A DNA stretch of 64,000 nucleotides from Candidatus Latescibacterota bacterium (GCA_965222075.1 OZ244937.1:2688001-2752000), one strand, 5' to 3'. Counted from the stretch's first letter, positions 1 to 64,000 are shown. The notes: generated from the sequence alone by a model not told the origin. Made by a program: numbers and translations.

Positions 1-86
1 GAGGGAGAGGACCTCTTTCCGGGCAGCGGGCTGATTGGATAACCAGGAGAAATTCACCGCAGAGACGCAGAGGGCAAGGAAGGAGT

Positions 87-647
87 TTATTCAAACACAA
101 AGTTGTGATCGGCGTCTCGAAGCAGGGGAAGTCGGGCATCCTTCTCAGACAGGATAGGCTTCCCGACGGGCCACTCGATGCCGATATCCGGATCGTTCCA
201 TAGAATGCCCCGGTCACACTCGGGCGCGTATTCTTCGGTGACTTTGTAGACAAACTCCGCCTCTTCACTGAGCACGCAATACCCATGGGCAAAACCGACC
301 GGGATATACAGCATCCGGAAATTTTGATCCGACAGCACAACCCCTTCCCATCGGCCGCAGGTCGGCGAATTTTTTCGAATATCCACCGCCACATCGAAAG
401 CCTTACCCTTGACCACCCGCGCCAGCTTCCCCTGGGCTTTGGGATGCTTCTGATAGTGCAACCCCCTCAAAACGTCCCGGACAGAATGCGAATGGATATC
501 CTGGACAAACTCGACGGGTATCCCATTCGCCTCGAAGTCGGACCTTTTGTAGGCCTCCATCAAAAAGCCGCGATTGTCTTCAAAGACCTCCGGCTCGACC
601 AGAATGAGATCGGGAATCCTCTTCAATCTTTCAAACCGAAAAGGCAT
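87..647 (-). CDS. rfbC: dTDP-4-dehydrorhamnose 3,5-epimerase
   Basis: Motifs DNRGF, VLRGLHYQ, DVAVDIRKNSPT, GFAHGY, ILSEKD; next to rfbB; start set at ATG 647. Confidence 0.95.
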   Translation of the reverse strand: MPFRFERLKRIPDLILVEPEVFEDNRGFLMEAYKRSDFEANGIPVEFVQDIHSHSVRDVLRGLHYQKHPKAQGKLARVVKGKAFDVAVDIRKNSPTCGRWEGVVLSDQNFRMLYIPVGFAHGYCVLSEEAEFVYKVTEEYAPECDRGILWNDPDIGIEWPVGKPILSEKDARLPLLRDADHNFVFE

Positions 648-698
648 GCATCGTCCTTCCCGGGACAAGTTCGACCTGTCCCTCAGAATCTCCCGCGC

Positions 699-1709
699 CT
701 ATCGACCTTCGTACTGCTTCTGGTAATACGCCTGATAGTCGCCGCTCTTTTTGATCTTGCGCCACCATGCCTCGTTGGCCGCATACCACTCCACGGTCAA
801 TCGAAGCGCGTTTTCAAAATCGTGTTGGGGCGTCCACCCCAGCGCCTTAATCTTGGAAGAATCGAGGGAATACCGCATATCGTGTCCCGGCCGATCCGTT
901 ACATATTGAATTAAATCTTCGGGTTTCTCCAGCAGATCGAGAATCTTTCGTGTAACCTCAACGCCGTTTGCCTCGTTTTCTCCACCCACATTGTAAGCCT
1001 CGCCGGCAGCACCCTTGTGAAGCACCAGGTCAATCGCCTCGCAGTGATCCGTCACATACAGATGGTCTCGAACCGCGCCTCCTTGACCGTAAACCGGCAA
1101 GGGGATATCATCTATTGCATTTGTAATAAACAGCGGCACCCGTTTTTCCGGATACTGAAAAGACCCGATATTGTTCGACGCACGCGTCACCACCACGGGC
1201 AGTCCATAAGTCACTGCAAATGCCCTGGCCATCATATCGCCCGATGCCTTGGCAACCGAATAGGGGTTGCGGGGCTCTAAGCACACCTCTTCCCTCCAGG
1301 GCGCTTCACCTTCTTCCAGCGAACCGTAAACTTCATCCGTACTCACCTGCAAAAACCGTTCAACCTCGTGCCGTCGTGTAGCATCCAGCAGCGTATAAAC
1401 CCCCAGAGCGTTGGAATGCATAAACGCTTCCGCTCCCATAATGCTCCGATCCACATGGCTCTCTGCGGCAAAATTTACCACCATGTCGATCCGCCGCACC
1501 AGGTGGTTGACCAGTTCTGAATTGCAGATATCGCCCTGTACAAACTCGTAGCGAGGGTCTTCTTCTACATCTCGCAAATTTTCCAGGTTGCCCGCATAAG
1601 TCAGCTTATCCAGGTTTACAACCCGATAGTCCTCGTAGGCCTTCAGAATATGCCGGACAAAATGGCTTCCGATAAACCCTGCGCCCCCGGTCACAAGTAT
1701 CGTCTTCAC
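699..1709 (-). CDS. rfbB: dTDP-glucose 4,6-dehydratase
   Basis: TGGAGFIGS, DKLTYAGN, AAESHVDRSI, STDEVYG, YSVAK, DRPGHDMRY. Confidence 0.96.
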   Translation of the reverse strand: MKTILVTGGAGFIGSHFVRHILKAYEDYRVVNLDKLTYAGNLENLRDVEEDPRYEFVQGDICNSELVNHLVRRIDMVVNFAAESHVDRSIMGAEAFMHSNALGVYTLLDATRRHEVERFLQVSTDEVYGSLEEGEAPWREEVCLEPRNPYSVAKASGDMMARAFAVTYGLPVVVTRASNNIGSFQYPEKRVPLFITNAIDDIPLPVYGQGGAVRDHLYVTDHCEAIDLVLHKGAAGEAYNVGGENEANGVEVTRKILDLLEKPEDLIQYVTDRPGHDMRYSLDSSKIKALGWTPQHDFENALRLTVEWYAANEAWWRKIKKSGDYQAYYQKQYEGR

Positions 1710-1719
1710 AACGCACCCC

Positions 1720-2697
1720 TTAAAGAAATAACCTGGCCATCAACCCCAGATAGACCCCGTAAAGCGCCAGCAGCAGGACGCCTTCGCTGCGTGTCAGGCG
1801 GTGCCCGGTGCGCATCATCACCAGCATCGCTCCTACAATCACCAGCATGGCCGGAAAGGAAAAGTGGATCACACGGGGGCAGACCACCAGCGGATTGACC
1901 GCTGCCGAAGCGCCCGCGATCCAGCAGATATTTAAAATATCGGCCCCCAGGATATTCCCCACCGCAATCCCTCCGTGTCCCTTGCGCGCTGCCGCCACCA
2001 CCGTGGCGATCTCAGGCAGGGAGGTCCCGATCGCAATTACCGTCAGGCCGATAACCGCTTCGCTGATCTCCAGAGATTTGGCAATCACCACCGCAGATTC
2101 CAAAATAAAGTGGCTGGAAAGCAGCACCCCTGCCAGCCCCACCCCAAACCAGAGCATCAGGGTCCTCAGGCCGCGCCCTGCGATCCCCTCTTCGATCTGG
2201 GCCAGATCCTCCATCTGCGCCCCGTCTGCCTCCGAAGACCTGCGCCGGGTCAAATAGGCAAAGACACAGTAAACACCGAAGAGGAGGACCAGCAGGGCAC
2301 CCTCCATCCGATCCAGCGTCCCATCGAAAGCCATGGCGTAGGCCGCCAGATCGACCACAATCAGAAAAATCCCGGCCGTCTTCAGCAGATAGGGATTCAT
2401 CAGAATAGGCGTACTCGCCACCAGCGCGCCCAACCCCAGCGCAACCCCGTCGTCCACAATCACCGACCCGACCGCATTGCCCAGCGCGATCTCCGGGTAC
2501 CCACGCAGTGCTGACTGGACCGAAACGGCCAATTCCGGCGCCGTTGTCGCCAGGCTTACCAGCACAATCCCGATCAGCATCTTCGGCACCTTCAAATGCT
2601 CCGCAACCCCCACAGCCCCATCCACAAACCAGGAGGCACACCTGGTCAGAACCAGGAAACAGACAACCAGCAGGCCCAGTGCAGCCGGTACACCCAT
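1720..2697 (-). CDS. Calcium/sodium:proton antiporter (CaCA, YrbG-like)
   Basis: Two alpha-repeats (SLATTAPELAVS...GNAVGS and AIGTSLPEI...GNILGAD); about 10 hydrophobic helices. Confidence 0.9.
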   Translation of the reverse strand: MGVPAALGLLVVCFLVLTRCASWFVDGAVGVAEHLKVPKMLIGIVLVSLATTAPELAVSVQSALRGYPEIALGNAVGSVIVDDGVALGLGALVASTPILMNPYLLKTAGIFLIVVDLAAYAMAFDGTLDRMEGALLVLLFGVYCVFAYLTRRRSSEADGAQMEDLAQIEEGIAGRGLRTLMLWFGVGLAGVLLSSHFILESAVVIAKSLEISEAVIGLTVIAIGTSLPEIATVVAAARKGHGGIAVGNILGADILNICWIAGASAAVNPLVVCPRVIHFSFPAMLVIVGAMLVMMRTGHRLTRSEGVLLLALYGVYLGLMARLFL

Positions 2698-2834
2698 AGA
2701 TCCCTCCCCTTCAGGTGAATCTCCCCGTCCAAAGGCTTCTAACTGCTAAAACCAGACAGATCAAGCCAATGTGTAACCTTTTCCTGTATAGACCCAAAAA
2801 AAAGCGATGTCAAGCACTTTTCAACGCCTGCATC

Positions 2835-5132
2835 CTACCGGCCGGCCACCTTGGCCACCCAGATGCTGATCTCGTACAGCACGATCAGAGGGAGCGCCAT
2901 CATCAGCTGAGAAACCGGATCCGGCGGCGTCAGCAGGGCCGCCAGAACAAAACCGACCACAACGGCATAACGCCGGCCTGTCCGCATCCTCTCCGGTGTT
3001 ACCACGCCTACCCTGGCCAGAAAAAAGGTCGCCACCGGCAGTTCGAACACCACGCCGAAAGCCACCAGCAGCTTCAGCACAAAATCGGTATAAAACCCGA
3101 TATCATATTGAGGCTCAACCCCCGTCTCCACCCCAAGACCCAGCAGAAACCTCAGCGCAAGCGGTATGACTCCCCAGTAGGCCAGAGCGGAACCGACCAC
3201 AAAACAAACGGTCGATGAGAAAACGATAAAAGCCACATACTTTCGTTCGCTGGCGAACAGCCCAGGCGCCACAAAAAGCCAGACCTGGTAGAGCAAAACC
3301 GGCAGGGCCAGCACCGCTCCGCCCCACAGGGCGATCTCCAGCTTGACCATAAACATCCCCATCGGTTTCAGGTAGATCAATGTCGGGCCGGCCTCCATCT
3401 GCTGTACCGGCCACGTCAATGCCCTGAGAATGTCATTGGAAAAAACCGCACAGATAATCGCCCCCACCACCACCGCCGCCAGCCCTTTTAGAATCCGCCA
3501 TCGCAGTTCCTCCAGGTGATCCAGGAACGGCATGGAACGTTCTTCTTCTGGAAGCTCTGGATCAGCTTCCGCGCCCATCGACACGCTTCCCGCCGCCGAC
3601 CTGGGCAAAATGGTCTGTTCTTCCACCTCCCCACCCTTCCGGCGGACAGCCATGACCACCACCAGAACCGCCAGCCCGGTGCAGATCTGGGAGAAGACAT
3701 CCCCGTATCGGGTATAAAATGTGAGGTCCGACCTGACGGCCACCCTGCCGTTTAAAACCTCCGGGTGAAAAATCCCCGTCGTCCGGGACTTTCGCCCGTA
3801 CGCATCGATGAACGTTGAGACCCCGGTATTGGCGCAGCGCACCACGGCCCGCCGGTTCTCAATCGCCCGAAACACCGCAATTTCGGCATGCTGGAAAGGC
3901 CCCGATGTCTTGCCGAACCAGCCGTCGTTGGTAATCACCACCAGAAACCTGGCGCCTCCGGCCACGAACTCTCGAACCAGCCCCGGAAAGGCCGAATCGA
4001 AACAGATCAGCCCGGAAAACCGCGCCCCCGGCCCCTCAAAAACCGTCCGCACCTCCCCAGAATCCCAGTTGCCGCCCACATACCCGCCGCCGGTGAACTG
4101 CATATCGCGCAAAAAGGGAAGCAGTTCTGGAAACGGGGACCGTTCGCCGAACGGCACCAGTTTGGTTTTGTCGTAATATCCAACCGTCCCCCTCCCGGGC
4201 GCAAAAAGAAAAGACGAGTTATAGGTCCGGATACGCGCGTCCTCTACCCTGCGATAGGCGCCGGTGTAGAGATATACGTTCAGCGAATCGACCAGCGTCT
4301 GTACGCCCTCCTGGTAGGGCCGGTAAGCCTCCTTGTTGACGTAGAAGGCAGCAGCCGTCTCCGGCCACACCACCAGACGCGCGCCCCCCTCTACCGCCTG
4401 AACCGTCAGTGATTTTAAAATCTCGAAATTGTCCCAGAACCCGCCGTACTCCTTTGCAACAGGCGGAATATCCGGCTGCACCACACCCACGGGAATGGTC
4501 TCACCTTCATCAGCCCGGGCAAATGCCATATACCCCTGGACCGCCGGCGCGGCAAAAAGCAGGACCAGCACCACAACGGAAGCGCTCCGGCGCACGCGGG
4601 GGCGCAGGAGCGCCAGCACCGTCAGGTTGACCAGAACGACCCAGAAAGACACCCCGTAGACCCCGGTGAGTTCCGCGTACTGAATCAGCGGCAGGTAGGC
4701 CGTCTGGCTGTTGCCCAGCACCACCCACGGGAATCCCAGGTCTCCCAGTGAGTTGAAATACTCAAACCCCACCCACAAAAAAGGGGCGCTCCATAAGCCG
4801 AACGCCTCGAACCGGCGAACCACAAGGCTAAGCGCCCAGATGGAAAGCCCTCTGAAAACGGACATATAAAAAATCGCCGCGGCCGTGCCGGGAGGGGAAA
4901 TCCAGGAAATCCAGTAAATCGTTGCACCGTAAAAAACCAGCCCCTGCACAAACCCGGCGCCAAAAGCCGCTCGGCCCTGCAACCGCTCGGCCGAGAGGAA
5001 AAGGGGAATTAACCCGACACAGGCAAGAAACCCAAGCGGCAGCGGTGGAAACGCAGCCCCCAGAACGATTCCCGAGATTGCCGGATAGACCAGGAGGGGC
5101 AGCAAGATCCTCCCTTTCCACACCTCCACCAT
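2835..5132 (-). CDS. lnt-tatC: Apolipoprotein N-acyltransferase fused to twin-arginine translocase subunit TatC
   Basis: N-terminal Lnt with nitrilase triad motifs WPETA, KTKLVPFGE, ICFDSAF; C-terminal TatC motifs MPFLDHLEELRWR, FVAPGL, GVVFELP, LTPPDPVSQLMMALP; one uninterrupted frame; GGAGG before ATG 5132. Confidence 0.88.
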   Translation of the reverse strand: MVEVWKGRILLPLLVYPAISGIVLGAAFPPLPLGFLACVGLIPLFLSAERLQGRAAFGAGFVQGLVFYGATIYWISWISPPGTAAAIFYMSVFRGLSIWALSLVVRRFEAFGLWSAPFLWVGFEYFNSLGDLGFPWVVLGNSQTAYLPLIQYAELTGVYGVSFWVVLVNLTVLALLRPRVRRSASVVVLVLLFAAPAVQGYMAFARADEGETIPVGVVQPDIPPVAKEYGGFWDNFEILKSLTVQAVEGGARLVVWPETAAAFYVNKEAYRPYQEGVQTLVDSLNVYLYTGAYRRVEDARIRTYNSSFLFAPGRGTVGYYDKTKLVPFGERSPFPELLPFLRDMQFTGGGYVGGNWDSGEVRTVFEGPGARFSGLICFDSAFPGLVREFVAGGARFLVVITNDGWFGKTSGPFQHAEIAVFRAIENRRAVVRCANTGVSTFIDAYGRKSRTTGIFHPEVLNGRVAVRSDLTFYTRYGDVFSQICTGLAVLVVVMAVRRKGGEVEEQTILPRSAAGSVSMGAEADPELPEEERSMPFLDHLEELRWRILKGLAAVVVGAIICAVFSNDILRALTWPVQQMEAGPTLIYLKPMGMFMVKLEIALWGGAVLALPVLLYQVWLFVAPGLFASERKYVAFIVFSSTVCFVVGSALAYWGVIPLALRFLLGLGVETGVEPQYDIGFYTDFVLKLLVAFGVVFELPVATFFLARVGVVTPERMRTGRRYAVVVGFVLAALLTPPDPVSQLMMALPLIVLYEISIWVAKVAGR

Positions 5133-5133
5133 G

Positions 5134-5424
5134 CTACCTCCCTCCTGCAATAATCCCTTTTTGCACGAGTAGATCGGTGTAGTCTTCAGCAGACATATTA
5201 CCGCGCCGAGCCTGTTCAAATTCGGCTCTGGTCATAAAAAGTTGCCGTCTAAGGATATGGGCAAGGAGCGCATCACCGATATCGGATGAACCTCCATGTG
5301 AAATCCTGGTGCGAACAAGACGCCCAGGAAAGACACGTTCAAAGAAGATATGATGGCTGCCTCGGACTTCGGTAAAACCGAGACCGAGCAGAATAGATCG
5401 GAGGTTGCGTTTAGCGATGGGCAT
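5134..5424 (-). CDS. HicA-like type II toxin (mRNA interferase)
   Basis: 96 aa basic protein with LGF...RGSHHIF and ISHG motifs typical of HicA. Confidence 0.7.
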   Translation of the reverse strand: MPIAKRNLRSILLGLGFTEVRGSHHIFFERVFPGRLVRTRISHGGSSDIGDALLAHILRRQLFMTRAEFEQARRGNMSAEDYTDLLVQKGIIAGGR

Positions 5425-5794
5425 CGCCGAAAAGATTTTCCAACCTGTGGAGTTGTCCTGTCAGATGTTGATTTAACAGATCCCTTCTTTTGAAAAGGTA
5501 GGCGTAATCATCTTCGATCGTGCGTAGAAGATTCACCTTGGCCTGTTCTAAGTCAGACCCTTCGGCCGCCAGATCGGTATCGGGAAGCAATGCGAGAATA
5601 TCTCCGTTAGCAAAAACCTGAATCTCAACGGGGACCTCCACGCCGGCAACGGGGAGCATATCTTTGAAAACCAGGACCGGTTGGGGTTCATCATCTTGTA
5701 GGTACCGGTCCAGCCACGCTGCCAAATCCTCTTTGGTATGAGCCTTTTTCCAGACCTCTGCGGGAAAAACAACCACAGGTTTTTCTTTTGCCAT
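5411..5794 (-). CDS. HicB-like antitoxin
   Basis: Acidic; LPDTDLAAEGSDLEQAKVNL resembles the HicB partial RNase H fold; overlaps the HicA-like ORF. Confidence 0.55.
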   Translation of the reverse strand: MAKEKPVVVFPAEVWKKAHTKEDLAAWLDRYLQDDEPQPVLVFKDMLPVAGVEVPVEIQVFANGDILALLPDTDLAAEGSDLEQAKVNLLRTIEDDYAYLFKRRDLLNQHLTGQLHRLENLFGDAHR

Positions 5795-5855
5795 GGGGTA
5801 TCACACTCCTGATCGTGTATCAAAACCAACGGGTTGCCCTACACCTCAACCCTTA

Positions 5856-6018
5856 GAAGCTGCCTTAAAATCCCCAGCGGTCTTCACGCGGCTGCAAAAG
5901 CGTCGGTCGGCGTTGGTCAAACCCACCCGTATCTCCAGGATATGGGCGGGTTCTCCCGCCTTGACCGACACCTTTTCGCTCGCGCTCGGGAACTCACCAG
6001 GAATTTTAAAACAACTTC
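5856..6018. mobile_element. MITE with IS5-type ends (163 bp)
   Basis: TIRs GAAGCTGCCTTAAAA / TTTTAAAACAACTTC with TTA on both flanks; ends match the IS5 at 47603-48558. Confidence 0.8.
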
Positions 6019-6114
6019 TTAGAAGCCAGATGTATAAGCCGAAGCGTCAAGTAGAATATAACCGAGCGAATTTCCTTTGTCAAACCGGCAGAATCGGCCG
6101 ACACCCGTATCTGT

Positions 6115-6143
6115 TTGACAGACCCGTCCTGCTTCTTTACCTT
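6115..6143 (+). promoter_or_regulatory. Putative sigma70 promoter upstream of bioF
   Basis: TTGACA-N17-TACCTT. Confidence 0.45.
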
Positions 6144-6317
6144 ATGACCAGCCTTCTCCGGTCTTGCAGCGGTTCTTCAAGACCGAACCCTGCTATGCCC
6201 GTGACCGTCGAGGATAGGGACACCCAAAGCCAACGCGAAGTCCTCTGGTGTACACGGAGCACACAAGTCAGGGACTTCCACAGGGCCGAATTTCGTGATT
6301 TTTTAAAACATCTCACC

Positions 6318-7481
6318 ATGCTCCCCAACCTCTCAGCAGAACTGGACGACCTCAAATCCCGCGGCCTCTACCGCACCGCGCGTCTCATCGAAAGCGCCCA
6401 GGGCCCCCGCGTGCACATCAACGGCCGGGACCTCCTCCTCTTTTGTTCCAACAACTACCTGGGTCTGGCCAACCATCCCGTGCTCAAAGAGGACGCCGCC
6501 GCCGCCCTCCGCGCCTACGGCCTGAGCGCCGCCGCCTCCCGCCTCATCTCGGGCAGCATGGCCCCCCACCGCGACCTTGAAACCCGCCTCGCCCGTTTCC
6601 TCGGCACCGAGGCGGCCCTCATCTTTCCCACCGGCTACATGGCCAACCTGGGCGCAATCACCGCTCTTGTCGGCCCGCAGGACGCCGTCTTCAGCGACCG
6701 GCTCAACCACCGCAGCATCATTGACGCCTGCCGGCTCTCCCGCGCGGTGACCCACGTCTACCGCCACTGCGACATCGACCACCTCAGCGACCTGTTCTCC
6801 AGCGAAACCGGTTTCCGCAGGCGCCTGATCGTCACCGACGGCCTCTTCAGCATGGACGGAGACCTCGCTCCCCTGCCCGACTTAGCCGAACTCGCACGCG
6901 ACCACAACGCCATCCTGATGGTGGACGACGCCCACGCCACCGGCGTCCTGGGCCCCTCTGGCCGGGGAACCCCCGAACACTTTGGCATCAACGGCGGCAT
7001 CGACGTCCTCATGACGGCCGGGAGCAAGGCCCTGGGCACCTTCGGCGGATTCATCGGCGGCAGCGCCGACCTCATTGACCTGCTCAGCAACAAATCCTCC
7101 AGCTTTATCTACACCACCTCCCTCCCCCCTGACGCCTGCGCGGCCACCTTAGCCGCCCTCGACCTGATCGAATCGGATCCGGGAATCAGGGATCGCCTCT
7201 GGGCCAACGTCCGGGCCGTCCGGGAGGGCCTCCTCGATCTCGGATTCGACCTGATGGGATCTCAGACCCAGATCATCCCCATCCTCATCGGCGACCCCGA
7301 ACGCACGATGGTGATCTCCGCCGACCTCTACGAACAGGGCGTCTTCCTCACCGGCATCCGTCCCCCCACGGTCCCGGAAGGCGAAAGCCGCCTCCGCCTC
7401 ACCGTCATGGCCGACCACAGCGACGACGACATCGCCCGCCTTTTAGAGGCCATGGCAGAGGTCCGTGCCCGTTTTTTTTGA
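6318..7481 (+). CDS. bioF: 8-amino-7-oxononanoate synthase
   Basis: FCSNNYLGLA, SDRLNHRSIIDACRLS, DGLFSMDGD, VDDAHATG, SKALG (PLP lysine), IRPPTVP; start set at ATG 6318. Confidence 0.93.
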   Translation: MLPNLSAELDDLKSRGLYRTARLIESAQGPRVHINGRDLLLFCSNNYLGLANHPVLKEDAAAALRAYGLSAAASRLISGSMAPHRDLETRLARFLGTEAALIFPTGYMANLGAITALVGPQDAVFSDRLNHRSIIDACRLSRAVTHVYRHCDIDHLSDLFSSETGFRRRLIVTDGLFSMDGDLAPLPDLAELARDHNAILMVDDAHATGVLGPSGRGTPEHFGINGGIDVLMTAGSKALGTFGGFIGGSADLIDLLSNKSSSFIYTTSLPPDACAATLAALDLIESDPGIRDRLWANVRAVREGLLDLGFDLMGSQTQIIPILIGDPERTMVISADLYEQGVFLTGIRPPTVPEGESRLRLTVMADHSDDDIARLLEAMAEVRARFF

Positions 7482-7521
7482 ACCCACACGCCGCGCCCCT
7501 ACGGCAGGTTGTCCTTCTCAC

Positions 7522-8721
7522 ATGCTCCGGCCCCTTCCAGTCCTTCTGCTCCTCCTCGGCCTGACATCCCCCACTTGGGCCGCCGCCCTCTCCGGCGCCG
7601 TCACCGACAGCGCCACCGATCAGGCCCTCCCCTACGTCAGCGTCGTCTTCCCCGTCCTGAGGCGGGGTACCACCACCGACCTCCACGGCCGCTACGCCCT
7701 CGACGCCCTGCCCCCCGGCGCCTGGCGCCTCCAGGTCTCGTGCATCGGCTACCGGACCTTCGCCGACACCCTCTGCCTCGAATCAGACACCGACTTGCGC
7801 CTCGACGTGATCCTTTCCCCGGCCCCCATCCTCCTCAAACCCGAGGTCTCCCTTCCCAGACAAACCCTGGACGACCTCCTTGAGGGCATCGCCCGGCAGG
7901 ACCACGAGCAGGTCTTCCACGCCCGGTATCCCGCCCTGCGCGCCTACCGCTTCACGGCCTATGGCACCCAGACCCTGTATGCCGGGAAAAAGGCCGCGGC
8001 TAAAATCCTGGCCAGGATCGAATACGACGGCGAAGGCTACTACCGAAACCCGGACGACATCGTTCAGGCCATCACCGCCTACCGGGCCCTCGGCGCGGCC
8101 GGCCGGCGCTTTGGCATGCACCCCGGCGCCTTCGTCAACATCCGGAAAGGCCACCTCAACGGCCGGACGTTCGACGTGGGGCCGCTCCCCTTAGAGCCCG
8201 ACGCCCGGAAGACCTACCGCTACCGCCTGCTGGACACCGTCCAGATGGGGGACGTCATCGTCTACCACATCCGCGTGACCCCGCGCAAAAAAAGACGCCC
8301 CGCTGTGGAAGGGGACGTCTGGATTTCAGGGACCGATTTTTCCATCGTCGGCTATGACCTGAAGCTCAACAGGCCCCTGCGCAAGGCCCTCGGCATCTCC
8401 GAACTCCGCACCTACCAGGAAAACGCCCTCTACTACGACCGCTACTGGCTCCCCACCCGGCAGACCGTCCGCATCCGGACCGCTTCGGGCGCCCTGGCCG
8501 AGCAGACCACCCACATCTCCGGCTACGCCCTCAACATCCCCCTGCCCGACTCCCTCTTCGACCGGGGGCCCATCTCCATCCTTCCCGGCGCTACGGAGCG
8601 GACGCACGCCTACTGGACCCAACGCGCAAGCCGCTTGAAAACCGCCGAAGAAAACGCCGTCCGACACCTGCTTGAAAGCAGCACCCTTCCCGCGGGATGG
8701 AAGCGCCTGATGAATCGGTAG
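7522..8721 (+). CDS. Exported protein with carboxypeptidase-regulatory-like domain (DUF5686-like)
   Basis: Signal peptide; LSGAVTDSATDQALPYVSV...GTTTDLHGRY...VSCIGY; C-terminal YRYRLLDT, EGDVWI, YWLP. Confidence 0.7.
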   Translation: MLRPLPVLLLLLGLTSPTWAAALSGAVTDSATDQALPYVSVVFPVLRRGTTTDLHGRYALDALPPGAWRLQVSCIGYRTFADTLCLESDTDLRLDVILSPAPILLKPEVSLPRQTLDDLLEGIARQDHEQVFHARYPALRAYRFTAYGTQTLYAGKKAAAKILARIEYDGEGYYRNPDDIVQAITAYRALGAAGRRFGMHPGAFVNIRKGHLNGRTFDVGPLPLEPDARKTYRYRLLDTVQMGDVIVYHIRVTPRKKRRPAVEGDVWISGTDFSIVGYDLKLNRPLRKALGISELRTYQENALYYDRYWLPTRQTVRIRTASGALAEQTTHISGYALNIPLPDSLFDRGPISILPGATERTHAYWTQRASRLKTAEENAVRHLLESSTLPAGWKRLMNR

Positions 8722-8786
8722 GGAATGATAATAGTGCCGAAACCTGTTGATTTTTGGGCATCAAAAAAGGGCGGCAGAACAACACC

Positions 8787-9240
8787 CTATCGGGCAGCGC
8801 CATGAGGATCCTCCATTGCCAGGTAGTCGTCGTGCCTGGTGGAGACATCCGGCTCGGGGTCTTTACCTGCTCCGACGAACTCCATGAGGCTGCGCCTCTC
8901 CCTGACCTTTCGCGGATCGATACTGATGGAAACGAGCCGCGTATCTTTGTCGAGATCGAGGTACACGCCCCTGATTGCCGGGACCTGCTCTTTGTTTGAG
9001 ACCCCGTTGGGATATGGAATTTCGTGAATCCTGACGAAATCTTCCACATCTCTCGGATCATCGTGAGCCAGACCAATGATCGTCAAGTCACGTTCCGGGA
9101 AAGATTGATGAAGTTTCTTGAGATTTGGCAGTTCATTAAGACAGGGAGCGCACCATGTCGCCCAAAAGTCAAGGAATACGAATTTTCCTCGAAAGTCGGA
9201 CAGCCGTAGCCATTTGTCTTGAAAATTCAGGCTAAGTTTT
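8787..9240 (-). pseudogene. Fragment of a TlpA/peroxiredoxin-like thiol-disulfide oxidoreductase
   Basis: LSDFRGKFVFLDFWATWCAPCLNELP; no credible start (the DUF2283 gene lies immediately upstream); C-terminus degenerate. Confidence 0.6.
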
Positions 9241-9247
9241 GCCACTC

Positions 9248-9448
9248 TCAGACCGTCTCGAACTGCAACGCAGAGAGGTTCAGTTTGGAGGAGCGTTTCG
9301 AGAGATGAAGCATCTCCACGCCTACCACTTCGTTCGATTCGTTGTAGTCGAGCACTACTCCCGGCGAAACCTCCTCGGACTCGACTATGGGAGAGTCGTC
9401 CAGGCGCAGGTAGAGGGCGTCGGCTTCCTTGTCCACGTTCAGTTTCAT
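9248..9448 (-). CDS. DUF2283 family protein (putative antitoxin)
   Basis: DKEADALYLRL...ESEEVSPGVVLDYNESNEVVGVEML. Confidence 0.85.
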   Translation of the reverse strand: MKLNVDKEADALYLRLDDSPIVESEEVSPGVVLDYNESNEVVGVEMLHLSKRSSKLNLSALQFETV

Positions 9449-9705
9449 AGCTCTCCTCTCTTGCTTCGATCAAAGAATACGCTCACCACCCGCCAGGGCA
9501 CAACGCGGGTGTTGACGGCTACTCGCAGTGCGCGGTCACAGTGTTCGGGGATGGGGCGAAAGAATCGCTCCACGTCGGGATCGTTCGGATCGGGCGTGCG
9601 CAATGCTGGTCCAGCCACCGCCAGCTCGACCCACTCGGCAGGGATCATCCGTTCTGCCATAACGTGAAGGGCGTGCCGAGTGTATTCCAGAGTCAGCGGT
9701 CCCAC
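9445..9705 (-). CDS. DUF4258 family protein (putative RelE-like toxin)
   Basis: YTRHALHVMAERMI...LRVAVN...VVSVFFDR; ATGA overlap with the DUF2283 gene. Confidence 0.75.
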   Translation of the reverse strand: MGPLTLEYTRHALHVMAERMIPAEWVELAVAGPALRTPDPNDPDVERFFRPIPEHCDRALRVAVNTRVVPWRVVSVFFDRSKRGEL

Positions 9706-9807
9706 GACGCCTGTTCGTCCTTGAAATAGGGATTATATACCAAAATCACATCTGACCGTCAACGCTTCGCTTCAACAACCCTAATTTCTACATCGCGAAC
9801 CACACAC

Positions 9808-10047
9808 TGGACTTGACCCGATTTGGGTGGACACCCATCTTCTTGTTATCTTGTTGAGGAGAAAGGAGGTTCATCATGCCTCAGACGCATCCACCGTATC
9901 CGCCGGAGTTTCGGCCTGCCTGTGCGTGGCACGTAGCCAGGTGGCGCACCCCGCATACATGGACTTGACCCGATTTGGTAGACAACTTATCTCTTTTAGA
10001 GAAAAGAGTCCACAATGAAAAAATCATATCCAGCAGCATTTCGCTAG
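9808..10047 (+). mobile_element. Two tandem IS3-family left-end remnants
   Basis: TGGACTTGACCCGATTTGG at 9808 and 9960, each followed by a truncated OrfA start (MPQTHPPYPPEFR at 9876; MKKSYPAAFR-stop at 10015). Confidence 0.65.
9915..9941. repeat. CCTGCCTG-type micro-palindrome, copy 1 (27 bp)
   Basis: CCTGCCTGTGCGTGGCACGTAGCCAGG directly after IS3 OrfA codons ...PEFR. Confidence 0.75.
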
Positions 10048-10090
10048 AAACTGAATATGCTCAGACCTATCCACAACATTTCACAGAACG

Positions 10091-10642
10091 TCACTCGTAA
10101 CGAATAATCTGCTTAATGTCGCCGTGAGTCTGAGTTGGTCGTTCAGGCCCGTGAAATAATGTGGTCGCCAGTTTCGTAGAGTATCCTCGTTCGCCCCAAA
10201 TTGCCCAGATCAACGAGCAATCATTCTTTTTTAGGTAGTCCTGAAGCAGATTTTCTCGCATGAAGAATATATGCTGATAATTGTTATAGTCATCACCTTG
10301 ATCCGAGATACCAAGGGTTGCCCTAACGCCATCTGCTGTAAAAAAATCAAACTCTTGGGGACGGTTAATTAGATCAAGATCCTTTGCAATCTCCTTAGCT
10401 AACGTCACTGCGTGGCCTGCATCACTCGCCGCGCTTTGATACCCCTCCCACCCGAAATCACACACTGGAATTAACGCTTTAAATGTGGCAAATTCTTGCT
10501 CCATCTCTTCCTCTTCATAAGGAATTTCACGAACTTCGATCTTTGCCCAGTCATCATCCGTAAGTCGCTCATCTTCATTCTTATGAGGTTGAAAAAGGTG
10601 ATCAGGACACGTTAGATTATCCTTCAAATGGGTAACCCTCAA
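10091..10642 (-). pseudogene. C-terminal fragment of a large, probably NTPase-type, accessory protein
   Basis: Low GC; no good start; MRENLLQDYLKKNDCSLIWAIWGER resembles termini of large STAND/ATP-binding proteins (from memory). Confidence 0.4.
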
Positions 10643-10742
10643 AGAGGAGGATAATCATGGAAACGTTCGCCCTGCTCGAAGCAGTATTATACCGCTTTCG
10701 AGACCTGTTCGGTAGTCAAAACTTCGCGCTATTTTGTGCCTA

Positions 10743-10767
10743 CCTGCCTGTGCAGATGGCAGACAGG
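10743..10767. repeat. CCTGCCTG-type micro-palindrome, copy 2 (25 bp)
   Basis: CCTGCCTGTGCAGATGGCAGACAGG, non-coding. Confidence 0.75.
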
Positions 10768-10810
10768 TGTGGGGGGCGTGATAATCTGCAGTGGCCCTCA
10801 CACCGTCTCA

Positions 10811-11015
10811 GAAGCTGTCTTAAACCCCACGTCGGGCCGCTTTGCGGGGCTGTCGCCCTAGCGTCAAGCGATTCTCGAGGGCGAGACGCCCGCGTTCCAA
10901 GGGGTATTACGGCCTTGTACGACCATACCCTACCCCAACATGCGGGCGAGACGCCCGCGTTCCCGGGTGCTTTGATCCGCTTGAGGGACCCAACCCGGAA
11001 TTTTGAGACAGCTTC
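10811..11015. mobile_element. MITE with IS5-type ends (205 bp) carrying REP-like hairpins
   Basis: TIRs GAAGCTGTCTTAAA / TTTTGAGACAGCTTC with TCA on both flanks; two internal copies of GGGCGAGACGCCCGCGTTCC. Confidence 0.75.
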
Positions 11016-11290
11016 TCAGAGCGACACCAGCTCGCCCATTGCCGACCGTAAATCCGCACGCTTGACAACACCTGCTCTGTTTCGGTACATTTCCGGTCCT
11101 GAGCGGTATCGGTACCCATCCTGAATGCCCTCCCGATATGGCTCGAATGTAGCCACAGTGATCTGCCATGTCAAGGACAATGCCGGCACAGGCGAGCGTT
11201 CGCCCTATTCGACCCGAACACTTACCGCAGACCGTCTGATCGACATGGTCAAACCTGGATGTTCCACAGACGGAGGACTGGAGACAGAAC

Positions 11291-12055
11291 ATGGCAGAGA
11301 AAGAATCGGACCCCTGCGTGCTCGACCGCATCCGCATCGTCCTGGTTGAGCCGAAAGCGCCCGGCAACGTCGGGTCTGTGGCCCGGGCCATGAAAAACAT
11401 GGGTCTCTCCCGGCTCTACCTGGTCAATCCCCCGGACCACAAATCGGGAGACGCCCGGAAAATGGCCCACGGATCGGGAGACGTCCTCTACGGCGCTACC
11501 GTGACCGAAACCCTCGAAGCTGCTCTGGCCGGAACCGTCCTGGCCGTGGGCACCACCCACAGAAGGCGCCAGAACATGGACCTCATGTACGGCCCCAAGG
11601 AGGCCGTCCGGCGCCTCACCTCCCTTCCCGGCGGCACCGAGGGCGCCCTCGTCTTTGGCCGGGAGGAAAACGGCCTCACCAACGACGAACTCCAGCTCTG
11701 CCAGCTCGTCGCCAGGATCCCCACCGCACATGCCTACCCCTCCCTCAACCTCGCCCAGGCTGCGCTCATCTTCGCCTACGAACTCTACCGGGCGGCCAAC
11801 AACCCGGCGCAGACCCCGCAGCTCGACCTCGCCTCCTTTGAAGAGATCGAATGCATGTACGCCCACATCGCCTCGGCCCTGGACAAACTCGGCTTCGTCC
11901 CCCGTCACCGTCCCGAGACCTTCCTGCGCGCCCTGCGTCGGCTCTTCGGGCGCATCCCCCTCGAACGGCGAGACACCGCCACTGTACACAAAATCTTCCG
12001 TCAGATCGACAAGTTCGTCGCCCGCCACGAAGATCAGGTCGAAAAGGGCACTTGA
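11291..12055 (+). CDS. trmJ: SPOUT RNA methyltransferase, TrmJ/LasT family
   Basis: IVLVEP..PGNVGSVARAMKNMG, VFGREENGLTNDEL, YPSLNLAQA. Confidence 0.85.
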   Translation: MAEKESDPCVLDRIRIVLVEPKAPGNVGSVARAMKNMGLSRLYLVNPPDHKSGDARKMAHGSGDVLYGATVTETLEAALAGTVLAVGTTHRRRQNMDLMYGPKEAVRRLTSLPGGTEGALVFGREENGLTNDELQLCQLVARIPTAHAYPSLNLAQAALIFAYELYRAANNPAQTPQLDLASFEEIECMYAHIASALDKLGFVPRHRPETFLRALRRLFGRIPLERRDTATVHKIFRQIDKFVARHEDQVEKGT

Positions 12056-12101
12056 GGGATTGCACGGTGACCGGGGCATGGGGGCTCAACATAAAAAAAC
12101 A

Positions 12102-12127
12102 GGGCGCACACGCAGGTGCGCCCCTAC
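12102..12127 (-). repeat. GTAG-family REP palindrome
   Basis: Reverse strand GTAGGGGCGCACCTGCGTGTGCGCCC, between convergent genes; relatives at 12839-12863 and partial copies near 7491-7502 and 5831-5842. Confidence 0.7.
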
Positions 12128-12149
12128 GACCCCCCACCCCTTCCTTCTC

Positions 12150-12683
12150 TTACGCTGCCGACCCCGGCCGCCGCATCTCCACCCCTTCCTTCTCAAGGAT
12201 GTTCACCACCTTTGGAACAGGACACTGAAACCGCTCGGCGATCTGGTCCAGCGTTTGCCCCTCCTCGCGGTAGAGACGCACCATCTCACCCCTGGAAAGC
12301 ACCGCCTGATACCCCTTGTTCCCCTTTAAACCCGCGTGTTTAGTCACCTGAATATCCCCCGTCACCTCCATCTGGCAGGCGAGACGCAGGTTGCCTTTAA
12401 GCAGGAGAAAGCGGAGCTTCTCCTTGGCCCGCTTGACCGTCCCGCCTTTCTGGGGAACAACCTCGACTGTGCAGGTACCGCACAATCCATGCCCCTCGCA
12501 GTTAAAAAATCGGGACATCCCGTTGTAGAGATCAATATCGTTCTCAATGGCCAGTTCTCTGAGGTTGGTATGGGGCTTGCACCCCACCGTCCTGTTCCAG
12601 TTTGTAAAGGTCACCTTATGGCTCGTCTTTCGCTCCGGAAGGCGGAGGATAGGGGTCGGCATGGGCGTCTCCTGCTCTGGCAT
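12150..12683 (-). CDS. 2Fe-2S ferredoxin-domain protein with C-terminal helix-turn-helix
   Basis: C-x4-C-x2-C (CEGHGLCGTC) plus RLACQ; C-terminal LYREEGQTLDQIAERFQCPVPKVVNIL. Confidence 0.8.
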   Translation of the reverse strand: MPEQETPMPTPILRLPERKTSHKVTFTNWNRTVGCKPHTNLRELAIENDIDLYNGMSRFFNCEGHGLCGTCTVEVVPQKGGTVKRAKEKLRFLLLKGNLRLACQMEVTGDIQVTKHAGLKGNKGYQAVLSRGEMVRLYREEGQTLDQIAERFQCPVPKVVNILEKEGVEMRRPGSAA

Positions 12684-12838
12684 AGGGTTGTAAACAATCG
12701 TCGGCGCTCCACTGGAGCCGCTAAAAGGTAAAAATTTTTACCTCCAAAAACAAGGAGAAACCGGAGGTTCTTCGGGCCTTCAAGAAATCGTCTGAAAAGT
12801 ATTGCCAAAAGAGATAATTTATCCGTATATTGGGTGCC

Positions 12839-12863
12839 GGGCGAGGCAGCGCCTCGCCCCTAC
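12839..12863 (-). repeat. GTAG-family REP palindrome
   Basis: Reverse strand GTAGGGGCGAGGCGCTGCCTCGCCC. Confidence 0.65.
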
Positions 12864-12901
12864 GGTTGATTGCTGGTGCAAAGTCAGCCAAGGAGAACGC
12901 T

Positions 12902-13381
12902 TTGACCCGAACCTACAGGCCTTCAGACCTCGACACGCTCCGGGAAATTACACGCATCTGCTTCGACGGCATCTCCATCGACCAGCGCATCGAAAACGCC
13001 TTCGGCAGGATCGGCGAAACCGACTGGCGCTGGCGAAAGGCCAGCCACATTGACGTAGACGCCCGGGCCAACCCCGAAGGCATCTTTGTGTACGAAGAAA
13101 ATGGAACAGTCGCCGGCTATATTACCACCCGTATTGACCCCGACACCCGGATCGGCTCCATCCCCAACCTGGCCGTACTCCCACAACATCAGGGCAAGGG
13201 CATCGGCAAAGCCCTCATGGCCGCTGCGCTTGACTACTTTGAAACCAGCGGAATGGTCCTGGCAAGAATCGAGACCCTGGATCAAAATGAAATCGGCACC
13301 ATATTCTATCCCCGAACGGGCTTCCAGGAAGTCGCCCGGCAAATCCACTACGCCATGCCCCTTAAAAACCGAAAACTCTGA
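12902..13381 (+). CDS. GNAT family N-acetyltransferase
   Basis: NLAVLPQHQGKGIGKALM, FYPRTGF; AAGGAG before TTG 12902. Confidence 0.88.
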   Translation: MTRTYRPSDLDTLREITRICFDGISIDQRIENAFGRIGETDWRWRKASHIDVDARANPEGIFVYEENGTVAGYITTRIDPDTRIGSIPNLAVLPQHQGKGIGKALMAAALDYFETSGMVLARIETLDQNEIGTIFYPRTGFQEVARQIHYAMPLKNRKL

Positions 13382-13409
13382 CTGCCCGGCATCGTTTTGG
13401 GGAGGGGTG

Positions 13410-14207
13410 TCAATCTTCAACCTTCAATCTATAGACCTGCGGAAAACGTCTCCCCTCCATCACCTCTCCATCCCTCACCTCCACAAACGGCTTCATCACA
13501 TGCTCGCCGCTGGCCACGAACCGGGTCTCCTGGGTCATAAAATGGATTGCAATCGCCCGCCGGGGCCGGATGCTGGTATTGGCGTGCGACGCATGCCAGG
13601 TCAGCGCATGGTGGTAATGCACCTCTCCCTTCCGGACCGGACACCGCACCACCTCCACCGCGTGCCCGTCGAATTCGGACGGCATGTCTTCAAAGTCCTC
13701 CAGCCCGCTGAGAAAGTCGATCCGATTCCCCCATCTGTGTGACCCCGGCACCATGCTCATACAGCCGTTGGCCTCATCCACGTCATCTAAGGCAACCCAC
13801 GCACTCACCTCAGTCATCGGCGCCAGAATCGGCCACAGCGGCGCGTCCTGGTGCCACGTGGTTACGCCCCCCACCTCGGCCGGTTTGTACTGGATCTGGT
13901 CGTGCCAGACCCGCAGCTCGGTCGCCCCTGTCAGCTGCGCCATCTCCTCCACGACCTTCTGTTCAAAGATCAGTGTCCGGTACGGCTCGCTCGCCTCCCA
14001 GATATTCACAACCTGCCAGACCGGCGTCCCGGAATCCCGGTTCAGGTTCCGGAGCAGAACCGGCTGGGGGACATCCGGTTTGTCTTTGTCCTCGATCACT
14101 CGCGCCAGTCCCTCCCGCAGCGCCTCCACCCGATCGTCGTCCAGCAGGCGCCCCCCGTTGAGAAACCCCCTGGCATGGAATTCCGCGACCTGCGCCTCGG
14201 TCAACAT
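13410..14207 (-). CDS. Phytanoyl-CoA dioxygenase (PhyH) family protein
   Basis: WHQD, SAWVALDD...NGCMSMVPGSH, HHALTWHAS..N...RRAIA; GAGGAG before ATG 14207. Confidence 0.9.
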   Translation of the reverse strand: MLTEAQVAEFHARGFLNGGRLLDDDRVEALREGLARVIEDKDKPDVPQPVLLRNLNRDSGTPVWQVVNIWEASEPYRTLIFEQKVVEEMAQLTGATELRVWHDQIQYKPAEVGGVTTWHQDAPLWPILAPMTEVSAWVALDDVDEANGCMSMVPGSHRWGNRIDFLSGLEDFEDMPSEFDGHAVEVVRCPVRKGEVHYHHALTWHASHANTSIRPRRAIAIHFMTQETRFVASGEHVMKPFVEVRDGEVMEGRRFPQVYRLKVED

Positions 14208-14262
14208 CAATAACTCCTCTTCGAAGAACTTTTTTCCAGTATTGCGCATCTTCTGATAAGCC

Positions 14263-14940
14263 TCACCCATGGTTCCGGTCCAGCTTCCGCTTCAGGGCCT
14301 GTAGCTCCTTCTCTACCCGCTTCTTCTGCTCCAGCTTTTCGAAGGCCTCATCCAGCATCGGGTTCGATCCGGCCACCTCCTCGTAGACCTCCGCCGCGGC
14401 CTCCTCGCCAGCCACCTCCTGGCAGAACCCCTCAAACCGCTCAAAAACGTCGGTTCTCACCCCCACAGGATGCCGCACAACGCCCCTCCGACCCTGCGCA
14501 ACCCGGCAGCGGGCCACGAGCGTCCGCTGGCGCGCCCGCGCCTCATCCAGTTTCGACTTGAACTGAGCCAGCTGCTGCTTGAGCTGCGCCGTAACCTGCC
14601 GGGCCTCCTCTAAGGCCGCTTCTAAGTCCTGCGCCGCCCCCATCGCCGTCGCCTTCTGATGCAACGCCTGCCGGGCCAGGTCGTCCTCTCCCGCCTCAAC
14701 GGCCTGAGCCGCCTTCATCTCCCAGGCCTCCTCCGCCGCCTGCACTTCCCGCAGCCGCCGTTCCAGCAGCTTCTCGTTGCCTATCGCCCTGCCCACCGTT
14801 GCAACCGCCTCCTCCACCGCCTCCTCCATCTCTAAAATCATCTGCCAAATCAGCTTCCCCGGGTCCTCCATCCGGCTCAGCAGATCGTCGATATCGGCCT
14901 TGATAATGTCGGCCACCCGTGATAGGGCTCCTTTCGCCAT
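14263..14940 (-). CDS. pspA: PspA/IM30 family protein
   Basis: RVADIIKADIDDLLSRMEDP, GEDDLARQAL; coiled coil; ELQALKRK terminus. Confidence 0.88.
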   Translation of the reverse strand: MAKGALSRVADIIKADIDDLLSRMEDPGKLIWQMILEMEEAVEEAVATVGRAIGNEKLLERRLREVQAAEEAWEMKAAQAVEAGEDDLARQALHQKATAMGAAQDLEAALEEARQVTAQLKQQLAQFKSKLDEARARQRTLVARCRVAQGRRGVVRHPVGVRTDVFERFEGFCQEVAGEEAAAEVYEEVAGSNPMLDEAFEKLEQKKRVEKELQALKRKLDRNHG

Positions 14941-15002
14941 GGTCTTCGCTCCTCAATTAAAGTGGGTGAAATGCCTTCTGTTCAATTTGCAACCTCTTCC
15001 CC

Positions 15003-15019
15003 ATACAAATGCTGTGCCA
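15003..15019 (-). promoter_or_regulatory. Putative sigma54 (-24/-12) promoter of pspA
   Basis: Reverse strand TGGCACAGCATTTGTA (GG-N10-GT instead of GC); AT-rich tract upstream; pspA is sigma54-dependent in enterobacteria. Confidence 0.45.
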
Positions 15020-15215
15020 GAAAACCCAAAGAGGCCGAATATCGGCTAACACATTATTTTATTTAATACTTAAAATATTCTCTATAAAAATAACCGCCTG
15101 AGAAATTGGTAAAAACCACCAACACAGACGGCCAAATTCACCTCATGCCCCTCGCCTGACATATCGCGCAGGCATAAAATCACACGATTGGCGAGGTCTA
15201 AGTAGATACCCGAAG

Positions 15216-16343
15216 TTACGGCGCAGCGGCCGTCCTGGGCGCCGACAGGGACCGCACCTCGTGGGCCGGTTTGCCTCCAGACCGGCGCACCTGGATCAGT
15301 TCGGCCACAATGCTCACCGCGATCTCCTCCGGGTTGTCCGCCCCGATGTCCAGCCCAAGGGGCGCATGCACCTCCTCTAAGCGCTCTCGGGGGATGCCCT
15401 TCTCCTCTAACTCCTTCCACATCAGCGCAATCTTGCGCCGGCTGCCGATCATCCCGACGTAGGCCGCGTTTGTCACCACGGCCTGCTCGACCACGGGCTT
15501 GTCGTGCTGGTGCCCCCGGGTCACCGCCAGAACATAGGAAAGGCTGTCGATTGCCAGGTGCTCAAACGCCGTCTCCATCTCCAGCGTAAGCGTCTCATCG
15601 GCCATCGGGAACCGCTCCCGGTTGGCAAACATCGGCCGGTCGTCGATCACCACAATGCGGAACCCGACCGTATGGGCGATCCGGGCAATGGCAAAGGAGA
15701 CGTGCCCGCCGCCAAACAGGTAAAGCGTCGGCTCCGGACAAATCGACTCTAAGAAAATCTTGAGCGCCTCCCGGTCCTCCGCTGCCTCACCCTCCAGATC
15801 GATCACCTTCAACAGGTCCTCCGGAATCGAGTCCATCCCCTCTATCTCCGCCAGCACCGCCGCATCCGCCTCCGGGCAGCCCAGCGTGCCCAGCGTCGTG
15901 CGGTCTGCGCGCACCAGCAGCTTGGCGCTCTGTGAGGCCTTATCTCCCCCCGACACCAGCGTGGCCAGCACCCCCGACCCCCGCTCCGCCCGAATCTTCG
16001 CAATCTCCCTCAGGACCTCTTCTGGCCCTCCGGCATAGAGGGGCTCCGTGAAGATCTCCACGTTCCCGCCGCAGTTCAGCCCGTCCTCTCCTGCGTGCTC
16101 CTCCGTCAGAATAAACCGCTGAAGCGTCGGCTCTCCCGTCTCCATCACCTGCCGCGCCTCTGCCCACACATCCGCCTCTAAGCACCCGCCGCCCACCGTC
16201 CCCACAATCTTACCGTCGGGTCGCACCAGCATCTTCGCCTTCTTGCTCATCGGCAGCGACCCCTTGCTCGCCACAATCGTCGAAAGCACGGCCTTTTGCC
16301 CCTCCGAGATCAGGTCCAGCGCCTCTGTAAACACATCTGCCAT
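15216..16343 (-). CDS. xdhC: XdhC/CoxI family molybdenum-cofactor maturation factor
   Basis: GTVGGGCLE, CGGNVEIF, FGGGHV, TRGHQHD, YVGMIGSRRK, APLGLDIGADNPEEIAVSI. Confidence 0.9.
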   Translation of the reverse strand: MADVFTEALDLISEGQKAVLSTIVASKGSLPMSKKAKMLVRPDGKIVGTVGGGCLEADVWAEARQVMETGEPTLQRFILTEEHAGEDGLNCGGNVEIFTEPLYAGGPEEVLREIAKIRAERGSGVLATLVSGGDKASQSAKLLVRADRTTLGTLGCPEADAAVLAEIEGMDSIPEDLLKVIDLEGEAAEDREALKIFLESICPEPTLYLFGGGHVSFAIARIAHTVGFRIVVIDDRPMFANRERFPMADETLTLEMETAFEHLAIDSLSYVLAVTRGHQHDKPVVEQAVVTNAAYVGMIGSRRKIALMWKELEEKGIPRERLEEVHAPLGLDIGADNPEEIAVSIVAELIQVRRSGGKPAHEVRSLSAPRTAAAP

Positions 16344-16391
16344 CCAGACACCCCCTTCACTTGCGGATTTAAAATCTTCTATTCCGATGTC

Positions 16392-17546
16392 TTATCGCCA
16401 CACCGACCGCAATGTCTTGGCCAACTGTATTAAGCTCTCTAAGTTGTGTGCGGGTAAAAAATAGTCCAGATACGGCAGGGCCGTCTTCATGCCCAGGCAG
16501 AGCGGCTGGTAGCCCGGGCTCCCCAGGAGAGGGTTGAGCCAGACCAGCTTATGTACGCGCCGCCGGAGCCGCTCCATCTCCAGCCGCATCAGCCCCGCAT
16601 CCCCCCGGTCCCACCCGTCGCTTACAACAATCATCACCGTCTTGGACTTGAGCATATCGCGGGCAAACCGGTCGTTGAACTCCCGCAGACACCTCCCGAT
16701 GTCCGTTCCCCCCGCCCAGTCGTGCACCGTCTCCGATACCTCCTCCAGCGACTCCTCCACCCCCTTGGTCTTCAGCAGCCGCGAAATTGGCGTCATCCGG
16801 GTGGAAAACACCCCCACCTCCACATCCCGGATCTCCCGCTTCAGCGCGTAGATAAACTGGATCAGAAACTGGCTGTAGCAGTCCATTGACCCGCTCACAT
16901 CGCACAGCAGCATCAACTTCGCCTTCTTGATACGCCGCCGCCGCATGGCCAGTTCTACCCCGTCCCGACCGTAGACCGCGTTGCGCCGCCAGGTCCTCCG
17001 AAAGTCGATTTCCGCCCCCCGTTTTTCGGGCACCCGCCGCCGGCTGCGCCGGTTGGCAATAATATTCACAATCTCCGCAATCACCCGCCTGGCCTGCTCG
17101 ATCTCCTTGTCCGACATCGCGGCCAGGTCCTTCTGCATCAGCGCCTCGTCGGGGCTGTAGCCCACCTCCTCCGACTCCCCCTCCCCGTTGGCGTCTTCCT
17201 CCCCCCGGTCCACCGTCTCGACGCGTTCGTTCAGTTCGTCCAAGAGGTCCAGATTCGGGTCTTCCCCCTCCTCCTCGGACAGTTCCACCTCCGGCGTGTG
17301 GACGGGCATATCCCAGAACGCCAGGAACACCCGGTCGAACGTCTCTAAGTCGTCGTAGCGTGAGACCAGCGTCGCCCGGGCCGCCGCGTAAAAATCCCGG
17401 CGGTCGCTCACATCCACAAACTGGAAGCTCTGGCACAGGTCGAGCAGGTTGCCCGAATTCACCTCCACCCCGGCCCGGTGCAGCGACCGGGAAAACGCCA
17501 CCACCTGCCCCATCATGCTCCGGTCTCTTACCATCTGCTCACCCAA
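16392..17546 (-). CDS. VWA domain protein, CoxE-like
   Basis: MIDAS DVSGSM, WAGGTDIG, VSDGWDRGD, WLNPL. Confidence 0.88.
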   Translation of the reverse strand: MGEQMVRDRSMMGQVVAFSRSLHRAGVEVNSGNLLDLCQSFQFVDVSDRRDFYAAARATLVSRYDDLETFDRVFLAFWDMPVHTPEVELSEEEGEDPNLDLLDELNERVETVDRGEEDANGEGESEEVGYSPDEALMQKDLAAMSDKEIEQARRVIAEIVNIIANRRSRRRVPEKRGAEIDFRRTWRRNAVYGRDGVELAMRRRRIKKAKLMLLCDVSGSMDCYSQFLIQFIYALKREIRDVEVGVFSTRMTPISRLLKTKGVEESLEEVSETVHDWAGGTDIGRCLREFNDRFARDMLKSKTVMIVVSDGWDRGDAGLMRLEMERLRRRVHKLVWLNPLLGSPGYQPLCLGMKTALPYLDYFLPAHNLESLIQLAKTLRSVWR

Positions 17547-17549
17547 TCT

Positions 17550-18485
17550 TCAATCTTCAATCTCTACCGGCCTCGATACCCTTTTCTCAGCCCGCTCCTT
17601 CAGCATCCTGGCCTTCTCGATAATCTGAGGCAGGCCGTCCTTCTGGAGATTCTCAATATCTTCCTTGTACTTTAAAATACACCCGATCGTTGTGTCCACC
17701 GTCGGCGGGTCCAGCTCTTCGATATTCAGCGCCATCAGAGCCAGCGCCCAGTCGATCGTCTCGGCAATGCCGGGGCGCTTGTAGAAATCCCGGGTACGCA
17801 TCAACTGCATAAATCCGCAGACCTGCCGGGCCAGCTCCTCCTGGATGCCCGGCACCCGCGAATCCACGATATTCATCTCCTTCTCGAATGTCGGATAGTC
17901 GATCCAGAGGTAAAGACACCGCCGCTTCAACGCGTCGTGCAGCTCCCGCGTCCGGTTGGACGTCAGAACGACGAAGGGGATCTCCTTTGCTCCTACCGTG
18001 CCGATCTCCGGGATCGTAATCTGAAAATCGGACAGGACCTCTAAGAGGAAAGCCTCGAATTCTTCGTCACACCGGTCCACCTCATCAATCAGCAGAACCG
18101 GCGCCGTCCGCCCATCGCTCTGGATGGCCTGCAGCAGCGGACGCTTGAGCAGAAACTCCTCGCCGAAGATATTCCGCCCGATCTCCTCCTTCGCAATCCC
18201 CCGGGCCTCTTCCAGGCGCAGCTCCAGCATCTGCCTGGGGTAGTTCCACTCATAAAGCGCGGTATTCGCATCCAACCCTTCGTAACACTGCAGCCGGATC
18301 AGATCCGTCTTCAGGATCTCCGCCATCACCTTGGCCACTTCGGTCTTGCCAACCCCGGGTTCCCCCTCCAGAAAGATCGGTTTCCCCAAAGACATGGCCA
18401 GATATACCGTTGTGGCCAGTGTCCGGTCTGCAATGTACCCCTGCTCGGCGAACTTCGGCTCGACCTCCTCGATGGATTTAAACAT
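17550..18485 (-). CDS. MoxR-family AAA+ ATPase, CoxD-like
   Basis: EGEPGVGKT, RLQCYEG, LIDEVDR, TSNRTRELHDALKRRC. Confidence 0.9.
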   Translation of the reverse strand: MFKSIEEVEPKFAEQGYIADRTLATTVYLAMSLGKPIFLEGEPGVGKTEVAKVMAEILKTDLIRLQCYEGLDANTALYEWNYPRQMLELRLEEARGIAKEEIGRNIFGEEFLLKRPLLQAIQSDGRTAPVLLIDEVDRCDEEFEAFLLEVLSDFQITIPEIGTVGAKEIPFVVLTSNRTRELHDALKRRCLYLWIDYPTFEKEMNIVDSRVPGIQEELARQVCGFMQLMRTRDFYKRPGIAETIDWALALMALNIEELDPPTVDTTIGCILKYKEDIENLQKDGLPQIIEKARMLKERAEKRVSRPVEIED

Positions 18486-18588
18486 GATCTGTCCTGTTCG
18501 TCCTTTCTGAAGCTCAGAGATTCAACAATTCACCACAGGCGTGATTCGTTTTCTCGATACGCAATACACGATACACAATGTTGGTCTT

Positions 18589-18616
18589 TCTCTGCGTTCT
18601 GCGCGTCTCTGCGGTT
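18589..18616. repeat. CGCAGAG-type intergenic repeat
   Basis: TCTCTGCGTTCTGCGCGTCTCTGCGG; related reverse-complement CCGCAGAGACGCAGAG at 57-72. Confidence 0.45.
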
Positions 18617-19137
18617 CAAGTACATCGTTCCACCCACGCCCTGAGCGCATCGGCCGTACTCTGGAAAGCCAGATCCTCCCACGGAATCTCCGGGAGGGGA
18701 AAGGTCTGCACCTCCTGTGTCTCGGCATTCCCCCGGAGCGTCCCGCCCACGACCTGCCCCGTGTAGACGATTAGCACCACAGGCACCCCAGAATAGGAAT
18801 AGACCCCCAGCAGGTCCTCCACAGCCACCTCCAGCCCCACCTCCTCCCGGGCCTCCCGGGCCGCAGCCACATCCGTCGGCTCCCCCCGGTCCACGTATCC
18901 CCCGGGGAACACCCACTTCCCAATCGAAGGCTCGATCCCCCGCTTCAGCAGCACCACCTGCCCGTCCAGGGCCACAATCACGCCGGCAGCCACCTTCGGG
19001 TCCAGATACACGATAAACCCGCACGCCGGACAGGCCGGCAGTTCCTTTCCCTCAACCGGCCTCTGCTCAAGCGTATGCCCGCACCGTTCACAAAATCGGG
19101 TACCTGCCCCATGGATATGGGTTGCGATCTCGGCCAT
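18616..19137 (-). CDS. NUDIX hydrolase with N-terminal zinc ribbon
   Basis: CERC...CPAC; Nudix box GGYVDRGEPTDVAAAREAREEVG. Confidence 0.9.
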   Translation of the reverse strand: MAEIATHIHGAGTRFCERCGHTLEQRPVEGKELPACPACGFIVYLDPKVAAGVIVALDGQVVLLKRGIEPSIGKWVFPGGYVDRGEPTDVAAAREAREEVGLEVAVEDLLGVYSYSGVPVVLIVYTGQVVGGTLRGNAETQEVQTFPLPEIPWEDLAFQSTADALRAWVERCT

Positions 19138-19255
19138 CTCTGGACTCCGACCCCCCCGGAAAAGGAGATTCAAACCATTTAAATATACAGGTTTCTGACC
19201 CCAGGACAAGCCCTTTTTGGAGGCGCTTTGCGCCGGGAAACGCAGACTGCCACAC

Positions 19256-19292
19256 AAAAAACCGCAGACCCCGAAAACCCGGGGCCTGCGGC
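19256..19292 (-). terminator. Intrinsic terminator after phoU
   Basis: CCGCAGACCCCG / CGGGGCCTGCGG stem with an A-run on + (U-run on -). Confidence 0.65.
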
Positions 19293-19313
19293 TGGAGAAC
19301 GCCTCCCCTCATC

Positions 19314-20030
19314 TCACCCTTCCCCCTCACCTTCCCGTTCTACTGCCTCCTCCTGCCACAGGGCTTCCTTCTGGTGCCGCACGATCCGTCCCTGCACCAG
19401 GTAGACCACGTTCTCCGAAATATTCGACGCATGGTCGCCCATCCGCTCCAGGTGTCTGGAGACCAGGATCAGGTGAATCGCCCGGTCGATCACATCCTGT
19501 TCCAACTTTCCATGCAAATAGGTCAGCAGCTCGCGAAAGATCTGATCCCTCAGCCCATCGACAATGTCGTCCCGCCGGCGCACATCGTTGGCAAGCGCCA
19601 CATTTTGGTTCACAAACGCATCCAGAGCATCCTTCACCATCCCCTGCGCCAGCTCCGCCATTCGGGGAATATCGATCAGCGGCTTCAGCAGCGGCATCCG
19701 GTTTAATACCAGCGCCCTTTCGACAATATTCACCGCCTGATCGTTGATCCGCTCTAAGTCATAGTTGATCTTCATCACCGTTGCAATCAGGCGCAGGTCG
19801 CTGGCAACGGGATGCTGCACGGCCAGCAGCTTGAGGCACTCCTCCTCGATCTGGACCTCCCAATCGTCGATCCGGTCCCCCCCCTTCAGCACCTCCTCCG
19901 CCAGGTCGTTATCCCGGTCCACCAGGAAGCGCACCGCCTGGGCAATCGAATCCTCCACGGCCCCCCCCATCTTCAGCAACTCACCCTTCAGATGCTCTAA
20001 GTGCTGATCCAGTGTACGCTCCATGGCCAC
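19314..20030 (-). CDS. phoU: Phosphate signalling complex protein PhoU
   Basis: PVASDLR, DLERINDQAVNI, LERMGDHASNISENV; last gene of the pst operon. Confidence 0.95.
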   Translation of the reverse strand: MAMERTLDQHLEHLKGELLKMGGAVEDSIAQAVRFLVDRDNDLAEEVLKGGDRIDDWEVQIEEECLKLLAVQHPVASDLRLIATVMKINYDLERINDQAVNIVERALVLNRMPLLKPLIDIPRMAELAQGMVKDALDAFVNQNVALANDVRRRDDIVDGLRDQIFRELLTYLHGKLEQDVIDRAIHLILVSRHLERMGDHASNISENVVYLVQGRIVRHQKEALWQEEAVEREGEGEG

Positions 20031-20101
20031 TCCCTGGAATTTCGGATTGCGGATTTCAGAATGCGGATTGAAGCGCTTTCATTCCCCAATCCCCTATGGT
20101 C

Positions 20102-20923
20102 TTACCCGAACCGTCCGGTCACATAATCTTCGGTCTGCTTCAACCTGGGGTTGGTAAATATCTCCTCCGTCCAGGCGTACTCGACGAGCCGCCCCAGGTA
20201 GAAAAATGCCGTAAGATCGGATACCCGCGACGCCTGCTGAAGGTTGTGTGTCACAATCACAATCGTATACTGTTTTTTCAGTTCCTCAATCGTCTCTTCA
20301 ATCCGCCCCGTTGCGATCGGATCCAGTGCCGAACAGGGCTCATCCATCAATATCACCGACGGCTCCACCGCTATCGCCCGCGCAATGCACAGCCGCTGCT
20401 GCTGCCCGCCCGACAGACCCAGTGCGCCCTCATCCAGCCTCTCCTTTACCTCGTCCCACAGCGCCGCCGCGCGCAAGCTCCGCTCGGCCGATTCGTCCAG
20501 CACAGACCGCCGGTTCTCCCCGGCGATCCGAAGCCCATAAATCACGTTTTCATAGATCGACTTCGGAAACGGGTTCGACTTCTGGAACACCATCCCAACC
20601 CGGCGCCGGAGGGAAATCACATCGTAGTCCGACCCGTAAATGTCCTCCCCGGCAATCCTCACCATGCCCTCAATCCGAACCGAATCGATCAGATCGTTCA
20701 GCCGGTTCATGCACCGCAGCAGGGTCGATTTCCCGCATCCCGACGGCCCGATAAGCGCCGTCACCCGGTACTCGGGTACCTGCAGGTCGATATCAAACAG
20801 CGCCTGGGTCTCTCCATAGTGCAGGTTCAGGCCTTCCACCTCCACAATCGGTCGCTCCACAACGGGCGCATCCACCTGAACCTGATCGTCGTCTGTCCTC
20901 TCCACCTGCGCAGCCATCGCCAT
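20102..20923 (-). CDS. pstB: Phosphate ABC transporter ATP-binding protein
   Basis: [54 protein letters not shown]; AAGGAG before ATG 20923. Confidence 0.95.
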
Positions 20924-20943
20924 TGTGCTCCTTAGAAGCTGAT

Positions 20944-22557
20944 TTAAAACCCGACCTTTGCAAACCGCTTCCGTAAACGGCCGCGGACCAGGATCGCAGT
21001 CAGATTCAGGGCCAGAACAATAGCCACCAGCAGCAGCGTGGTCGTATAGACCATCGGCCGGGCCGCCTCCACGTTGGGCGACTGGAACCCCACATCGTAG
21101 ATGTGAAACCCTAAGTGCATAAACTTCCGGTCTAAGTGGAAAAACGGCCAGTGCCCGTCCAGCGGCAGCGACGGCGCCAGCTTGACCACCCCCGTAATCA
21201 TCAGTGGGGCCACCTCTCCCGCCCCGCGCGCGATCACCAGGATCATCCCCGTCAAAATGCCCGGTAGCGCGCCGGGTAGCAGCACACGCCAGATTGTCTG
21301 AAACTTCGTCGCCCCAAGCGCCAGCGACCCCTCCCGCACCTCGCCGGGCACGGCCGCCAGCGCCTCCTCTGCGGCCACAATCATCACCGGCACCGTCAAA
21401 AGCGCCAGGGTCAGCGACGCCCAGAAGATCCCCCCTGTGCCGAACGTCGGCGTCGGCAGCGCCTCCGGATAGAACAGCTGGTCGATGCTCCCCCCCACCC
21501 CGTATACGAAGAAACCGAGCCCGAACATCCCAAACACAATCGAAGGCACCCCTGCCAGATTGTTCACTGCAATCCGGACCACCCGCACCAGCGGCCCCTG
21601 CCTGGCGTACTCCCGCAGGTAAAGCGCCGCCAGTACCCCGAAGGGCACAGCCGCTAAGCTCATCAGAAACACCATCATCACCGTCCCGAAGATCGCCGGG
21701 AAAACTCCGCCCTCCGTGTTCGACTCCCTCGGCTCGTCCGCCAAGAACTCCCACACCCGGGAGAAGTAGACCTTCAGCTTCCCTGTCGTGCCCAGCCGGT
21801 TGGGACGGTAGGCCCGGACGATATCGGCCACGGCCACCCGCCGCACCTCCCCTCCGGCCAGGGCGACCTCCACCTGGTAGGTCTCACCCTCTGCACGCAG
21901 CCGGGACAGCTTCTGGGCCAGGCGCTCGTAGCGTGTCCAGTACTGCCGGTTCTCTTCGTCTAAGCGTTCGATCTCCGCCTCTCCGCGCCCGGCCAGTTCC
22001 AGCCTGCGCTTCTCCAACCGGAGTTGCTCGATCCGGCGGTTCAGGTTTCCGATGGCGTCCTCCTCGATCTCCCGGATCTGCGCCCGGATCCGTCCGGTCA
22101 CCCGCAGCCCCCCCTGCATGGCGGCCCACCCGACTTCAGGCCCCTCGGCCAGGATCTGCTCACCCTCGTACACCCCCCGGAGAAACCCGAACATCTGGCC
22201 CCATTCGCGCCGTTCAAAGATCACCGCATTGCGCGGGGTTTCACGCGCTTCAATCCGGTCCTCGTCGATCCACCGGAAATCGTCCCCGTACACATCCCGG
22301 TTGCCCACCTTGACCTGCGTTCGATATTCGGCCTGAGCCTTCCCGTCCTGCGTCGGGATCTCCTGCCGGTCCCACACCTGGCCCATCATAGCCGTTCCGT
22401 CCGCCAGGCCGAAGGCCACCAGATTGCCCGGCCAGAAAAACCCGAGCCCGTTGTAGACCACCACCCCCACCAAGCCCGCGACCATCAACAGACAGAAGGC
22501 AAGCGCCCCGCCGGTAAGCCAGATAAACGGCTCACCCGATCTCCAGAACCTGTTCAT
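20944..22557 (-). CDS. pstA: Phosphate ABC transporter permease PstA (long form)
   Basis: [38 protein letters not shown]; large periplasmic insert. Confidence 0.93.
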
Positions 22558-24824
22558 ATCCGACTGTACCTCTCCCGCAGCCGCTGCCGAACAATCTCGG
22601 CCGCGGTATTCACCAGAAACGTCACACCCGCCAGCAGCAGGCCGGTCAAAAACAGCACCCGGTAGAGCGTGCCCTCGTGGGGAGCCTCTGGAATCTCCAC
22701 TGCAATATTTGCCGACAGCGTACGCATCCCGTTGAAGATGCTCCAGTCCATAATCGGGGTATTCCCCGTCGCCATCAGCACAATCATCGTCTCCCCCACC
22801 GCCCGTCCAAAGCCGATCATCGCCGCTGAAAAGATCCCGGGGCTGGCCGTGGGCAGCACCACCCGCAGCGCCGTCTGCCAGGGCGTGGCCCCCAGCGCAA
22901 GCGACCCGCCCCGCAGGTGGGACGGCACGCTTGAAAGCGCATCCTCGCAGATCGTATAGATAATCGGCACCACCGCGAACCCCATCGCAAACCCCACCAC
23001 CAAGCAGTTGCGCTGATCGTAGCGGGTGTCCGACGTCTGCATCAGCCAGCGCTGGAAATTTCCGCCGAAAAGGGCGCGCTCCACCTCCGGTCCCAGCACA
23101 AAGGCGAGCCAGGCCGCCAGCGCCGTCACCGGCACCAGGAGATAGATCTCCCCCTGGTCGGGCAGCCAGCGCACGGCCCGCCTGGGAAGCCGTTTAAAGA
23201 CCCAGGCGGCCAGCACCACCACCGCCGGCACGGCCGGAAACAGGAGCAGCGCGCCCACGGCCCCCCGTTCCAGGAGGGGAGCCATCCAGAGCCCGGCCAA
23301 GAACCCTAAGATCACACTGGGCAGCGAAGCCATCAACTCCACCGTCGGCTTTACCGCGTTCCGGATCTCCGGACGAGCGAACTCCGACGTGTAGATAGCG
23401 GCCAGAACCGCTAAAGGCAGAGCGAACAGCATCGCATAAAACGTCCCCTTGGCCGTACCGAAGGCCAGCGGAACGATGCCCAGCTTCGGCTCGAATTCGT
23501 CCGTCCCGCCCGTGGACTGCCACACGTGCGCCGGTCCTTCATACCCCTCGTACCAGACCTCGCCGAAGAGCGTCTTCAGCGTCACCTCCGGGTGCGGATT
23601 GTGCAGGCGGTAGTGCACCAGCCGCCCGCCTCCGTCTAATCCCAAAAACCCGTCGGCCTTGGGGGCAAAGACCACTGCCGAAATTCCGGCCCCGCCCGCA
23701 GACATCCGGAAGAAGGTCTGTTCCGAAGTCATGTGGTGCAGCGCCAGGTTCCCCTCCGTATCCCCCGTCAAAAACTGTTTGTCCCGCTCGGACGGGGCGA
23801 TCGCCGTCACCGCCCCCTGGTGGGGCTCAAACGCGTGGATCTTTTGATATCCCTGAAAACCGGGACGCCCCGACTGCCGCACCGGAAACCAGGTGCTCAC
23901 CCGCCCCGCCCCATCTCCCACCGCCACCGACACATCCCCCAAGAGGAACTCAAGCGCCGTAATCGCCTGCCCTTCCTCAGCCGCCTGGAAGCGCTGCGTC
24001 CGCTGTGGACGCGTTGGGGGGTCGGAAACATCAAAGCGGAAGATCTCACCCCGGTCCGTCCCTGCCAGCACAGTCTGCCCGCGCCCGTCGGTCAACACCG
24101 CTGTCGGACGTCCCGCGATATCTTCCGTCAGATCGTATACAAACACCTCCCGTCTGCCGCCTCCCAGCAGCCCCCGCTTCTGCACAACCGCCGCGGTCAC
24201 CAGCCGCCCCGAAGCCGTGACCCCAACCACCGTCGCCCGCCTCGCCCCGTCGTTCCGGTAAGCCACCCTCACAACCGCCTCGCCCCCACCGTCCAGCCGG
24301 ACCTCCCCCTCAACGGACAGCTCCGGCGTCACGATTCGCTCGCCTCCCGTGTAGCCTACCGAAAAGGTCACCCGAGCCGCAACCACGCTCCCCTCGTCGG
24401 TTCCCAGCCCCAGGTACCCGTCCACAGGAGACCGGTAGACCGAAACGATCCGGCGTCCGGCAAGCGCCTCGGGCCGTTCCTGCCGGAGCACCGCCCCGCT
24501 TGCCAGATCGACAAAATCGATCCCCTCCGCACGCACCACGTAGCCCACCTCCCGATAGGGACCGGCGCCCACGGCCAGGGCCTGCCCGCCGCCGGAGGCG
24601 TCCCACGTCCCGACCGCTTCGGCCTCCGGACTCAGGAAAAGCGGATAGGCCTCCCGCAGCACAAACACAAAAATTCCCAGCACCACCGCAATCACCCCGA
24701 TCCCGCCCACCGCAATCACCCACCGCCCTACCCGGTCCATCAGCCGTGCGGTCGGCGTGATCCCCGGCAGCGACCGAATCTCTGCATTCAGATCGGTCTT
24801 CTCTTCAACGTCGGGATGTGCCAT
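22554..24824 (-). CDS. pstC: Phosphate ABC transporter permease PstC with periplasmic beta-propeller
   Basis: [38 protein letters not shown]; WD40-like repeats in the N-terminal half. Confidence 0.9.
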   Translation of the reverse strand: MAHPDVEEKTDLNAEIRSLPGITPTARLMDRVGRWVIAVGGIGVIAVVLGIFVFVLREAYPLFLSPEAEAVGTWDASGGGQALAVGAGPYREVGYVVRAEGIDFVDLASGAVLRQERPEALAGRRIVSVYRSPVDGYLGLGTDEGSVVAARVTFSVGYTGGERIVTPELSVEGEVRLDGGGEAVVRVAYRNDGARRATVVGVTASGRLVTAAVVQKRGLLGGGRREVFVYDLTEDIAGRPTAVLTDGRGQTVLAGTDRGEIFRFDVSDPPTRPQRTQRFQAAEEGQAITALEFLLGDVSVAVGDGAGRVSTWFPVRQSGRPGFQGYQKIHAFEPHQGAVTAIAPSERDKQFLTGDTEGNLALHHMTSEQTFFRMSAGGAGISAVVFAPKADGFLGLDGGGRLVHYRLHNPHPEVTLKTLFGEVWYEGYEGPAHVWQSTGGTDEFEPKLGIVPLAFGTAKGTFYAMLFALPLAVLAAIYTSEFARPEIRNAVKPTVELMASLPSVILGFLAGLWMAPLLERGAVGALLLFPAVPAVVVLAAWVFKRLPRRAVRWLPDQGEIYLLVPVTALAAWLAFVLGPEVERALFGGNFQRWLMQTSDTRYDQRNCLVVGFAMGFAVVPIIYTICEDALSSVPSHLRGGSLALGATPWQTALRVVLPTASPGIFSAAMIGFGRAVGETMIVLMATGNTPIMDWSIFNGMRTLSANIAVEIPEAPHEGTLYRVLFLTGLLLAGVTFLVNTAAEIVRQRLRERYSRI

Positions 24825-24869
24825 GTGACCATCCTGAAAAACAGCCGGGGGCTACCCGGCGGATCGTCC

Positions 24870-25841
24870 CTACTCGATTTTCGCCAGCTCCTCTTTTACC
24901 ACTTCGTACGGCACCGGCATATACCCATCCTTGATCACGACCTCCTGCCCCTCTTTGGAAAAGATAAACCGGCAGAACTCCCGCACCATCGGATCCAGCG
25001 GCTTTTCCGGCGCCTTGTTGATGTAGATATAGAGGAATCGTCCCAGCGGATAGGAACCGTCCAGCACGTTCTCCATTGTACCCTCACGGTAGGGCTGACC
25101 TTTCTCCCCCGCCAGAGGCAACACGCGCACCCCCGAGGTCTTGTACCCAATGCCGCTGTACCCGATGCCGTACCGGTCTTCCGTGATGCCCTGAACCACC
25201 GACGCCGATCCCGGCTGCTCCTTCACCTCATCCTTGTAGTCTCCCTTAAACAGGGCGTTCTTCTTGAAAAACCCGTACGTGCCGGACGCCGAATTCCGCC
25301 CATACAGACTGATAGAGGCCAGCTTCCACTCCCCCCCCAGCCCCAGGCCACCCCACCGGGTGATATCTTCCGGATACCCACCCCTTCGGGTCTTGGAAAA
25401 GATCGCGTCCACCTGGGGTAGCAACAGCCCTTCGATCGGGTTGTCCTTATTCACGAACACTGCCAGAGCGTCCAGCGATGTCCTCAGAGTCGTGGGGGTG
25501 TACCCGAACCGCTTCTCGAACTTATCGCTCTCCGTCGCCTTCATCGAGCGCGACATCGGACCGAACTGCGCCGTCCCTTCAATCAACGCCGGGGGCACCG
25601 TGCTCGACCCCTTCCCCTCAATCTGGATCCGCACGCTCGGATAGTACTTCCGAAACCTCTCCAGCCAGAGCGCCATCAGGTTGTTCATCGTATCCGACCC
25701 GATGCTGCTGGCGCTTCCCGAAATCCCGCTCACCTTCTGATACAGTGGAATCCGAGAGTCCACCTTCAACGTCTGCCCCAGGGCCGTTCCGTCGACCATC
25801 ATACCCAGGACCGCCAGGACAATTGCAACACCCCTTGCCAT
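24870..25841 (-). CDS. pstS: Phosphate ABC transporter substrate-binding protein
   Basis: Signal peptide; GSDTM, EGKGSS, GRNSASGTY, YPLGRFLYIY. Confidence 0.93.
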   Translation of the reverse strand: MARGVAIVLAVLGMMVDGTALGQTLKVDSRIPLYQKVSGISGSASSIGSDTMNNLMALWLERFRKYYPSVRIQIEGKGSSTVPPALIEGTAQFGPMSRSMKATESDKFEKRFGYTPTTLRTSLDALAVFVNKDNPIEGLLLPQVDAIFSKTRRGGYPEDITRWGGLGLGGEWKLASISLYGRNSASGTYGFFKKNALFKGDYKDEVKEQPGSASVVQGITEDRYGIGYSGIGYKTSGVRVLPLAGEKGQPYREGTMENVLDGSYPLGRFLYIYINKAPEKPLDPMVREFCRFIFSKEGQEVVIKDGYMPVPYEVVKEELAKIE

Positions 25842-25855
25842 CAGATCTCCCCCCT

Positions 25856-25938
25856 GAAAAGAGCCTCCGTTGACAGAACGCCCGTGGGCGTTTCTTATCA
25901 TACGTTCCTTTCCGTTTTCTTCAACATAATCCGATAAG
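25856..25938. repeat. Copy 1 of an ~80 bp duplicated pstS upstream segment
   Basis: Near-identical to 26923-27000 (GAAAAGAGCCTCCGTTGACAGAACGCCCGTGGGC...CTTCAACATAATCCGATAAG). Confidence 0.9.
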
Positions 25939-26082
25939 CAATGGTGTGAACACCTTTGCTTATCGGGGCCGAAATCTGGTCCTGTGGAATTTGTAGGGAT
26001 TTGTTTCGATAACTTGCAAATCCCAAATCCAATTTGCATAACTATAAGTTTTTAAAGATTTAAAAACCTGTTCACGTTATTG
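25939..26082. mobile_element. MITE with IS4-like CAAT ends
   Basis: CAATGGTGTGAACA ... TGTTCACGTTATTG; same end motif as 26465-26478; no clear target duplication. Confidence 0.55.
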
Positions 26083-26422
26083 ATAGTGGCAATTTCCTCC
26101 CGATACAAGAATCGTTAACGCTGCTGGTATGATGGGAAAAGCTCGAGAAGTCTCGTCGGTCAACTCTGTCATCATCAACTCTTGCCGACTATTGCTTTTT
26201 TCACGCTTTTGTCCTGTGTAAAGTTTCAAAAAAAACTGGCTGCTCCATAACTCTTTATATTATAGAAACTTAAATTTTTGAGCGAAAACGCGAGCAATCA
26301 GTCGCCTATGGTGCGGATGATGCGTCCCTGCTGGTCAACCACGTAAATCGGCTCCCGCCTGAGACCGACGCCGCACAACAGCTTCGGCTACGCCGGAGTG
26401 GACGGCGCCAGACGCCCCATCA

Positions 26423-26464
26423 GGCGCCCTTCTTTTTTGGCCTTTTTCTTGGGCGAGCAAGAAA
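26423..26464 (-). repeat. Partial inverted copy of the long palindromic repeat at 40696 and 62101
   Basis: GGCGCCCTTCTTTTTTGGCCTTTTTCTTGGGCGAGCAAGAAA. Confidence 0.75.
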
Positions 26465-26558
26465 CAATAGTGTGAACAATTTTAGGCAGCAATTTTGCCA
26501 TATTCTCTGAGCATTTGGTATTCGGGTCGTTTTTTTATCCAAGTTGGGTCCAAACCGA

Positions 26559-26585
26559 CTTGCCTGCGCGCAGCGCGCAAGCAGG
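26559..26585. repeat. Micro-palindrome copy 3 (27 bp, in-frame in transposase remnant)
   Basis: CTTGCCTGCGCGCAGCGCGCAAGCAGG; removal gives IIRIFGLDP. Confidence 0.75.
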
Positions 26586-26772
26586 AGATGCGAATAATTC
26601 GATCCAGGTAATGTTGATTGAAATAGAGTGCTTTAACACTGGCCATTGAACAGATGACCGATTGGTCGTTTTCCTGGGTCAGTGTAAGTTCAGCTTTGGC
26701 CAGATTCAGTGTGGTCAAAGACGCGTTGAAGTGAAAGTCCAACCGTTTTTGGTCTCGTGCCTGGCAGTCACA

Positions 26773-26799
26773 CCTGCCTGTGCGGTGCACGCAGACAGG
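26773..26799. repeat. Micro-palindrome copy 4 (27 bp, in-frame in transposase remnant)
   Basis: CCTGCCTGTGCGGTGCACGCAGACAGG encodes PVCVHRTGR; removal gives FTGLCDCQAR. Confidence 0.85.
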
Positions 26800-26922
26800 T
26801 AAGCCGGTAAACTGTTTGGCATCGCGGAAGAGGAACTCGATTTGGAACCTGAGTTTGTAATAAGCAGTCACGCATGAGTTTTTTCGTATAATGGGGCTTC
26901 GGAAATCGTATATTAGAGAGCC

Positions 26923-27000
26923 GAAAAGAGCCTCCGTTGACAGAACGCCCGTGGGCATTTCATACGTTCTTTTCCGTTTTCTTCAACATAATCCGATAAG
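26923..27000. repeat. Copy 2 of the duplicated pstS upstream segment
   Basis: Matches 25856-25938 and abuts the Pho box. Confidence 0.9.
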
Positions 27001-27018
27001 GTTACAATTGTGTGACAA
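27001..27018 (-). promoter_or_regulatory. Pho box (PhoB binding site)
   Basis: Reverse strand TTGTCAC-ACAA-TTGTAAC, an 11 bp-period direct repeat; lies between pstS and ppx, with phoBR nearby. Confidence 0.7.
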
Positions 27019-27143
27019 AACCCAAAAAATCCGACAAGATCAAAACTTGTAGTAGACCGTCACCCTCGGAATCACCTCTGCATCCACCCCTGAAGCGATG
27101 ATGAGGCATTTGATCAGGAAAAAAAAGAGAGAAAGGGAATCGA

Positions 27144-28724
27144 ATGGCACCCTCGCCGGCGCCCTCCGACGCCCAAATCGTCGCCTTCATCGACATGGGC
27201 ACCAACTCCATCCGTCTCCTGCTGGTGCGGATCAATCCGAACCACTCCTATACCGTTCTCACACAGCTTAAACAGACGGTGCGGCTTGGCGAGGGTGAGT
27301 TCGCAGAACACGTGCTCCAGCCAGAAGCGATGGACCGCGCCGTGCTGGTCGTCCAGAAATTTTCCAACCTGGCGCGGTCCTACGGCGCGGATGAGATCGT
27401 TGCTGCGGCAACCGCCGCTACTCGCGAAGCGGAAAACCAGGACGAATTTGTGGACCGTCTGTGGCGGGAGGCCCGGATCGACATGCGTGTGGTATCGGGG
27501 CTGGAAGAGGCCCGTCTCATCTACCTCGGCGTCTCCAGCGGCGTGCACTTAGAGGATCAGCAGGCGCTGTTGATCGACATCGGCGGCGGCAGCACCGAGA
27601 TCATCGTCGGCTCCCAGCAGCAACACCACTACCTCGACTCCCTCAAACTGGGCGCCATCCGACTGACCCTGCTCTTCCTTCCCGATGAACAGGGCCCTGT
27701 CGCGCCTTCCCAGTACGAACTGATCCAGCGCTATGTGCGCCACTACGCGGTGGCCTCCGTCCGCCAGGCGTCCAAACATCGAATCGACCTGGGCATCGGG
27801 AGCTCCGGCACCGTCGAAAACCTTGCGAACGTTACAATGCGCATGGTCTGCAAACGGCGCCTGCAGCGAGGCGATGTCCTGTCGCACACGCACCTCAAGC
27901 AGGCCGTAGAAATGCTCTGTTCGCTCCCGCTTGAAGCGCGGCGAAAGGTCCCGGGCCTCAACCCGGAGCGTGCGGACATCATCGTTCCGGGCGCGGCGAT
28001 TCTGGATACGCTTATGGACGAACTGAAGCTGCCCGAAATCCGGATCACCGACCGGGGGCTTCGCGACGGCCTGCTTGTCGACTATCTCTTAAAAAAGGGT
28101 CACGCACCCCTGCTGGCAGACGTGTCCGTCCGCGAGCGGAGCATCCTGCAATTGGGGCGCACCTGCAACTTCGACGAGGCCCACGGCCGAACCGCCGCCC
28201 ACCTGGCGCTGGAGTTGTTTGACAGCGCCCGTGGTGTCAAGCTGCACAGCCTCGGCAGTTGGGAACGCGAACTCCTGAAATATGCGGCGCTTCTGCACGA
28301 CATCGGCGGGTTCCTCACCTATAGCAACCACCAGGCGCACACCTACTACCTCATCCGAAACGCCGACCTGCTCGGCTTTGACCAGACGGAGGTCTCCATT
28401 GTTGCGTCAACCGCCTTCTACCACCGCAAGGCGCTCCCGCGCAAGAAGCACCCCGAGTTCGCCGCCCTGGACAAACGGTCGCGAAAGATCGTGCTGGTGT
28501 TGTGTGTCCTGCTGCGCATCGCGGAAAACCTTGACCGCAGCCACGCCGGCCTGGTGCACCATGCGCGCCTGTGCGCTGCCGATCAAAAGCAGGTCACCTT
28601 ACAAATCGACACCGGACACGACTGCCAGGTTGAAATATGGGGCATCCAGAACCACCTGGACGCCTTCGAGAAGGTATTTGGACGGAAGCTGAAGATCGAG
28701 GTGGCAGAACCGGAGGATTCTTGA
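27144..28724 (+). CDS. ppx: Exopolyphosphatase Ppx/GppA with C-terminal HD domain
   Basis: IDMGTNSIRL, ATAATREAEN, DIGGGSTE, GLRDG, ALLHDIG. Confidence 0.93.
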   Translation: MAPSPAPSDAQIVAFIDMGTNSIRLLLVRINPNHSYTVLTQLKQTVRLGEGEFAEHVLQPEAMDRAVLVVQKFSNLARSYGADEIVAAATAATREAENQDEFVDRLWREARIDMRVVSGLEEARLIYLGVSSGVHLEDQQALLIDIGGGSTEIIVGSQQQHHYLDSLKLGAIRLTLLFLPDEQGPVAPSQYELIQRYVRHYAVASVRQASKHRIDLGIGSSGTVENLANVTMRMVCKRRLQRGDVLSHTHLKQAVEMLCSLPLEARRKVPGLNPERADIIVPGAAILDTLMDELKLPEIRITDRGLRDGLLVDYLLKKGHAPLLADVSVRERSILQLGRTCNFDEAHGRTAAHLALELFDSARGVKLHSLGSWERELLKYAALLHDIGGFLTYSNHQAHTYYLIRNADLLGFDQTEVSIVASTAFYHRKALPRKKHPEFAALDKRSRKIVLVLCVLLRIAENLDRSHAGLVHHARLCAADQKQVTLQIDTGHDCQVEIWGIQNHLDAFEKVFGRKLKIEVAEPEDS

Positions 28725-28867
28725 ACCGCAGAGGGGGATCAATTGAAAACTGAAGCCTGTAAAACCCTGCACACGCTTTTGAATTGACTTACCCCCCTTT
28801 CCACCTTATCTTTCAAATTCGTATCGCGTGTCGAAAAGAAATCTCCCTCATTCAAACGGAGTCACCG

Positions 28868-31012
28868 ATGGACCTCAACGATCCCCAGCTCTATACCAAC
28901 CGGGAACTCTCCTGGCTCAGCTTCAACGAGCGCGTGCTTCAGGAAGCCCAGGATCCCAACAATCCCCTCCTGGAACGCGTCAGGTTTCTCGCCCATGTGG
29001 CGAACAACTTAGATGAGTTCTTCGAGGTTCGCGTCGCCGGCCTGCTGCAGCAGATGGAAGCAGGTGTATCAGAATCCGGTCCGGACGGCATGCTCCCCGA
29101 AGAACAGCTTCAGGCCATTTCCAGGGAGGCCCACCGCCTGGTAGACGAACAGTATGCTTTCTGGAACGAGGAACTGCTTCCGGCCCTGCATGAGGCCGAC
29201 GTTCACATCCGTTGTCTGGACAGCGTGTCCGATTCTGAGCGGACATTTATCCAGGACTACTGCAAACGGGAACTCCACCCCGTGCTGACCCCACTTACGG
29301 TGAGTCCGGCGCACCCCTTTCCATCGGTTGTCAACAAGGCCCTCTGCCTGGCTGTACTCCTGAAAAGCAAAGAAAACGAAACCCTCTTTGGGGTCGTCAC
29401 GGTCCCCCGCATCCTCCCCCGTCTCATCCGGCTGCCCAGGGAGGGGGAGGGACGGCGTGTGGACTACGTCTTCTTAGCTGACCTGGTCCGGGCGCACCTC
29501 CCGGAGCTCTTCCGGGGCTACCGGATCATGGGCACGGCCGCCTTTCGGGCTACCCGGAACAGCGACCTCTACCTGGACGAAGAAGAGGCCGAGGACCTCC
29601 TGCTGGCCATCGAAGACGAACTGAAGCACCGACGCAAAGGAGACACGGTCAGGCTGGAGATCGATGCCAGCGCGCCCGAAAAAATCGTACAGCGCCTCAA
29701 GATGATCTACAATTTGGGGAAGGACCAGGTCTATCGGGTGCACGGGCCGGTGAACTTGAACCGGCTGATGATGCTCTACAGCGACACCCCCCGCCCGGAC
29801 CTGAAGTACCCGCCCTACCAGCCGGTCGAACCTCCCCTCGGTAAAACCTTAGAGCACCTCTTTGCGCAGATCCGGCAGCGGGACATCCTGCTGCACCACC
29901 CCTACGATTCCTTCAACGCCGTCGTGCAGTTTGTAACCGCAGCGGCCGAAGACGCAAAGGTGCTGGCCATCAAGCAGACCCTCTACCGGACCAGTGAAGA
30001 GTCGCCGATCATGGAGGCGCTCATCAAGGCCGCAGAAGCGGGCAAGGAAGTGACGGTCGTGGTTGAACTGAAGGCCCGTTTCGACGAGGCCTCCAACATC
30101 CGGTGGGCCCGGCAGCTTCAGGATGCGGGCGTATGCGTGGTCTACGGCGTGGTGGGGCTCAAAACCCACTGCAAGCTCTTGCTGCTGGTCCGCCAGGAGG
30201 CCGACGGCCTCCGGCGCTACGCCCACATCGGCACAGGAAATTACAATCCCGCTACGGCCCGGGGGTATACCGACCTGGGCCTGATGACCGCCAGGGAGGA
30301 CATCACTGCCGACGCGGCGGAGGTCTTCAACCTCCTCACCACCCAGTCGCCCCACCCCCAGGTCAAGAAATTCCTGGTGGCGCCCTTTACCATGCTGGAT
30401 CAGATGCTGGAAAAGATCGACCGTGAGATCGAACACGCCAGGGCCGGCCGGCCCGCCCACATCTGGGGCAAGATGAACGCCCTGGAGGATCCGAAAGTCA
30501 TTCACGCCCTTTACGAGGCGTCTCAAAACGGCGTTGAGATCGATCTGATTGTTCGCGGCATCTGCTGCCTCCGCCCGGGGATTCAAGGGGTGAGCGACCG
30601 AATCCGTATCCGGAGCATCGTGGGGCGCTATTTAGAGCACAGCCGCATCTACTCCTTTGAAAACGGAGGCAGTTCGGAGGTCTACATCGGCAGCGCCGAC
30701 TGGATGCCGCGCAACCTCCGGCGGCGGGTGGAGGTCCTCTGCCCGGTGGAAGATCCGGAACTTGCCCGGAGGCTGAGGTCTCAGATCCTTTCCGCCTGTC
30801 TGGTTGACACGGTGAAGGCCAGAGAACTCCTGTCCGACGGCTCCCACCGACGGATAGCCTCTTCCGATGGGCTGCCTTCCCTCTCCGGACAGGATGCCCT
30901 GATGGCGCTGGCCCGGGGAGAGCCGGTCGATATTCCGGACCTCTTCTCCCCGTTCGATCCGTCAGCCCGGCAGGCCGCTTCCAGGGGTAACGGCTTCGTC
31001 GTTGAAAAATAA
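28868..31012 (+). CDS. ppk1: Polyphosphate kinase 1
   Basis: NRELSWLSFNERVL, LLHHPYDSF, ELKARFDE, KTHCK, GTGNYN, GRYLEHSRI, GSADWMPRNL. Confidence 0.96.
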   Translation: MDLNDPQLYTNRELSWLSFNERVLQEAQDPNNPLLERVRFLAHVANNLDEFFEVRVAGLLQQMEAGVSESGPDGMLPEEQLQAISREAHRLVDEQYAFWNEELLPALHEADVHIRCLDSVSDSERTFIQDYCKRELHPVLTPLTVSPAHPFPSVVNKALCLAVLLKSKENETLFGVVTVPRILPRLIRLPREGEGRRVDYVFLADLVRAHLPELFRGYRIMGTAAFRATRNSDLYLDEEEAEDLLLAIEDELKHRRKGDTVRLEIDASAPEKIVQRLKMIYNLGKDQVYRVHGPVNLNRLMMLYSDTPRPDLKYPPYQPVEPPLGKTLEHLFAQIRQRDILLHHPYDSFNAVVQFVTAAAEDAKVLAIKQTLYRTSEESPIMEALIKAAEAGKEVTVVVELKARFDEASNIRWARQLQDAGVCVVYGVVGLKTHCKLLLLVRQEADGLRRYAHIGTGNYNPATARGYTDLGLMTAREDITADAAEVFNLLTTQSPHPQVKKFLVAPFTMLDQMLEKIDREIEHARAGRPAHIWGKMNALEDPKVIHALYEASQNGVEIDLIVRGICCLRPGIQGVSDRIRIRSIVGRYLEHSRIYSFENGGSSEVYIGSADWMPRNLRRRVEVLCPVEDPELARRLRSQILSACLVDTVKARELLSDGSHRRIASSDGLPSLSGQDALMALARGEPVDIPDLFSPFDPSARQAASRGNGFVVEK

Positions 31013-31045
31013 AAAACCGGGCTGTCGCCTTCCGACAGCCCGGTT
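31011..31045. terminator. Terminator hairpin between convergent ppk1 and phoR
   Basis: AACCGGGCTGTCG-CCTTC-CGACAGCCCGGTT with an A-run on the left. Confidence 0.75.
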
Positions 31046-31083
31046 GTCTCCAGGGCACGGCTTTCGTTCTCTACATCCTCCGA

Positions 31084-32943
31084 CTATACAACCACCGGCA
31101 GCGTAAACCCGAACGTCGACCCCTTCCCCAGTTCGCTCCTGGCATAGACCCGTTCCCCGTGGGCCTCCACAATGTGCCGGACGATTGACAGCCCCAGTCC
31201 GGTCCCCCCCATTGCGCGCGAACGCCCCTTGTCCACCCGGTAGAACCGTTCGAACACCCGGGGCAGGGCATCGGAGGAGATGCCGATCCCCGTATCGGTC
31301 ACCTCCAATACAATCCGCGCCTCCGCTCCCTCTCCATCCGGCGCCGGGCGTTCTCCCGCTTCAGGTGAGACGGAAGGGATCGATAGTTCACTCCCGCTGT
31401 CCGTCCCCACAAAAGAGCGGACCACCACCCACACCGACCCGCCGTTCGGCGTATATTTCACAGCATTGTCCAAAAGGTTGATCAGCGTCTGTTCGATCAG
31501 CTTGGGGTCGCACCGCACCTCGACCTCTTCCGGGACGTCGAGGTTAATGGCGATCTCCTTCTCCTCGGCGCTCTGCACCACCGAACCGACCCCCGTCTGA
31601 ACCACCCGTCGTATCGGGCAGACCTCGGGCGCCAGTTCCAGCTTTCCCGACTCCAGCCGGGAAAGGTCTAAGAGATCGTCTAACAGGTGCTGCAGGCGGT
31701 CGGAATGGGAAAGGATGGTCTGCACAAACCGCTCGGCCACCGCACGGTCGGCAAGCGCGCGCTCCACCAGCGTCTCCGCACACCCCTTGATCGCTGTAAG
31801 CGGGGTGCGCAGTTCGTGGGAGACATTGGCCACAAAATCCTTCCGCACCCGCTCCAGTCGGAGCAGTTCCGTAATATCGTAAAACACCGTCACCGATCCG
31901 ATGCAGGCGTCCTCCTGCAAAATGGGCGCGACATGCACATCCAGATGCCACTCCGGTACCCCGGGCAGCGTCATCCCCTGCGTTGTCGCCCTCCCTGTTG
32001 CCAGGGTGCGCTCGATCGCCTCTTGCACCTCTCCGCTGCGGACCAGTTCCACCGGCATCCGCCCCTCTGCGGGTCCGGTCGTTCCAAACAACCTCTCGAA
32101 GGCCCGGTTGATCATCTGCACGTGCCCATCCCGATCCGTAACCAGCATCCCCTCGGCAATGCTGTCCAGAACCGCTTCTAAGCGCGATTTCTCCACCGTA
32201 ATCTGCCCGATGCGCTCCTGAATCTGCCGGCGCATCCCGTCCAGGGCCCCCGCCAGATCCCGCAGTTCCCGCACCGACACCCCAGGCGCCTGGGTCTCCC
32301 CCGTGAAATCGCCCGACGCCACAGCCCGGGCCACCTGTGTCATGTCCACAATCGGACGCGACACAAATCGGGATCCCCCGTAGGCCAGCGCCAGGGCCAG
32401 CGCCAGAGCCAGCACCGAAGCCGCCCAGATCGCGTCGTGGATGCGTTTTTGAATCTGCCCCACATCCCGCACAGGCATGGCCAGACGCATCACAACCCGC
32501 CCGTCTCCCACACCGGGGACCACCTCGGCCACATAGAGCATCTCCTGCTTCAGCGTTGCGCTGTAGCGCAAGCTGCGTCCCATCCGTCCACTCCAGGCCT
32601 CCCGGACCTCCGGACGGTCGGCGTGGTTCTCCAGACCCGCCAGGTCCTCTAAGCGCACCTCCGAATCTCCCAGCACGCGCCCGGTCCCGTCGGTTACCGT
32701 CGCGCGCACCCCCAGTCGCTGCCCCAGCAGGTCGGCCAGGCCGTCCAGCGTCTCCGGCGGCGGCCGGTCCGACAGGTCGCGCCTCAGGTAGGCCCCGGCT
32801 AAGCGGACTTCGCGGGTGAGGGTATCGCCGAGCTGCCCCACCAGGAACGCCCGCATAGCCCGGTCCAGGTAGAGGTGCACCGACGCCACCACCAGGACGA
32901 TCACCGAGGTGTAGGTCAACATCAGCTTCCAGTGCAGGCGCAT
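31084..32943 (-). CDS. phoR: Phosphate regulon sensor histidine kinase (HAMP-PAS-HisKA-HATPase)
   Basis: ENHADRPEV, DFVANVSHELRTPLT, NLLDNAVKYT, FERFYRVDKGRSR..GGTGLGLSI. Confidence 0.92.
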   Translation of the reverse strand: MRLHWKLMLTYTSVIVLVVASVHLYLDRAMRAFLVGQLGDTLTREVRLAGAYLRRDLSDRPPPETLDGLADLLGQRLGVRATVTDGTGRVLGDSEVRLEDLAGLENHADRPEVREAWSGRMGRSLRYSATLKQEMLYVAEVVPGVGDGRVVMRLAMPVRDVGQIQKRIHDAIWAASVLALALALALAYGGSRFVSRPIVDMTQVARAVASGDFTGETQAPGVSVRELRDLAGALDGMRRQIQERIGQITVEKSRLEAVLDSIAEGMLVTDRDGHVQMINRAFERLFGTTGPAEGRMPVELVRSGEVQEAIERTLATGRATTQGMTLPGVPEWHLDVHVAPILQEDACIGSVTVFYDITELLRLERVRKDFVANVSHELRTPLTAIKGCAETLVERALADRAVAERFVQTILSHSDRLQHLLDDLLDLSRLESGKLELAPEVCPIRRVVQTGVGSVVQSAEEKEIAINLDVPEEVEVRCDPKLIEQTLINLLDNAVKYTPNGGSVWVVVRSFVGTDSGSELSIPSVSPEAGERPAPDGEGAEARIVLEVTDTGIGISSDALPRVFERFYRVDKGRSRAMGGTGLGLSIVRHIVEAHGERVYARSELGKGSTFGFTLPVVV

Positions 32944-32944
32944 C

Positions 32945-33658
32945 CTACGAAACCTCCGGCCTGAAGCGGTATCCCACCCCGCGCACCGTCTCCACCAAAT
33001 CGCTCGTCTCGCTTAGCTTCTCCCGCAGACGCCGGATGTGGGTGTCCACCGTGCGCCCGTAGCCGGCGTATTCGTAGCCCCATACGGAATTGAGCAGGTC
33101 CTCCCGGGACTGCACGCGCCCCCGCCGTTCGATCAGCGTCACCAGCAGCTTGAACTCGGTAGACGTCAGGGCCAGCGGCTCTCCATCTAAGAAGGCCCGG
33201 TGCGCGGCCAGATCGACCGTCAGCGGCCCTATCCGGATCTCTCCCGCCGTGCCGGGTGCATCCCTAACCTCTGCCTGCATGCGGCGCAGGATCGCCCGGA
33301 TCCGAAGGACCAACTCCCTGGGGGAAAAGGGTTTGACCACATAGTCGTCCGCGCCCAGTTCCAGCCCCACAATCCGGTCCACCTCTTCTGAACGGGCCGT
33401 GAGCATCAAAATCGGCACATCCCGCGTCCTCACGTCCTGCTTCAACAGCTTACAGACCTCTAAGCCGTCGATGCCCGGCAGCATCAAGTCCAGCACAATC
33501 AGCACCGGAAGCGCCTCGCGAACTGCTTCTAAGGCAGTCTCCCCGTCCTCAGCAGTGATCACGTCGAACCCTGCCTGTTCCAGGTTGTACTGGACCATCT
33601 CTGAGATATCGCGTTCATCTTCGACCAACAGAATCTTACCGTCATCCAAATCCCTCAT
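32945..33658 (-). CDS. phoB: OmpR-family response regulator PhoB/PhoP
   Basis: ILLVEDE, LDLMLPG, GADDYVVKPFSPREL, RTVDTHIRRLREKL, ETVRGVGY; upstream of phoR. Confidence 0.88.
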   Translation of the reverse strand: MRDLDDGKILLVEDERDISEMVQYNLEQAGFDVITAEDGETALEAVREALPVLIVLDLMLPGIDGLEVCKLLKQDVRTRDVPILMLTARSEEVDRIVGLELGADDYVVKPFSPRELVLRIRAILRRMQAEVRDAPGTAGEIRIGPLTVDLAAHRAFLDGEPLALTSTEFKLLVTLIERRGRVQSREDLLNSVWGYEYAGYGRTVDTHIRRLREKLSETSDLVETVRGVGYRFRPEVS

Positions 33659-33848
33659 CCCTTTTTCGCCTTTCTCTTTCGCGCCAAATGCTCCAGGGGC
33701 CAGGGTCTCCGCCAATAAACAAAGAATGGAGGTACAGGTCCTCACCCAAGACAAAGACCTGACCTCCACATTTGGTCACGCGTTGAAACACATCCCCAGG
33801 TGGCGGAGTGGAACGCGCGGCGTTCAACTGGTGACTCACAACCCAACT

Positions 33849-34103
33849 TTACACCGGCCGTACTACGCTCGACTGATAGCAGGACCGGTGTGCGCCACAC
33901 GTATTCGGACATGCATATCCATCGTCAGGTCCGAAGGGGCCCATCGTGCGAAGGCACCAGTAGTCTGTCGTGGCGGCATCCTCGGCCAGATAGGTCGCAG
34001 GAGGATCGTCTGAAATATAGTACCGCTTGGTCCGCAGATTCTTGCAGAACTCCAGATTCGATCCGGTCAAGTTCATGTCATCGGCCATCGTGGATACCCT
34101 CAT
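33849..34103 (-). CDS. Small Cys-rich hypothetical protein at the end of the molybdo-oxidoreductase operon
   Basis: Starts right after the FAD-subunit stop; CKNLRTK...YWCLRTMGPFGPDD..C...C....C. Confidence 0.6.
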   Translation of the reverse strand: MRVSTMADDMNLTGSNLEFCKNLRTKRYYISDDPPATYLAEDAATTDYWCLRTMGPFGPDDGYACPNTCGAHRSCYQSSVVRPV

Positions 34104-34104
34104 A

Positions 34105-35085
34105 TCATGCGCCCGCCGCCAGAACCGCGCGCCTTATCAGCGCCCGGGTCAGCGGCACCTTGTATGCATTGTGAGCCAGAGGCAATGCCTCGGCCAGGGC
34201 GGCCTCTGCAGCCTGGGCCGCCACATCCCCGGTTAAGCGTTTACCCGTTAACACCTTCTCCGCCCCCACCGCCGACCAGGGCCTGGGCGCCACGCCTCCC
34301 AGCACCACCCGCGCCGACCGGCAGATCCCGCCTTCCACCCGGATCGCCGCTGCGACGGCCGAAAGGGCAAAATCCATACTCCCCTTCTCATTGAATTTGA
34401 GGTACACGCTCACTGTGCCCGGCCTGGGCCTGGGAACCTCCACCCCGGTTACCACCTCGTTCGGCCCCAGCACGGTTTCCTGCCGTAGCCGCTCTCTGGG
34501 CAGAACGTAAAAGTCCTCCAGGTCCAGCTTCCGGCCTCCCGCAGGCCCCTGGATCTCTACCACGGCCCCCAGCGCAATCAGCGCCGGCGCCAGATCGGAC
34601 GGGTGGACAATATAGCTGGGACCGCCCCCCAGGATGGCGTGGTACTTGTTGTTGCCGTCAACAGCATAACAGATGTGCCCGCCCTTCTTCAGGCAGGGAA
34701 ACGCACTGTCCCGATAGTACCAACACCGGGGGCGCTGGCAGAGGTTGCCGCCGAGGGTGCCCACATTTCGGATCTGAAGCGAACCGACTGACTCAGCGGC
34801 CTGCGCCAGCGCCGCATACGCAGAGCGGATCACCTCATCCGAAGCAATCTCCGTCAGCGTGGTCGTCGCCCCGATCTCCAGCTTCCGCTTCCTGTGGCGG
34901 ATATACCTCAGATCCGGCAGCGCTTTCAGGTTCACCAAGCGGTCCGGAGCGATCAGGTCGTCCTTGAGTTCCCCCAGGAGATCGACTCCCCCCGCAATAA
35001 CCACCGCCTTCCGGTCCTGCTTTCGACTCAAGAGCGCTGGAATCTCTTTCAGGCTGGATGGATTGACATATTCGAACGCATTCAC
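34105..35085 (-). CDS. Xanthine dehydrogenase family FAD-binding subunit (PaoB/YagS-like)
   Basis: AGGVDL, QIRNVGTLGGNLCQRPRCWYYR...CLKKGG..C, HPSD, NAYKV. Confidence 0.92.
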   Translation of the reverse strand: MNAFEYVNPSSLKEIPALLSRKQDRKAVVIAGGVDLLGELKDDLIAPDRLVNLKALPDLRYIRHRKRKLEIGATTTLTEIASDEVIRSAYAALAQAAESVGSLQIRNVGTLGGNLCQRPRCWYYRDSAFPCLKKGGHICYAVDGNNKYHAILGGGPSYIVHPSDLAPALIALGAVVEIQGPAGGRKLDLEDFYVLPRERLRQETVLGPNEVVTGVEVPRPRPGTVSVYLKFNEKGSMDFALSAVAAAIRVEGGICRSARVVLGGVAPRPWSAVGAEKVLTGKRLTGDVAAQAAEAALAEALPLAHNAYKVPLTRALIRRAVLAAGA

Positions 35086-35100
35086 AGTCGCCTCTCCTTA

Positions 35101-37218
35101 TCAGACCTTGCCCAGGGCAGTCAGTACCTTATCCGGCGTCATCGGAAACTCCCGAACCCGCACCCCGATGGCGTTGTGTACAGCATTGGCCAGGGCGCCC
35201 AAAATCGGAATCGCCGGCGCCTCGCCCAGCCCGATCACGCCCCGTTCGGGCATGTCCATCGTAATCGGTTCGATTTCGGGCGTCTCCAGCGCCCCGGCAA
35301 TCTTATAGTTCTCAAAGTCCGGGTTCAGCATCATTCCCGTCAGGTCGTCCATCAGGCGGTTTTCTAAAAGCGCATAGCTGATCCCGCCGATCACCCCGCC
35401 GATGATCTGGCTCTCGGCCGTCAGCTTGTCCACCACCAGCCCGCAGTCGTTAATCGCCACCACCTTGATCGGCTGAATCCGTCCCGTCTCCACGTCCACG
35501 TCCACCTCCACGAAATGCACGCCGGCCACCCCCTGGCTGGAAAACCCCGCGCCCCACTCCGCCACCACCATCACCGAATCTCCACCAAGCTGTGCCGTCA
35601 CCTCCCGCCAGTCCCAGCTCTTCCCATTCCCCTTAACGTGTACCCGGCCGTCCCGTGCCTCAAGCTGGTCCGCCGCTACGCCCAGAGTTGAGGCAACGCG
35701 CCCAAAAAGCTGTTCCTTGGCCTGCCGGGCGGCAATTTTAACCGCAGGCACCGTCGAGGGCGTGGTCGTACTTCCCCCGCTGGCCCTGCCCGGTGGAAAC
35801 TGGCTGTCCCCAATATGCGACCGGACATCCTCCAGCTGCAGCCCCAGTTCCTCTGCGGCCACCATTGCAATCAGCGTCCGAATGCCCGTCCCGATATCCT
35901 GTGTCGCGCTCCTGGCATCCACACTCCCGTCCGGATGAATGCTCACCTCCGCAAACGTATTCCGCACGCCACGACCGCCCCACAGCCCGACTCCGACCCC
36001 GATGCCCCGCTTGACCGGACCCTCGCCCGAACCGGCCACCCGATTCCTCCGGCGCCAGCCGATCCGCTCCGCCCCGATCTCGTACTGCTTCAACCGGATC
36101 TCGTTGTGCGCCGAATCGTTTCGCTTCCGGAACTCCAGTGGGTCCATCCCCAGCGCCTCGGCCAGTTCGTCCATCGCAGAGTCCATGGCGAACGCCGCCT
36201 GGGGATGTCCCGGCGCCCGCATCGCCCGGGCCCCGCCCGCATTGATGTGTACATCTTTCAGTTCCACCTTCCGGTTGGGCACCTGGAACACGTAGGGCAG
36301 GGGAATATTTCCCACGCCGGTAACACCGCCCGTGCCATAGCTGCTGGAGTGAAAAGCCGTCAAACCGCCGTCCTTTTTTCCCCCCATCCTGATCTTCATA
36401 ATCGCCGACGGGCGGTTGCCCACACAGAGGTGCTCCTCCTTCCGGCTCAGCATCAGCTTCACCGGCGCCCCCGCCTGTTTGGCCAGCCGTGCGGCAACCA
36501 GCCCTTCAACCCCCGGGCCGAACTTGCTTCCAAACCCACCCCCCACATGCTCGCTGATCACCCGCACCTGGCTTTTGGGAATCTTGAACCAGTCGGCCAG
36601 ATTGCCCTGCACGCCCACAACCCCCTGGGTGGAGCACCACACCGTCAGTTCATCCCCATCCCATCGGGCCACGGCCCCGTGGGTCTCTAAGGAACTGTGG
36701 GTCTGCACCGGCACCCGATAGGTCGCCTCAATCACCTGATCCGCCCCGGCAAACCCCGCCTTGATATCCCCTTGCTCCCTCTGCCGCCGCTTGGGGATCT
36801 CCACATTCCCATTTGGATGGATCTGCGGCGCTACGGGCGCCATCGACTCCTCTTCCACCACAGAAAAGGGCAGCTCTTCGTAGGCCACGTCGATCCACCG
36901 CAGCGCCTCCTCGGCCGCCTCCGGGCTCACCGCCGCCACTGCGGCCACCTCCTCCCCGGCGTAGCGCACCGTCTCCCGCTCGGGCAGCCTGAGGTTAATC
37001 ACGGCCTTCATACCCGGATGCGCCTCTGCCCGGCTCAGATCGACTTTGACCACCTTCGCGTGGGGGTGCGGAGACCGCAGGATCTTTCCGTAAAGCATAC
37101 CGGGCAGGCTGATATCGTAGGTATACTTCGCCCGCCCGGTCACCTTGTCGGCCGCATCCAGCCTGTTGACCTCTGTCCCCGTGAGATACCGCGGGCCCCA
37201 GTCTTTCATCTCTGCCAT
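35101..37218 (-). CDS. Xanthine dehydrogenase family molybdopterin-binding subunit (PaoC/YagR-like)
   Basis: KVTGRAKY, RSPHPHA, GGGFGSK, AMRAPG, QDIGTG, SGGSTT, GLGEAP. Confidence 0.92.
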   Translation of the reverse strand: MAEMKDWGPRYLTGTEVNRLDAADKVTGRAKYTYDISLPGMLYGKILRSPHPHAKVVKVDLSRAEAHPGMKAVINLRLPERETVRYAGEEVAAVAAVSPEAAEEALRWIDVAYEELPFSVVEEESMAPVAPQIHPNGNVEIPKRRQREQGDIKAGFAGADQVIEATYRVPVQTHSSLETHGAVARWDGDELTVWCSTQGVVGVQGNLADWFKIPKSQVRVISEHVGGGFGSKFGPGVEGLVAARLAKQAGAPVKLMLSRKEEHLCVGNRPSAIMKIRMGGKKDGGLTAFHSSSYGTGGVTGVGNIPLPYVFQVPNRKVELKDVHINAGGARAMRAPGHPQAAFAMDSAMDELAEALGMDPLEFRKRNDSAHNEIRLKQYEIGAERIGWRRRNRVAGSGEGPVKRGIGVGVGLWGGRGVRNTFAEVSIHPDGSVDARSATQDIGTGIRTLIAMVAAEELGLQLEDVRSHIGDSQFPPGRASGGSTTTPSTVPAVKIAARQAKEQLFGRVASTLGVAADQLEARDGRVHVKGNGKSWDWREVTAQLGGDSVMVVAEWGAGFSSQGVAGVHFVEVDVDVETGRIQPIKVVAINDCGLVVDKLTAESQIIGGVIGGISYALLENRLMDDLTGMMLNPDFENYKIAGALETPEIEPITMDMPERGVIGLGEAPAIPILGALANAVHNAIGVRVREFPMTPDKVLTALGKV

Positions 37219-37221
37219 GGC

Positions 37222-37851
37222 TCAGCCCTCCCCTCGCTGCATCTTAGCCGCCGCGAGCGCGGCCTCAAATACCCTTGGATAGGTGCCGCAGCGACAGAGA
37301 TTTCCCGAAACCGCGGCCTTCACATCTTCCAGCGTCGGGTTCGGGTTCCGGTCCAGAAGCGCCTTTACGGACATCACAAAACCCGGCGTGCAGAACCCGC
37401 ACATCAGGGCGTCGTGCCGGATAAAAGCCTCCTGAACCGGATCGAGCCGGTCGCCGTCGGCCAGGCCCTCAACGGTCGTAATCTCCTTCCCGGCCCCATC
37501 CACCGCCAGCATCATACAGGAATAGACTGGCTGGCCGTCCATCAGCACCGTACACCCGCCGCAGGACCCCCGTTCGCAGATCGGTTTGGGCCCGGTGATA
37601 CCCAGCCGATCGCGCAGCGCCTCCAGCAGCGTATGCCGGGGCTCAACCGCCACCTGGTGGGCCGCGCTGTTCACCCTCAACGAAATCCGGACAGCACCCG
37701 GCCCCAGCCGCTTGCCCGACGCGGCCTCACTCTCCACAGGCGAAATACCGGCCGACAGCAGACCCGTTGCGGCAACGCCGGTGCCCATCCCTTTCAAAAA
37801 CTCACGGCGCGAGACCTCCGACGGCGCATCTGCCTTTGCCTGTTCTTTCAC
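37222..37851 (-). CDS. 2Fe-2S subunit with Tat signal (PaoA/YagT-like)
   Basis: SRREFLK twin-arginine motif; CERGSCGGC, CGFCTPG, NLCRCG; AGGAGG before GTG 37851. Confidence 0.92.
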   Translation of the reverse strand: MKEQAKADAPSEVSRREFLKGMGTGVAATGLLSAGISPVESEAASGKRLGPGAVRISLRVNSAAHQVAVEPRHTLLEALRDRLGITGPKPICERGSCGGCTVLMDGQPVYSCMMLAVDGAGKEITTVEGLADGDRLDPVQEAFIRHDALMCGFCTPGFVMSVKALLDRNPNPTLEDVKAAVSGNLCRCGTYPRVFEAALAAAKMQRGEG

Positions 37852-38040
37852 AAGACCACCTCCTTCAGTGCTTGAAGATCGCATCATGATGCCGTGTGGA
37901 CCATGGACAAAAACAGGTCCTTTCCGTCGTCTGTCGTCCTATCATAATTTTTTCGCCAGGATCTTTGAAGAACCGTATAAATCATGAATCCTTTTTTTGC
38001 TATTGTCAAGAAAATAAGAGCCACCTTCAGTGGCTCCGTG

Positions 38041-40011
38041 CTATTCCAAGTGGGTAAAAGAGACCCTATCCTCCCAGGGATCACAGCGGCTCAGGCGAAG
38101 CGTAAGGGCCTCCTCCGGCTCTACTGGACGGCTTGGCTTTACTTCGGCCCGAAACCCGTACTCCAGAACCTCGGCATAAAACCCTCGCTCCCACGTCTCC
38201 AGCACCACCGCTTCAAAGTCCTGTCCCACAAAGTCCTCTAAGTATTTGAAGAGCCAGTACCGCTCCCTGCGCCGCTCCAACCGGTTGATCTCACGCACGC
38301 GCTCTCCCGCCTGGAAGAGCACCTCCTGCATGCCCTCCGCATCGTAGGGCAACGGTTCACCCAGCAAAAAGGCCACAACCTGGCGCTGCACCGCCAGATC
38401 GACATAGCGCCGCAAAGGAGAAGACGCCTGGCAGTAAGGCTCCACGCCCAGCCCGCCGTGTGTGCCGGGTTCCAAGCCCATCGTGGCCGGGGGCATCCGG
38501 CGCAAGATCCGGTACCGCTGCACGATTTCGGACGCCGCATCCTGCAAGTCCGACAGGTCCGGCCCCTGCTGCGTTCGGTACACAATCGGGATCTGCCGGT
38601 CCCGGCAAAACTGCGCAACCGCCACATTGGCCATCACCATCAACTCGCTCACCAGCATATTGGACCGGGAGTCCCGGTGCCGCATCGACACCTGAATCTC
38701 ACCCTCCGGCGTCACTCGAATCTGGCGTTCGGCGTGTTCCAGCGCAACCGCCCCCGCATGCATACGCTCCACCCAGTGCGCCTCGGCCACCCGATGGAGT
38801 GCCGATAAGGACGCGTGGAGGGGATGGGACGGATCGTCCAGGATGGCATCCGCCCGGTCGTAGGTCAGCTTCTCCCTGCAGCAGATCACCGACGGCGCAA
38901 TCTCGGCCCCTCCAACCGATCCATCCGCCGCCACATCGAAGCACAGGCTCAGAGCCAGTCGGGGCGCATCAGGGCAGAGGCTCCCCAGCGCTTCGGAAAT
39001 CTCCGGAGGAAACATCGGGATCTTGCATTCTGGAAAATACAGACTCGAAACCCGGCCGGCCGCTTCCCGATCCAGTTTGGACCCGGCCGGGATCAGCGCC
39101 GCCACATCGGTAATATGAACCCCCACCTGGCACGTCCCATCTTCCCGCAGCACCACCGAAACCCCATCGTCCATATCGGTCGTAAGCGCATCGTCGATCG
39201 TAAAAACGGACAGCCCGGTCAGGTCCTGGCGCCGGCCGTCTTCCAACAAAGGGTCCAGCTCCACCCTCCCCGCCGCCCTGAGTACCACCTCTGGAAAGTC
39301 CACCGGGACGTCTTCCCGGATCAGGTCCAGATGTTCGTTCTCATCCCAGACCTCCAGCTCCACCATCCGGTCGAAGGCCCGGCGCCGGTCCGCCTGCCGT
39401 CCCGACATCCGTTCCACCCACCGGGCGTGGGCGCTGTTTTCCCCGTACAGAGCACAATCCTTCAGACGGTCTACCCAGGAGGCCAGATACAAAGATAAAT
39501 CCTCAATCTCCTCTCCCTCTAAGAACCACCTCTGAAACAGCGCCTGCTCCTTTGCCCGTGCCTGCGCCCGGGCCTCCGCCTCCTGCGCCTCGGCCACCTC
39601 CGCCTCGGTCATCGGGCGGTAGGTCTCCCCGTTTGCCTCAAAATAGGGACACGCCTCCAAATGCACCAGAAGCGCTGCCAGCCGGTCCGGCCTCACCCCA
39701 TCTTCAAAATAGAAATCCCCTAATTCCTCCACCCCCCAGCTCTCCCCTTCGTCCCGCACCAGATCCCAGACCTCCTCCAGGTCCATCTCCGCACTCCTGG
39801 CCGCTGCCTGCTCCCACCAGGCCGCTGCCTCCCGGTCTCCGCCAACCTCCCCTGTTGCCAGCAGCACATTCTCCACCGGCACGTTCACCGTCCCCTGGGC
39901 CGGCGTGGCAAACCGCGCTTTCCCCCGCCCCACGGAGAGGCAGACCCCCGCCAGCAGACGGTTTCGGTGCCTGAAAAAGGCAACTTCGTTCTCTTTAAGG
40001 ACAGCCCCCAT
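38041..40011 (-). CDS. RNB-domain exoribonuclease (RNase II-like)
   Basis: FTIDDALTTDMDDGVS, VHITDV, SELMVMAN, SSPLRRYVDL, C-terminal S1-like region. Confidence 0.88.
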   Translation of the reverse strand: MGAVLKENEVAFFRHRNRLLAGVCLSVGRGKARFATPAQGTVNVPVENVLLATGEVGGDREAAAWWEQAAARSAEMDLEEVWDLVRDEGESWGVEELGDFYFEDGVRPDRLAALLVHLEACPYFEANGETYRPMTEAEVAEAQEAEARAQARAKEQALFQRWFLEGEEIEDLSLYLASWVDRLKDCALYGENSAHARWVERMSGRQADRRRAFDRMVELEVWDENEHLDLIREDVPVDFPEVVLRAAGRVELDPLLEDGRRQDLTGLSVFTIDDALTTDMDDGVSVVLREDGTCQVGVHITDVAALIPAGSKLDREAAGRVSSLYFPECKIPMFPPEISEALGSLCPDAPRLALSLCFDVAADGSVGGAEIAPSVICCREKLTYDRADAILDDPSHPLHASLSALHRVAEAHWVERMHAGAVALEHAERQIRVTPEGEIQVSMRHRDSRSNMLVSELMVMANVAVAQFCRDRQIPIVYRTQQGPDLSDLQDAASEIVQRYRILRRMPPATMGLEPGTHGGLGVEPYCQASSPLRRYVDLAVQRQVVAFLLGEPLPYDAEGMQEVLFQAGERVREINRLERRRERYWLFKYLEDFVGQDFEAVVLETWERGFYAEVLEYGFRAEVKPSRPVEPEEALTLRLSRCDPWEDRVSFTHLE

Positions 40012-40018
40012 ATCGATA

Positions 40019-40399
40019 TCAACCCGGCTTCCGGGCCACCACGTCGATCTCCACCAGGATGCCCGGCAGCACCGACTGGACCGTGGTTCGCGCCGGGCGA
40101 ACCCCCTTGAAAAATTCCGAATAGACCTTGTTAAACTCGTCGAAATCCCCGATATCCGCAAGGTGGCAGGTGCTCTTCACCACATCGTCCACCGAACACC
40201 CCGCCCCGGTCAATACCTTCCGGATGTGTTCCAGCGTAACGCGCGTCTGCGTCTCGATATCCTCCCCGACCACCTCGCCCGTCGCCATATCCAGCGGCCC
40301 GTGCCCGCTCACGTAGACCCAGCCGTCGACCTCCACAGCGGCGGAATACGCCCCGGTATCCACTTGCTTCTCCGGATGTTTGACCTCACGTTTGGCCAT
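40019..40399 (-). CDS. RidA/YjgF family protein
   Basis: GAYSAAV, VSGHGP, FNKVYSEFF...PARTTV, VEID. Confidence 0.9.
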   Translation of the reverse strand: MAKREVKHPEKQVDTGAYSAAVEVDGWVYVSGHGPLDMATGEVVGEDIETQTRVTLEHIRKVLTGAGCSVDDVVKSTCHLADIGDFDEFNKVYSEFFKGVRPARTTVQSVLPGILVEIDVVARKPG

Positions 40400-40537
40400 G
40401 TTGGCTCCCCTCGTCAATGGTTCAAAAGTACCCGCGCATGTCTGTTGAACAATATATCAAATTCCACAACCTGAAGCCAGTCTGTTCTTCACCCCATACA
40501 CCTCTGCTCCTGGGGAATGATATACAATCGTAACCAC

Positions 40538-40586
40538 AAAAAAAACCGCACAGAACAAGGACTGGGGTCCTCCTTGTCCCGTGCGG
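40538..40586 (-). terminator. Intrinsic terminator (minus strand)
   Basis: CCGCACGGGACAAGGA / TCCTTGTTCTGTGCGG stem followed by T8 on the minus strand. Confidence 0.7.
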
Positions 40587-40695
40587 ATAGACGCCCCTCC
40601 TGAATTTGGGATTACAGGGGGAATTCCTATCGGTATCCATCCCTAAGCACCTGCTGCTTAGAAAATAACCTTTCGGTAGATACCCGGGTGCAACT

Positions 40696-40885
40696 GTTCT
40701 TTTGCTCTTGGCCTTTTTCTTGCGCGCCCAAGAAAAAGGCCCAAAAAGAAGGGCGCCGCTCAAGCGCCGCGGGGGCTGCTTTTCCGCGAATTGCCCCCGG
40801 GGTGGAAGCAGAGGCTTCTGCCCTGCGGACCTTTGGGGCGTTCCTGGGCGAAGGCGCTGGAGGAAACCGCGCGGAAAAGCCCCTT
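40696..40885. repeat. Long palindrome-rich dispersed repeat (~190 bp)
   Basis: Similar to 62101-62313; core hairpin GGCCTTTTTCTTG-CGCGCC-CAAGAAAAAGGCC. Confidence 0.85.
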
Positions 40886-41032
40886 CACTCCGCCCCAAAG
40901 GCGCGGGAGGCGAAATCTGTCAACGCAACGATTTTCATCATCATGGGTGCCCCAGAGGGCGCATGACAACTGCTTGTGAACCAGGCTCAAGGGGGGGTGG
41001 ATCGGCTCTGCGCTCAGGGGGACATTGAACCG

Positions 41033-42217
41033 TTATTCAGCTTGAAATGCGGTTTCGACAGAAAGGGTAGCAAGCGCCTCCCCAACCAGGCGTGCCGCAT
41101 TCCGGATATCCTCGGGGGAGGTGAACCGGCCAAAGCTGAAGCGGATGGAAGCATCGCTTTGTGTTGTCGTCAGGCCGAGTGCGCGAAGTACGTGCGATGG
41201 CTCGGGAATGCCAGACGCGCACGCCGCGCCGGTGGATGCGGCGAGCCGAGGCTGAAGAACGCCAAGGATGTCCTGCGCATCAAAGCCGTCAAAGCAGATG
41301 TTGGCGTTTCCCGGATGGCGCCGATCGCCGATCGTTCCGTTGACGGTGACCGGCGGATTCCCACTTTGGAGCAGACGAACAAATGTGTCGCGTTGGCGAG
41401 CGATCCGTGTGCGTTCCTCGACCGCTTTCTCGTCGGCAATGATCTCGGCAGCCGTTGCCATACCGACGCAAAGCGGCATCGGGACGGTACCGGAACGCAG
41501 ACCGTCTTGCTGCCCGCCACCATAGATCAAGGGCTCGATTGACGCTTTGATATCACGGCGGATGTACAATGCACCGATGCCCTGTGGACCGTACATCTTG
41601 TGCCCTGAAAGGCTGATCAGGTCGGCGTGCGTGGCAAGATCACCCATCTCCATGGCACAAGGCGCTTGCGCTGCATCGCAGTGAAACAGGATGCCGTGAG
41701 GCGCGAGCAGTTCGGCAATCCGCGGGATGTCCTGAATGGTCCCAACTTCATTGTTAACAGCCATTACGGAAAGTAGAAGAGCATCTCCGTCCAGGCGCTT
41801 TTCCAGGGCGTCGAAGTCGATAAATCCCTCCCGGTCCACTCCAATGGTCTCAACGGTGAAACCTTCGCGTTCGGACAACGCGCGCGCTGCCGCTAAGACA
41901 CATTTGTGCTCGATTGCGCTGACCAAAATACGCCGACGGTTGCCCGGCGCGCGGCGTGCAAGGCCGAGCAACGCGAGGTTGTTGGCTTCAGTGGCGCCGG
42001 AGGTGAAGATCACTTCATCGCCGTCGGCGCCTATCAATGCGGCTACGGATGCGGCTGCTTCGCGGACCGCCTTATCGGCTCGCCATCCGAGGACATGATC
42101 AATCGAGTGGGGATTGCCGAACGATCTGCCCCAACAGGGGGCCATCTTTGTCAAGACATGCGGATCAACCGGCGTGGTCGCCTGATAGTCTGCGTAGATG
42201 GTTTCTCGGTTGTCCAT
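41033..42217 (-). CDS. sspA: Cysteine desulfurase, SspA/DndA-like
   Basis: YADYQATTP, FTSGATEANN, IEHKCV, HCDAAQA, SGHKMYGPQGIG, STGAACASG; divergent from the DUF4007-like gene. Confidence 0.85.
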   Translation of the reverse strand: MDNRETIYADYQATTPVDPHVLTKMAPCWGRSFGNPHSIDHVLGWRADKAVREAAASVAALIGADGDEVIFTSGATEANNLALLGLARRAPGNRRRILVSAIEHKCVLAAARALSEREGFTVETIGVDREGFIDFDALEKRLDGDALLLSVMAVNNEVGTIQDIPRIAELLAPHGILFHCDAAQAPCAMEMGDLATHADLISLSGHKMYGPQGIGALYIRRDIKASIEPLIYGGGQQDGLRSGTVPMPLCVGMATAAEIIADEKAVEERTRIARQRDTFVRLLQSGNPPVTVNGTIGDRRHPGNANICFDGFDAQDILGVLQPRLAASTGAACASGIPEPSHVLRALGLTTTQSDASIRFSFGRFTSPEDIRNAARLVGEALATLSVETAFQAE

Positions 42218-42386
42218 GCTTAGCTCATTTATCATATTTCCAAAATAAAAACAAATACTTATTCCAATAGTATCAGACTTCACCTCTCATTCATATAGCT
42301 ACCGGAGCTTGTCTCCAGTTTGCCATTGACAATACCGAAAAATATCCGTATTGTCAAGCTGGACGTTCCATCCAGGCGGAGAGACA

Positions 42387-43352
42387 ATGCTACGAGGCCC
42401 CCTCTACAAAGACGGTTACCAACCGCAGCTATCCGGGCACGAGACGTTTCCGCTCCGATATGGGTGGCTGAAGAAGGCGTTTGATGCGGTGAAGCGGACC
42501 GAAGACGGCACCGACAACCGAGGCGTCTTCACCGGTGACGACGCGATAACCCGTTTCGGCGTTGGCAGAAACATGGTTGCTTCAATACGCCATTGGGCGA
42601 TTGTTTCCGGGGTCATCGAAGAGGTTTCTGGCGAACGACGAATCCGTTGTACGAAATTCGGCGACATGCTATTCGGTGAGGGCAGGCTAGATCCATATAT
42701 GGAGAACCCTGCGACCTCGTGGCACATCCATTGGCGTCTTTGCGGTCGGGCTGAAAAGACGACGTGGTTCTGGGCATTCAACCACTTCCCCGCGCTCTTA
42801 TTCGAACGTGATATGCTGGTCCGAGGCGTCGCCAAGCTGGCAGATGAGAGAGAGTGGACGCGGTCGTCTATGGCTACAATCAGACGCGACGTGTCCTGTT
42901 TTGTGCGCACCTACGTCGCACAGCCTGTGTCGCGGCACGCGAGCTACGAGGACGCTCTCGAATCGCCCCTTACGGAACTCGGTCTTATCAAGCCTATTGG
43001 CCGTCGCGACGGCTTCAGGTTCGTTCGTGGCCCAAAACCGTCGCTTGGCACCGGCGTATTCTCCTGTGCCGTGACCGACTTCTGGTCCCGTTTTTCGAGA
43101 TTTACGAACACCCTATCCTTCGAAGCACTGTCGCACGAGCCCGGCTCACCGGGCAGGGTTTTTCTCCTGGACGAAAATGATCTCGTCGACCTCTTAGGGA
43201 AGATGGAATCTCTTACTGAGGGGATCTACCGGTGGTCAGAGACCGCCGGCCTGAAGCAGTTCATCCAGGAACGCGCACTCACGACCGAGGAAACCTTGAA
43301 CCTGATGGCGGTGGACTACAACGGCTCACATCGGGAGGAGGGGCCTACGTGA
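42387..43352 (+). CDS. sspB: DUF4007 family protein, SspB-like
   Basis: SGHETFPLRYGWLKK, FGVGRNMVASIRHW, DPYMENP..WHIHW, SPLTELGLI, SPGRVFLL, ETAGL. Confidence 0.85.
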   Translation: MLRGPLYKDGYQPQLSGHETFPLRYGWLKKAFDAVKRTEDGTDNRGVFTGDDAITRFGVGRNMVASIRHWAIVSGVIEEVSGERRIRCTKFGDMLFGEGRLDPYMENPATSWHIHWRLCGRAEKTTWFWAFNHFPALLFERDMLVRGVAKLADEREWTRSSMATIRRDVSCFVRTYVAQPVSRHASYEDALESPLTELGLIKPIGRRDGFRFVRGPKPSLGTGVFSCAVTDFWSRFSRFTNTLSFEALSHEPGSPGRVFLLDENDLVDLLGKMESLTEGIYRWSETAGLKQFIQERALTTEETLNLMAVDYNGSHREEGPT

Positions 43353-46300
43353 AAGCCTTGGCTGATCGTGTGCAGATAAGCCGTCGCTTCCGGAGGTCTA
43401 TCCGCATCGACACGGACCTCTCTGATCCTACAGCTCTGACGGGTTTCATCTGTCCGCGGTCCTTCGCTGTGGTTCTCGAAAGAATGGCTCAGCAGGTCAG
43501 CCAAACGGGACAGGCTGCGTTCACGTGGACGGGGCCGTATGGTTCTGGCAAGTCCAGCCTCGTGGTTGCCCTCAGTGCGGCTCTGAATGGGAATGGCGAG
43601 CTTAGAAATTCGGCTGCGCAGATCCTCGGTGCCCAAACAGCGGAGGCCATCTGGACTGCCTTGCCTCCCCGAACGAAGGGTTGGCGTGTCCTGCCCGTCG
43701 TGGGGAGACGTGATCGACCCGCCCAAGTGGTCGGTGAGGCGATCGCGCGTGCCCGCCTCGTTCGGAATAGCCGGGTTGAGCCGTGGAGCGACAAGGCTGT
43801 CTATGACGTCCTATTGAAGGTCGCCCAAAGGACTCCCCGCACGTTCGGTGGTCTTGTCGTGTTCATCGACGAAATGGGGAAGTTGCTGGAAGGGGCCGCT
43901 TACGAGGGCACGGACATCTACTTCTTCCAGGAATTGGCGGAGATTGCCTCGCGCAGCAACAATCGGCTGATCGTCGTCGGGATTCTGCACCAAGCGTTTG
44001 AAGAGTACGCAAACCGGCTCTCACGTGAGGTGCGGGATGAGTGGGCAAAGGTCCAAGGGCGATTTATAGACTTACCGATCAATGTTGGGCCTGACGAGCA
44101 GCTGGAGCTCTTGGGACGGGCGATAGAGAGCGATCGAAAGCCTCGAAAGCCCAGTCGACTGGTCGAGGAGGTCGCCGCCCTTGCCCACAACAGCATCTCT
44201 CCCAAAAAGCTACAGAAATGCTGGCCGTTGCACCCTATCGTGGCTTGCTTGCTCGGTCCCATCTCCCGGCGGAGTTTCGGCCAGAATCAGCGCAGCATCT
44301 TCGGCTTTCTGAACTCGACAGAGCTGTTCGGATTCCAGGACTTCCTGAGAACTGCCACTGAGCGCGATCTGTACACACCCGAGCTGCTTTGGGATTACCT
44401 GCGGGTCAACCTGGAACCTTCCATTATGGCTTCTCCGGACGGCCACCGATGGGCGATGGCTGTGGATGCCCTGGATCGATGTCACGGGTCAGGCGGTGAT
44501 GAACTACAGATTCGATTGCTCAAGACGATCGGCCTGGTCGATCTGTTCCGAGAACGATCGGGTCTGGTGCCGAGTCTGGAACTTCTGATTCTGGCCCTTT
44601 GCGATCACAAAACTCCAGACATTCAGAAGGCCTTGGGGAAACTCAAGGACGCCTCGCTGGCGATCTACCGAAAGTTCAGCAATGGATACAGCATCTTCGA
44701 AGGAAGCGACTTTGATATCCGGCGATCGGTGGACGAGGCGTATGGAGAGATCGACCGGATCGACTACGTCCGCCTTTCGGCTCTGGCCGGACTTCAGCCG
44801 GTGATTGCCAAGCGACACTACCACGAAACGGGTGCTATCCGATGGTTCGATACCACAGTCGTTCCGTTGCGGGATCTGGAGGATGTCGCGGCCAACCGTG
44901 AGCTTAAGAATGGTGCAATCGGGTCCTTTTTTCTCGTGCTGCCCACGCCGGGCGATTCCCCCGAGACCGTCGAGCGAATTGCGGACCGCGCCGTGAGAGG
45001 AGCCGAGGGCGGCGACATCATCGTGGGCATTCCCCAACGTTCAACGTGGACGATCCTGACTTTGGCTCGAGAGCTGTTGGCCCTGGAGCATGTCCGGGAC
45101 AACACGCCCGAGCTTCGAGGGGACCGTGTCGGGCGCCGTGAAGTTGAAGACAGCATCGCAGACCTGCAGAGCCACATCGAGGTTGAACTGGACCGAGCCC
45201 TGGAGAATGCCCTATGGCGCGGCAAGGAACTTGAGGCACAGCGACTTGATCCGGCTGAACTGAACAGTCTCGTTTCTGATTTCGCGAACGCCCGATTCAA
45301 CAAAGCTCCTAAACTGCACAATGAACTGTTGAATCGAATCAAACCGTCCAGCAACGCGATCGCTGCACAGAATCTCCTTCTTCGACGTATGGCCCTCAAT
45401 GAAGGCGAAGAGCGTCTTGGCATCAAAGGCTTCCCGGCAGAGGGTGGCCTGTTCGCCTCGCTGCTGGAGGCCAGCGGCCTGTATCGCCGTTCGCCAGAGG
45501 GATGGCGATTTGTTGCGCCCACGCATGGTGATGACCCGTGCAACCTGGTACCCGCTTGGGAGGAGGCGGCGCAGTTCCTGGAAGCCGAATCCCACAGATC
45601 CGTATCGATTGCAGAAATTTACGATCTCTGGCGACAAGCTCCGTTCGGCATCAAGAACGGATTGCTGCCTATTCTGGCCTTCACGTTCACGCTCTCCAAA
45701 CGCGACGTCCTCGCGTTCTACCGGCAGGGCGTCTTCCAGGCTCGTTTTACAGATCTGGACACGGACCTTTTGGCCAAAAACCCAACTGACATCCAGGTTA
45801 GATGGATGGATTTGTCAGAGGTGTCGCGCTGGCTGCTTTCGGATATGGCAGATATCGTGCGGGATCTGGACGAAGAGAACACGCTGCCGAACCTGGAACC
45901 GATTGACATCGCGAGAGGGCTCGTGGCGATCTATGACCGGCTACCGCCGTGGGTCGGTCGGACGCAGCGCCTTTCGGCCAATGCCAAGCACATTCGACAG
46001 CTCCTGAAGCAAGCCAACGACCCAAATCGGTTGATCTTCGACGACATCCCCCACCTGCCTGCGCCGAGTTCTGCTCGGCAGGCAGGGGTGCTGAACGATG
46101 TTCAAGGTGTTGACGATGAGAAAGCTACCCGGCAGGTTGCAGGCCGGGTTCGCGAGGGCTTGACTGAGTTGCGGCAGGCCTATCCCACGATGCTCAACCG
46201 CATGCGGGAGACGATGCTCGCGGAACTGCAAGTGCCGAATGCCTCGCCATCGATGCTGGCCGAGTTGCGTGCGCGCGCCGACAACATCCGCGAGCTTGGC

Positions 46301-46777
46301 GGTGATCATCGCCTGGAGGCTTTTATCATTCGCCTTGCGCGGTTTGAAGGAAGCGACGAGGACATGGAGGGGTTGGCGGGCATGGCTGTCAACAAGCCCC
46401 CGCGGGATTGGGTTGATCCGGATATCGATCGCGCGGTGGTGGAGCTTGCCGGGATGGCCCAACGGTTTATTCGCGCCGAAGCGTTCGCCCGCGTCAAAGG
46501 CCGCCAGGACAAGCGGCACGCCATGGCCGTGATCGTCGGCATGGGCGGGCAGCCGAAGCTGGTCCATGACGAGTTCGAGATCACTGATCTGGATCAGCCT
46601 GCGGTAAGAGCGCTGATTGACCGCGTGGACAGGACACTGCGAAACAACGGTCAAGAGCGACGAAATATCATTCTTGCCGCCCTGGCCGAGTTGAGTGCTC
46701 AGTATCTGAATTCCGCCAGTACCACGAAACCGAAGGCATGTGCGAGGGGAGGGCAGGTAGGTGAACCAGGCGATTAG
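43349..46777 (+). CDS. sspC: Large P-loop ATPase, SspC-like
   Basis: RRFRRSIRID, Walker A GPYGSGKSS, Walker B FIDEMGK, WAKVQGRF, WPLHP, FGQNQRSIF; GTGA overlap with sspB. Confidence 0.8.
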   Translation: MKALADRVQISRRFRRSIRIDTDLSDPTALTGFICPRSFAVVLERMAQQVSQTGQAAFTWTGPYGSGKSSLVVALSAALNGNGELRNSAAQILGAQTAEAIWTALPPRTKGWRVLPVVGRRDRPAQVVGEAIARARLVRNSRVEPWSDKAVYDVLLKVAQRTPRTFGGLVVFIDEMGKLLEGAAYEGTDIYFFQELAEIASRSNNRLIVVGILHQAFEEYANRLSREVRDEWAKVQGRFIDLPINVGPDEQLELLGRAIESDRKPRKPSRLVEEVAALAHNSISPKKLQKCWPLHPIVACLLGPISRRSFGQNQRSIFGFLNSTELFGFQDFLRTATERDLYTPELLWDYLRVNLEPSIMASPDGHRWAMAVDALDRCHGSGGDELQIRLLKTIGLVDLFRERSGLVPSLELLILALCDHKTPDIQKALGKLKDASLAIYRKFSNGYSIFEGSDFDIRRSVDEAYGEIDRIDYVRLSALAGLQPVIAKRHYHETGAIRWFDTTVVPLRDLEDVAANRELKNGAIGSFFLVLPTPGDSPETVERIADRAVRGAEGGDIIVGIPQRSTWTILTLARELLALEHVRDNTPELRGDRVGRREVEDSIADLQSHIEVELDRALENALWRGKELEAQRLDPAELNSLVSDFANARFNKAPKLHNELLNRIKPSSNAIAAQNLLLRRMALNEGEERLGIKGFPAEGGLFASLLEASGLYRRSPEGWRFVAPTHGDDPCNLVPAWEEAAQFLEAESHRSVSIAEIYDLWRQAPFGIKNGLLPILAFTFTLSKRDVLAFYRQGVFQARFTDLDTDLLAKNPTDIQVRWMDLSEVSRWLLSDMADIVRDLDEENTLPNLEPIDIARGLVAIYDRLPPWVGRTQRLSANAKHIRQLLKQANDPNRLIFDDIPHLPAPSSARQAGVLNDVQGVDDEKATRQVAGRVREGLTELRQAYPTMLNRMRETMLAELQVPNASPSMLAELRARADNIRELGGDHRLEAFIIRLARFEGSDEDMEGLAGMAVNKPPRDWVDPDIDRAVVELAGMAQRFIRAEAFARVKGRQDKRHAMAVIVGMGGQPKLVHDEFEITDLDQPAVRALIDRVDRTLRNNGQERRNIILAALAELSAQYLNSASTTKPKACARGGQVGEPGD
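46054..46086. repeat. Micro-palindrome copy 5 (33 bp, in-frame in the SspC-like ATPase)
   Basis: CCTGCCTGCGCCGAGTTCTGCTCGGCAGGCAGG; removal gives DDIPQVLND. Confidence 0.8.
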
Positions 46778-47595
46778 AGAAATGCACGTTCTGGGCCTGT
46801 CGGGCGGTCGCGACAGTGCGGCGTTAGCCGTGTACATGCGGCAGAACTATCCCGAGCTGGATATCGACTATTTCTTCACCGATACCGGCAAGGAACTGCC
46901 GGAGGTCTACGAGTTTCTGGTCAAGCTCGAAGGATTTCTGGGTAAGCCCATCGTGCGGCTGAATCCCGATCGTGACTTTGACTTTTGGCTGAAGCAGTAC
47001 AACAACTTCCTGCCGTCGCCGCAGGCACGCTGGTGCACGCGACAGCTCAAGCTCCGCCCTTTCGAACAGTGGATCCGGCCAACTCTTGACAGTGGCGTAA
47101 CCGTTTATAGCTACGTCGCCATTCGGGCGGACGAGGAGTACCGCGAAGGCTATTCGTCCAAACACGACGCTCTTGTCGTGCGGCTTCCGTTCAAAGATGC
47201 CGGCATCGATAAGGCAGGGGTGCTGGAGATTCTGGAGGGTGCGGGATTGGGGCTGCCGAGATACTACGAGTGGCGCACTCGAAGCGGCTGCACCTTTTGC
47301 TTCTTCCAGCAGAAGATCGAATGGGTGCGGCTGATGGAGCAGCATCCCGAATATTTCGAGGAGGCCAAGCGCTACGAGAAGAACGCCGTCGAGCACGGCT
47401 CGCCGTTCACGTGGAGTCAGGGAGAGTCATTAGACGACCTTTCCAAACCTGACAGGGTGGCACAGATCAGAGCAGAGTCGCTTGGAGCGCGCGCGCGCCA
47501 AGCACCATCCTAATCCTCTCCGGCCCGATATGGAGCCTATCGACGTTGATGACCTCTACGGACAGGCGAAGGTCTGTCTGGCGTGTCACAAGTAA
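46761..47595 (+). CDS. sspD: PAPS reductase family protein, SspD-like, frameshifted near 47478
   Basis: LSGGRDS, DTGKELPE, RWCTRQLK, RSGCTFCFFQ; main frame stops at 47513, and the +1 frame continues RLERARAKHHPNPLRPDMEPIDVDDLYGQAKVCLACHK to TAA 47595. Confidence 0.8.
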
Positions 47596-47611
47596 AATCT
47601 TAGAAGCCGTT

Positions 47612-48454
47612 TTAAAATTCAGATTTGGGAGCGAGTCTCTTGATCAAAAGGTGAATCATCGCAATGTAAATGAGCGCTTCACTATTTTGTGTCAAGACTT
47701 CATAATCCTTGGAAAGACGTCGAAAATTCAACAACCAAGCAAAAGTGCGCTCAACCACCCAGCGCCATTTCATCACCTCAAACCCCTTGCTTTCTCGTTG
47801 GACTACTTCCAAGTCAATTTTGTGAGTCTGCTTCAAACTTGAAACCCACGCCTTCAAAGCGTCACCGCGATATCCCCCATCGACCCATAGCTTGCGAAGA
47901 CGCCGCAGGCCATCAGCAAAATAACGTTTGAGCAACTCCATCAGCCCGTCCCGATCGGCCAAGTCAGCAGCAGATACAAACACACAGATTGGCAGGCCGA
48001 GGGTATCTACAAGGAGATGACGCTTGCGGCCATTGACTTTCTTTCCAGCATCGTAACCTTTTATTTTCCCTTGTGTTGCTGTCTTAATGCTTTGAGAGTC
48101 TATACTGCCTGCTGAAGCGGTAGGCTTGCGACCCTGACTGCGTCGCTCCCTTCTATGGAGTGCCTGTTGGATCTTTTGGAAGATGCCTTGTTTGCTCCAC
48201 CTGTTGAAATACCCACCTGCCTGTGCGTCGCACGCAGACAGGTACACGGTTTGCCAGCATCCAAAAGCTCTGGGCAGCATGCGCCATTGGCACCCTGTCT
48301 TGGTCAGATACAGGATGCCGTTGAACACCTGGCGTAGATTGACCGGTGGGCGACCACGACAGCCGAAACGCCATTTGGGTTTGGGCAGCAGCGTGAGGAG
48401 AAGTTGCCATTGCGTTTCGATCAAATTTGTTGGATATTGCCTTTGCGTATTCAT
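47612..48454 (-). CDS. IS5-family transposase
   Basis: TGCQWRMLP, IDSQSIK, GYDAGKKVNGRKRHLLVDTLG, VDGGY, RWVVERTFAWL; 9 aa palindrome insert. Confidence 0.93.
   Translation of the reverse strand: MNTQRQYPTNLIETQWQLLLTLLPKPKWRFGCRGRPPVNLRQVFNGILYLTKTGCQWRMLPRAFGCWQTVYLSACDAQAGGYFNRWSKQGIFQKIQQALHRRERRSQGRKPTASAGSIDSQSIKTATQGKIKGYDAGKKVNGRKRHLLVDTLGLPICVFVSAADLADRDGLMELLKRYFADGLRRLRKLWVDGGYRGDALKAWVSSLKQTHKIDLEVVQRESKGFEVMKWRWVVERTFAWLLNFRRLSKDYEVLTQNSEALIYIAMIHLLIKRLAPKSEF
48216..48242. repeat. Micro-palindrome copy 6 (27 bp, in-frame in the IS5 transposase)
   Basis: CCTGCCTGTGCGTCGCACGCAGACAGG; removal restores WQTVYGYFNRW. Confidence 0.88.
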
Positions 48455-48573
48455 CTTTATCCTTTCGTTTCAGGTGGTTTTGGACAACCTGAATTTGGAT
48501 AGATGAATACGCAATTTCAACTTTTTTCTTTACGCCTCTACCTTTTTAAAACAGCTTCTTAGAGTACAGACGA

Positions 48574-49095
48574 TTGAAACTCGACTCCTTGATAGATTTC
48601 GCCAACGAGGCGACTCAAGAAGTGGCCAAGTATACGGTTTCCGTGACGTTGTCTCCAGCGGAAATGTTAAAGGGCGGATATATCGTTTCGTCCCTTGCTT
48701 GGGACTCAATCAGTTACGGTGGGACAGAGATAGAGAAAGTTCCGAACGACAAACGAGGCGTTTATGCCTTTGCTATCTGTCAACAGAGTGCCGTGTTGCC
48801 GCCGCACGGATACATACTTTACATAGGAATTGCGGGGCGAAATTCGCAGCGTCCTCTCAGAGAACGTTATAGGGACTATCTCAACGAGAAGAAAGTTATC
48901 AGACGCGACAGAATCGCTCGAATGATCGGCACATGGCACAAAGTGCTGCGTTTTTTCTTCGCTCCCGTGGATGATGATGTTTCCTCCGATGAGCTTGTGG
49001 CACTTGAAAAGCAGCTTAATACTGCATTAATGCCGCCGTTTTCGGAAGGAGACCTTACGGCAGACATTAAGCGCAAACGGAAAGCATTTAGGTGA
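48574..49095 (+). CDS. GIY-YIG nuclease superfamily protein
   Basis: RGVYAF...ILYIGIA...LRERYRDY...LEKQL; GTGA overlap with the next gene. Confidence 0.7.
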   Translation: MKLDSLIDFANEATQEVAKYTVSVTLSPAEMLKGGYIVSSLAWDSISYGGTEIEKVPNDKRGVYAFAICQQSAVLPPHGYILYIGIAGRNSQRPLRERYRDYLNEKKVIRRDRIARMIGTWHKVLRFFFAPVDDDVSSDELVALEKQLNTALMPPFSEGDLTADIKRKRKAFR

Positions 49096-50348
49096 GAGAA
49101 AAAAAGCTTGAGGAGCTTATCCTGCCTGCCCTTCGTGGTTTGATGGGTGATTGGGTCTACTACTCCTGCCTGATGGATCTAGGAGAGTTGAGTTCAAGAG
49201 TCCATTACGCAGAGGAAATTCATGAGAGTAAGGCTCTCTCTGACATGATACAGCGACGGCTAAGAAAGGGCCGAAGTGCACAGATTGCAGAGTATCTAAA
49301 AACGCAGCCGGAGCGATTTTTTAACTCTCTCGTCGTTGCTACATACGGTGGACAACCCAACTGGTATGCATTATCGGATGTTCGGAATAAGACGCAAAGC
49401 GATGACCTCCGGAACTTGACTGAAGATACTGTTGCTTCGGTCGGATTTCTAACTCTTAGGGGAGACGAGAACCTTTTCGCGCTAGACGGGCAACACCGGC
49501 TCGCGGGTATCAAGAAGGCCCTCAAAGATGGACTGGAGCATGACCCTTACGATGTAGTATCCGTTATCTTTGTGGCTCACAACGTAGAGGAAGGCCTAGA
49601 GCGGACACGAAGGCTCTTTACAACACTGAACAAGACTGCTAGACCTGTATCAAAGGGCGACATCATTGCGCTGGACGAAGATGATGTCATGGCGATCTGT
49701 GTTCGCCGGCTTATCGAAGACACGGATCTGTTCGTAGGTGATCGCATAGCGTTCGTCGCAAGTAACAATATGCCAGTAACAAACACCACAAGCCTGACAA
49801 CGATTGGTAACTTGTATGATCTGCTAGCCGTCCTTTTCAGTCGCGCTGTCTCTAACCTAAAGCGTAGTAAGTCTAAGCTGCAGAAGACGCGTCCTGATGA
49901 CACAGAGTTGGAGGAGTACTTCAAGTATGCAAACGAACTGTTTGTTCAGTTAAAGGCACATTTTGAAGAGTTAGATAGATTCTTCTCTGCTGAGAAAACA
50001 GAAGATGTTGTGAGCGAGCTACGTAGTAGCCGCGGGGGTAACGCTCTGTTCCGCCCTATCGGCTTGGAGATTTTCGTTAGAATCATAGCACAGTTGACAA
50101 ACGACATGTCTCTGCCTGAGGCTGTGCAACACGCCGCTAAATTGCCAAGGAGTCTGAACGAAGCGCCATATAAAGGGCTTATGTGGGACGCAAGCAATAG
50201 AGCGATTCTAAACTCCCATAAGGTCACACTAAGGGAGACCCTCTTGTATATGCTTGGCAGGTCAGGATTTTCCGAAGAAGAGCTTCTAGAAAGGTATCGC
50301 AAAGAAACAGGTGACCAGTCATTAATGCTGCCTGCGAAGGTTGTATGA
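49092..50348 (+). CDS. DGQHR-domain (DndB-like, ParB superfamily) protein
   Basis: MIQR, FFNSLVV, LFALDGQHRLAGI, RRLFTTLNKTARPV. Confidence 0.88.
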   Translation: MREKKLEELILPALRGLMGDWVYYSCLMDLGELSSRVHYAEEIHESKALSDMIQRRLRKGRSAQIAEYLKTQPERFFNSLVVATYGGQPNWYALSDVRNKTQSDDLRNLTEDTVASVGFLTLRGDENLFALDGQHRLAGIKKALKDGLEHDPYDVVSVIFVAHNVEEGLERTRRLFTTLNKTARPVSKGDIIALDEDDVMAICVRRLIEDTDLFVGDRIAFVASNNMPVTNTTSLTTIGNLYDLLAVLFSRAVSNLKRSKSKLQKTRPDDTELEEYFKYANELFVQLKAHFEELDRFFSAEKTEDVVSELRSSRGGNALFRPIGLEIFVRIIAQLTNDMSLPEAVQHAAKLPRSLNEAPYKGLMWDASNRAILNSHKVTLRETLLYMLGRSGFSEEELLERYRKETGDQSLMLPAKVV

Positions 50349-50366
50349 ACTTAGGAAGTTTGCATT

Positions 50367-52037
50367 TTGAGTGTAGCCATGAGGGATACAAGACCGCCAA
50401 CAGGATTCTACGGCAGTAGTCCCGGACAGGATCTGACTGAGATTGTGTATCGCCTGAGCGCGGATGAGTTACACGCAGTATTGGGAGAAGATCTCATCTC
50501 ACTTATCGAAGCGCTTGCTAGTCCTGAGGACAGAGACGCGACGCTGCGGAGAATAGCGACTGATATACTGCACGACCGGGCGGACGATCTAATGGCGCGC
50601 AGTGAAATCCGCGAAATCTGCTTGAATTCCACGTCGCTTGATAAGCTAGGGGAGTTAGCGAGCCGATTAGGCGTTGCGAATGTCGATGCGGTTCGTGCCA
50701 TGGACCCAACTCAGGATGCCAGAACTTGGCAAGCCTTTCTCGGATTCTTCGGGATCGACACACGCGGCGCGGCTCCTTTCGCAATGGAACCCGAGCAAGA
50801 AGTCGTTCGGCCCGAGTTTGGCCTGTTCCCGCATCAGCGGCGCGTGGCCGACCGTGTCTGTGAAGCCATTCAGAGTGGTCACGGACGGGTTGTTCTCCAC
50901 TTGCCAACCGGTGCTGGTAAGACTAGAACAGCGATGCACGTCGTTAGCCGGTTTATGACTGCCTCGGAGCCGTCCGTTGTTGTTTGGTTAGCCGCTAGTG
51001 CGGAGCTACTCGATCAAGCGGCCGATGCTTTCCAAAACGCTTGGGCGCGGCTTGGCAATCGGGAGATCGACATCCTGCGTTTTTGGGGAGATTATACACC
51101 GGACCTGTCTAGGACTTCGGATGGCCTAATAATCGCCGGACTACAAAAAATGCATGCGCTTAAGACCAGGGACCACATCGGCGTCTTGCGGCTCGCGAAG
51201 TCAGTCAAGCTCGTTGTCGTCGACGAGGCCCATCAGGCAGTTGCGCCGACCTATCGCAAAATAATCGACATCTTAGTTGAAACCGGTAGGAACAATGCTC
51301 TTGTGGGTTTGACTGCCACACCGGGTCGTACATGGTCGGATATTGCTGCCGATAAGCGGCTCTCGGATTTCTTTGGGGAACGGAAGGTCATGCTCGAAGT
51401 CGAAGGCTGGGACGATCCGGTTTCTTTTCTCATCAATCAGGGCTACTTAGCACGGCCGACCTTTCGATGTCTTGAGGTCGAAGCGACGTCTGAACATAAA
51501 CAGCGTTTGAACAAGGAAGGCGCAGGCGACGATTACGATCCAGCGCTGCTGGAATCGCTCGCGGAGCAAGTAGGTCGAAACGTTATCATTATTGATGAGA
51601 TACGCCGTTTGGTAGAAGAGGGGCATAGACGGATAATATTATTCGGTGCGTCGGTACGGCATGCCGAGCTCTTAGCGGCAGCACTGTCAGCTATTGGAAT
51701 CAATGGGCGTGTTGTAACTAGCAACACGGGAGAGACTGTCCGTGCGCGAATTATCAAAGAGTTTCGAGGGCCTTCCACAAAGCCCATGGTTCTGTGTAAC
51801 TTCGGCGTTCTGACGATGGGATTTGACGCGCCGAACACAAGCGCAGGAGTGATTGCCCGGCCAACAAAGTCACTCGTGTTGTTCAGCCAAATGGTAGGTC
51901 GCGCGATACGAGGACCTATGGCAGGCGGAAACAAAACCTGCACTATTTCCACTGTCGTTGACATCGATTTACCTGGCTTCGGCAACGTGGCCGAGGCGTT
52001 TACTAATTGGGAGGACGTGTGGCATGACCCGCACTAA
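50367..52037 (+). CDS. SF2 DEAH-box helicase
   Basis: LFPHQ, LPTGAGKT, VVDEAHQ, LTATPGR, LTMGFDAP, QMVGRAIRG. Confidence 0.9.
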   Translation: MSVAMRDTRPPTGFYGSSPGQDLTEIVYRLSADELHAVLGEDLISLIEALASPEDRDATLRRIATDILHDRADDLMARSEIREICLNSTSLDKLGELASRLGVANVDAVRAMDPTQDARTWQAFLGFFGIDTRGAAPFAMEPEQEVVRPEFGLFPHQRRVADRVCEAIQSGHGRVVLHLPTGAGKTRTAMHVVSRFMTASEPSVVVWLAASAELLDQAADAFQNAWARLGNREIDILRFWGDYTPDLSRTSDGLIIAGLQKMHALKTRDHIGVLRLAKSVKLVVVDEAHQAVAPTYRKIIDILVETGRNNALVGLTATPGRTWSDIAADKRLSDFFGERKVMLEVEGWDDPVSFLINQGYLARPTFRCLEVEATSEHKQRLNKEGAGDDYDPALLESLAEQVGRNVIIIDEIRRLVEEGHRRIILFGASVRHAELLAAALSAIGINGRVVTSNTGETVRARIIKEFRGPSTKPMVLCNFGVLTMGFDAPNTSAGVIARPTKSLVLFSQMVGRAIRGPMAGGNKTCTISTVVDIDLPGFGNVAEAFTNWEDVWHDPH

Positions 52038-53880
52038 AAACCCTGAACAAGGAGAGCTGTTCGACGCCCAGATCATTCCTCTGCGTCTCGCAATAACAGC
52101 AATGCGTGATTCGGGGTATAAGAACACAGCTTATGCGCTCGCCGAGTTGATCGATAACGCTGTGCAAGCAGAGGCCTCCAGGATCGAGGTACTCTGTATC
52201 GAGAAGCGGGAGACCGTCCGGACTCGGGAACGCAGAAGCCTTTACAAGATTGCAGTTCTTGACAATGGATCGGGCATGGACTCACAGACGCTGAGAATGG
52301 CGCTCCAATTTGGAAACGGGACACACCTAAACGATCGAACGGGTATCGGCCGCTTCGGTATGGGACTGCCCAATGCATCAATCTCTCAAGCTGCAAAGGT
52401 GGACGTTTGGAGTTGGCGAAACGGGTCAGACAACGCGGTCAAGACGTTCATTGACATTGATGAGATCCAGGCCGGAAACATGCATGAAGTTCCACATCCG
52501 GAGCACGATCCTGTTCCCAAAGAATGGCGCGTGTTGTCCGACCACATCGGGCAAAGTGGAACATTGGTGGTTTGGTCGGACCTAGATTCGAGCAGGCTGA
52601 CTTGGAAGAGCGCGAAGCATACCTTTTACAATATGGAACGGATCGTCGGCCGAATTTATCGGCGCTTCATCATCAACCAGTCAGTGACGATCCGCCTTTT
52701 TGCTGCGGAGAACGATAGTGAGCACGTGCTAATTGATCGAAAGGCAGCCTTCAACGATCCACTTTACCTTAATATTCCTCCTTCAATGCCGCCACCGTTC
52801 AACGCGAAACCCATGTTCGAGCACGTGTTCGATGATCCTTATGAGATTGAGCATGATGGCAAAAAGAACACTGTACAGGTCCGCTATTCAGTGGCTACGC
52901 AGGATACGGTCGACGAGGCAGGTACTCAGCAACGAGGCGATACCAAGTACGGCAAGGATGCACGAAACAACATCGGTGTCTCTGTGCTCCGCGCGGGCCG
53001 GGAGATTATGCTTGATCCGGGATGGTGTATAGGATATGACCCAAGAGAACGCTGGTGGGGTGCTGAAGTGGAGTTTCCACCGAATCTAGATGAGATATTC
53101 GGTCTCACAAACAATAAGCAGGCGGCTACCCATTTTACGGAGTTGGCCACAACGGAATGGGAGCGACTCGCAGAAGAGGGCGAGGAGTTTATTGATGTGG
53201 TGAAACGGCTCAAGGAGGATGGAGACCCACGTGGTTGGCTGCTTAGCCTGAGCGACAGTATTAAGCGAAACCTCGAACAGCTACGTCTGATGATCAGGGC
53301 GCAGGGGGCGGGACGGCGGTCTACGAGCAGGATGCGTCACGATGCCCCCGATGATGTTACGAAGACCGTCAATGAAGCGTGGAAGGAGCGCTCTAAGGAA
53401 CGACCCCTCGAAGGAGAGGATACGTCGCCGACAGAAAATGACTTGGATGACATTCGCACCGATCTTACTGAAAATAAGAAATATAGTGCGTCCGAAGCCG
53501 AGACACTTGCTTCTCTGATAAGAGATGCAGATTTAAAGGTAGTCTTTCTGGAAGCGGACTTTCCGGACCCCTTCCACCTGTTCAACGTGGAGATAAAGGG
53601 AAACACGACAGAGATAACCTTTAACAGGAAGCATCCGGCCTTCGACGACATCTTTGGAACCATCGCAACCGTTGATGAGGACGTGAGCGGACTCTCTAAA
53701 GGAGAGGTGATCGAACGCCTGACGAGGGCGGTGAATGCCACCAAGATTGTCTTTTCAGCTTGGGCACGTTACGAGCGTGAAGCAGGCGTGGACCGCGCTA
53801 AGGCCCTGCAGAAGGTACGTTTCGATTGGGGACAAATGGCGGCGAATTTCTTACAAACAGGCGACGATTTCGCACTGTAA
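52024..53880 (+). CDS. GHKL (MORC/MutL-like) ATPase
   Basis: MRDSGY, ELIDNAVQA, DNGSGM, GRFGMGL, GTLV; overlaps the end of the helicase gene. Confidence 0.85.
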   Translation: MTRTKNPEQGELFDAQIIPLRLAITAMRDSGYKNTAYALAELIDNAVQAEASRIEVLCIEKRETVRTRERRSLYKIAVLDNGSGMDSQTLRMALQFGNGTHLNDRTGIGRFGMGLPNASISQAAKVDVWSWRNGSDNAVKTFIDIDEIQAGNMHEVPHPEHDPVPKEWRVLSDHIGQSGTLVVWSDLDSSRLTWKSAKHTFYNMERIVGRIYRRFIINQSVTIRLFAAENDSEHVLIDRKAAFNDPLYLNIPPSMPPPFNAKPMFEHVFDDPYEIEHDGKKNTVQVRYSVATQDTVDEAGTQQRGDTKYGKDARNNIGVSVLRAGREIMLDPGWCIGYDPRERWWGAEVEFPPNLDEIFGLTNNKQAATHFTELATTEWERLAEEGEEFIDVVKRLKEDGDPRGWLLSLSDSIKRNLEQLRLMIRAQGAGRRSTSRMRHDAPDDVTKTVNEAWKERSKERPLEGEDTSPTENDLDDIRTDLTENKKYSASEAETLASLIRDADLKVVFLEADFPDPFHLFNVEIKGNTTEITFNRKHPAFDDIFGTIATVDEDVSGLSKGEVIERLTRAVNATKIVFSAWARYEREAGVDRAKALQKVRFDWGQMAANFLQTGDDFAL

Positions 53881-53900
53881 CGCGATGGAGGCCGAAGCTC

Positions 53901-54812
53901 ATGATCGCGGACGGCGAACGCTTGAAGGCTCTCTTACAAGAAGCAGAGCGACGAGTTATCTTGTGTGCACCTTTTATTAAGGCGAGGGTCTTACAGACCG
54001 TTCTGTCGGTCGTGTCAGCAGCAGTGCCGGTACGCATCGTTACAAGATGGCAGCCGACCGAAATCGCGGCGGGCGTCAGCGATTTGGAAGTATTGGAGGT
54101 AGCGAACAATCGGCCGAACACCAAACTTGAGCTTTTAGACGACCTCCACGCCAAGCTTTACCTCGCCGACGACCATTGTCTCGTAGGGTCGGCCAACTTA
54201 ACCGGTAGCGCATTAGGCTGGTCGGAACGAAGCAATGTAGAGCTTCTGGTGCCAGCCCAGCCGACCGATTCCGATGTAGCCTTTCTCTTGAAACGGCTCG
54301 AGTCAGCGACGCGGGCGACCTTTACAAAACGCTTAGAAATGGAAGTGGCTGCCGCCGCTTTTGACATTACCGGGCTCGATGAGGGGCAGGAAATGACGGA
54401 GACCGGCGATACGCGTCGATTGGCTTGGCTACCTCGTTGCGCGGCACCGGACAAGCTCTACGAAATATACCAGAATCCGAAGACAACGGTCGTGGTCGAG
54501 GACACGAAAGAAGATGGTCTTGCCGATCTACGGGATCTACTGGTCCGCCGCGGACTGTCACTAACGGACTTCAATGCCATCGTACGAGATACGCTTCTGT
54601 TGATGCCGACGTTCGCTCGTATCATCGATAAGGTGCCGCAAGGCATCACAGATGCCAGTGGCGTTGGTCTTGTCGAGGATGCCCGTCCAGATTTGGTGGG
54701 ACAGGATGCGCGGGTACAGTGGCGCATCATTCGAGATTGGATTGGAGTCTTTTTCCGAGACCAGTTTGAGGTGGCACCGGATTCATTTGTTACCCGTCTG
54801 CGGCCCCCCTGA
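53901..54812 (+). CDS. Phospholipase D-family (single HKD) nuclease-like protein
   Basis: CAPFIK, LHAKLYLAD (HxKxxxxD), VGSANLT, NVEL; GGAGG before ATG 53901. Confidence 0.85.
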   Translation: MIADGERLKALLQEAERRVILCAPFIKARVLQTVLSVVSAAVPVRIVTRWQPTEIAAGVSDLEVLEVANNRPNTKLELLDDLHAKLYLADDHCLVGSANLTGSALGWSERSNVELLVPAQPTDSDVAFLLKRLESATRATFTKRLEMEVAAAAFDITGLDEGQEMTETGDTRRLAWLPRCAAPDKLYEIYQNPKTTVVVEDTKEDGLADLRDLLVRRGLSLTDFNAIVRDTLLLMPTFARIIDKVPQGITDASGVGLVEDARPDLVGQDARVQWRIIRDWIGVFFRDQFEVAPDSFVTRLRPP

Positions 54813-55004
54813 GCAGGCGATGCCAGCATCATTGCAATCCGCCGGATCGTGCAGGTCAGCGTGGAATCAACGTGCATCGTCGCGGACTCGACCCGAATCG
54901 ATTGTGATCAAGTCGGACAGCCATTGATCCATATTGTTTCTGCTCATCTTCACTGTCCCGACACGGCGAATCACGATCATCGGCGTGCGCTGGAAGATGT
55001 ACTA

Positions 55005-56480
55005 GAGGGTCGGACAAAATTTTAATAGCTGAAAACGCGTAAGATAGCAAAAGGGGACGGAACGCCTCTTCGATTGTGGGATTTAAAGAGTACCCAACTC
55101 AACCCACAGAGAGGAGGTGTTCAAGATCGCCCCGTCTCCTTCAACGTTTGAAGCAGAAGAGACGTTCCAACCGCCGTCGTATTTTCACCAGGATGAGGTC
55201 GCAAAAGATTACACAGCATTTTTTGCCGATTTGGATTTTTCTCCCCTGCCTGCTCTTAGACGAGAAGGCAGAGGCCGTCGGGGTCACCCCCAGAGCGCTT
55301 ACGTCAAAGCGTTGTTGGTCAAAATTAGAGAGAAGCACACCTATTGCACAGATTTACGTGCGTTTCTGGTCAAACATCCGGCCCTGGTTCTGCTGCTGGG
55401 ATTTCGCCCCAAGGTATGTGAGCAATCTCCCTTTGGGTTTGATGTTTCCAAAACGGTCCCGACCGCTCGACATCTACGACGGAAACTCCAGACAATTCCC
55501 AATTTGGCTCTCCAATCGATCTTTGAGGGAACCGTCCGAGACCTGAAAGCGGAAGTGCCACATCTGGGGCAACGCACAGCGTTGGACAACAAACACATCT
55601 ACGCCTTTGTCAAGCAGAATAACCATAAGACCTATGTGAAGGACCGCTTCAATCCCAACTGTCAACCCAAGGGAGACCCTGACTGTCGCCTAAGTGCCAA
55701 GCAGGTCTCCAACCAAGAGCCAGAAAAGCAGCACAAAACCGCAGAAAAGGAGTATCTGTGGGGATATGGCACCTCGGTGGTGGCCACCAAACATCGCATC
55801 TTGGGTGAGTTTGTCCTGGCCGAACACACCGAGCCCTTCAACGTTCGAGATGTCGAATTCTTCTCCATGTTGATGCCAAGGGTTGAAGCACGCCTCGGCT
55901 TCCGTCCCAAGCACTTTGCCGCAGATGCCGCCTACGATGCCTGGTATGTCTACGACTACTTTGCAAAAGTTGGCGGAACGGCCTACATTCCGCTCAACCT
56001 GCGTGGACATCCAATGCCTCGTCTTGGAAGCAATGGGTTTCACATTTGTCAAGACAACCGGGAAATGATCGGCTCTTATACCTATCAGGATCGCACCCGA
56101 GGCTATCAGGCTCAAAAGGAGGTCTGTCCCATCCTCTTTGGCAACCTGCCTGCTACCCAGACCTGTCGGATCAATCATCCACAGTTCCAAAAGGGATGCG
56201 GATGTGTCAAATATAAAAACCTGGAACTGGGCGCTCAGGCACGGCTCTTACTGGATCGCTCTTCAAGGGTTTTCAAGCTTGGCTATGCCTGGCGAACCAC
56301 TACCGAGCGCATCTTTTCTCAGGCCAAGGAACTGGGCATTGAGCGACCTCGCCTGAGAAACCTGAACTCCATACGCAACCACAACACCTTGATCTACATC
56401 GTGATCAACGTCAATGCCCTAAAACGCGTACGTGAAGCTAAACAACGCAAAATTACGGGCTTGTAATTTGTCCGGCCCTC
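55005..56480 (+). mobile_element. Insertion sequence with DDE transposase (IS1182/IS4-like), 1476 bp
   Basis: TIRs GAGGGTCGGACAAA / TTTGTCCGGCCCTC; 7 bp target duplication TGTACTA. Confidence 0.88.
55117..56466 (+). CDS. DDE transposase
   Basis: ALDNKHI, ADAAYD, RTTTERIFSQAKE; lies between the TIRs. Confidence 0.88.
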   Translation: MFKIAPSPSTFEAEETFQPPSYFHQDEVAKDYTAFFADLDFSPLPALRREGRGRRGHPQSAYVKALLVKIREKHTYCTDLRAFLVKHPALVLLLGFRPKVCEQSPFGFDVSKTVPTARHLRRKLQTIPNLALQSIFEGTVRDLKAEVPHLGQRTALDNKHIYAFVKQNNHKTYVKDRFNPNCQPKGDPDCRLSAKQVSNQEPEKQHKTAEKEYLWGYGTSVVATKHRILGEFVLAEHTEPFNVRDVEFFSMLMPRVEARLGFRPKHFAADAAYDAWYVYDYFAKVGGTAYIPLNLRGHPMPRLGSNGFHICQDNREMIGSYTYQDRTRGYQAQKEVCPILFGNLPATQTCRINHPQFQKGCGCVKYKNLELGAQARLLLDRSSRVFKLGYAWRTTTERIFSQAKELGIERPRLRNLNSIRNHNTLIYIVINVNALKRVREAKQRKITGL

Positions 56481-56551
56481 TGTACTACGAAGTCAAAACG
56501 TCACAATCCATGGAGCAACGGCGTAGTTTGGAAACCGGGAAACGAACCAAT

Positions 56552-58003
56552 ATGGGAATACGCATCCAACCACGTGAAATCGAAGTGCCCGAGGACGATC
56601 CGTTCAAAAACGACCTTCTCGGCCGGAAGGAGCCAGTGAAGATTCTCACCCACCTCGTTGGTGCTCTCGAAGGTCCATGCGTCCTGGCAGTCGATGCCGC
56701 ATGGGGAACCGGCAAGACCACGTTTCTCCGGATGTGGGCGCAGCACCTGCGCAACCAAGGATTTCCTGTTGTCGAGTTCAATGCATGGGAGACCGACTTC
56801 TCCGGGGACCCCTTCGTCGCTCTCTCCACAGAATTGACAGAAGGTCTCCACGAATACACGGACGAACCGCTGGCGACGAAGATCGCCGAGACGAAGAAGG
56901 GGGCGAAGGAGGTTCTTCGACGAGCCGTTCCAGGCCTGATTCGACTCGCAACCGCAGGCATCCTGGATCTCGCCCCGCTAATGGAAAAGGAAGTGGGCCA
57001 AGCTCTTGCGTCCTACGCCGAGGACAGGCTGTCCGAATACCAGGAGGCGCAGAAGTCGGTCAAGGCATTCAGGCATGTCCTGCAAGACATGGCGAAGACG
57101 TTGGCGCAATCCAGAGAGAACCGATCCCTGATCGTAGTCATTGATGAGCTGGACCGGTGCCGCCCTTCTTATGCTGTCGAACTGCTTGAAGTCGCCAAGC
57201 ACCTGTTTTCAGTGGACTACATTGTTTTTGTATTGGCGGTTAATCGCCCTGAACTCGCACATTCGATCAAAGCCCTGTATGGAAGCGGTTTTGACGCCGC
57301 GGGATATTTCCGCCGGTTCTTTGATATGGACTTTCGACTTCCCGATCCTGAACGGAAAGCTTTTATCGACGCAGCGCTCGATGCGATACAGATCGATGAA
57401 TACTTTGGGCGAACTCAAGATGGGTCCGCACGATACGACTATGAAGACGTTCGGAAACTGTTACAGGGTTTTTTTCGTGCACCTGACCTCAGCCTTCGAC
57501 GGATAGCGCAAGCCATCTATCGTCTGGGGCTGGTATTGGCGTCGTTGGGCAGCAACCAGCAGTCGTTCGCCACGAGGGCAGTTGTGGCTTTGATCCTTCG
57601 AACCATCGACGCGGATCTCTATCATCGGTTCCACTGCGGTGAGGCCTCGGACCTTGAAGTCGTTGACAAGGTGTTCACACCATCCGGAGCAATAACTCTT
57701 GAAGAAGAGGAAGTAAGATCCTTTTTTGAGAAAACGATCATTCTCGCTGCTCGCGATGTGTCAGGTTTGACTGACTCGCCGCTGTTGCAGCGGTACCAGA
57801 AGCTGGTTGATGCCGAAGAGTCAGACCCCTCCTCACACAACCCGGATCGAAAGCGCGGGGAGAAAATCATCGAATGGGCTGAGCATATCCGTCAGGGAGG
57901 CCTCGGCAGACCCATTGGATTCCGGCATTCAGTTCAGCGGATTGAATTGCTATCCCCTGATCTCATTGGCGAGCGCTCAGGAACGGTTTCGCATAATTTT
58001 TGA
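56552..58003 (+). CDS. KAP-family P-loop NTPase
   Basis: DLLGR, DAAWGTGKT, FNAWETD, VVIDELDRCRP, YFRRFFD. Confidence 0.9.
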   Translation: MGIRIQPREIEVPEDDPFKNDLLGRKEPVKILTHLVGALEGPCVLAVDAAWGTGKTTFLRMWAQHLRNQGFPVVEFNAWETDFSGDPFVALSTELTEGLHEYTDEPLATKIAETKKGAKEVLRRAVPGLIRLATAGILDLAPLMEKEVGQALASYAEDRLSEYQEAQKSVKAFRHVLQDMAKTLAQSRENRSLIVVIDELDRCRPSYAVELLEVAKHLFSVDYIVFVLAVNRPELAHSIKALYGSGFDAAGYFRRFFDMDFRLPDPERKAFIDAALDAIQIDEYFGRTQDGSARYDYEDVRKLLQGFFRAPDLSLRRIAQAIYRLGLVLASLGSNQQSFATRAVVALILRTIDADLYHRFHCGEASDLEVVDKVFTPSGAITLEEEEVRSFFEKTIILAARDVSGLTDSPLLQRYQKLVDAEESDPSSHNPDRKRGEKIIEWAEHIRQGGLGRPIGFRHSVQRIELLSPDLIGERSGTVSHNF

Positions 58004-58136
58004 GGCCGCCGAGCCCCGAGAGGTGTCTGAGAATATCTACCTGGATATAGACGATAATGGAAATTCGGTCTCCATAACGATTGAGCATGTCGGGGAGAGT
58101 GCCAACATCCGGGATTTCGCCTTTGAGCATCAACTA
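58000..58136 (+). pseudogene. DUF2283-like remnant
   Basis: REVSENIYLDIDDNGNSVSITIEH resembles DUF2283; no N-terminus; ends at the MITE. Confidence 0.5.
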
Positions 58137-58385
58137 TTCGTGTTTAGACTAATTTGAACATGTCGGAAGGAACCCCTTGTTTCGTAAGTCTAATATTTTC
58201 AACACTTCCATTTTACACAGTTTCCCGATACAGGGATTTACGAGCGGGTTTGGTCACGCCAAATCACGTACCAAACTCCTCAATAAATCTCCCGAAGTGG
58301 CTGATGAAATCTCGGAGTATTGTAAATAAAGGGGTTACGATTTTCATCCATGATTGCTACCTTGCTGATTTAGTCTAAACACGAA
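58137..58385. mobile_element. MITE (249 bp)
   Basis: Perfect 16 bp TIR TTCGTGTTTAGACTAA / TTAGTCTAAACACGAA flanked by a TCAACTA duplication. Confidence 0.85.
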
Positions 58386-58738
58386 TCAACTAAGGGTGAG
58401 CGCATAACCAGTCAGCGCAACCCCCGACCGTCTGTGTAACCGCTTCACTGGCCCCAACAAGCTGGTCCGCCTAATCGACTTGGGTGAAGTGGTGCAGCGC
58501 CTGATGCAGGGCTTCACGGACGATGTGACTTCAGCGCCTCGGACAGCGTCCATTGCTCTGGATCGCTCAACTCCCTGGATAAGGCGAACTGGACTTCGCG
58601 GTGCGGCCGCACCGCGGTGACATGTTGATATTCAAGAGTCCGCCGTAGACGGTGCCGTGCGGTCCGTTCGTTGAGCAAGAGCAGCCGTGAATCGTGAAAA
58701 CGAGCCACGAACCGGGAACCACACAAACAAAGGAGAGC

Positions 58739-59473
58739 ATGATGCAAGAAACCACAGACACCCAGAGCGCTGAGAGTTCTCAGGAGACCGGCGTAATCGG
58801 ACGGATGGTCGGAACGCTCTTCTCACCCGGCAGGACCTTTGCCTCAGTAAATAAGCAGGTCGAACATCAGGACTGGCTTATCCCGCTGATTGTGATAGCG
58901 ATTGTCGGCATGCTCTCCGCGTACCTGATCATGCCGATGGCTCAGACCGGGGAAATGGAGGCCATGCGCGAGCAACTCCAGAAGGACGAAGCCTTTTCGG
59001 ACGAACAGCAGACACAGGTCTTAAAGGTGGGAAGCATCATCGGCATCCTTGTCGCGGCCATCGGCACGGTTGCGACGCTCTTTATCCAGGCGGCGATCTT
59101 CCTGGCGCTCGCCAATTTTGTCCTCGGCGGCGACGGAACCTACAAAAAAACGCTTGCCGTCGTCAGCTACAGTTCCCTCGTCGGCATTCCCGACGCGATC
59201 GTAACCGTACCGCTCATGCTGATCAAAGGGTCGATGAAGGTCCAGGTCGGCCTCAGCCTTCTCCTGCCCGGGTCGATGGAAGGCGGCTTCCTGTTCCACT
59301 CCCTGTCCATGCTCAACCTCTTTTCCATCTGGCAATTTTCGTTGATTGCCATCGGTCTGGGAGCTGTTGCGGACATCCGGACCAGGCGGGCGGCCTACGG
59401 CGTCTTCGGCCTCTGGATCGTCTACGTCCTGATCACATCCGCTACTCAGAACCTCTCCGGCAGCATGATATAA
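58739..59473 (+). CDS. Yip1-domain membrane protein
   Basis: GTLFSPGRTF, YKKTLAVVSYS, NLFSIW; about 5 transmembrane helices. Confidence 0.8.
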   Translation: MMQETTDTQSAESSQETGVIGRMVGTLFSPGRTFASVNKQVEHQDWLIPLIVIAIVGMLSAYLIMPMAQTGEMEAMREQLQKDEAFSDEQQTQVLKVGSIIGILVAAIGTVATLFIQAAIFLALANFVLGGDGTYKKTLAVVSYSSLVGIPDAIVTVPLMLIKGSMKVQVGLSLLLPGSMEGGFLFHSLSMLNLFSIWQFSLIAIGLGAVADIRTRRAAYGVFGLWIVYVLITSATQNLSGSMI

Positions 59474-59652
59474 GGAAATGGGAAAACAGGTGCCAGCCGC
59501 GTGATCCAAAGCGTCCGGGATGGAGGCTGGGGACTCCTGAAGGATCCGGGTTTGGCGGGCATGCCCCGGACAGCATGGGGATGCCCTTTTCCATTTAGAG
59601 TTTTCATTATGCCCTGTGCGCTTTGCGCGATGCCCTCCCCGGAGAGCAAACC

Positions 59653-61959
59653 ATGACCGACTTCTACGACCACAACCAGGTCCTCCATCTCGTCCGCCAC
59701 GGCGTCACAGTCAACACCTCCGACGCCTACACCCTCTGGATCTGGGCCAAAGAGGGCAGCCACATCCGGACGACCTTTGCGGGCCGTACGTTTCCACCAA
59801 CCCATACCCGCAGCCGGTCCGGTCTCTTCACCTGGGCCAGGGCCGGCCGGGTCAATCTGGAAAAGGGCCTGCATATCCGGATCGACCTTAAAGCCGACAA
59901 AGCCGCAGACCCGTCCCCGGTCAGCGCCGTCGCCCTCTCCTCCAGCAGGAACTTCAACCCGGCCCGCAGTTTCGAGGTCTCCCGCGTCTTCCACACAGAA
60001 CCCGATCCCCTGCCGGACGCCCGTCTGGCCGAATCTCGCCACGTGCATACCCCCTGGACCCTGCGCACCTATCCGACCCTTGAGAAATGGGAAGCCAGAG
60101 CCGCCCACATCCGGCAACACATCCTCGTCGCCCTGGGCCTCTATCCACTCCCGGAAAAGACACTGCTCAAACCCCGGATCAGCGGCCGTATCGAACGCGA
60201 GGGGTACACCGTCGAAAAGGCCTACTTTGAATCCCTCCCCGGATTCTTCGTCTGCGGTAACCTCTACCGGCCCCTCGGCCAAAAAGGGTCCACCCCCGGC
60301 ATCGTCTGTCCGCATGGCCACTGGAAAACCGGCCGCCTTGAAAACTCGGACCTGGGATCGATCCCCGGCCGCTGCATCAACCTCGCCCGCCAGGGGCACG
60401 CCGTCTTCTCTTACGACATGGTCGGCTACAACGACAGCGACCAGATCGTCCACCGGAGCTTCGGCGGTCTTGTGGAGGACCTCTGGGGCATCGGCGTGAT
60501 GGGCCTCCAGCTCTGGAACGCCATCCGGGCGGTTGACTTCCTCTGCTCCCTGGACGGTGTGGACCCCGACCGCATCGGCTGCACCGGCGCCTCCGGCGGC
60601 GGCACCCAGACCTTCATGCTCACCGCCGTGGACGATCGTGTAAAGGTCGCTGCTCCCGTCAACATGGTCTCCGCCCACATGCAGGGCGGATGCAACTGCG
60701 AAAACCAGGGCGGCCTCCGCTTAGAGGTCAACAACGTCGAAATCGCCTCGATCATGGCCCCCCGGCCCCTCTTCCTCGTCTCCGCGTCGGGCGATTGGAC
60801 CGCCAACACCCCGGAACTCGAATACCCCGCGATTAAAGACATCTACCGCCTCTACAACGCCGAAGATAAGGTCGCGGCCGCACAGGTAGATGCCCCCCAC
60901 AACTACAACAGGGAAAGCCGCGAACACATCTACGCCTGGTTCGGCAAATGGCTGCTGGGCATCCACGATCCCAAACGCTTCCGCGAACGGGGCTTCGCTG
61001 CCGAAAAAGACGGCGACCTCCTCGTCTTCCACAATCGCAAACGCCCCGCCTACGCCTTAGACGCCGGCGGGCTGACCCGCGCCCTCATCGCTCGCTCCGA
61101 GGCCCGGCTCAACGCACTCAGACCTGAGGACCGCACGTCCCTTCTCCGCTTCAAGAAAAAGATGGGGGCTGCGTTCAAACACGCCATCTCGGCGGACTGC
61201 CCGGATACGCTTTCCGTCCGGGACATGGGCCGTACCAAACGTGATGCGTACATCATCCGGCGCCTCCTGCTCGGCCGGCAGGGCCACGGAGATCGCATCC
61301 CGGCGCTCCTGTTCACTCCCCGCACCCGCAGGAAAAGATCCCCCGCGACCCTCGTCGTCCATCCCGAGGGCAAGGCCGCCTTGGCCGATCTTTGTATCCC
61401 CGGCCCCATCATCTCCGACCTCCTGAAACACGGCCACCTCGTCCTGGCGATCGACACCTTCCTCACCGGGGAGTTCCACTCCTCCTTTGGCCAGCCGGCG
61501 CGCAACACCGATGTCCCCCACTTTACCACCTACAACCCGACCGACGCTGCCTGCCGGGTGCAGGACATTCTCACCGCCCTGGCCTACCTTCGATCGCATT
61601 CCGAAGCGAAAACCTGCAACCTGCTCGGCCTCGGTGCCGCCGGCCCCTGGTGCCTCCTGGCCCGCGCCCTGGCCCCCAACGTCGCCCGCACCGCCGTTGA
61701 CCTCAACCGCTTCGCAGCCGACAGCGACGCCCGCTGGGTCGCAGACCTCTTCATCCCCGGCATCCGAAGCGCGGGCGACTTCCGGACCGCCTGCGCATTG
61801 ATCGCGCCCGGCCGCCTCCTGATCCACAACACAGGCAAGCGTTTCCCACTCGACCGGCTCCAGGCTGCCTACCGGGCCGCCGGTGTGAAAGACGCGCTCC
61901 GGATCTCGGAACAGCGGCTAAACAGGTCGGACATCCTCAGCTGGCTGCTTGGAAAATAA
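59653..61959 (+). CDS. Acetylxylan esterase-like alpha/beta hydrolase with duplicated domain
   Basis: FESLPG..VCGNLYRP, CPHGHW, YDMVGY, GCTGASGGGTQT, GGCNCE, HNY. Confidence 0.8.
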   Translation: MTDFYDHNQVLHLVRHGVTVNTSDAYTLWIWAKEGSHIRTTFAGRTFPPTHTRSRSGLFTWARAGRVNLEKGLHIRIDLKADKAADPSPVSAVALSSSRNFNPARSFEVSRVFHTEPDPLPDARLAESRHVHTPWTLRTYPTLEKWEARAAHIRQHILVALGLYPLPEKTLLKPRISGRIEREGYTVEKAYFESLPGFFVCGNLYRPLGQKGSTPGIVCPHGHWKTGRLENSDLGSIPGRCINLARQGHAVFSYDMVGYNDSDQIVHRSFGGLVEDLWGIGVMGLQLWNAIRAVDFLCSLDGVDPDRIGCTGASGGGTQTFMLTAVDDRVKVAAPVNMVSAHMQGGCNCENQGGLRLEVNNVEIASIMAPRPLFLVSASGDWTANTPELEYPAIKDIYRLYNAEDKVAAAQVDAPHNYNRESREHIYAWFGKWLLGIHDPKRFRERGFAAEKDGDLLVFHNRKRPAYALDAGGLTRALIARSEARLNALRPEDRTSLLRFKKKMGAAFKHAISADCPDTLSVRDMGRTKRDAYIIRRLLLGRQGHGDRIPALLFTPRTRRKRSPATLVVHPEGKAALADLCIPGPIISDLLKHGHLVLAIDTFLTGEFHSSFGQPARNTDVPHFTTYNPTDAACRVQDILTALAYLRSHSEAKTCNLLGLGAAGPWCLLARALAPNVARTAVDLNRFAADSDARWVADLFIPGIRSAGDFRTACALIAPGRLLIHNTGKRFPLDRLQAAYRAAGVKDALRISEQRLNRSDILSWLLGK

Positions 61960-61966
61960 GAGCGGA

Positions 61967-61991
61967 CCTGTCTGCCGGCGGCACAGGCAGG
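61967..61991. repeat. Micro-palindrome copy 7 (25 bp, intergenic, inverted)
   Basis: CCTGTCTGCCGGCGGCACAGGCAGG. Confidence 0.75.
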
Positions 61992-62100
61992 TCGGCCCGG
62001 GCCCTTCGGGCTTCAAGTAGCACAAACTGTCAGTTTGTGTGAGGGTAAGGGAGGGGATTTGGAGGCAGGTTGCATGATCACCGCCCCTTGCCACCATTCC

Positions 62101-62313
62101 GTTCTTTTGCTTTTGGCCTTTTTCTTGCACGCCCAAGAAAAAGGCCGAAAAAGAAGGGCGCCGCTCAAACGCCGCGGGGGCTGCTTTTCCGCGAATTGCC
62201 CCTGGGGTGGAAGCGAGAGCCGTGCCGGGCACGGCACAGGCAGGTCTGCCCTGCGAGCGCTTGGGGATTCACGCGGCGAAGGCGGTGGACGGAAACGCGC
62301 GGAAAAGCCCCTT
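62101..62313. repeat. Second copy of the long palindromic repeat, with micro-palindrome insert at 62221-62244 (copy 8)
   Basis: Aligns with 40696-40885 apart from an extra CGTGCCGGGCACGGCACAGGCAGG. Confidence 0.85.
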
Positions 62314-62415
62314 CCCCCCCCGCACCAGACCGGGGGAGTCGGCAAGGCAGGGGCGCCAGCCCGAAACCTGCGCGGAAAAGCCCCTTCTCCCGGCCCCGAA
62401 GGCGGGGGAGGCGAG

Positions 62416-62464
62416 ACCTTTTCGCTCGCGCCTGGGAACTCATCAGGAATTTTAAAACAACTTC
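62416..62464. mobile_element. Right end of the IS5-type MITE family
   Basis: Near-identical to 5970-6018 (ACCTTTTCGCTCGCG...AGGAATTTTAAAACAACTTC). Confidence 0.75.
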
Positions 62465-62595
62465 TGACACATTTCTTGACTCTCTTCCGGATGTGGGTAT
62501 ATTTTAATACGGTACCTGGCTTAACCGCTTGCTGTACCGCTCATCTCGAGTAGCTCCGGGGGGGCATACCCGGAGACACGGAAAGGGGGATCTGT

Positions 62596-63228
62596 ATGTG
62601 TCGGCTTATTGGATCGCTCACGCCGCTTTTCCTGCTCTGCACCCTCACCGGCTGCTACACCCAGCTTCGGGCCCCTGAGCCGTCCCGTTCGGACGCGCCC
62701 GTCCCGCCCGCAGTGCAGGAGCACCTCCCGCCCCTGCCGGACCGGCTCCATGGGTCTCTCTACTCTGGCCTCCTCCCGGCGCGGTTCTACGATCCCTGGG
62801 ACGCCCTCCCCTACCATACCTATTACAATCCCTGGACCGGCCGGCTCACCTTTCCCTCCTCCCACGATCTCATACGGACGTCCCACGGGTGGTACCTCAG
62901 GATAGGCAATCTCTTTTACAATCCCCACCCCAACCGGTGGACCAACCGTGTGCTCCCCATCGCCCCGAGACCCCGCATTCGCCGCCTGGCAGGCGAATTG
63001 CATCCAGAGGATTTAAACCCCGTCGCCCCGAGACCCCGCATTCGCCGCCGTGGATTTGGACCGGAGATCTCTTCTGCTTCGGCTGTGCGAGGGCAAAATG
63101 CCGTGACCTCCCCAAAAGAGTCAAAACCGTCTGAGGGAAAGCAGCCGGAGAAGAAAAAGAAACCGTCTGAGGAAGAGAAACGGGAGAAGAAGCGGAAGAA
63201 AAATCGCCGGAGGGGAGGGATGAACTGA
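62596..63228 (+). CDS. Hypothetical lipoprotein with basic C-terminal tail
   Basis: Lipobox LTGC followed by YTQL; APRPRIRR twice; TGATG coupling to the next gene. Confidence 0.65.
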   Translation: MCRLIGSLTPLFLLCTLTGCYTQLRAPEPSRSDAPVPPAVQEHLPPLPDRLHGSLYSGLLPARFYDPWDALPYHTYYNPWTGRLTFPSSHDLIRTSHGWYLRIGNLFYNPHPNRWTNRVLPIAPRPRIRRLAGELHPEDLNPVAPRPRIRRRGFGPEISSASAVRGQNAVTSPKESKPSEGKQPEKKKKPSEEEKREKKRKKNRRRGGMN

Positions 63229-64000
63229 TGCGACGCCTCAACAGCGTCGCCTTCACCTTCCTGAGCCTCGCCTGTGGGTGCCCTCTCTCCGCGCAGGAGG
63301 TCGTCCTGGACAGCTTCGCGGGCCTGGGGGCCCGGGCGATGGGCATGGGAGGCGCGTACACGGCGCTGTCCAACGACTTTTCCGGCCTCTTCTGGAACCC
63401 CGCCGGGCTGGCGAGAATCCAGAAGAAGGAGATCTACACCGCCCTCTCGCACGAGAACTTCCGGAATCAGACACAGTTCTTCGGCACGCCCGCAGCGGAC
63501 CGGCTCTCCAGCACCCGGCTGAACGCGGTTGGAGCGACCTATCCCTATCCTGTCTACCGGGGCAGCCTGGTATTTGCCGGAGGCTACGGACGCACCGGAA
63601 GTTTTGACTCAGGGCTGAAGATAGAAGGCTACGATACCATTTCGCAGTTCGAAAAATCGGGCATCTCCGAAGACCGGGGAGGGCTGGGCGCCTTCGTCCT
63701 GGGAGGCGCGGTGGACGTGGCGCCAAACACCTCACTCGGCCTGTCTCTCCAGGCCTGGCGGGGCAGCGACCGGTTCCGCCAGGAACTCACCCTGCGGGAC
63801 ACGGAGGATGCCCACGGCGACACAATCCGTCTCTACCAGCGGTTTACCTTTACAGACCGCTACACCGCCTGGGGGGGGCGGGCAGGCCTGCTCTACCTGC
63901 ACCCGTCCGGAATGCGGGTCGGGGTATCCATCTCTTCGCCGATCATCTTTCAGGTGCGCTCCGAACTGGAGGACGAATTTGAAGACGAGCTGGAGGGGGG
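63228..64000 (+). CDS. Outer-membrane beta-barrel, FadL/OMPP1/PorV-like (runs off the window)
   Basis: Translated by hand: MRRLNSVAF...GLGARAMGMGGAYTALSNDFSGLFWNPAGLA; absent from the ORF track because it has no stop in the window. Confidence 0.8.
   Translation, partial: MRRLNSVAFTFLSLACGCPLSAQEVVLDSFAGLGARAMGMGGAYTALSNDFSGLFWNPAGLARIQKKEIYTALSHENFRNQTQFFGTPAADRLSSTRLNAVGATYPYPVYRGSLVFAGGYGRTGSFDSGLKIEGYDTISQFEKSGISEDRGGLGAFVLGGAVDVAPNTSLGLSLQAWRGSDRFRQELTLRDTEDAHGDTIRLYQRFTFTDRYTAWGGRAGLLYLHPSGMRVGVSISSPIIFQVRSELEDEFEDELEG

Follow-up and report, generated by a model that had tools for sequence, protein, structure and literature searches.

A tiny hairpin in bacterial chromosomes copies itself, often into genes and without disrupting them. 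We analysed its copies in a stretch of 64,000 nucleotides from a Candidatus Latescibacterota bacterium (the 64-kb window) and in public genomes. The copies probably belong to one family of mobile DNA elements that are non-autonomous, consist of a single hairpin of 24–39 nt and are moved in trans. We found no published account of a CCTGYCTG/CAGGCAGG hairpin family in the literature and rate it as a REP/SDR-type repeat of a previously undescribed form.

The initial annotation had listed eight copies in the window, with lengths of 27, 25, 27, 27, 33, 27, 25 and 24 nt. Their sequences, coordinates and lengths were reproduced, except that the eighth is not a whole element and its start moves from 62221 to 62219. 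The strict pattern CCTG[CT]CTG-N8-18-CAG[AG]CAGG matched five of the eight copies and had no match in any of 100 dinucleotide shuffles. Allowing up to two mismatches, the scan of the window returned all eight copies and four weak rows (21597, 55245, 55678 and 56145), with 24 rows in total versus 0–6 rows in 20 block shuffles. A covariance model (R1), built from 70 copies in other genomes only, recovered the seven intact copies and nothing else (next site, E ≥ 3.2). The copies are dispersed at irregular distances, with neither regular spacing nor arrays, which rules out a CRISPR repeat.

A pattern scan of public genomes returned at least 122 loci in many bacterial phyla, which share a single architecture among the matches listed; by our estimate, some 100–500 chance matches to the pattern are expected in the whole genome collection, and five of the loci look non-palindromic (L034, L043, L088, L101 and L111). 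Most loci come from metagenome bins. On the canonical strand, the order is CCTGYCTG, a 2-nt bulge (CG/GC), a variable perfect stem-loop and CAGGCAGG, and the 8-bp stem formed by the two outer segments is common to the listed loci. In type 1 copies Y is T, giving a G·T wobble, and in type 2 copies Y is C. The bulge is confined to one arm in nearly all copies: perfect palindromes make up only 3 of 94 distinct sequences among the matches listed, although the search pattern admitted them. This strand asymmetry is retained across phyla. The inner helix is 88.7% paired among the matches listed, with changes on both sides, and the canonical strand folds better in six of the seven copies folded both ways, the exception being the copy at 26559.

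Two copies on the minus strand of the window are non-coding. The 27-nt copy at 9915–9941 (R1 E = 0.021) has a degenerate right arm and occupies repeat-rich DNA flanked by small TA-like ORFs on one side and an Avs2-like remnant ORF on the other; the search around it yielded no frame or family that was credible. The copy at 10743–10767 (E = 0.0042, strict pattern) is 25 nt long, not a multiple of three. On the plus strand, a 25-nt non-coding copy at 61967–61991 (E = 0.0039, strict pattern) starts 7 nt past the stop codon of an esterase-like ORF (59623–61959). The last copy, at 62219–62244 on the plus strand, sits inside a dispersed repeat. Comparison with a paralogous repeat at 40.7 kb, empty at about 40809/40817, identified it as an insertion of 23–26 nt. 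All 26 of its bases match the 3′ portion of the 33-nt copy found in L029/L030, so it is a 5′-truncated copy retaining 26 nt of the 33-nt form.

Five copies had been assigned to reading frames; only four lie in credible ORFs, encoding an IS5-family transposase, an IS701-like transposase fragment (two copies) and SspC. The IS5-family transposase gene (47612–48454, minus strand; 280 aa here) contains a 27-nt type 1 copy in its DUF4096 domain (48216–48242, minus strand; E = 6.5e-7, strict pattern), which adds LSACDAQAG. The gene sspC (43232–46777, plus strand), which encodes the ATPase of the Ssp DNA phosphorothioation system, carries a 33-nt type 2 copy in frame (46054–46086, plus strand; E = 7e-6, strict pattern) that lengthens the protein by 11 aa and replaces Q with H. 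Two 27-nt copies are in frame in the C-terminal fragment of an IS701-like (DDE_Tnp_1/PF13546) transposase (26482–26958, minus strand). One is a type 1 copy at 26773–26799 (minus strand; E = 9.2e-7, strict pattern) that adds PVCVHRTGR; the other, at 26559–26585 (E = 0.18), is a variant with a compensated stem change (CTTG.../...CAAG), its strand being ambiguous with R1 scores of 16.7 versus 16.5 bits. As the annotation had proposed, exact removal restores WQTVYGYFNRW, FTGLCDCQAR, RIFGLDP and DDIPQVLND, which are natural in homologues.

The proposal of an ultra-small mobile element that adds 9–11 aa without target duplication is supported by homologous proteins that do not contain the peptides. 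The site of the window insert in the IS5-family transposase was empty in 10 of 15 aligned homologues, namely 6 of 11 that are at least 87% identical and all four more distant ones; one empty homologue (P0001) has 271 aa, exactly 9 aa fewer than the window protein. The SspC site was empty in 37 of 40 aligned homologues, and both sites in the IS701-like fragment were empty in 29 of 30. Among the 11 close IS5 homologues we counted at least seven insertion events at six sites, including one nested and one 25-nt frameshifting copy, and transposase genes that are 87–98% identical differ in presence or absence at no fewer than six sites. One transposase ORF (P0241) has seven in-frame inserts, amounting to 70 aa, that are missing from another (P0244), and a nested 9-aa insert was found in P0124 in the SspC comparison. 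Judged from these alignments, insertion is shown to be recent and ongoing.

No duplicated bases were found at the copy flanks, either in the window, as previously claimed, or in a wider flank comparison. Flank repeats were at most 4 nt in 112 of 120 copies among the matches listed, as in shuffles; repeats of 6 nt or more occurred in 6 of 120 copies versus about 0.7 expected from shuffles, and these include L087 and L100, where the copies sit in tandem 7- and 8-mers. At four loci with nested copies (L025, L079, L068 and L090), removal of the inner copy gave an exact 27- or 30-nt form that is intact at other loci. At the level of sequence comparison, insertion is shown to have exact ends and to proceed without target duplication. 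It is shown to target genes and intergenic DNA as well as tandem heptamer repeats and existing copies of the hairpin itself. Across 120 copies among the matches listed, the unit ends in CCTG/CAGG with a single preferred base on each side, and the preferred flanks vary by lineage. The two flanking bases did not covary, with 50 complementary pairs versus 49.7 in shuffles.

Lengths are strongly biased: among the matches listed, 73 of 94 distinct sequences have a length divisible by three, reached through different combinations of stem and loop. The contrast drawn in the initial annotation, with multiples of three in coding and other lengths in non-coding DNA, does not extend to the family: among the matches listed, the fraction was 23/26 in non-coding-like versus 9/13 in ORF-like contexts. 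Because the bias is also present in non-coding contexts, it is a property of the family and not specific to coding DNA. Frames containing stop codons numbered 25 of 564 among the matches listed versus 31.2 ± 4.8 after shuffling; base composition alone accounts for the stop-free frames in most copies. Since most lengths are multiples of three and mostly stop-free, copies can survive in ORFs as insertions of 8–13 aa. The lengths may have been shaped by selection between element lineages, favouring forms compatible with coding DNA; such selection for frame would be indirect, given that the bias is not confined to coding DNA.

Copies were found in long open frames in 22% of cases versus 45% for random positions, and only 3 of 142 neighbouring ORFs carried transposase or integrase domains, the other matches being mostly ordinary chromosomal genes (both among the matches listed). 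A preference for foreign DNA, one of two explanations suggested earlier, was therefore not seen outside the window, and persistence where selection is weak, the other, fits the depletion from long frames better. Core genes are free of copies in the window, as had been noted, but not in the family as a whole, since DnaE and TsaD genes in other genomes carry them.

No Y1/HUH transposase gene was found in the 64-kb window, and no Y1/RAYT gene among 92 spanning and 142 neighbouring ORFs (234 ORFs at 120 loci, among the matches listed). The only HUH match among the matches listed was a Y2_Tnp gene in L071, which merely bears a copy near its own 3′ end, and no protein family recurred beside these loci. 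By analogy with known systems, we infer HUH-type movement via single-stranded DNA. The hairpin would fold in single-stranded DNA, and a trans-acting enzyme specific for both sequence and structure would cut at the foot of the stem and join the excised hairpin into a single-stranded target. This enzyme would most likely be an HUH (Y1) transposase of the IS200/IS605–RAYT kind, encoded elsewhere. IS200/IS605 elements lack DDE-type terminal inverted repeats and target duplication, and their Y1 HUH enzyme reads single-stranded DNA hairpins and recognises target base(s) 5′ of the insertion. The present hairpins likewise lack DDE-type terminal inverted repeats and target duplication and show a base preference 5′ of the insertion. 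IS200/IS605 elements carry a pair of dissimilar subterminal hairpins and insert 3′ of a fixed target of 4–5 nt; a miniature element derived from them was rejected, as the copies have a single hairpin and a preference at position −1 only.

REPs are mostly extragenic, and the cognate Y1 HUH gene (RAYT) is typically flanked by REPs. The REP/REPIN–RAYT systems resemble the present family in consisting of GC-rich imperfect palindromes of 20–40 nt, in many copies and without target duplication. It is unlikely that the hairpins are ordinary REP sequences, that is, true members of a REP/RAYT system (REPtron) whose cognate TnpAREP gene lies at another place in every genome. Such membership would agree with their size of 24–39 nt, their GC-rich, bulged form, their high copy number and the location of copies elsewhere mostly between ordinary chromosomal genes. 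A group of bulge-interrupted REPs is described in part of PMC8266576, where the bulge matters to TnpAREP and the bulged hairpin, read as single-stranded DNA, is its substrate; passages of PMC3733652 report that REPs are partly intragenic, in replication and repair genes among others. The same passages give as the REP hallmark a conserved GTAG or CGTC at one end and report only some REP families in several species. In contrast, no conserved GTAG or CGTC tetranucleotide was found at the ends or flanks of the 120 copies among the matches listed; the conserved part is the stem itself, which occurs under the labels of many phyla, and identical 27-mers were found at eight loci with very different taxon labels among the matches listed. 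The nesting of copies, the bias towards multiples of three and ORFs riddled with up to seven copies in one gene also argue against ordinary REPs, and no RAYT gene was seen in the regions searched. On the extragenic position typical of REPs the evidence points both ways: the present hairpins are roughly twofold depleted from long open frames, yet frequent in genes.

Mobile GC-rich hairpin clusters of fungal and other mitochondria are tiny palindromes that spread within a genome, sometimes in coding regions. They are organellar and, by description, unrelated in sequence to the present hairpins. Rickettsia palindromic elements (RPEs) are about 100–150 bp long and are not known outside Rickettsia. 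Parts of PMC3184786 and PMC2267715 describe them as palindromic and in frame in unrelated protein genes, in different frames, and the latter mentions a small 'Cod-2' repeat. The present hairpins are likewise found in frame in unrelated genes, but their units are 24–39 nt, widespread and in a host other than Rickettsia.

Small dispersed repeats (SDRs) are hairpin-shaped, occur nested within other repeats and accompany tandem heptamer repeats; the copies of L087 and L100 in tandem 7- and 8-mers recall this. As far as the descriptions allow a comparison, the two are alike in being dispersed and showing signs of mobility, which here are empty sites, nesting and polymorphism, with lengths reaching 39 nt in the present family versus about 20–27 nt for the SDRs of Nostocaceae (Elhai et al., 2008, PMC2527708), which citing papers describe as presumably mobile. 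SDRs are reported absent outside Nostocaceae in a passage of PMC5861425, whereas the present family occurs under many non-cyanobacterial labels, with no cyanobacterial label among the matches listed (at least 122 loci).

The junctions bear on a second alternative, movement by a serine or tyrosine site-specific recombinase, with a tiny circle or hairpin as intermediate and crossover at a short core, such as GC, that the target has in common with the joined ends, which we consider quite improbable. Among the matches listed, the junctions of other genomes were G^C in 40, G^T in 21 and G^G in 13 of 120 copies, and position −1 was G or A in 65 of 80 type 1 copies. Because the element itself begins with C and ends with G, the flanking G and C at G^C, the commonest junction outside the window lineage, leave the boundary uncertain by one base at either end, which resembles crossover in a 2-nt core; the absence of target duplication would also agree. 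However, the base 5′ of the canonical strand was A in all seven intact window copies and in five of five further IS5 events, and the 3′ base was mostly T, so that each of the 12 window-lineage events had an A^T or A^N junction, a dinucleotide that the joined element ends do not contain. A duplex circle of 27 nt is sterically implausible, and the sole integrase among the 142 neighbouring ORFs in the matches listed was a partial phage-type gene in L064.

Host-functional motifs (protein binding, RNA stability or termination, or a replication or repair signal), kept by selection or gene conversion and not selfish mobile DNA, are a highly improbable explanation of the family. The hairpin sequence is conserved across phyla, AT-rich genomes included, many copies lie between ordinary genes, orthologous sites are occupied in two species pairs (L028/L116 and L016/L113), and the stem change of the 26559 copy is compensated. 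Against this, presence or absence is polymorphic in nearly identical transposase genes, copies nest, most homologues lack the insert, copies inside genes face either way and fall in each of the three codon phases, and the window gave no Rfam match. Some copies may nevertheless have a host function.

Footprints or solo terminal inverted repeats of a larger DDE transposon or MITE have a very remote chance of explaining the copies, even though the arms form an inverted repeat and, of the four coding copies in the window, three sit in IS genes. Target duplication is absent, the window contains no longer element bounded by the arms, and other CCTGCCTG sites are partnerless. The centre is a hairpin of conserved architecture with compensated changes and not random filler, nested copies leave exact units, and the ends of the IS5 and IS701-like host elements are unrelated; a DDE-derived MITE was rejected accordingly. 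Sequencing, library or assembly artefacts are a negligible concern in spite of the many metagenome bins, given that internal sequence and length vary, orthologous copies differ by single bases between species, the hairpin resembles no sequencing adapter known to us, and independent projects carry copies in complete chromosomes, a finished plasmid and an isolate draft (L043, non-palindromic and possibly a chance match).

For the family of mobile hairpins moved in trans, a broader reading is conceivable, to which we give somewhat less than even weight: a pan-bacterial, undescribed class comprising the smallest transposable elements known, each a single bulged hairpin of 24–39 nt, with a stem conserved in more than 12 phyla, moved in trans by an enzyme that passes from phylum to phylum, and with lengths shaped to multiples of three for life inside genes. 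If this reading is true, such elements would provide bacterial proteins, the essential DnaE and TsaD included, with a general and ongoing supply of 8–13 aa insertions.

All eight hairpins listed in the initial annotation are present at the positions claimed for them, starting at 9915, 10743, 26559, 26773, 46054, 48216, 61967 and 62221, with lengths of 27, 25, 27, 27, 33, 27, 25 and 24 nt, respectively. The strict pattern proposed there matches five of the eight and has no match in 100 dinucleotide shuffles. With two mismatches permitted, a scan of the window returned 24 rows, compared with 0–6 in block shuffles, and recovered all eight copies together with four weak, non-palindromic rows. A covariance model (R1), trained on 70 copies from other genomes and run over the window with filters off, detected seven sites (E 6.5e-7 to 0.18) and no eighth site below E = 3.2 in the whole window. 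Its strand calls match the canonical orientation, in which CCTGYCTG is read first, with the copies at 48216, 26773, 10743 and 9915 on the minus strand and those at 46054 and 61967 on the plus strand; the strand of the copy at 26559 was undecided. The eighth copy exists and is inserted, in partial form: it is an insertion of 23–26 nt relative to a paralogous repeat at 40.7 kb, and all 26 bases of 62219–62244 match the 3′ portion of a 33-nt hairpin found at two loci in other genomes (L029/L030). No Rfam family matched the window at gathering thresholds. The window is probably of latescibacterial origin: over 233 nt it shares 90.6% identity with another locus carrying the hairpin (L075), and transposases homologous to those of the window carry the label Latescibacterota.

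The window has further repeats. The 5′-truncated hairpin is hosted by the 62-kb copy of another family of dispersed repeats, about 115–230 nt in length with a 36–42 nt palindromic core (40696–40918, 62101–62350 and 26423–26464), consisting of two long copies, 96% identical over 114 nt, and one short inverted copy. In addition, repeats of 23–55 nt matching the end of the IS5 element (47598–47620) lie in both orientations at 5851–5873, 5966–6023, 10806–10828, 20930–20952 and 62412–62478; these resemble solo ends of that IS, or small derivatives of it, scattered between genes.

The hairpins share one design, best seen on one strand: the 8-nt arm CCTGYCTG is followed by two unpaired bases (CG/GC), then by a variable stem-loop with perfect pairing and finally by the arm CAGGCAGG. 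Type 1 copies have T at Y, giving a G·T wobble on the canonical strand and a C·A mismatch on the other; type 2 copies have C. When seven copies were folded on both strands, the canonical strand folded better in six, and the copy at 26559 folded slightly better on the other strand. Perfect palindromes account for only three of 94 distinct sequences among the matches listed, though the search pattern permitted them. In an alignment of 70 sequences, 88.7% of the inner helix is paired, and each of its four pairs shows changes on both sides; because these changes largely follow the split between types 1 and 2, this covariation represents few events. The outer helix is uninformative on pairing since it is set by the search pattern; in the window, a change in the outer stem of the copy at 26559 is compensated. 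The strand-asymmetric, bulged hairpin is conserved across phyla.

Judged from aligned homologues, all four coding copies in the window are insertions. The IS5-family transposase (47612–48454) has 280 residues, and its best homologue (P0001, 271 residues) lacks exactly the nine residues contributed by the hairpin; the site is empty in 10 of 15 aligned homologues (15 aligned out of 120 listed). In SspC (43232–46777), 37 of 40 aligned homologues are continuous through the insertion site, and the peptide predicted to result from removal of the hairpin occurs naturally in one homologue (P0122). Three SspC homologues are filled: P0121 shares the insert, P0123 has a variant of it, and in P0124 a further unit of 9 aa is nested within the insert. 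Both inserts of the IS701-like transposase fragment (26482–26958) are missing from 29 of 30 aligned homologues. Five copies had been assigned to reading frames; credible ORFs hold four, and no credible coding frame or family was found for the copy at 9915–9941. The DNA around this copy shares only a short 'GLDP(I/T)W'-coding motif with the end of the IS701-like gene. As claimed, the housekeeping genes of the window are free of copies.

Close relatives of the two transposases reveal recent insertion. Eleven IS5 proteins at least 87% identical to that of the window display at least seven events at six sites, including one nested copy and, close to the 3′ end, one frameshifting copy of 25 nt. Relative to one IS701-like homologue (P0244), a second that is 98% identical to the window fragment (P0241) has seven in-frame inserts of 12, 9, 9, 11, 11, 9 and 9 aa, and a third (P0243) has two. 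The insert peptides represent all three frames and both orientations, and therefore no particular peptide is selected.

The sspC gene lies in a defence island (41036–58003) that encodes an SspA-like desulfurase, SspB, SspC and SspD (PADLOC E down to 0), followed by a DndB-like gene, a PbeA-like helicase, an MzaB-like ATPase, a PLD nuclease, a DDE transposase ORF and a PDC-S20/KAP NTPase; the IS5 element splits the island after sspD. The truncated IS701-like fragment is flanked by an 83-nt direct duplication (25856–25938 and 26923–27000, 95–98% identical), and the first codons of its 158-aa ORF derive from the duplicated 5′ end of the phosphate-binding-protein gene. Elsewhere in the window, a 794-aa ORF (2835–5219, minus strand) combines apolipoprotein N-acyltransferase (LNT_N, CN_hydrolase) and TatC domains, reflecting either a gene fusion or the in-frame readthrough of two genes. 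Two phosphate-transporter permease ORFs (20944–24824, minus strand; 537 and 756 aa) have long N-terminal extensions, with the permease domain (BPD_transp_1) confined to the C-terminus.

The junctions were analysed on 120 copies. Flanking repeats are 4 nt or shorter in 112 of these, similar to shuffled pairs, and 6 nt or longer in six, some of which lie in tandem 7- or 8-mers; target duplication was rejected on these data. Two such settings are a TsaD gene (L087, about 270–360), where the hairpin sits within a run of tandem 7-mers, and a second locus (L100), where it sits within tandem 8-mers. A palindromic target, in which the flanks extend the stem, was likewise rejected: the −1 and +1 bases are complementary in 50 cases, compared with 49.7 after shuffling, and the 120 copies show no complementarity signal beyond these positions. 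The flanking bases do not covary and hence are no simple extension of the stem. The 5′ neighbour of the canonical strand is A at all seven intact window copies and, read against window DNA, at all five further IS5 events, and the 3′ base in this lineage is mostly T. Junctions elsewhere (n = 120, search-pattern orientation) are G^C in 40 cases, G^T in 21, G^G in 13, A^C in 11, C^C in 10 and A^T in 8. The target preference concerns a single base and differs between lineages.

Hairpins also insert into each other. At four loci (L025, L079, L068 and L090), removal of the inner copy restores an exact form that is found intact elsewhere; in L090 the nest is triple, with insertion at the same position of the outer copy. 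L025 (144–200) and L079 (about 985–1045) share a 57-nt composite in which a 27-nt copy encloses one of 30 nt; the two versions differ by one base and lie in different genomes with different flanks, and composites may therefore move as units. With its exact ends, self-nesting, recent activity and lack of target duplication, the hairpin is a discrete unit.

A single scan of a species-representative genome collection, using a pattern derived from the window copies, yielded at least 122 loci, the number of chance matches expected in the whole collection being estimated at ~100–500. About five loci (L034, L043, L088, L101 and L111) have no inner hairpin and may be chance matches; the remainder share the architecture. 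The labels among the matches listed include Latescibacterota, Planctomycetota (including anammox genera), Verrucomicrobiota, Lentisphaeria, Kiritimatiellota, Bacteroidota, Desulfobacterota, Chloroflexota, Methylomirabilota, Nitrospinota, Nitrospirota, Acidobacteriota, Zetaproteobacteria, other Proteobacteria, Patescibacteria and more; Archaea are missing among the 122 matches listed. Matches on complete Latescibacterota chromosomes include those on OZ241917.1, OZ244744.1 and OZ240239.1. One identical 27-mer occurs in at least eight loci with widely differing labels, and copies lie in both AT-rich and GC-rich flanks. Plasmids of cultured bacteria and phages almost lack the element: one convincing plasmid match was found, at an unannotated spot of Sulfuricystis pSTJ1, and no convincing match in phages.

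Most of the copies listed lie between ordinary chromosomal genes, and only three of 142 neighbouring ORFs have transposase or integrase domains. Long open frames, with a minimum of 60 open codons to each side, contain 22% of the elements and 45% of random positions of the same loci, a roughly twofold depletion of elements (58 elements, 560 controls). In-frame copies do occur in cellular genes. DnaE has one at a position that is a 12-residue gap in the alignment with solved Pol III alpha, and the TsaD gene has a 27-residue insert made of tandem heptamers plus the hairpin; others are in genes for a polyprenyl synthase, a TPR protein, an fn3-repeat protein and a sensor kinase. The sensor kinase copy is found at the same site in two species, with one base difference, and the same holds for a pair from Zetaproteobacteria. 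Part of the copies are thus inherited and old.

Among the matches listed, 101 of 130, or 73 of 94 distinct sequences, have a length divisible by three. The length classes differ in build, with an inner stem of 4 and loop of 3, a stem of 5 and loop of 4, or a stem of 7 and loop of 3 or 6; type 2 forms a series with 12, 15, 18 or 21 inner bases. Since hairpin geometry gives no reason for this bias, it points to selection on length. The initial annotation had described multiples of three as a property of coding copies. Across the family this contrast is gone: multiples of three make up 23 of 26 non-coding-like positions, 15 of 19 ambiguous ones and 9 of 13 ORF-like ones, the last class taking in chance ORFs of GC-rich genomes. 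Locally the data fit it, as the 25-nt subfamily of the window lineage has been seen only in non-coding DNA (10743 and 61967) and, shifting the frame, at the extreme 3′ end of the IS5 gene. Element lineages that keep the frame would have many more tolerable sites, and would thus dominate the pool supplying all new copies, non-coding ones included. Depletion of stop codons was rejected as an additional signal, not being significant with the fixed arms kept (25 frames vs 31.2 ± 4.8); stop-free frames are due to base composition.

We consider it highly probable that the family is mobile DNA moved in trans. An enzyme provided in trans would recognise the hairpin in single-stranded DNA, cut it at the foot of the stem and rejoin it there. 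The nearest precedent is the HUH Y1 family (IS200/IS605 TnpA and TnpAREP); TnpAREP is reported to need a bulged imperfect palindrome (PMC8266576). That the mobilising enzyme is itself of the HUH type is possible, if somewhat doubtful. The window contains no Y1 gene, Pfam revealed no Y1 transposase among 92 spanning and 142 neighbouring ORFs at the loci, and an all-against-all comparison of 1010 ORFs at the loci revealed no recurrent neighbouring gene. An IS91-family Y2_Tnp (HUH) gene at one locus (L071, 974–2026, minus strand) has a hairpin copy nine codons before its stop; this single case is probably another insertion into a transposase. The ORF between the first two window copies (10091–10642, minus strand, 183 aa) was rejected as the mobilising enzyme, since its sole similarity, to the C-terminal region of Avs2, is weak (E 1.4e-5 in NCBIfam, 3.7e-6 in PADLOC); it is probably a defence-gene remnant.

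Among the alternatives, a recombinase acting at a GC core fits in part: it is consistent with the G^C junctions, but the A^T junctions of the window lineage do not fit. True membership of the REP/RAYT system fails on the GTAG/CGTC tag, which the hairpins lack. A motif with a function for the host does not explain copies that are polymorphic, nested and present in both orientations inside transposase genes. Against solo-end footprints of a larger element stand the lack of duplication, the lack of a long parent element in the window and the structured centre. An artefact is excluded, as finished genomes and orthologous copies carry the hairpin.

The family works like REPs and the small dispersed repeats (SDRs) of Nostocaceae, and it colonises genes as Rickettsia palindromic elements do; it is not a tagged REP. 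Published work records REPs inside genes (PMC3733652) and small repeats read in different frames inside coding sequences (PMC2267715; PMC3184786), and one states that SDRs do not occur outside Nostocaceae (PMC5861425). In the openly accessible full-text literature, we found no description of the motif or of such a cross-phylum family.

If this reading is true, a single hairpin of about 27 nt suffices for mobility, which would provide a very simple substrate for finding and studying the enzyme. It would also explain short protein insertions of 9–12 aa, such as LSAC.AQAG, PVCV..TGR and CLRA.RRQ, which otherwise resemble alignment noise or annotation error. The hairpins could interfere with gene calling, with the clustering of proteins and with assembly at strain level, and they serve as markers of recent insertion polymorphism among uncultured lineages. 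That distant phyla, AT-rich genomes included, hold identical 27-mers raises the question of transfer or constraint. Finally, the excess of multiples of three is a rare case in which selection apparently acts on the length of a selfish element.
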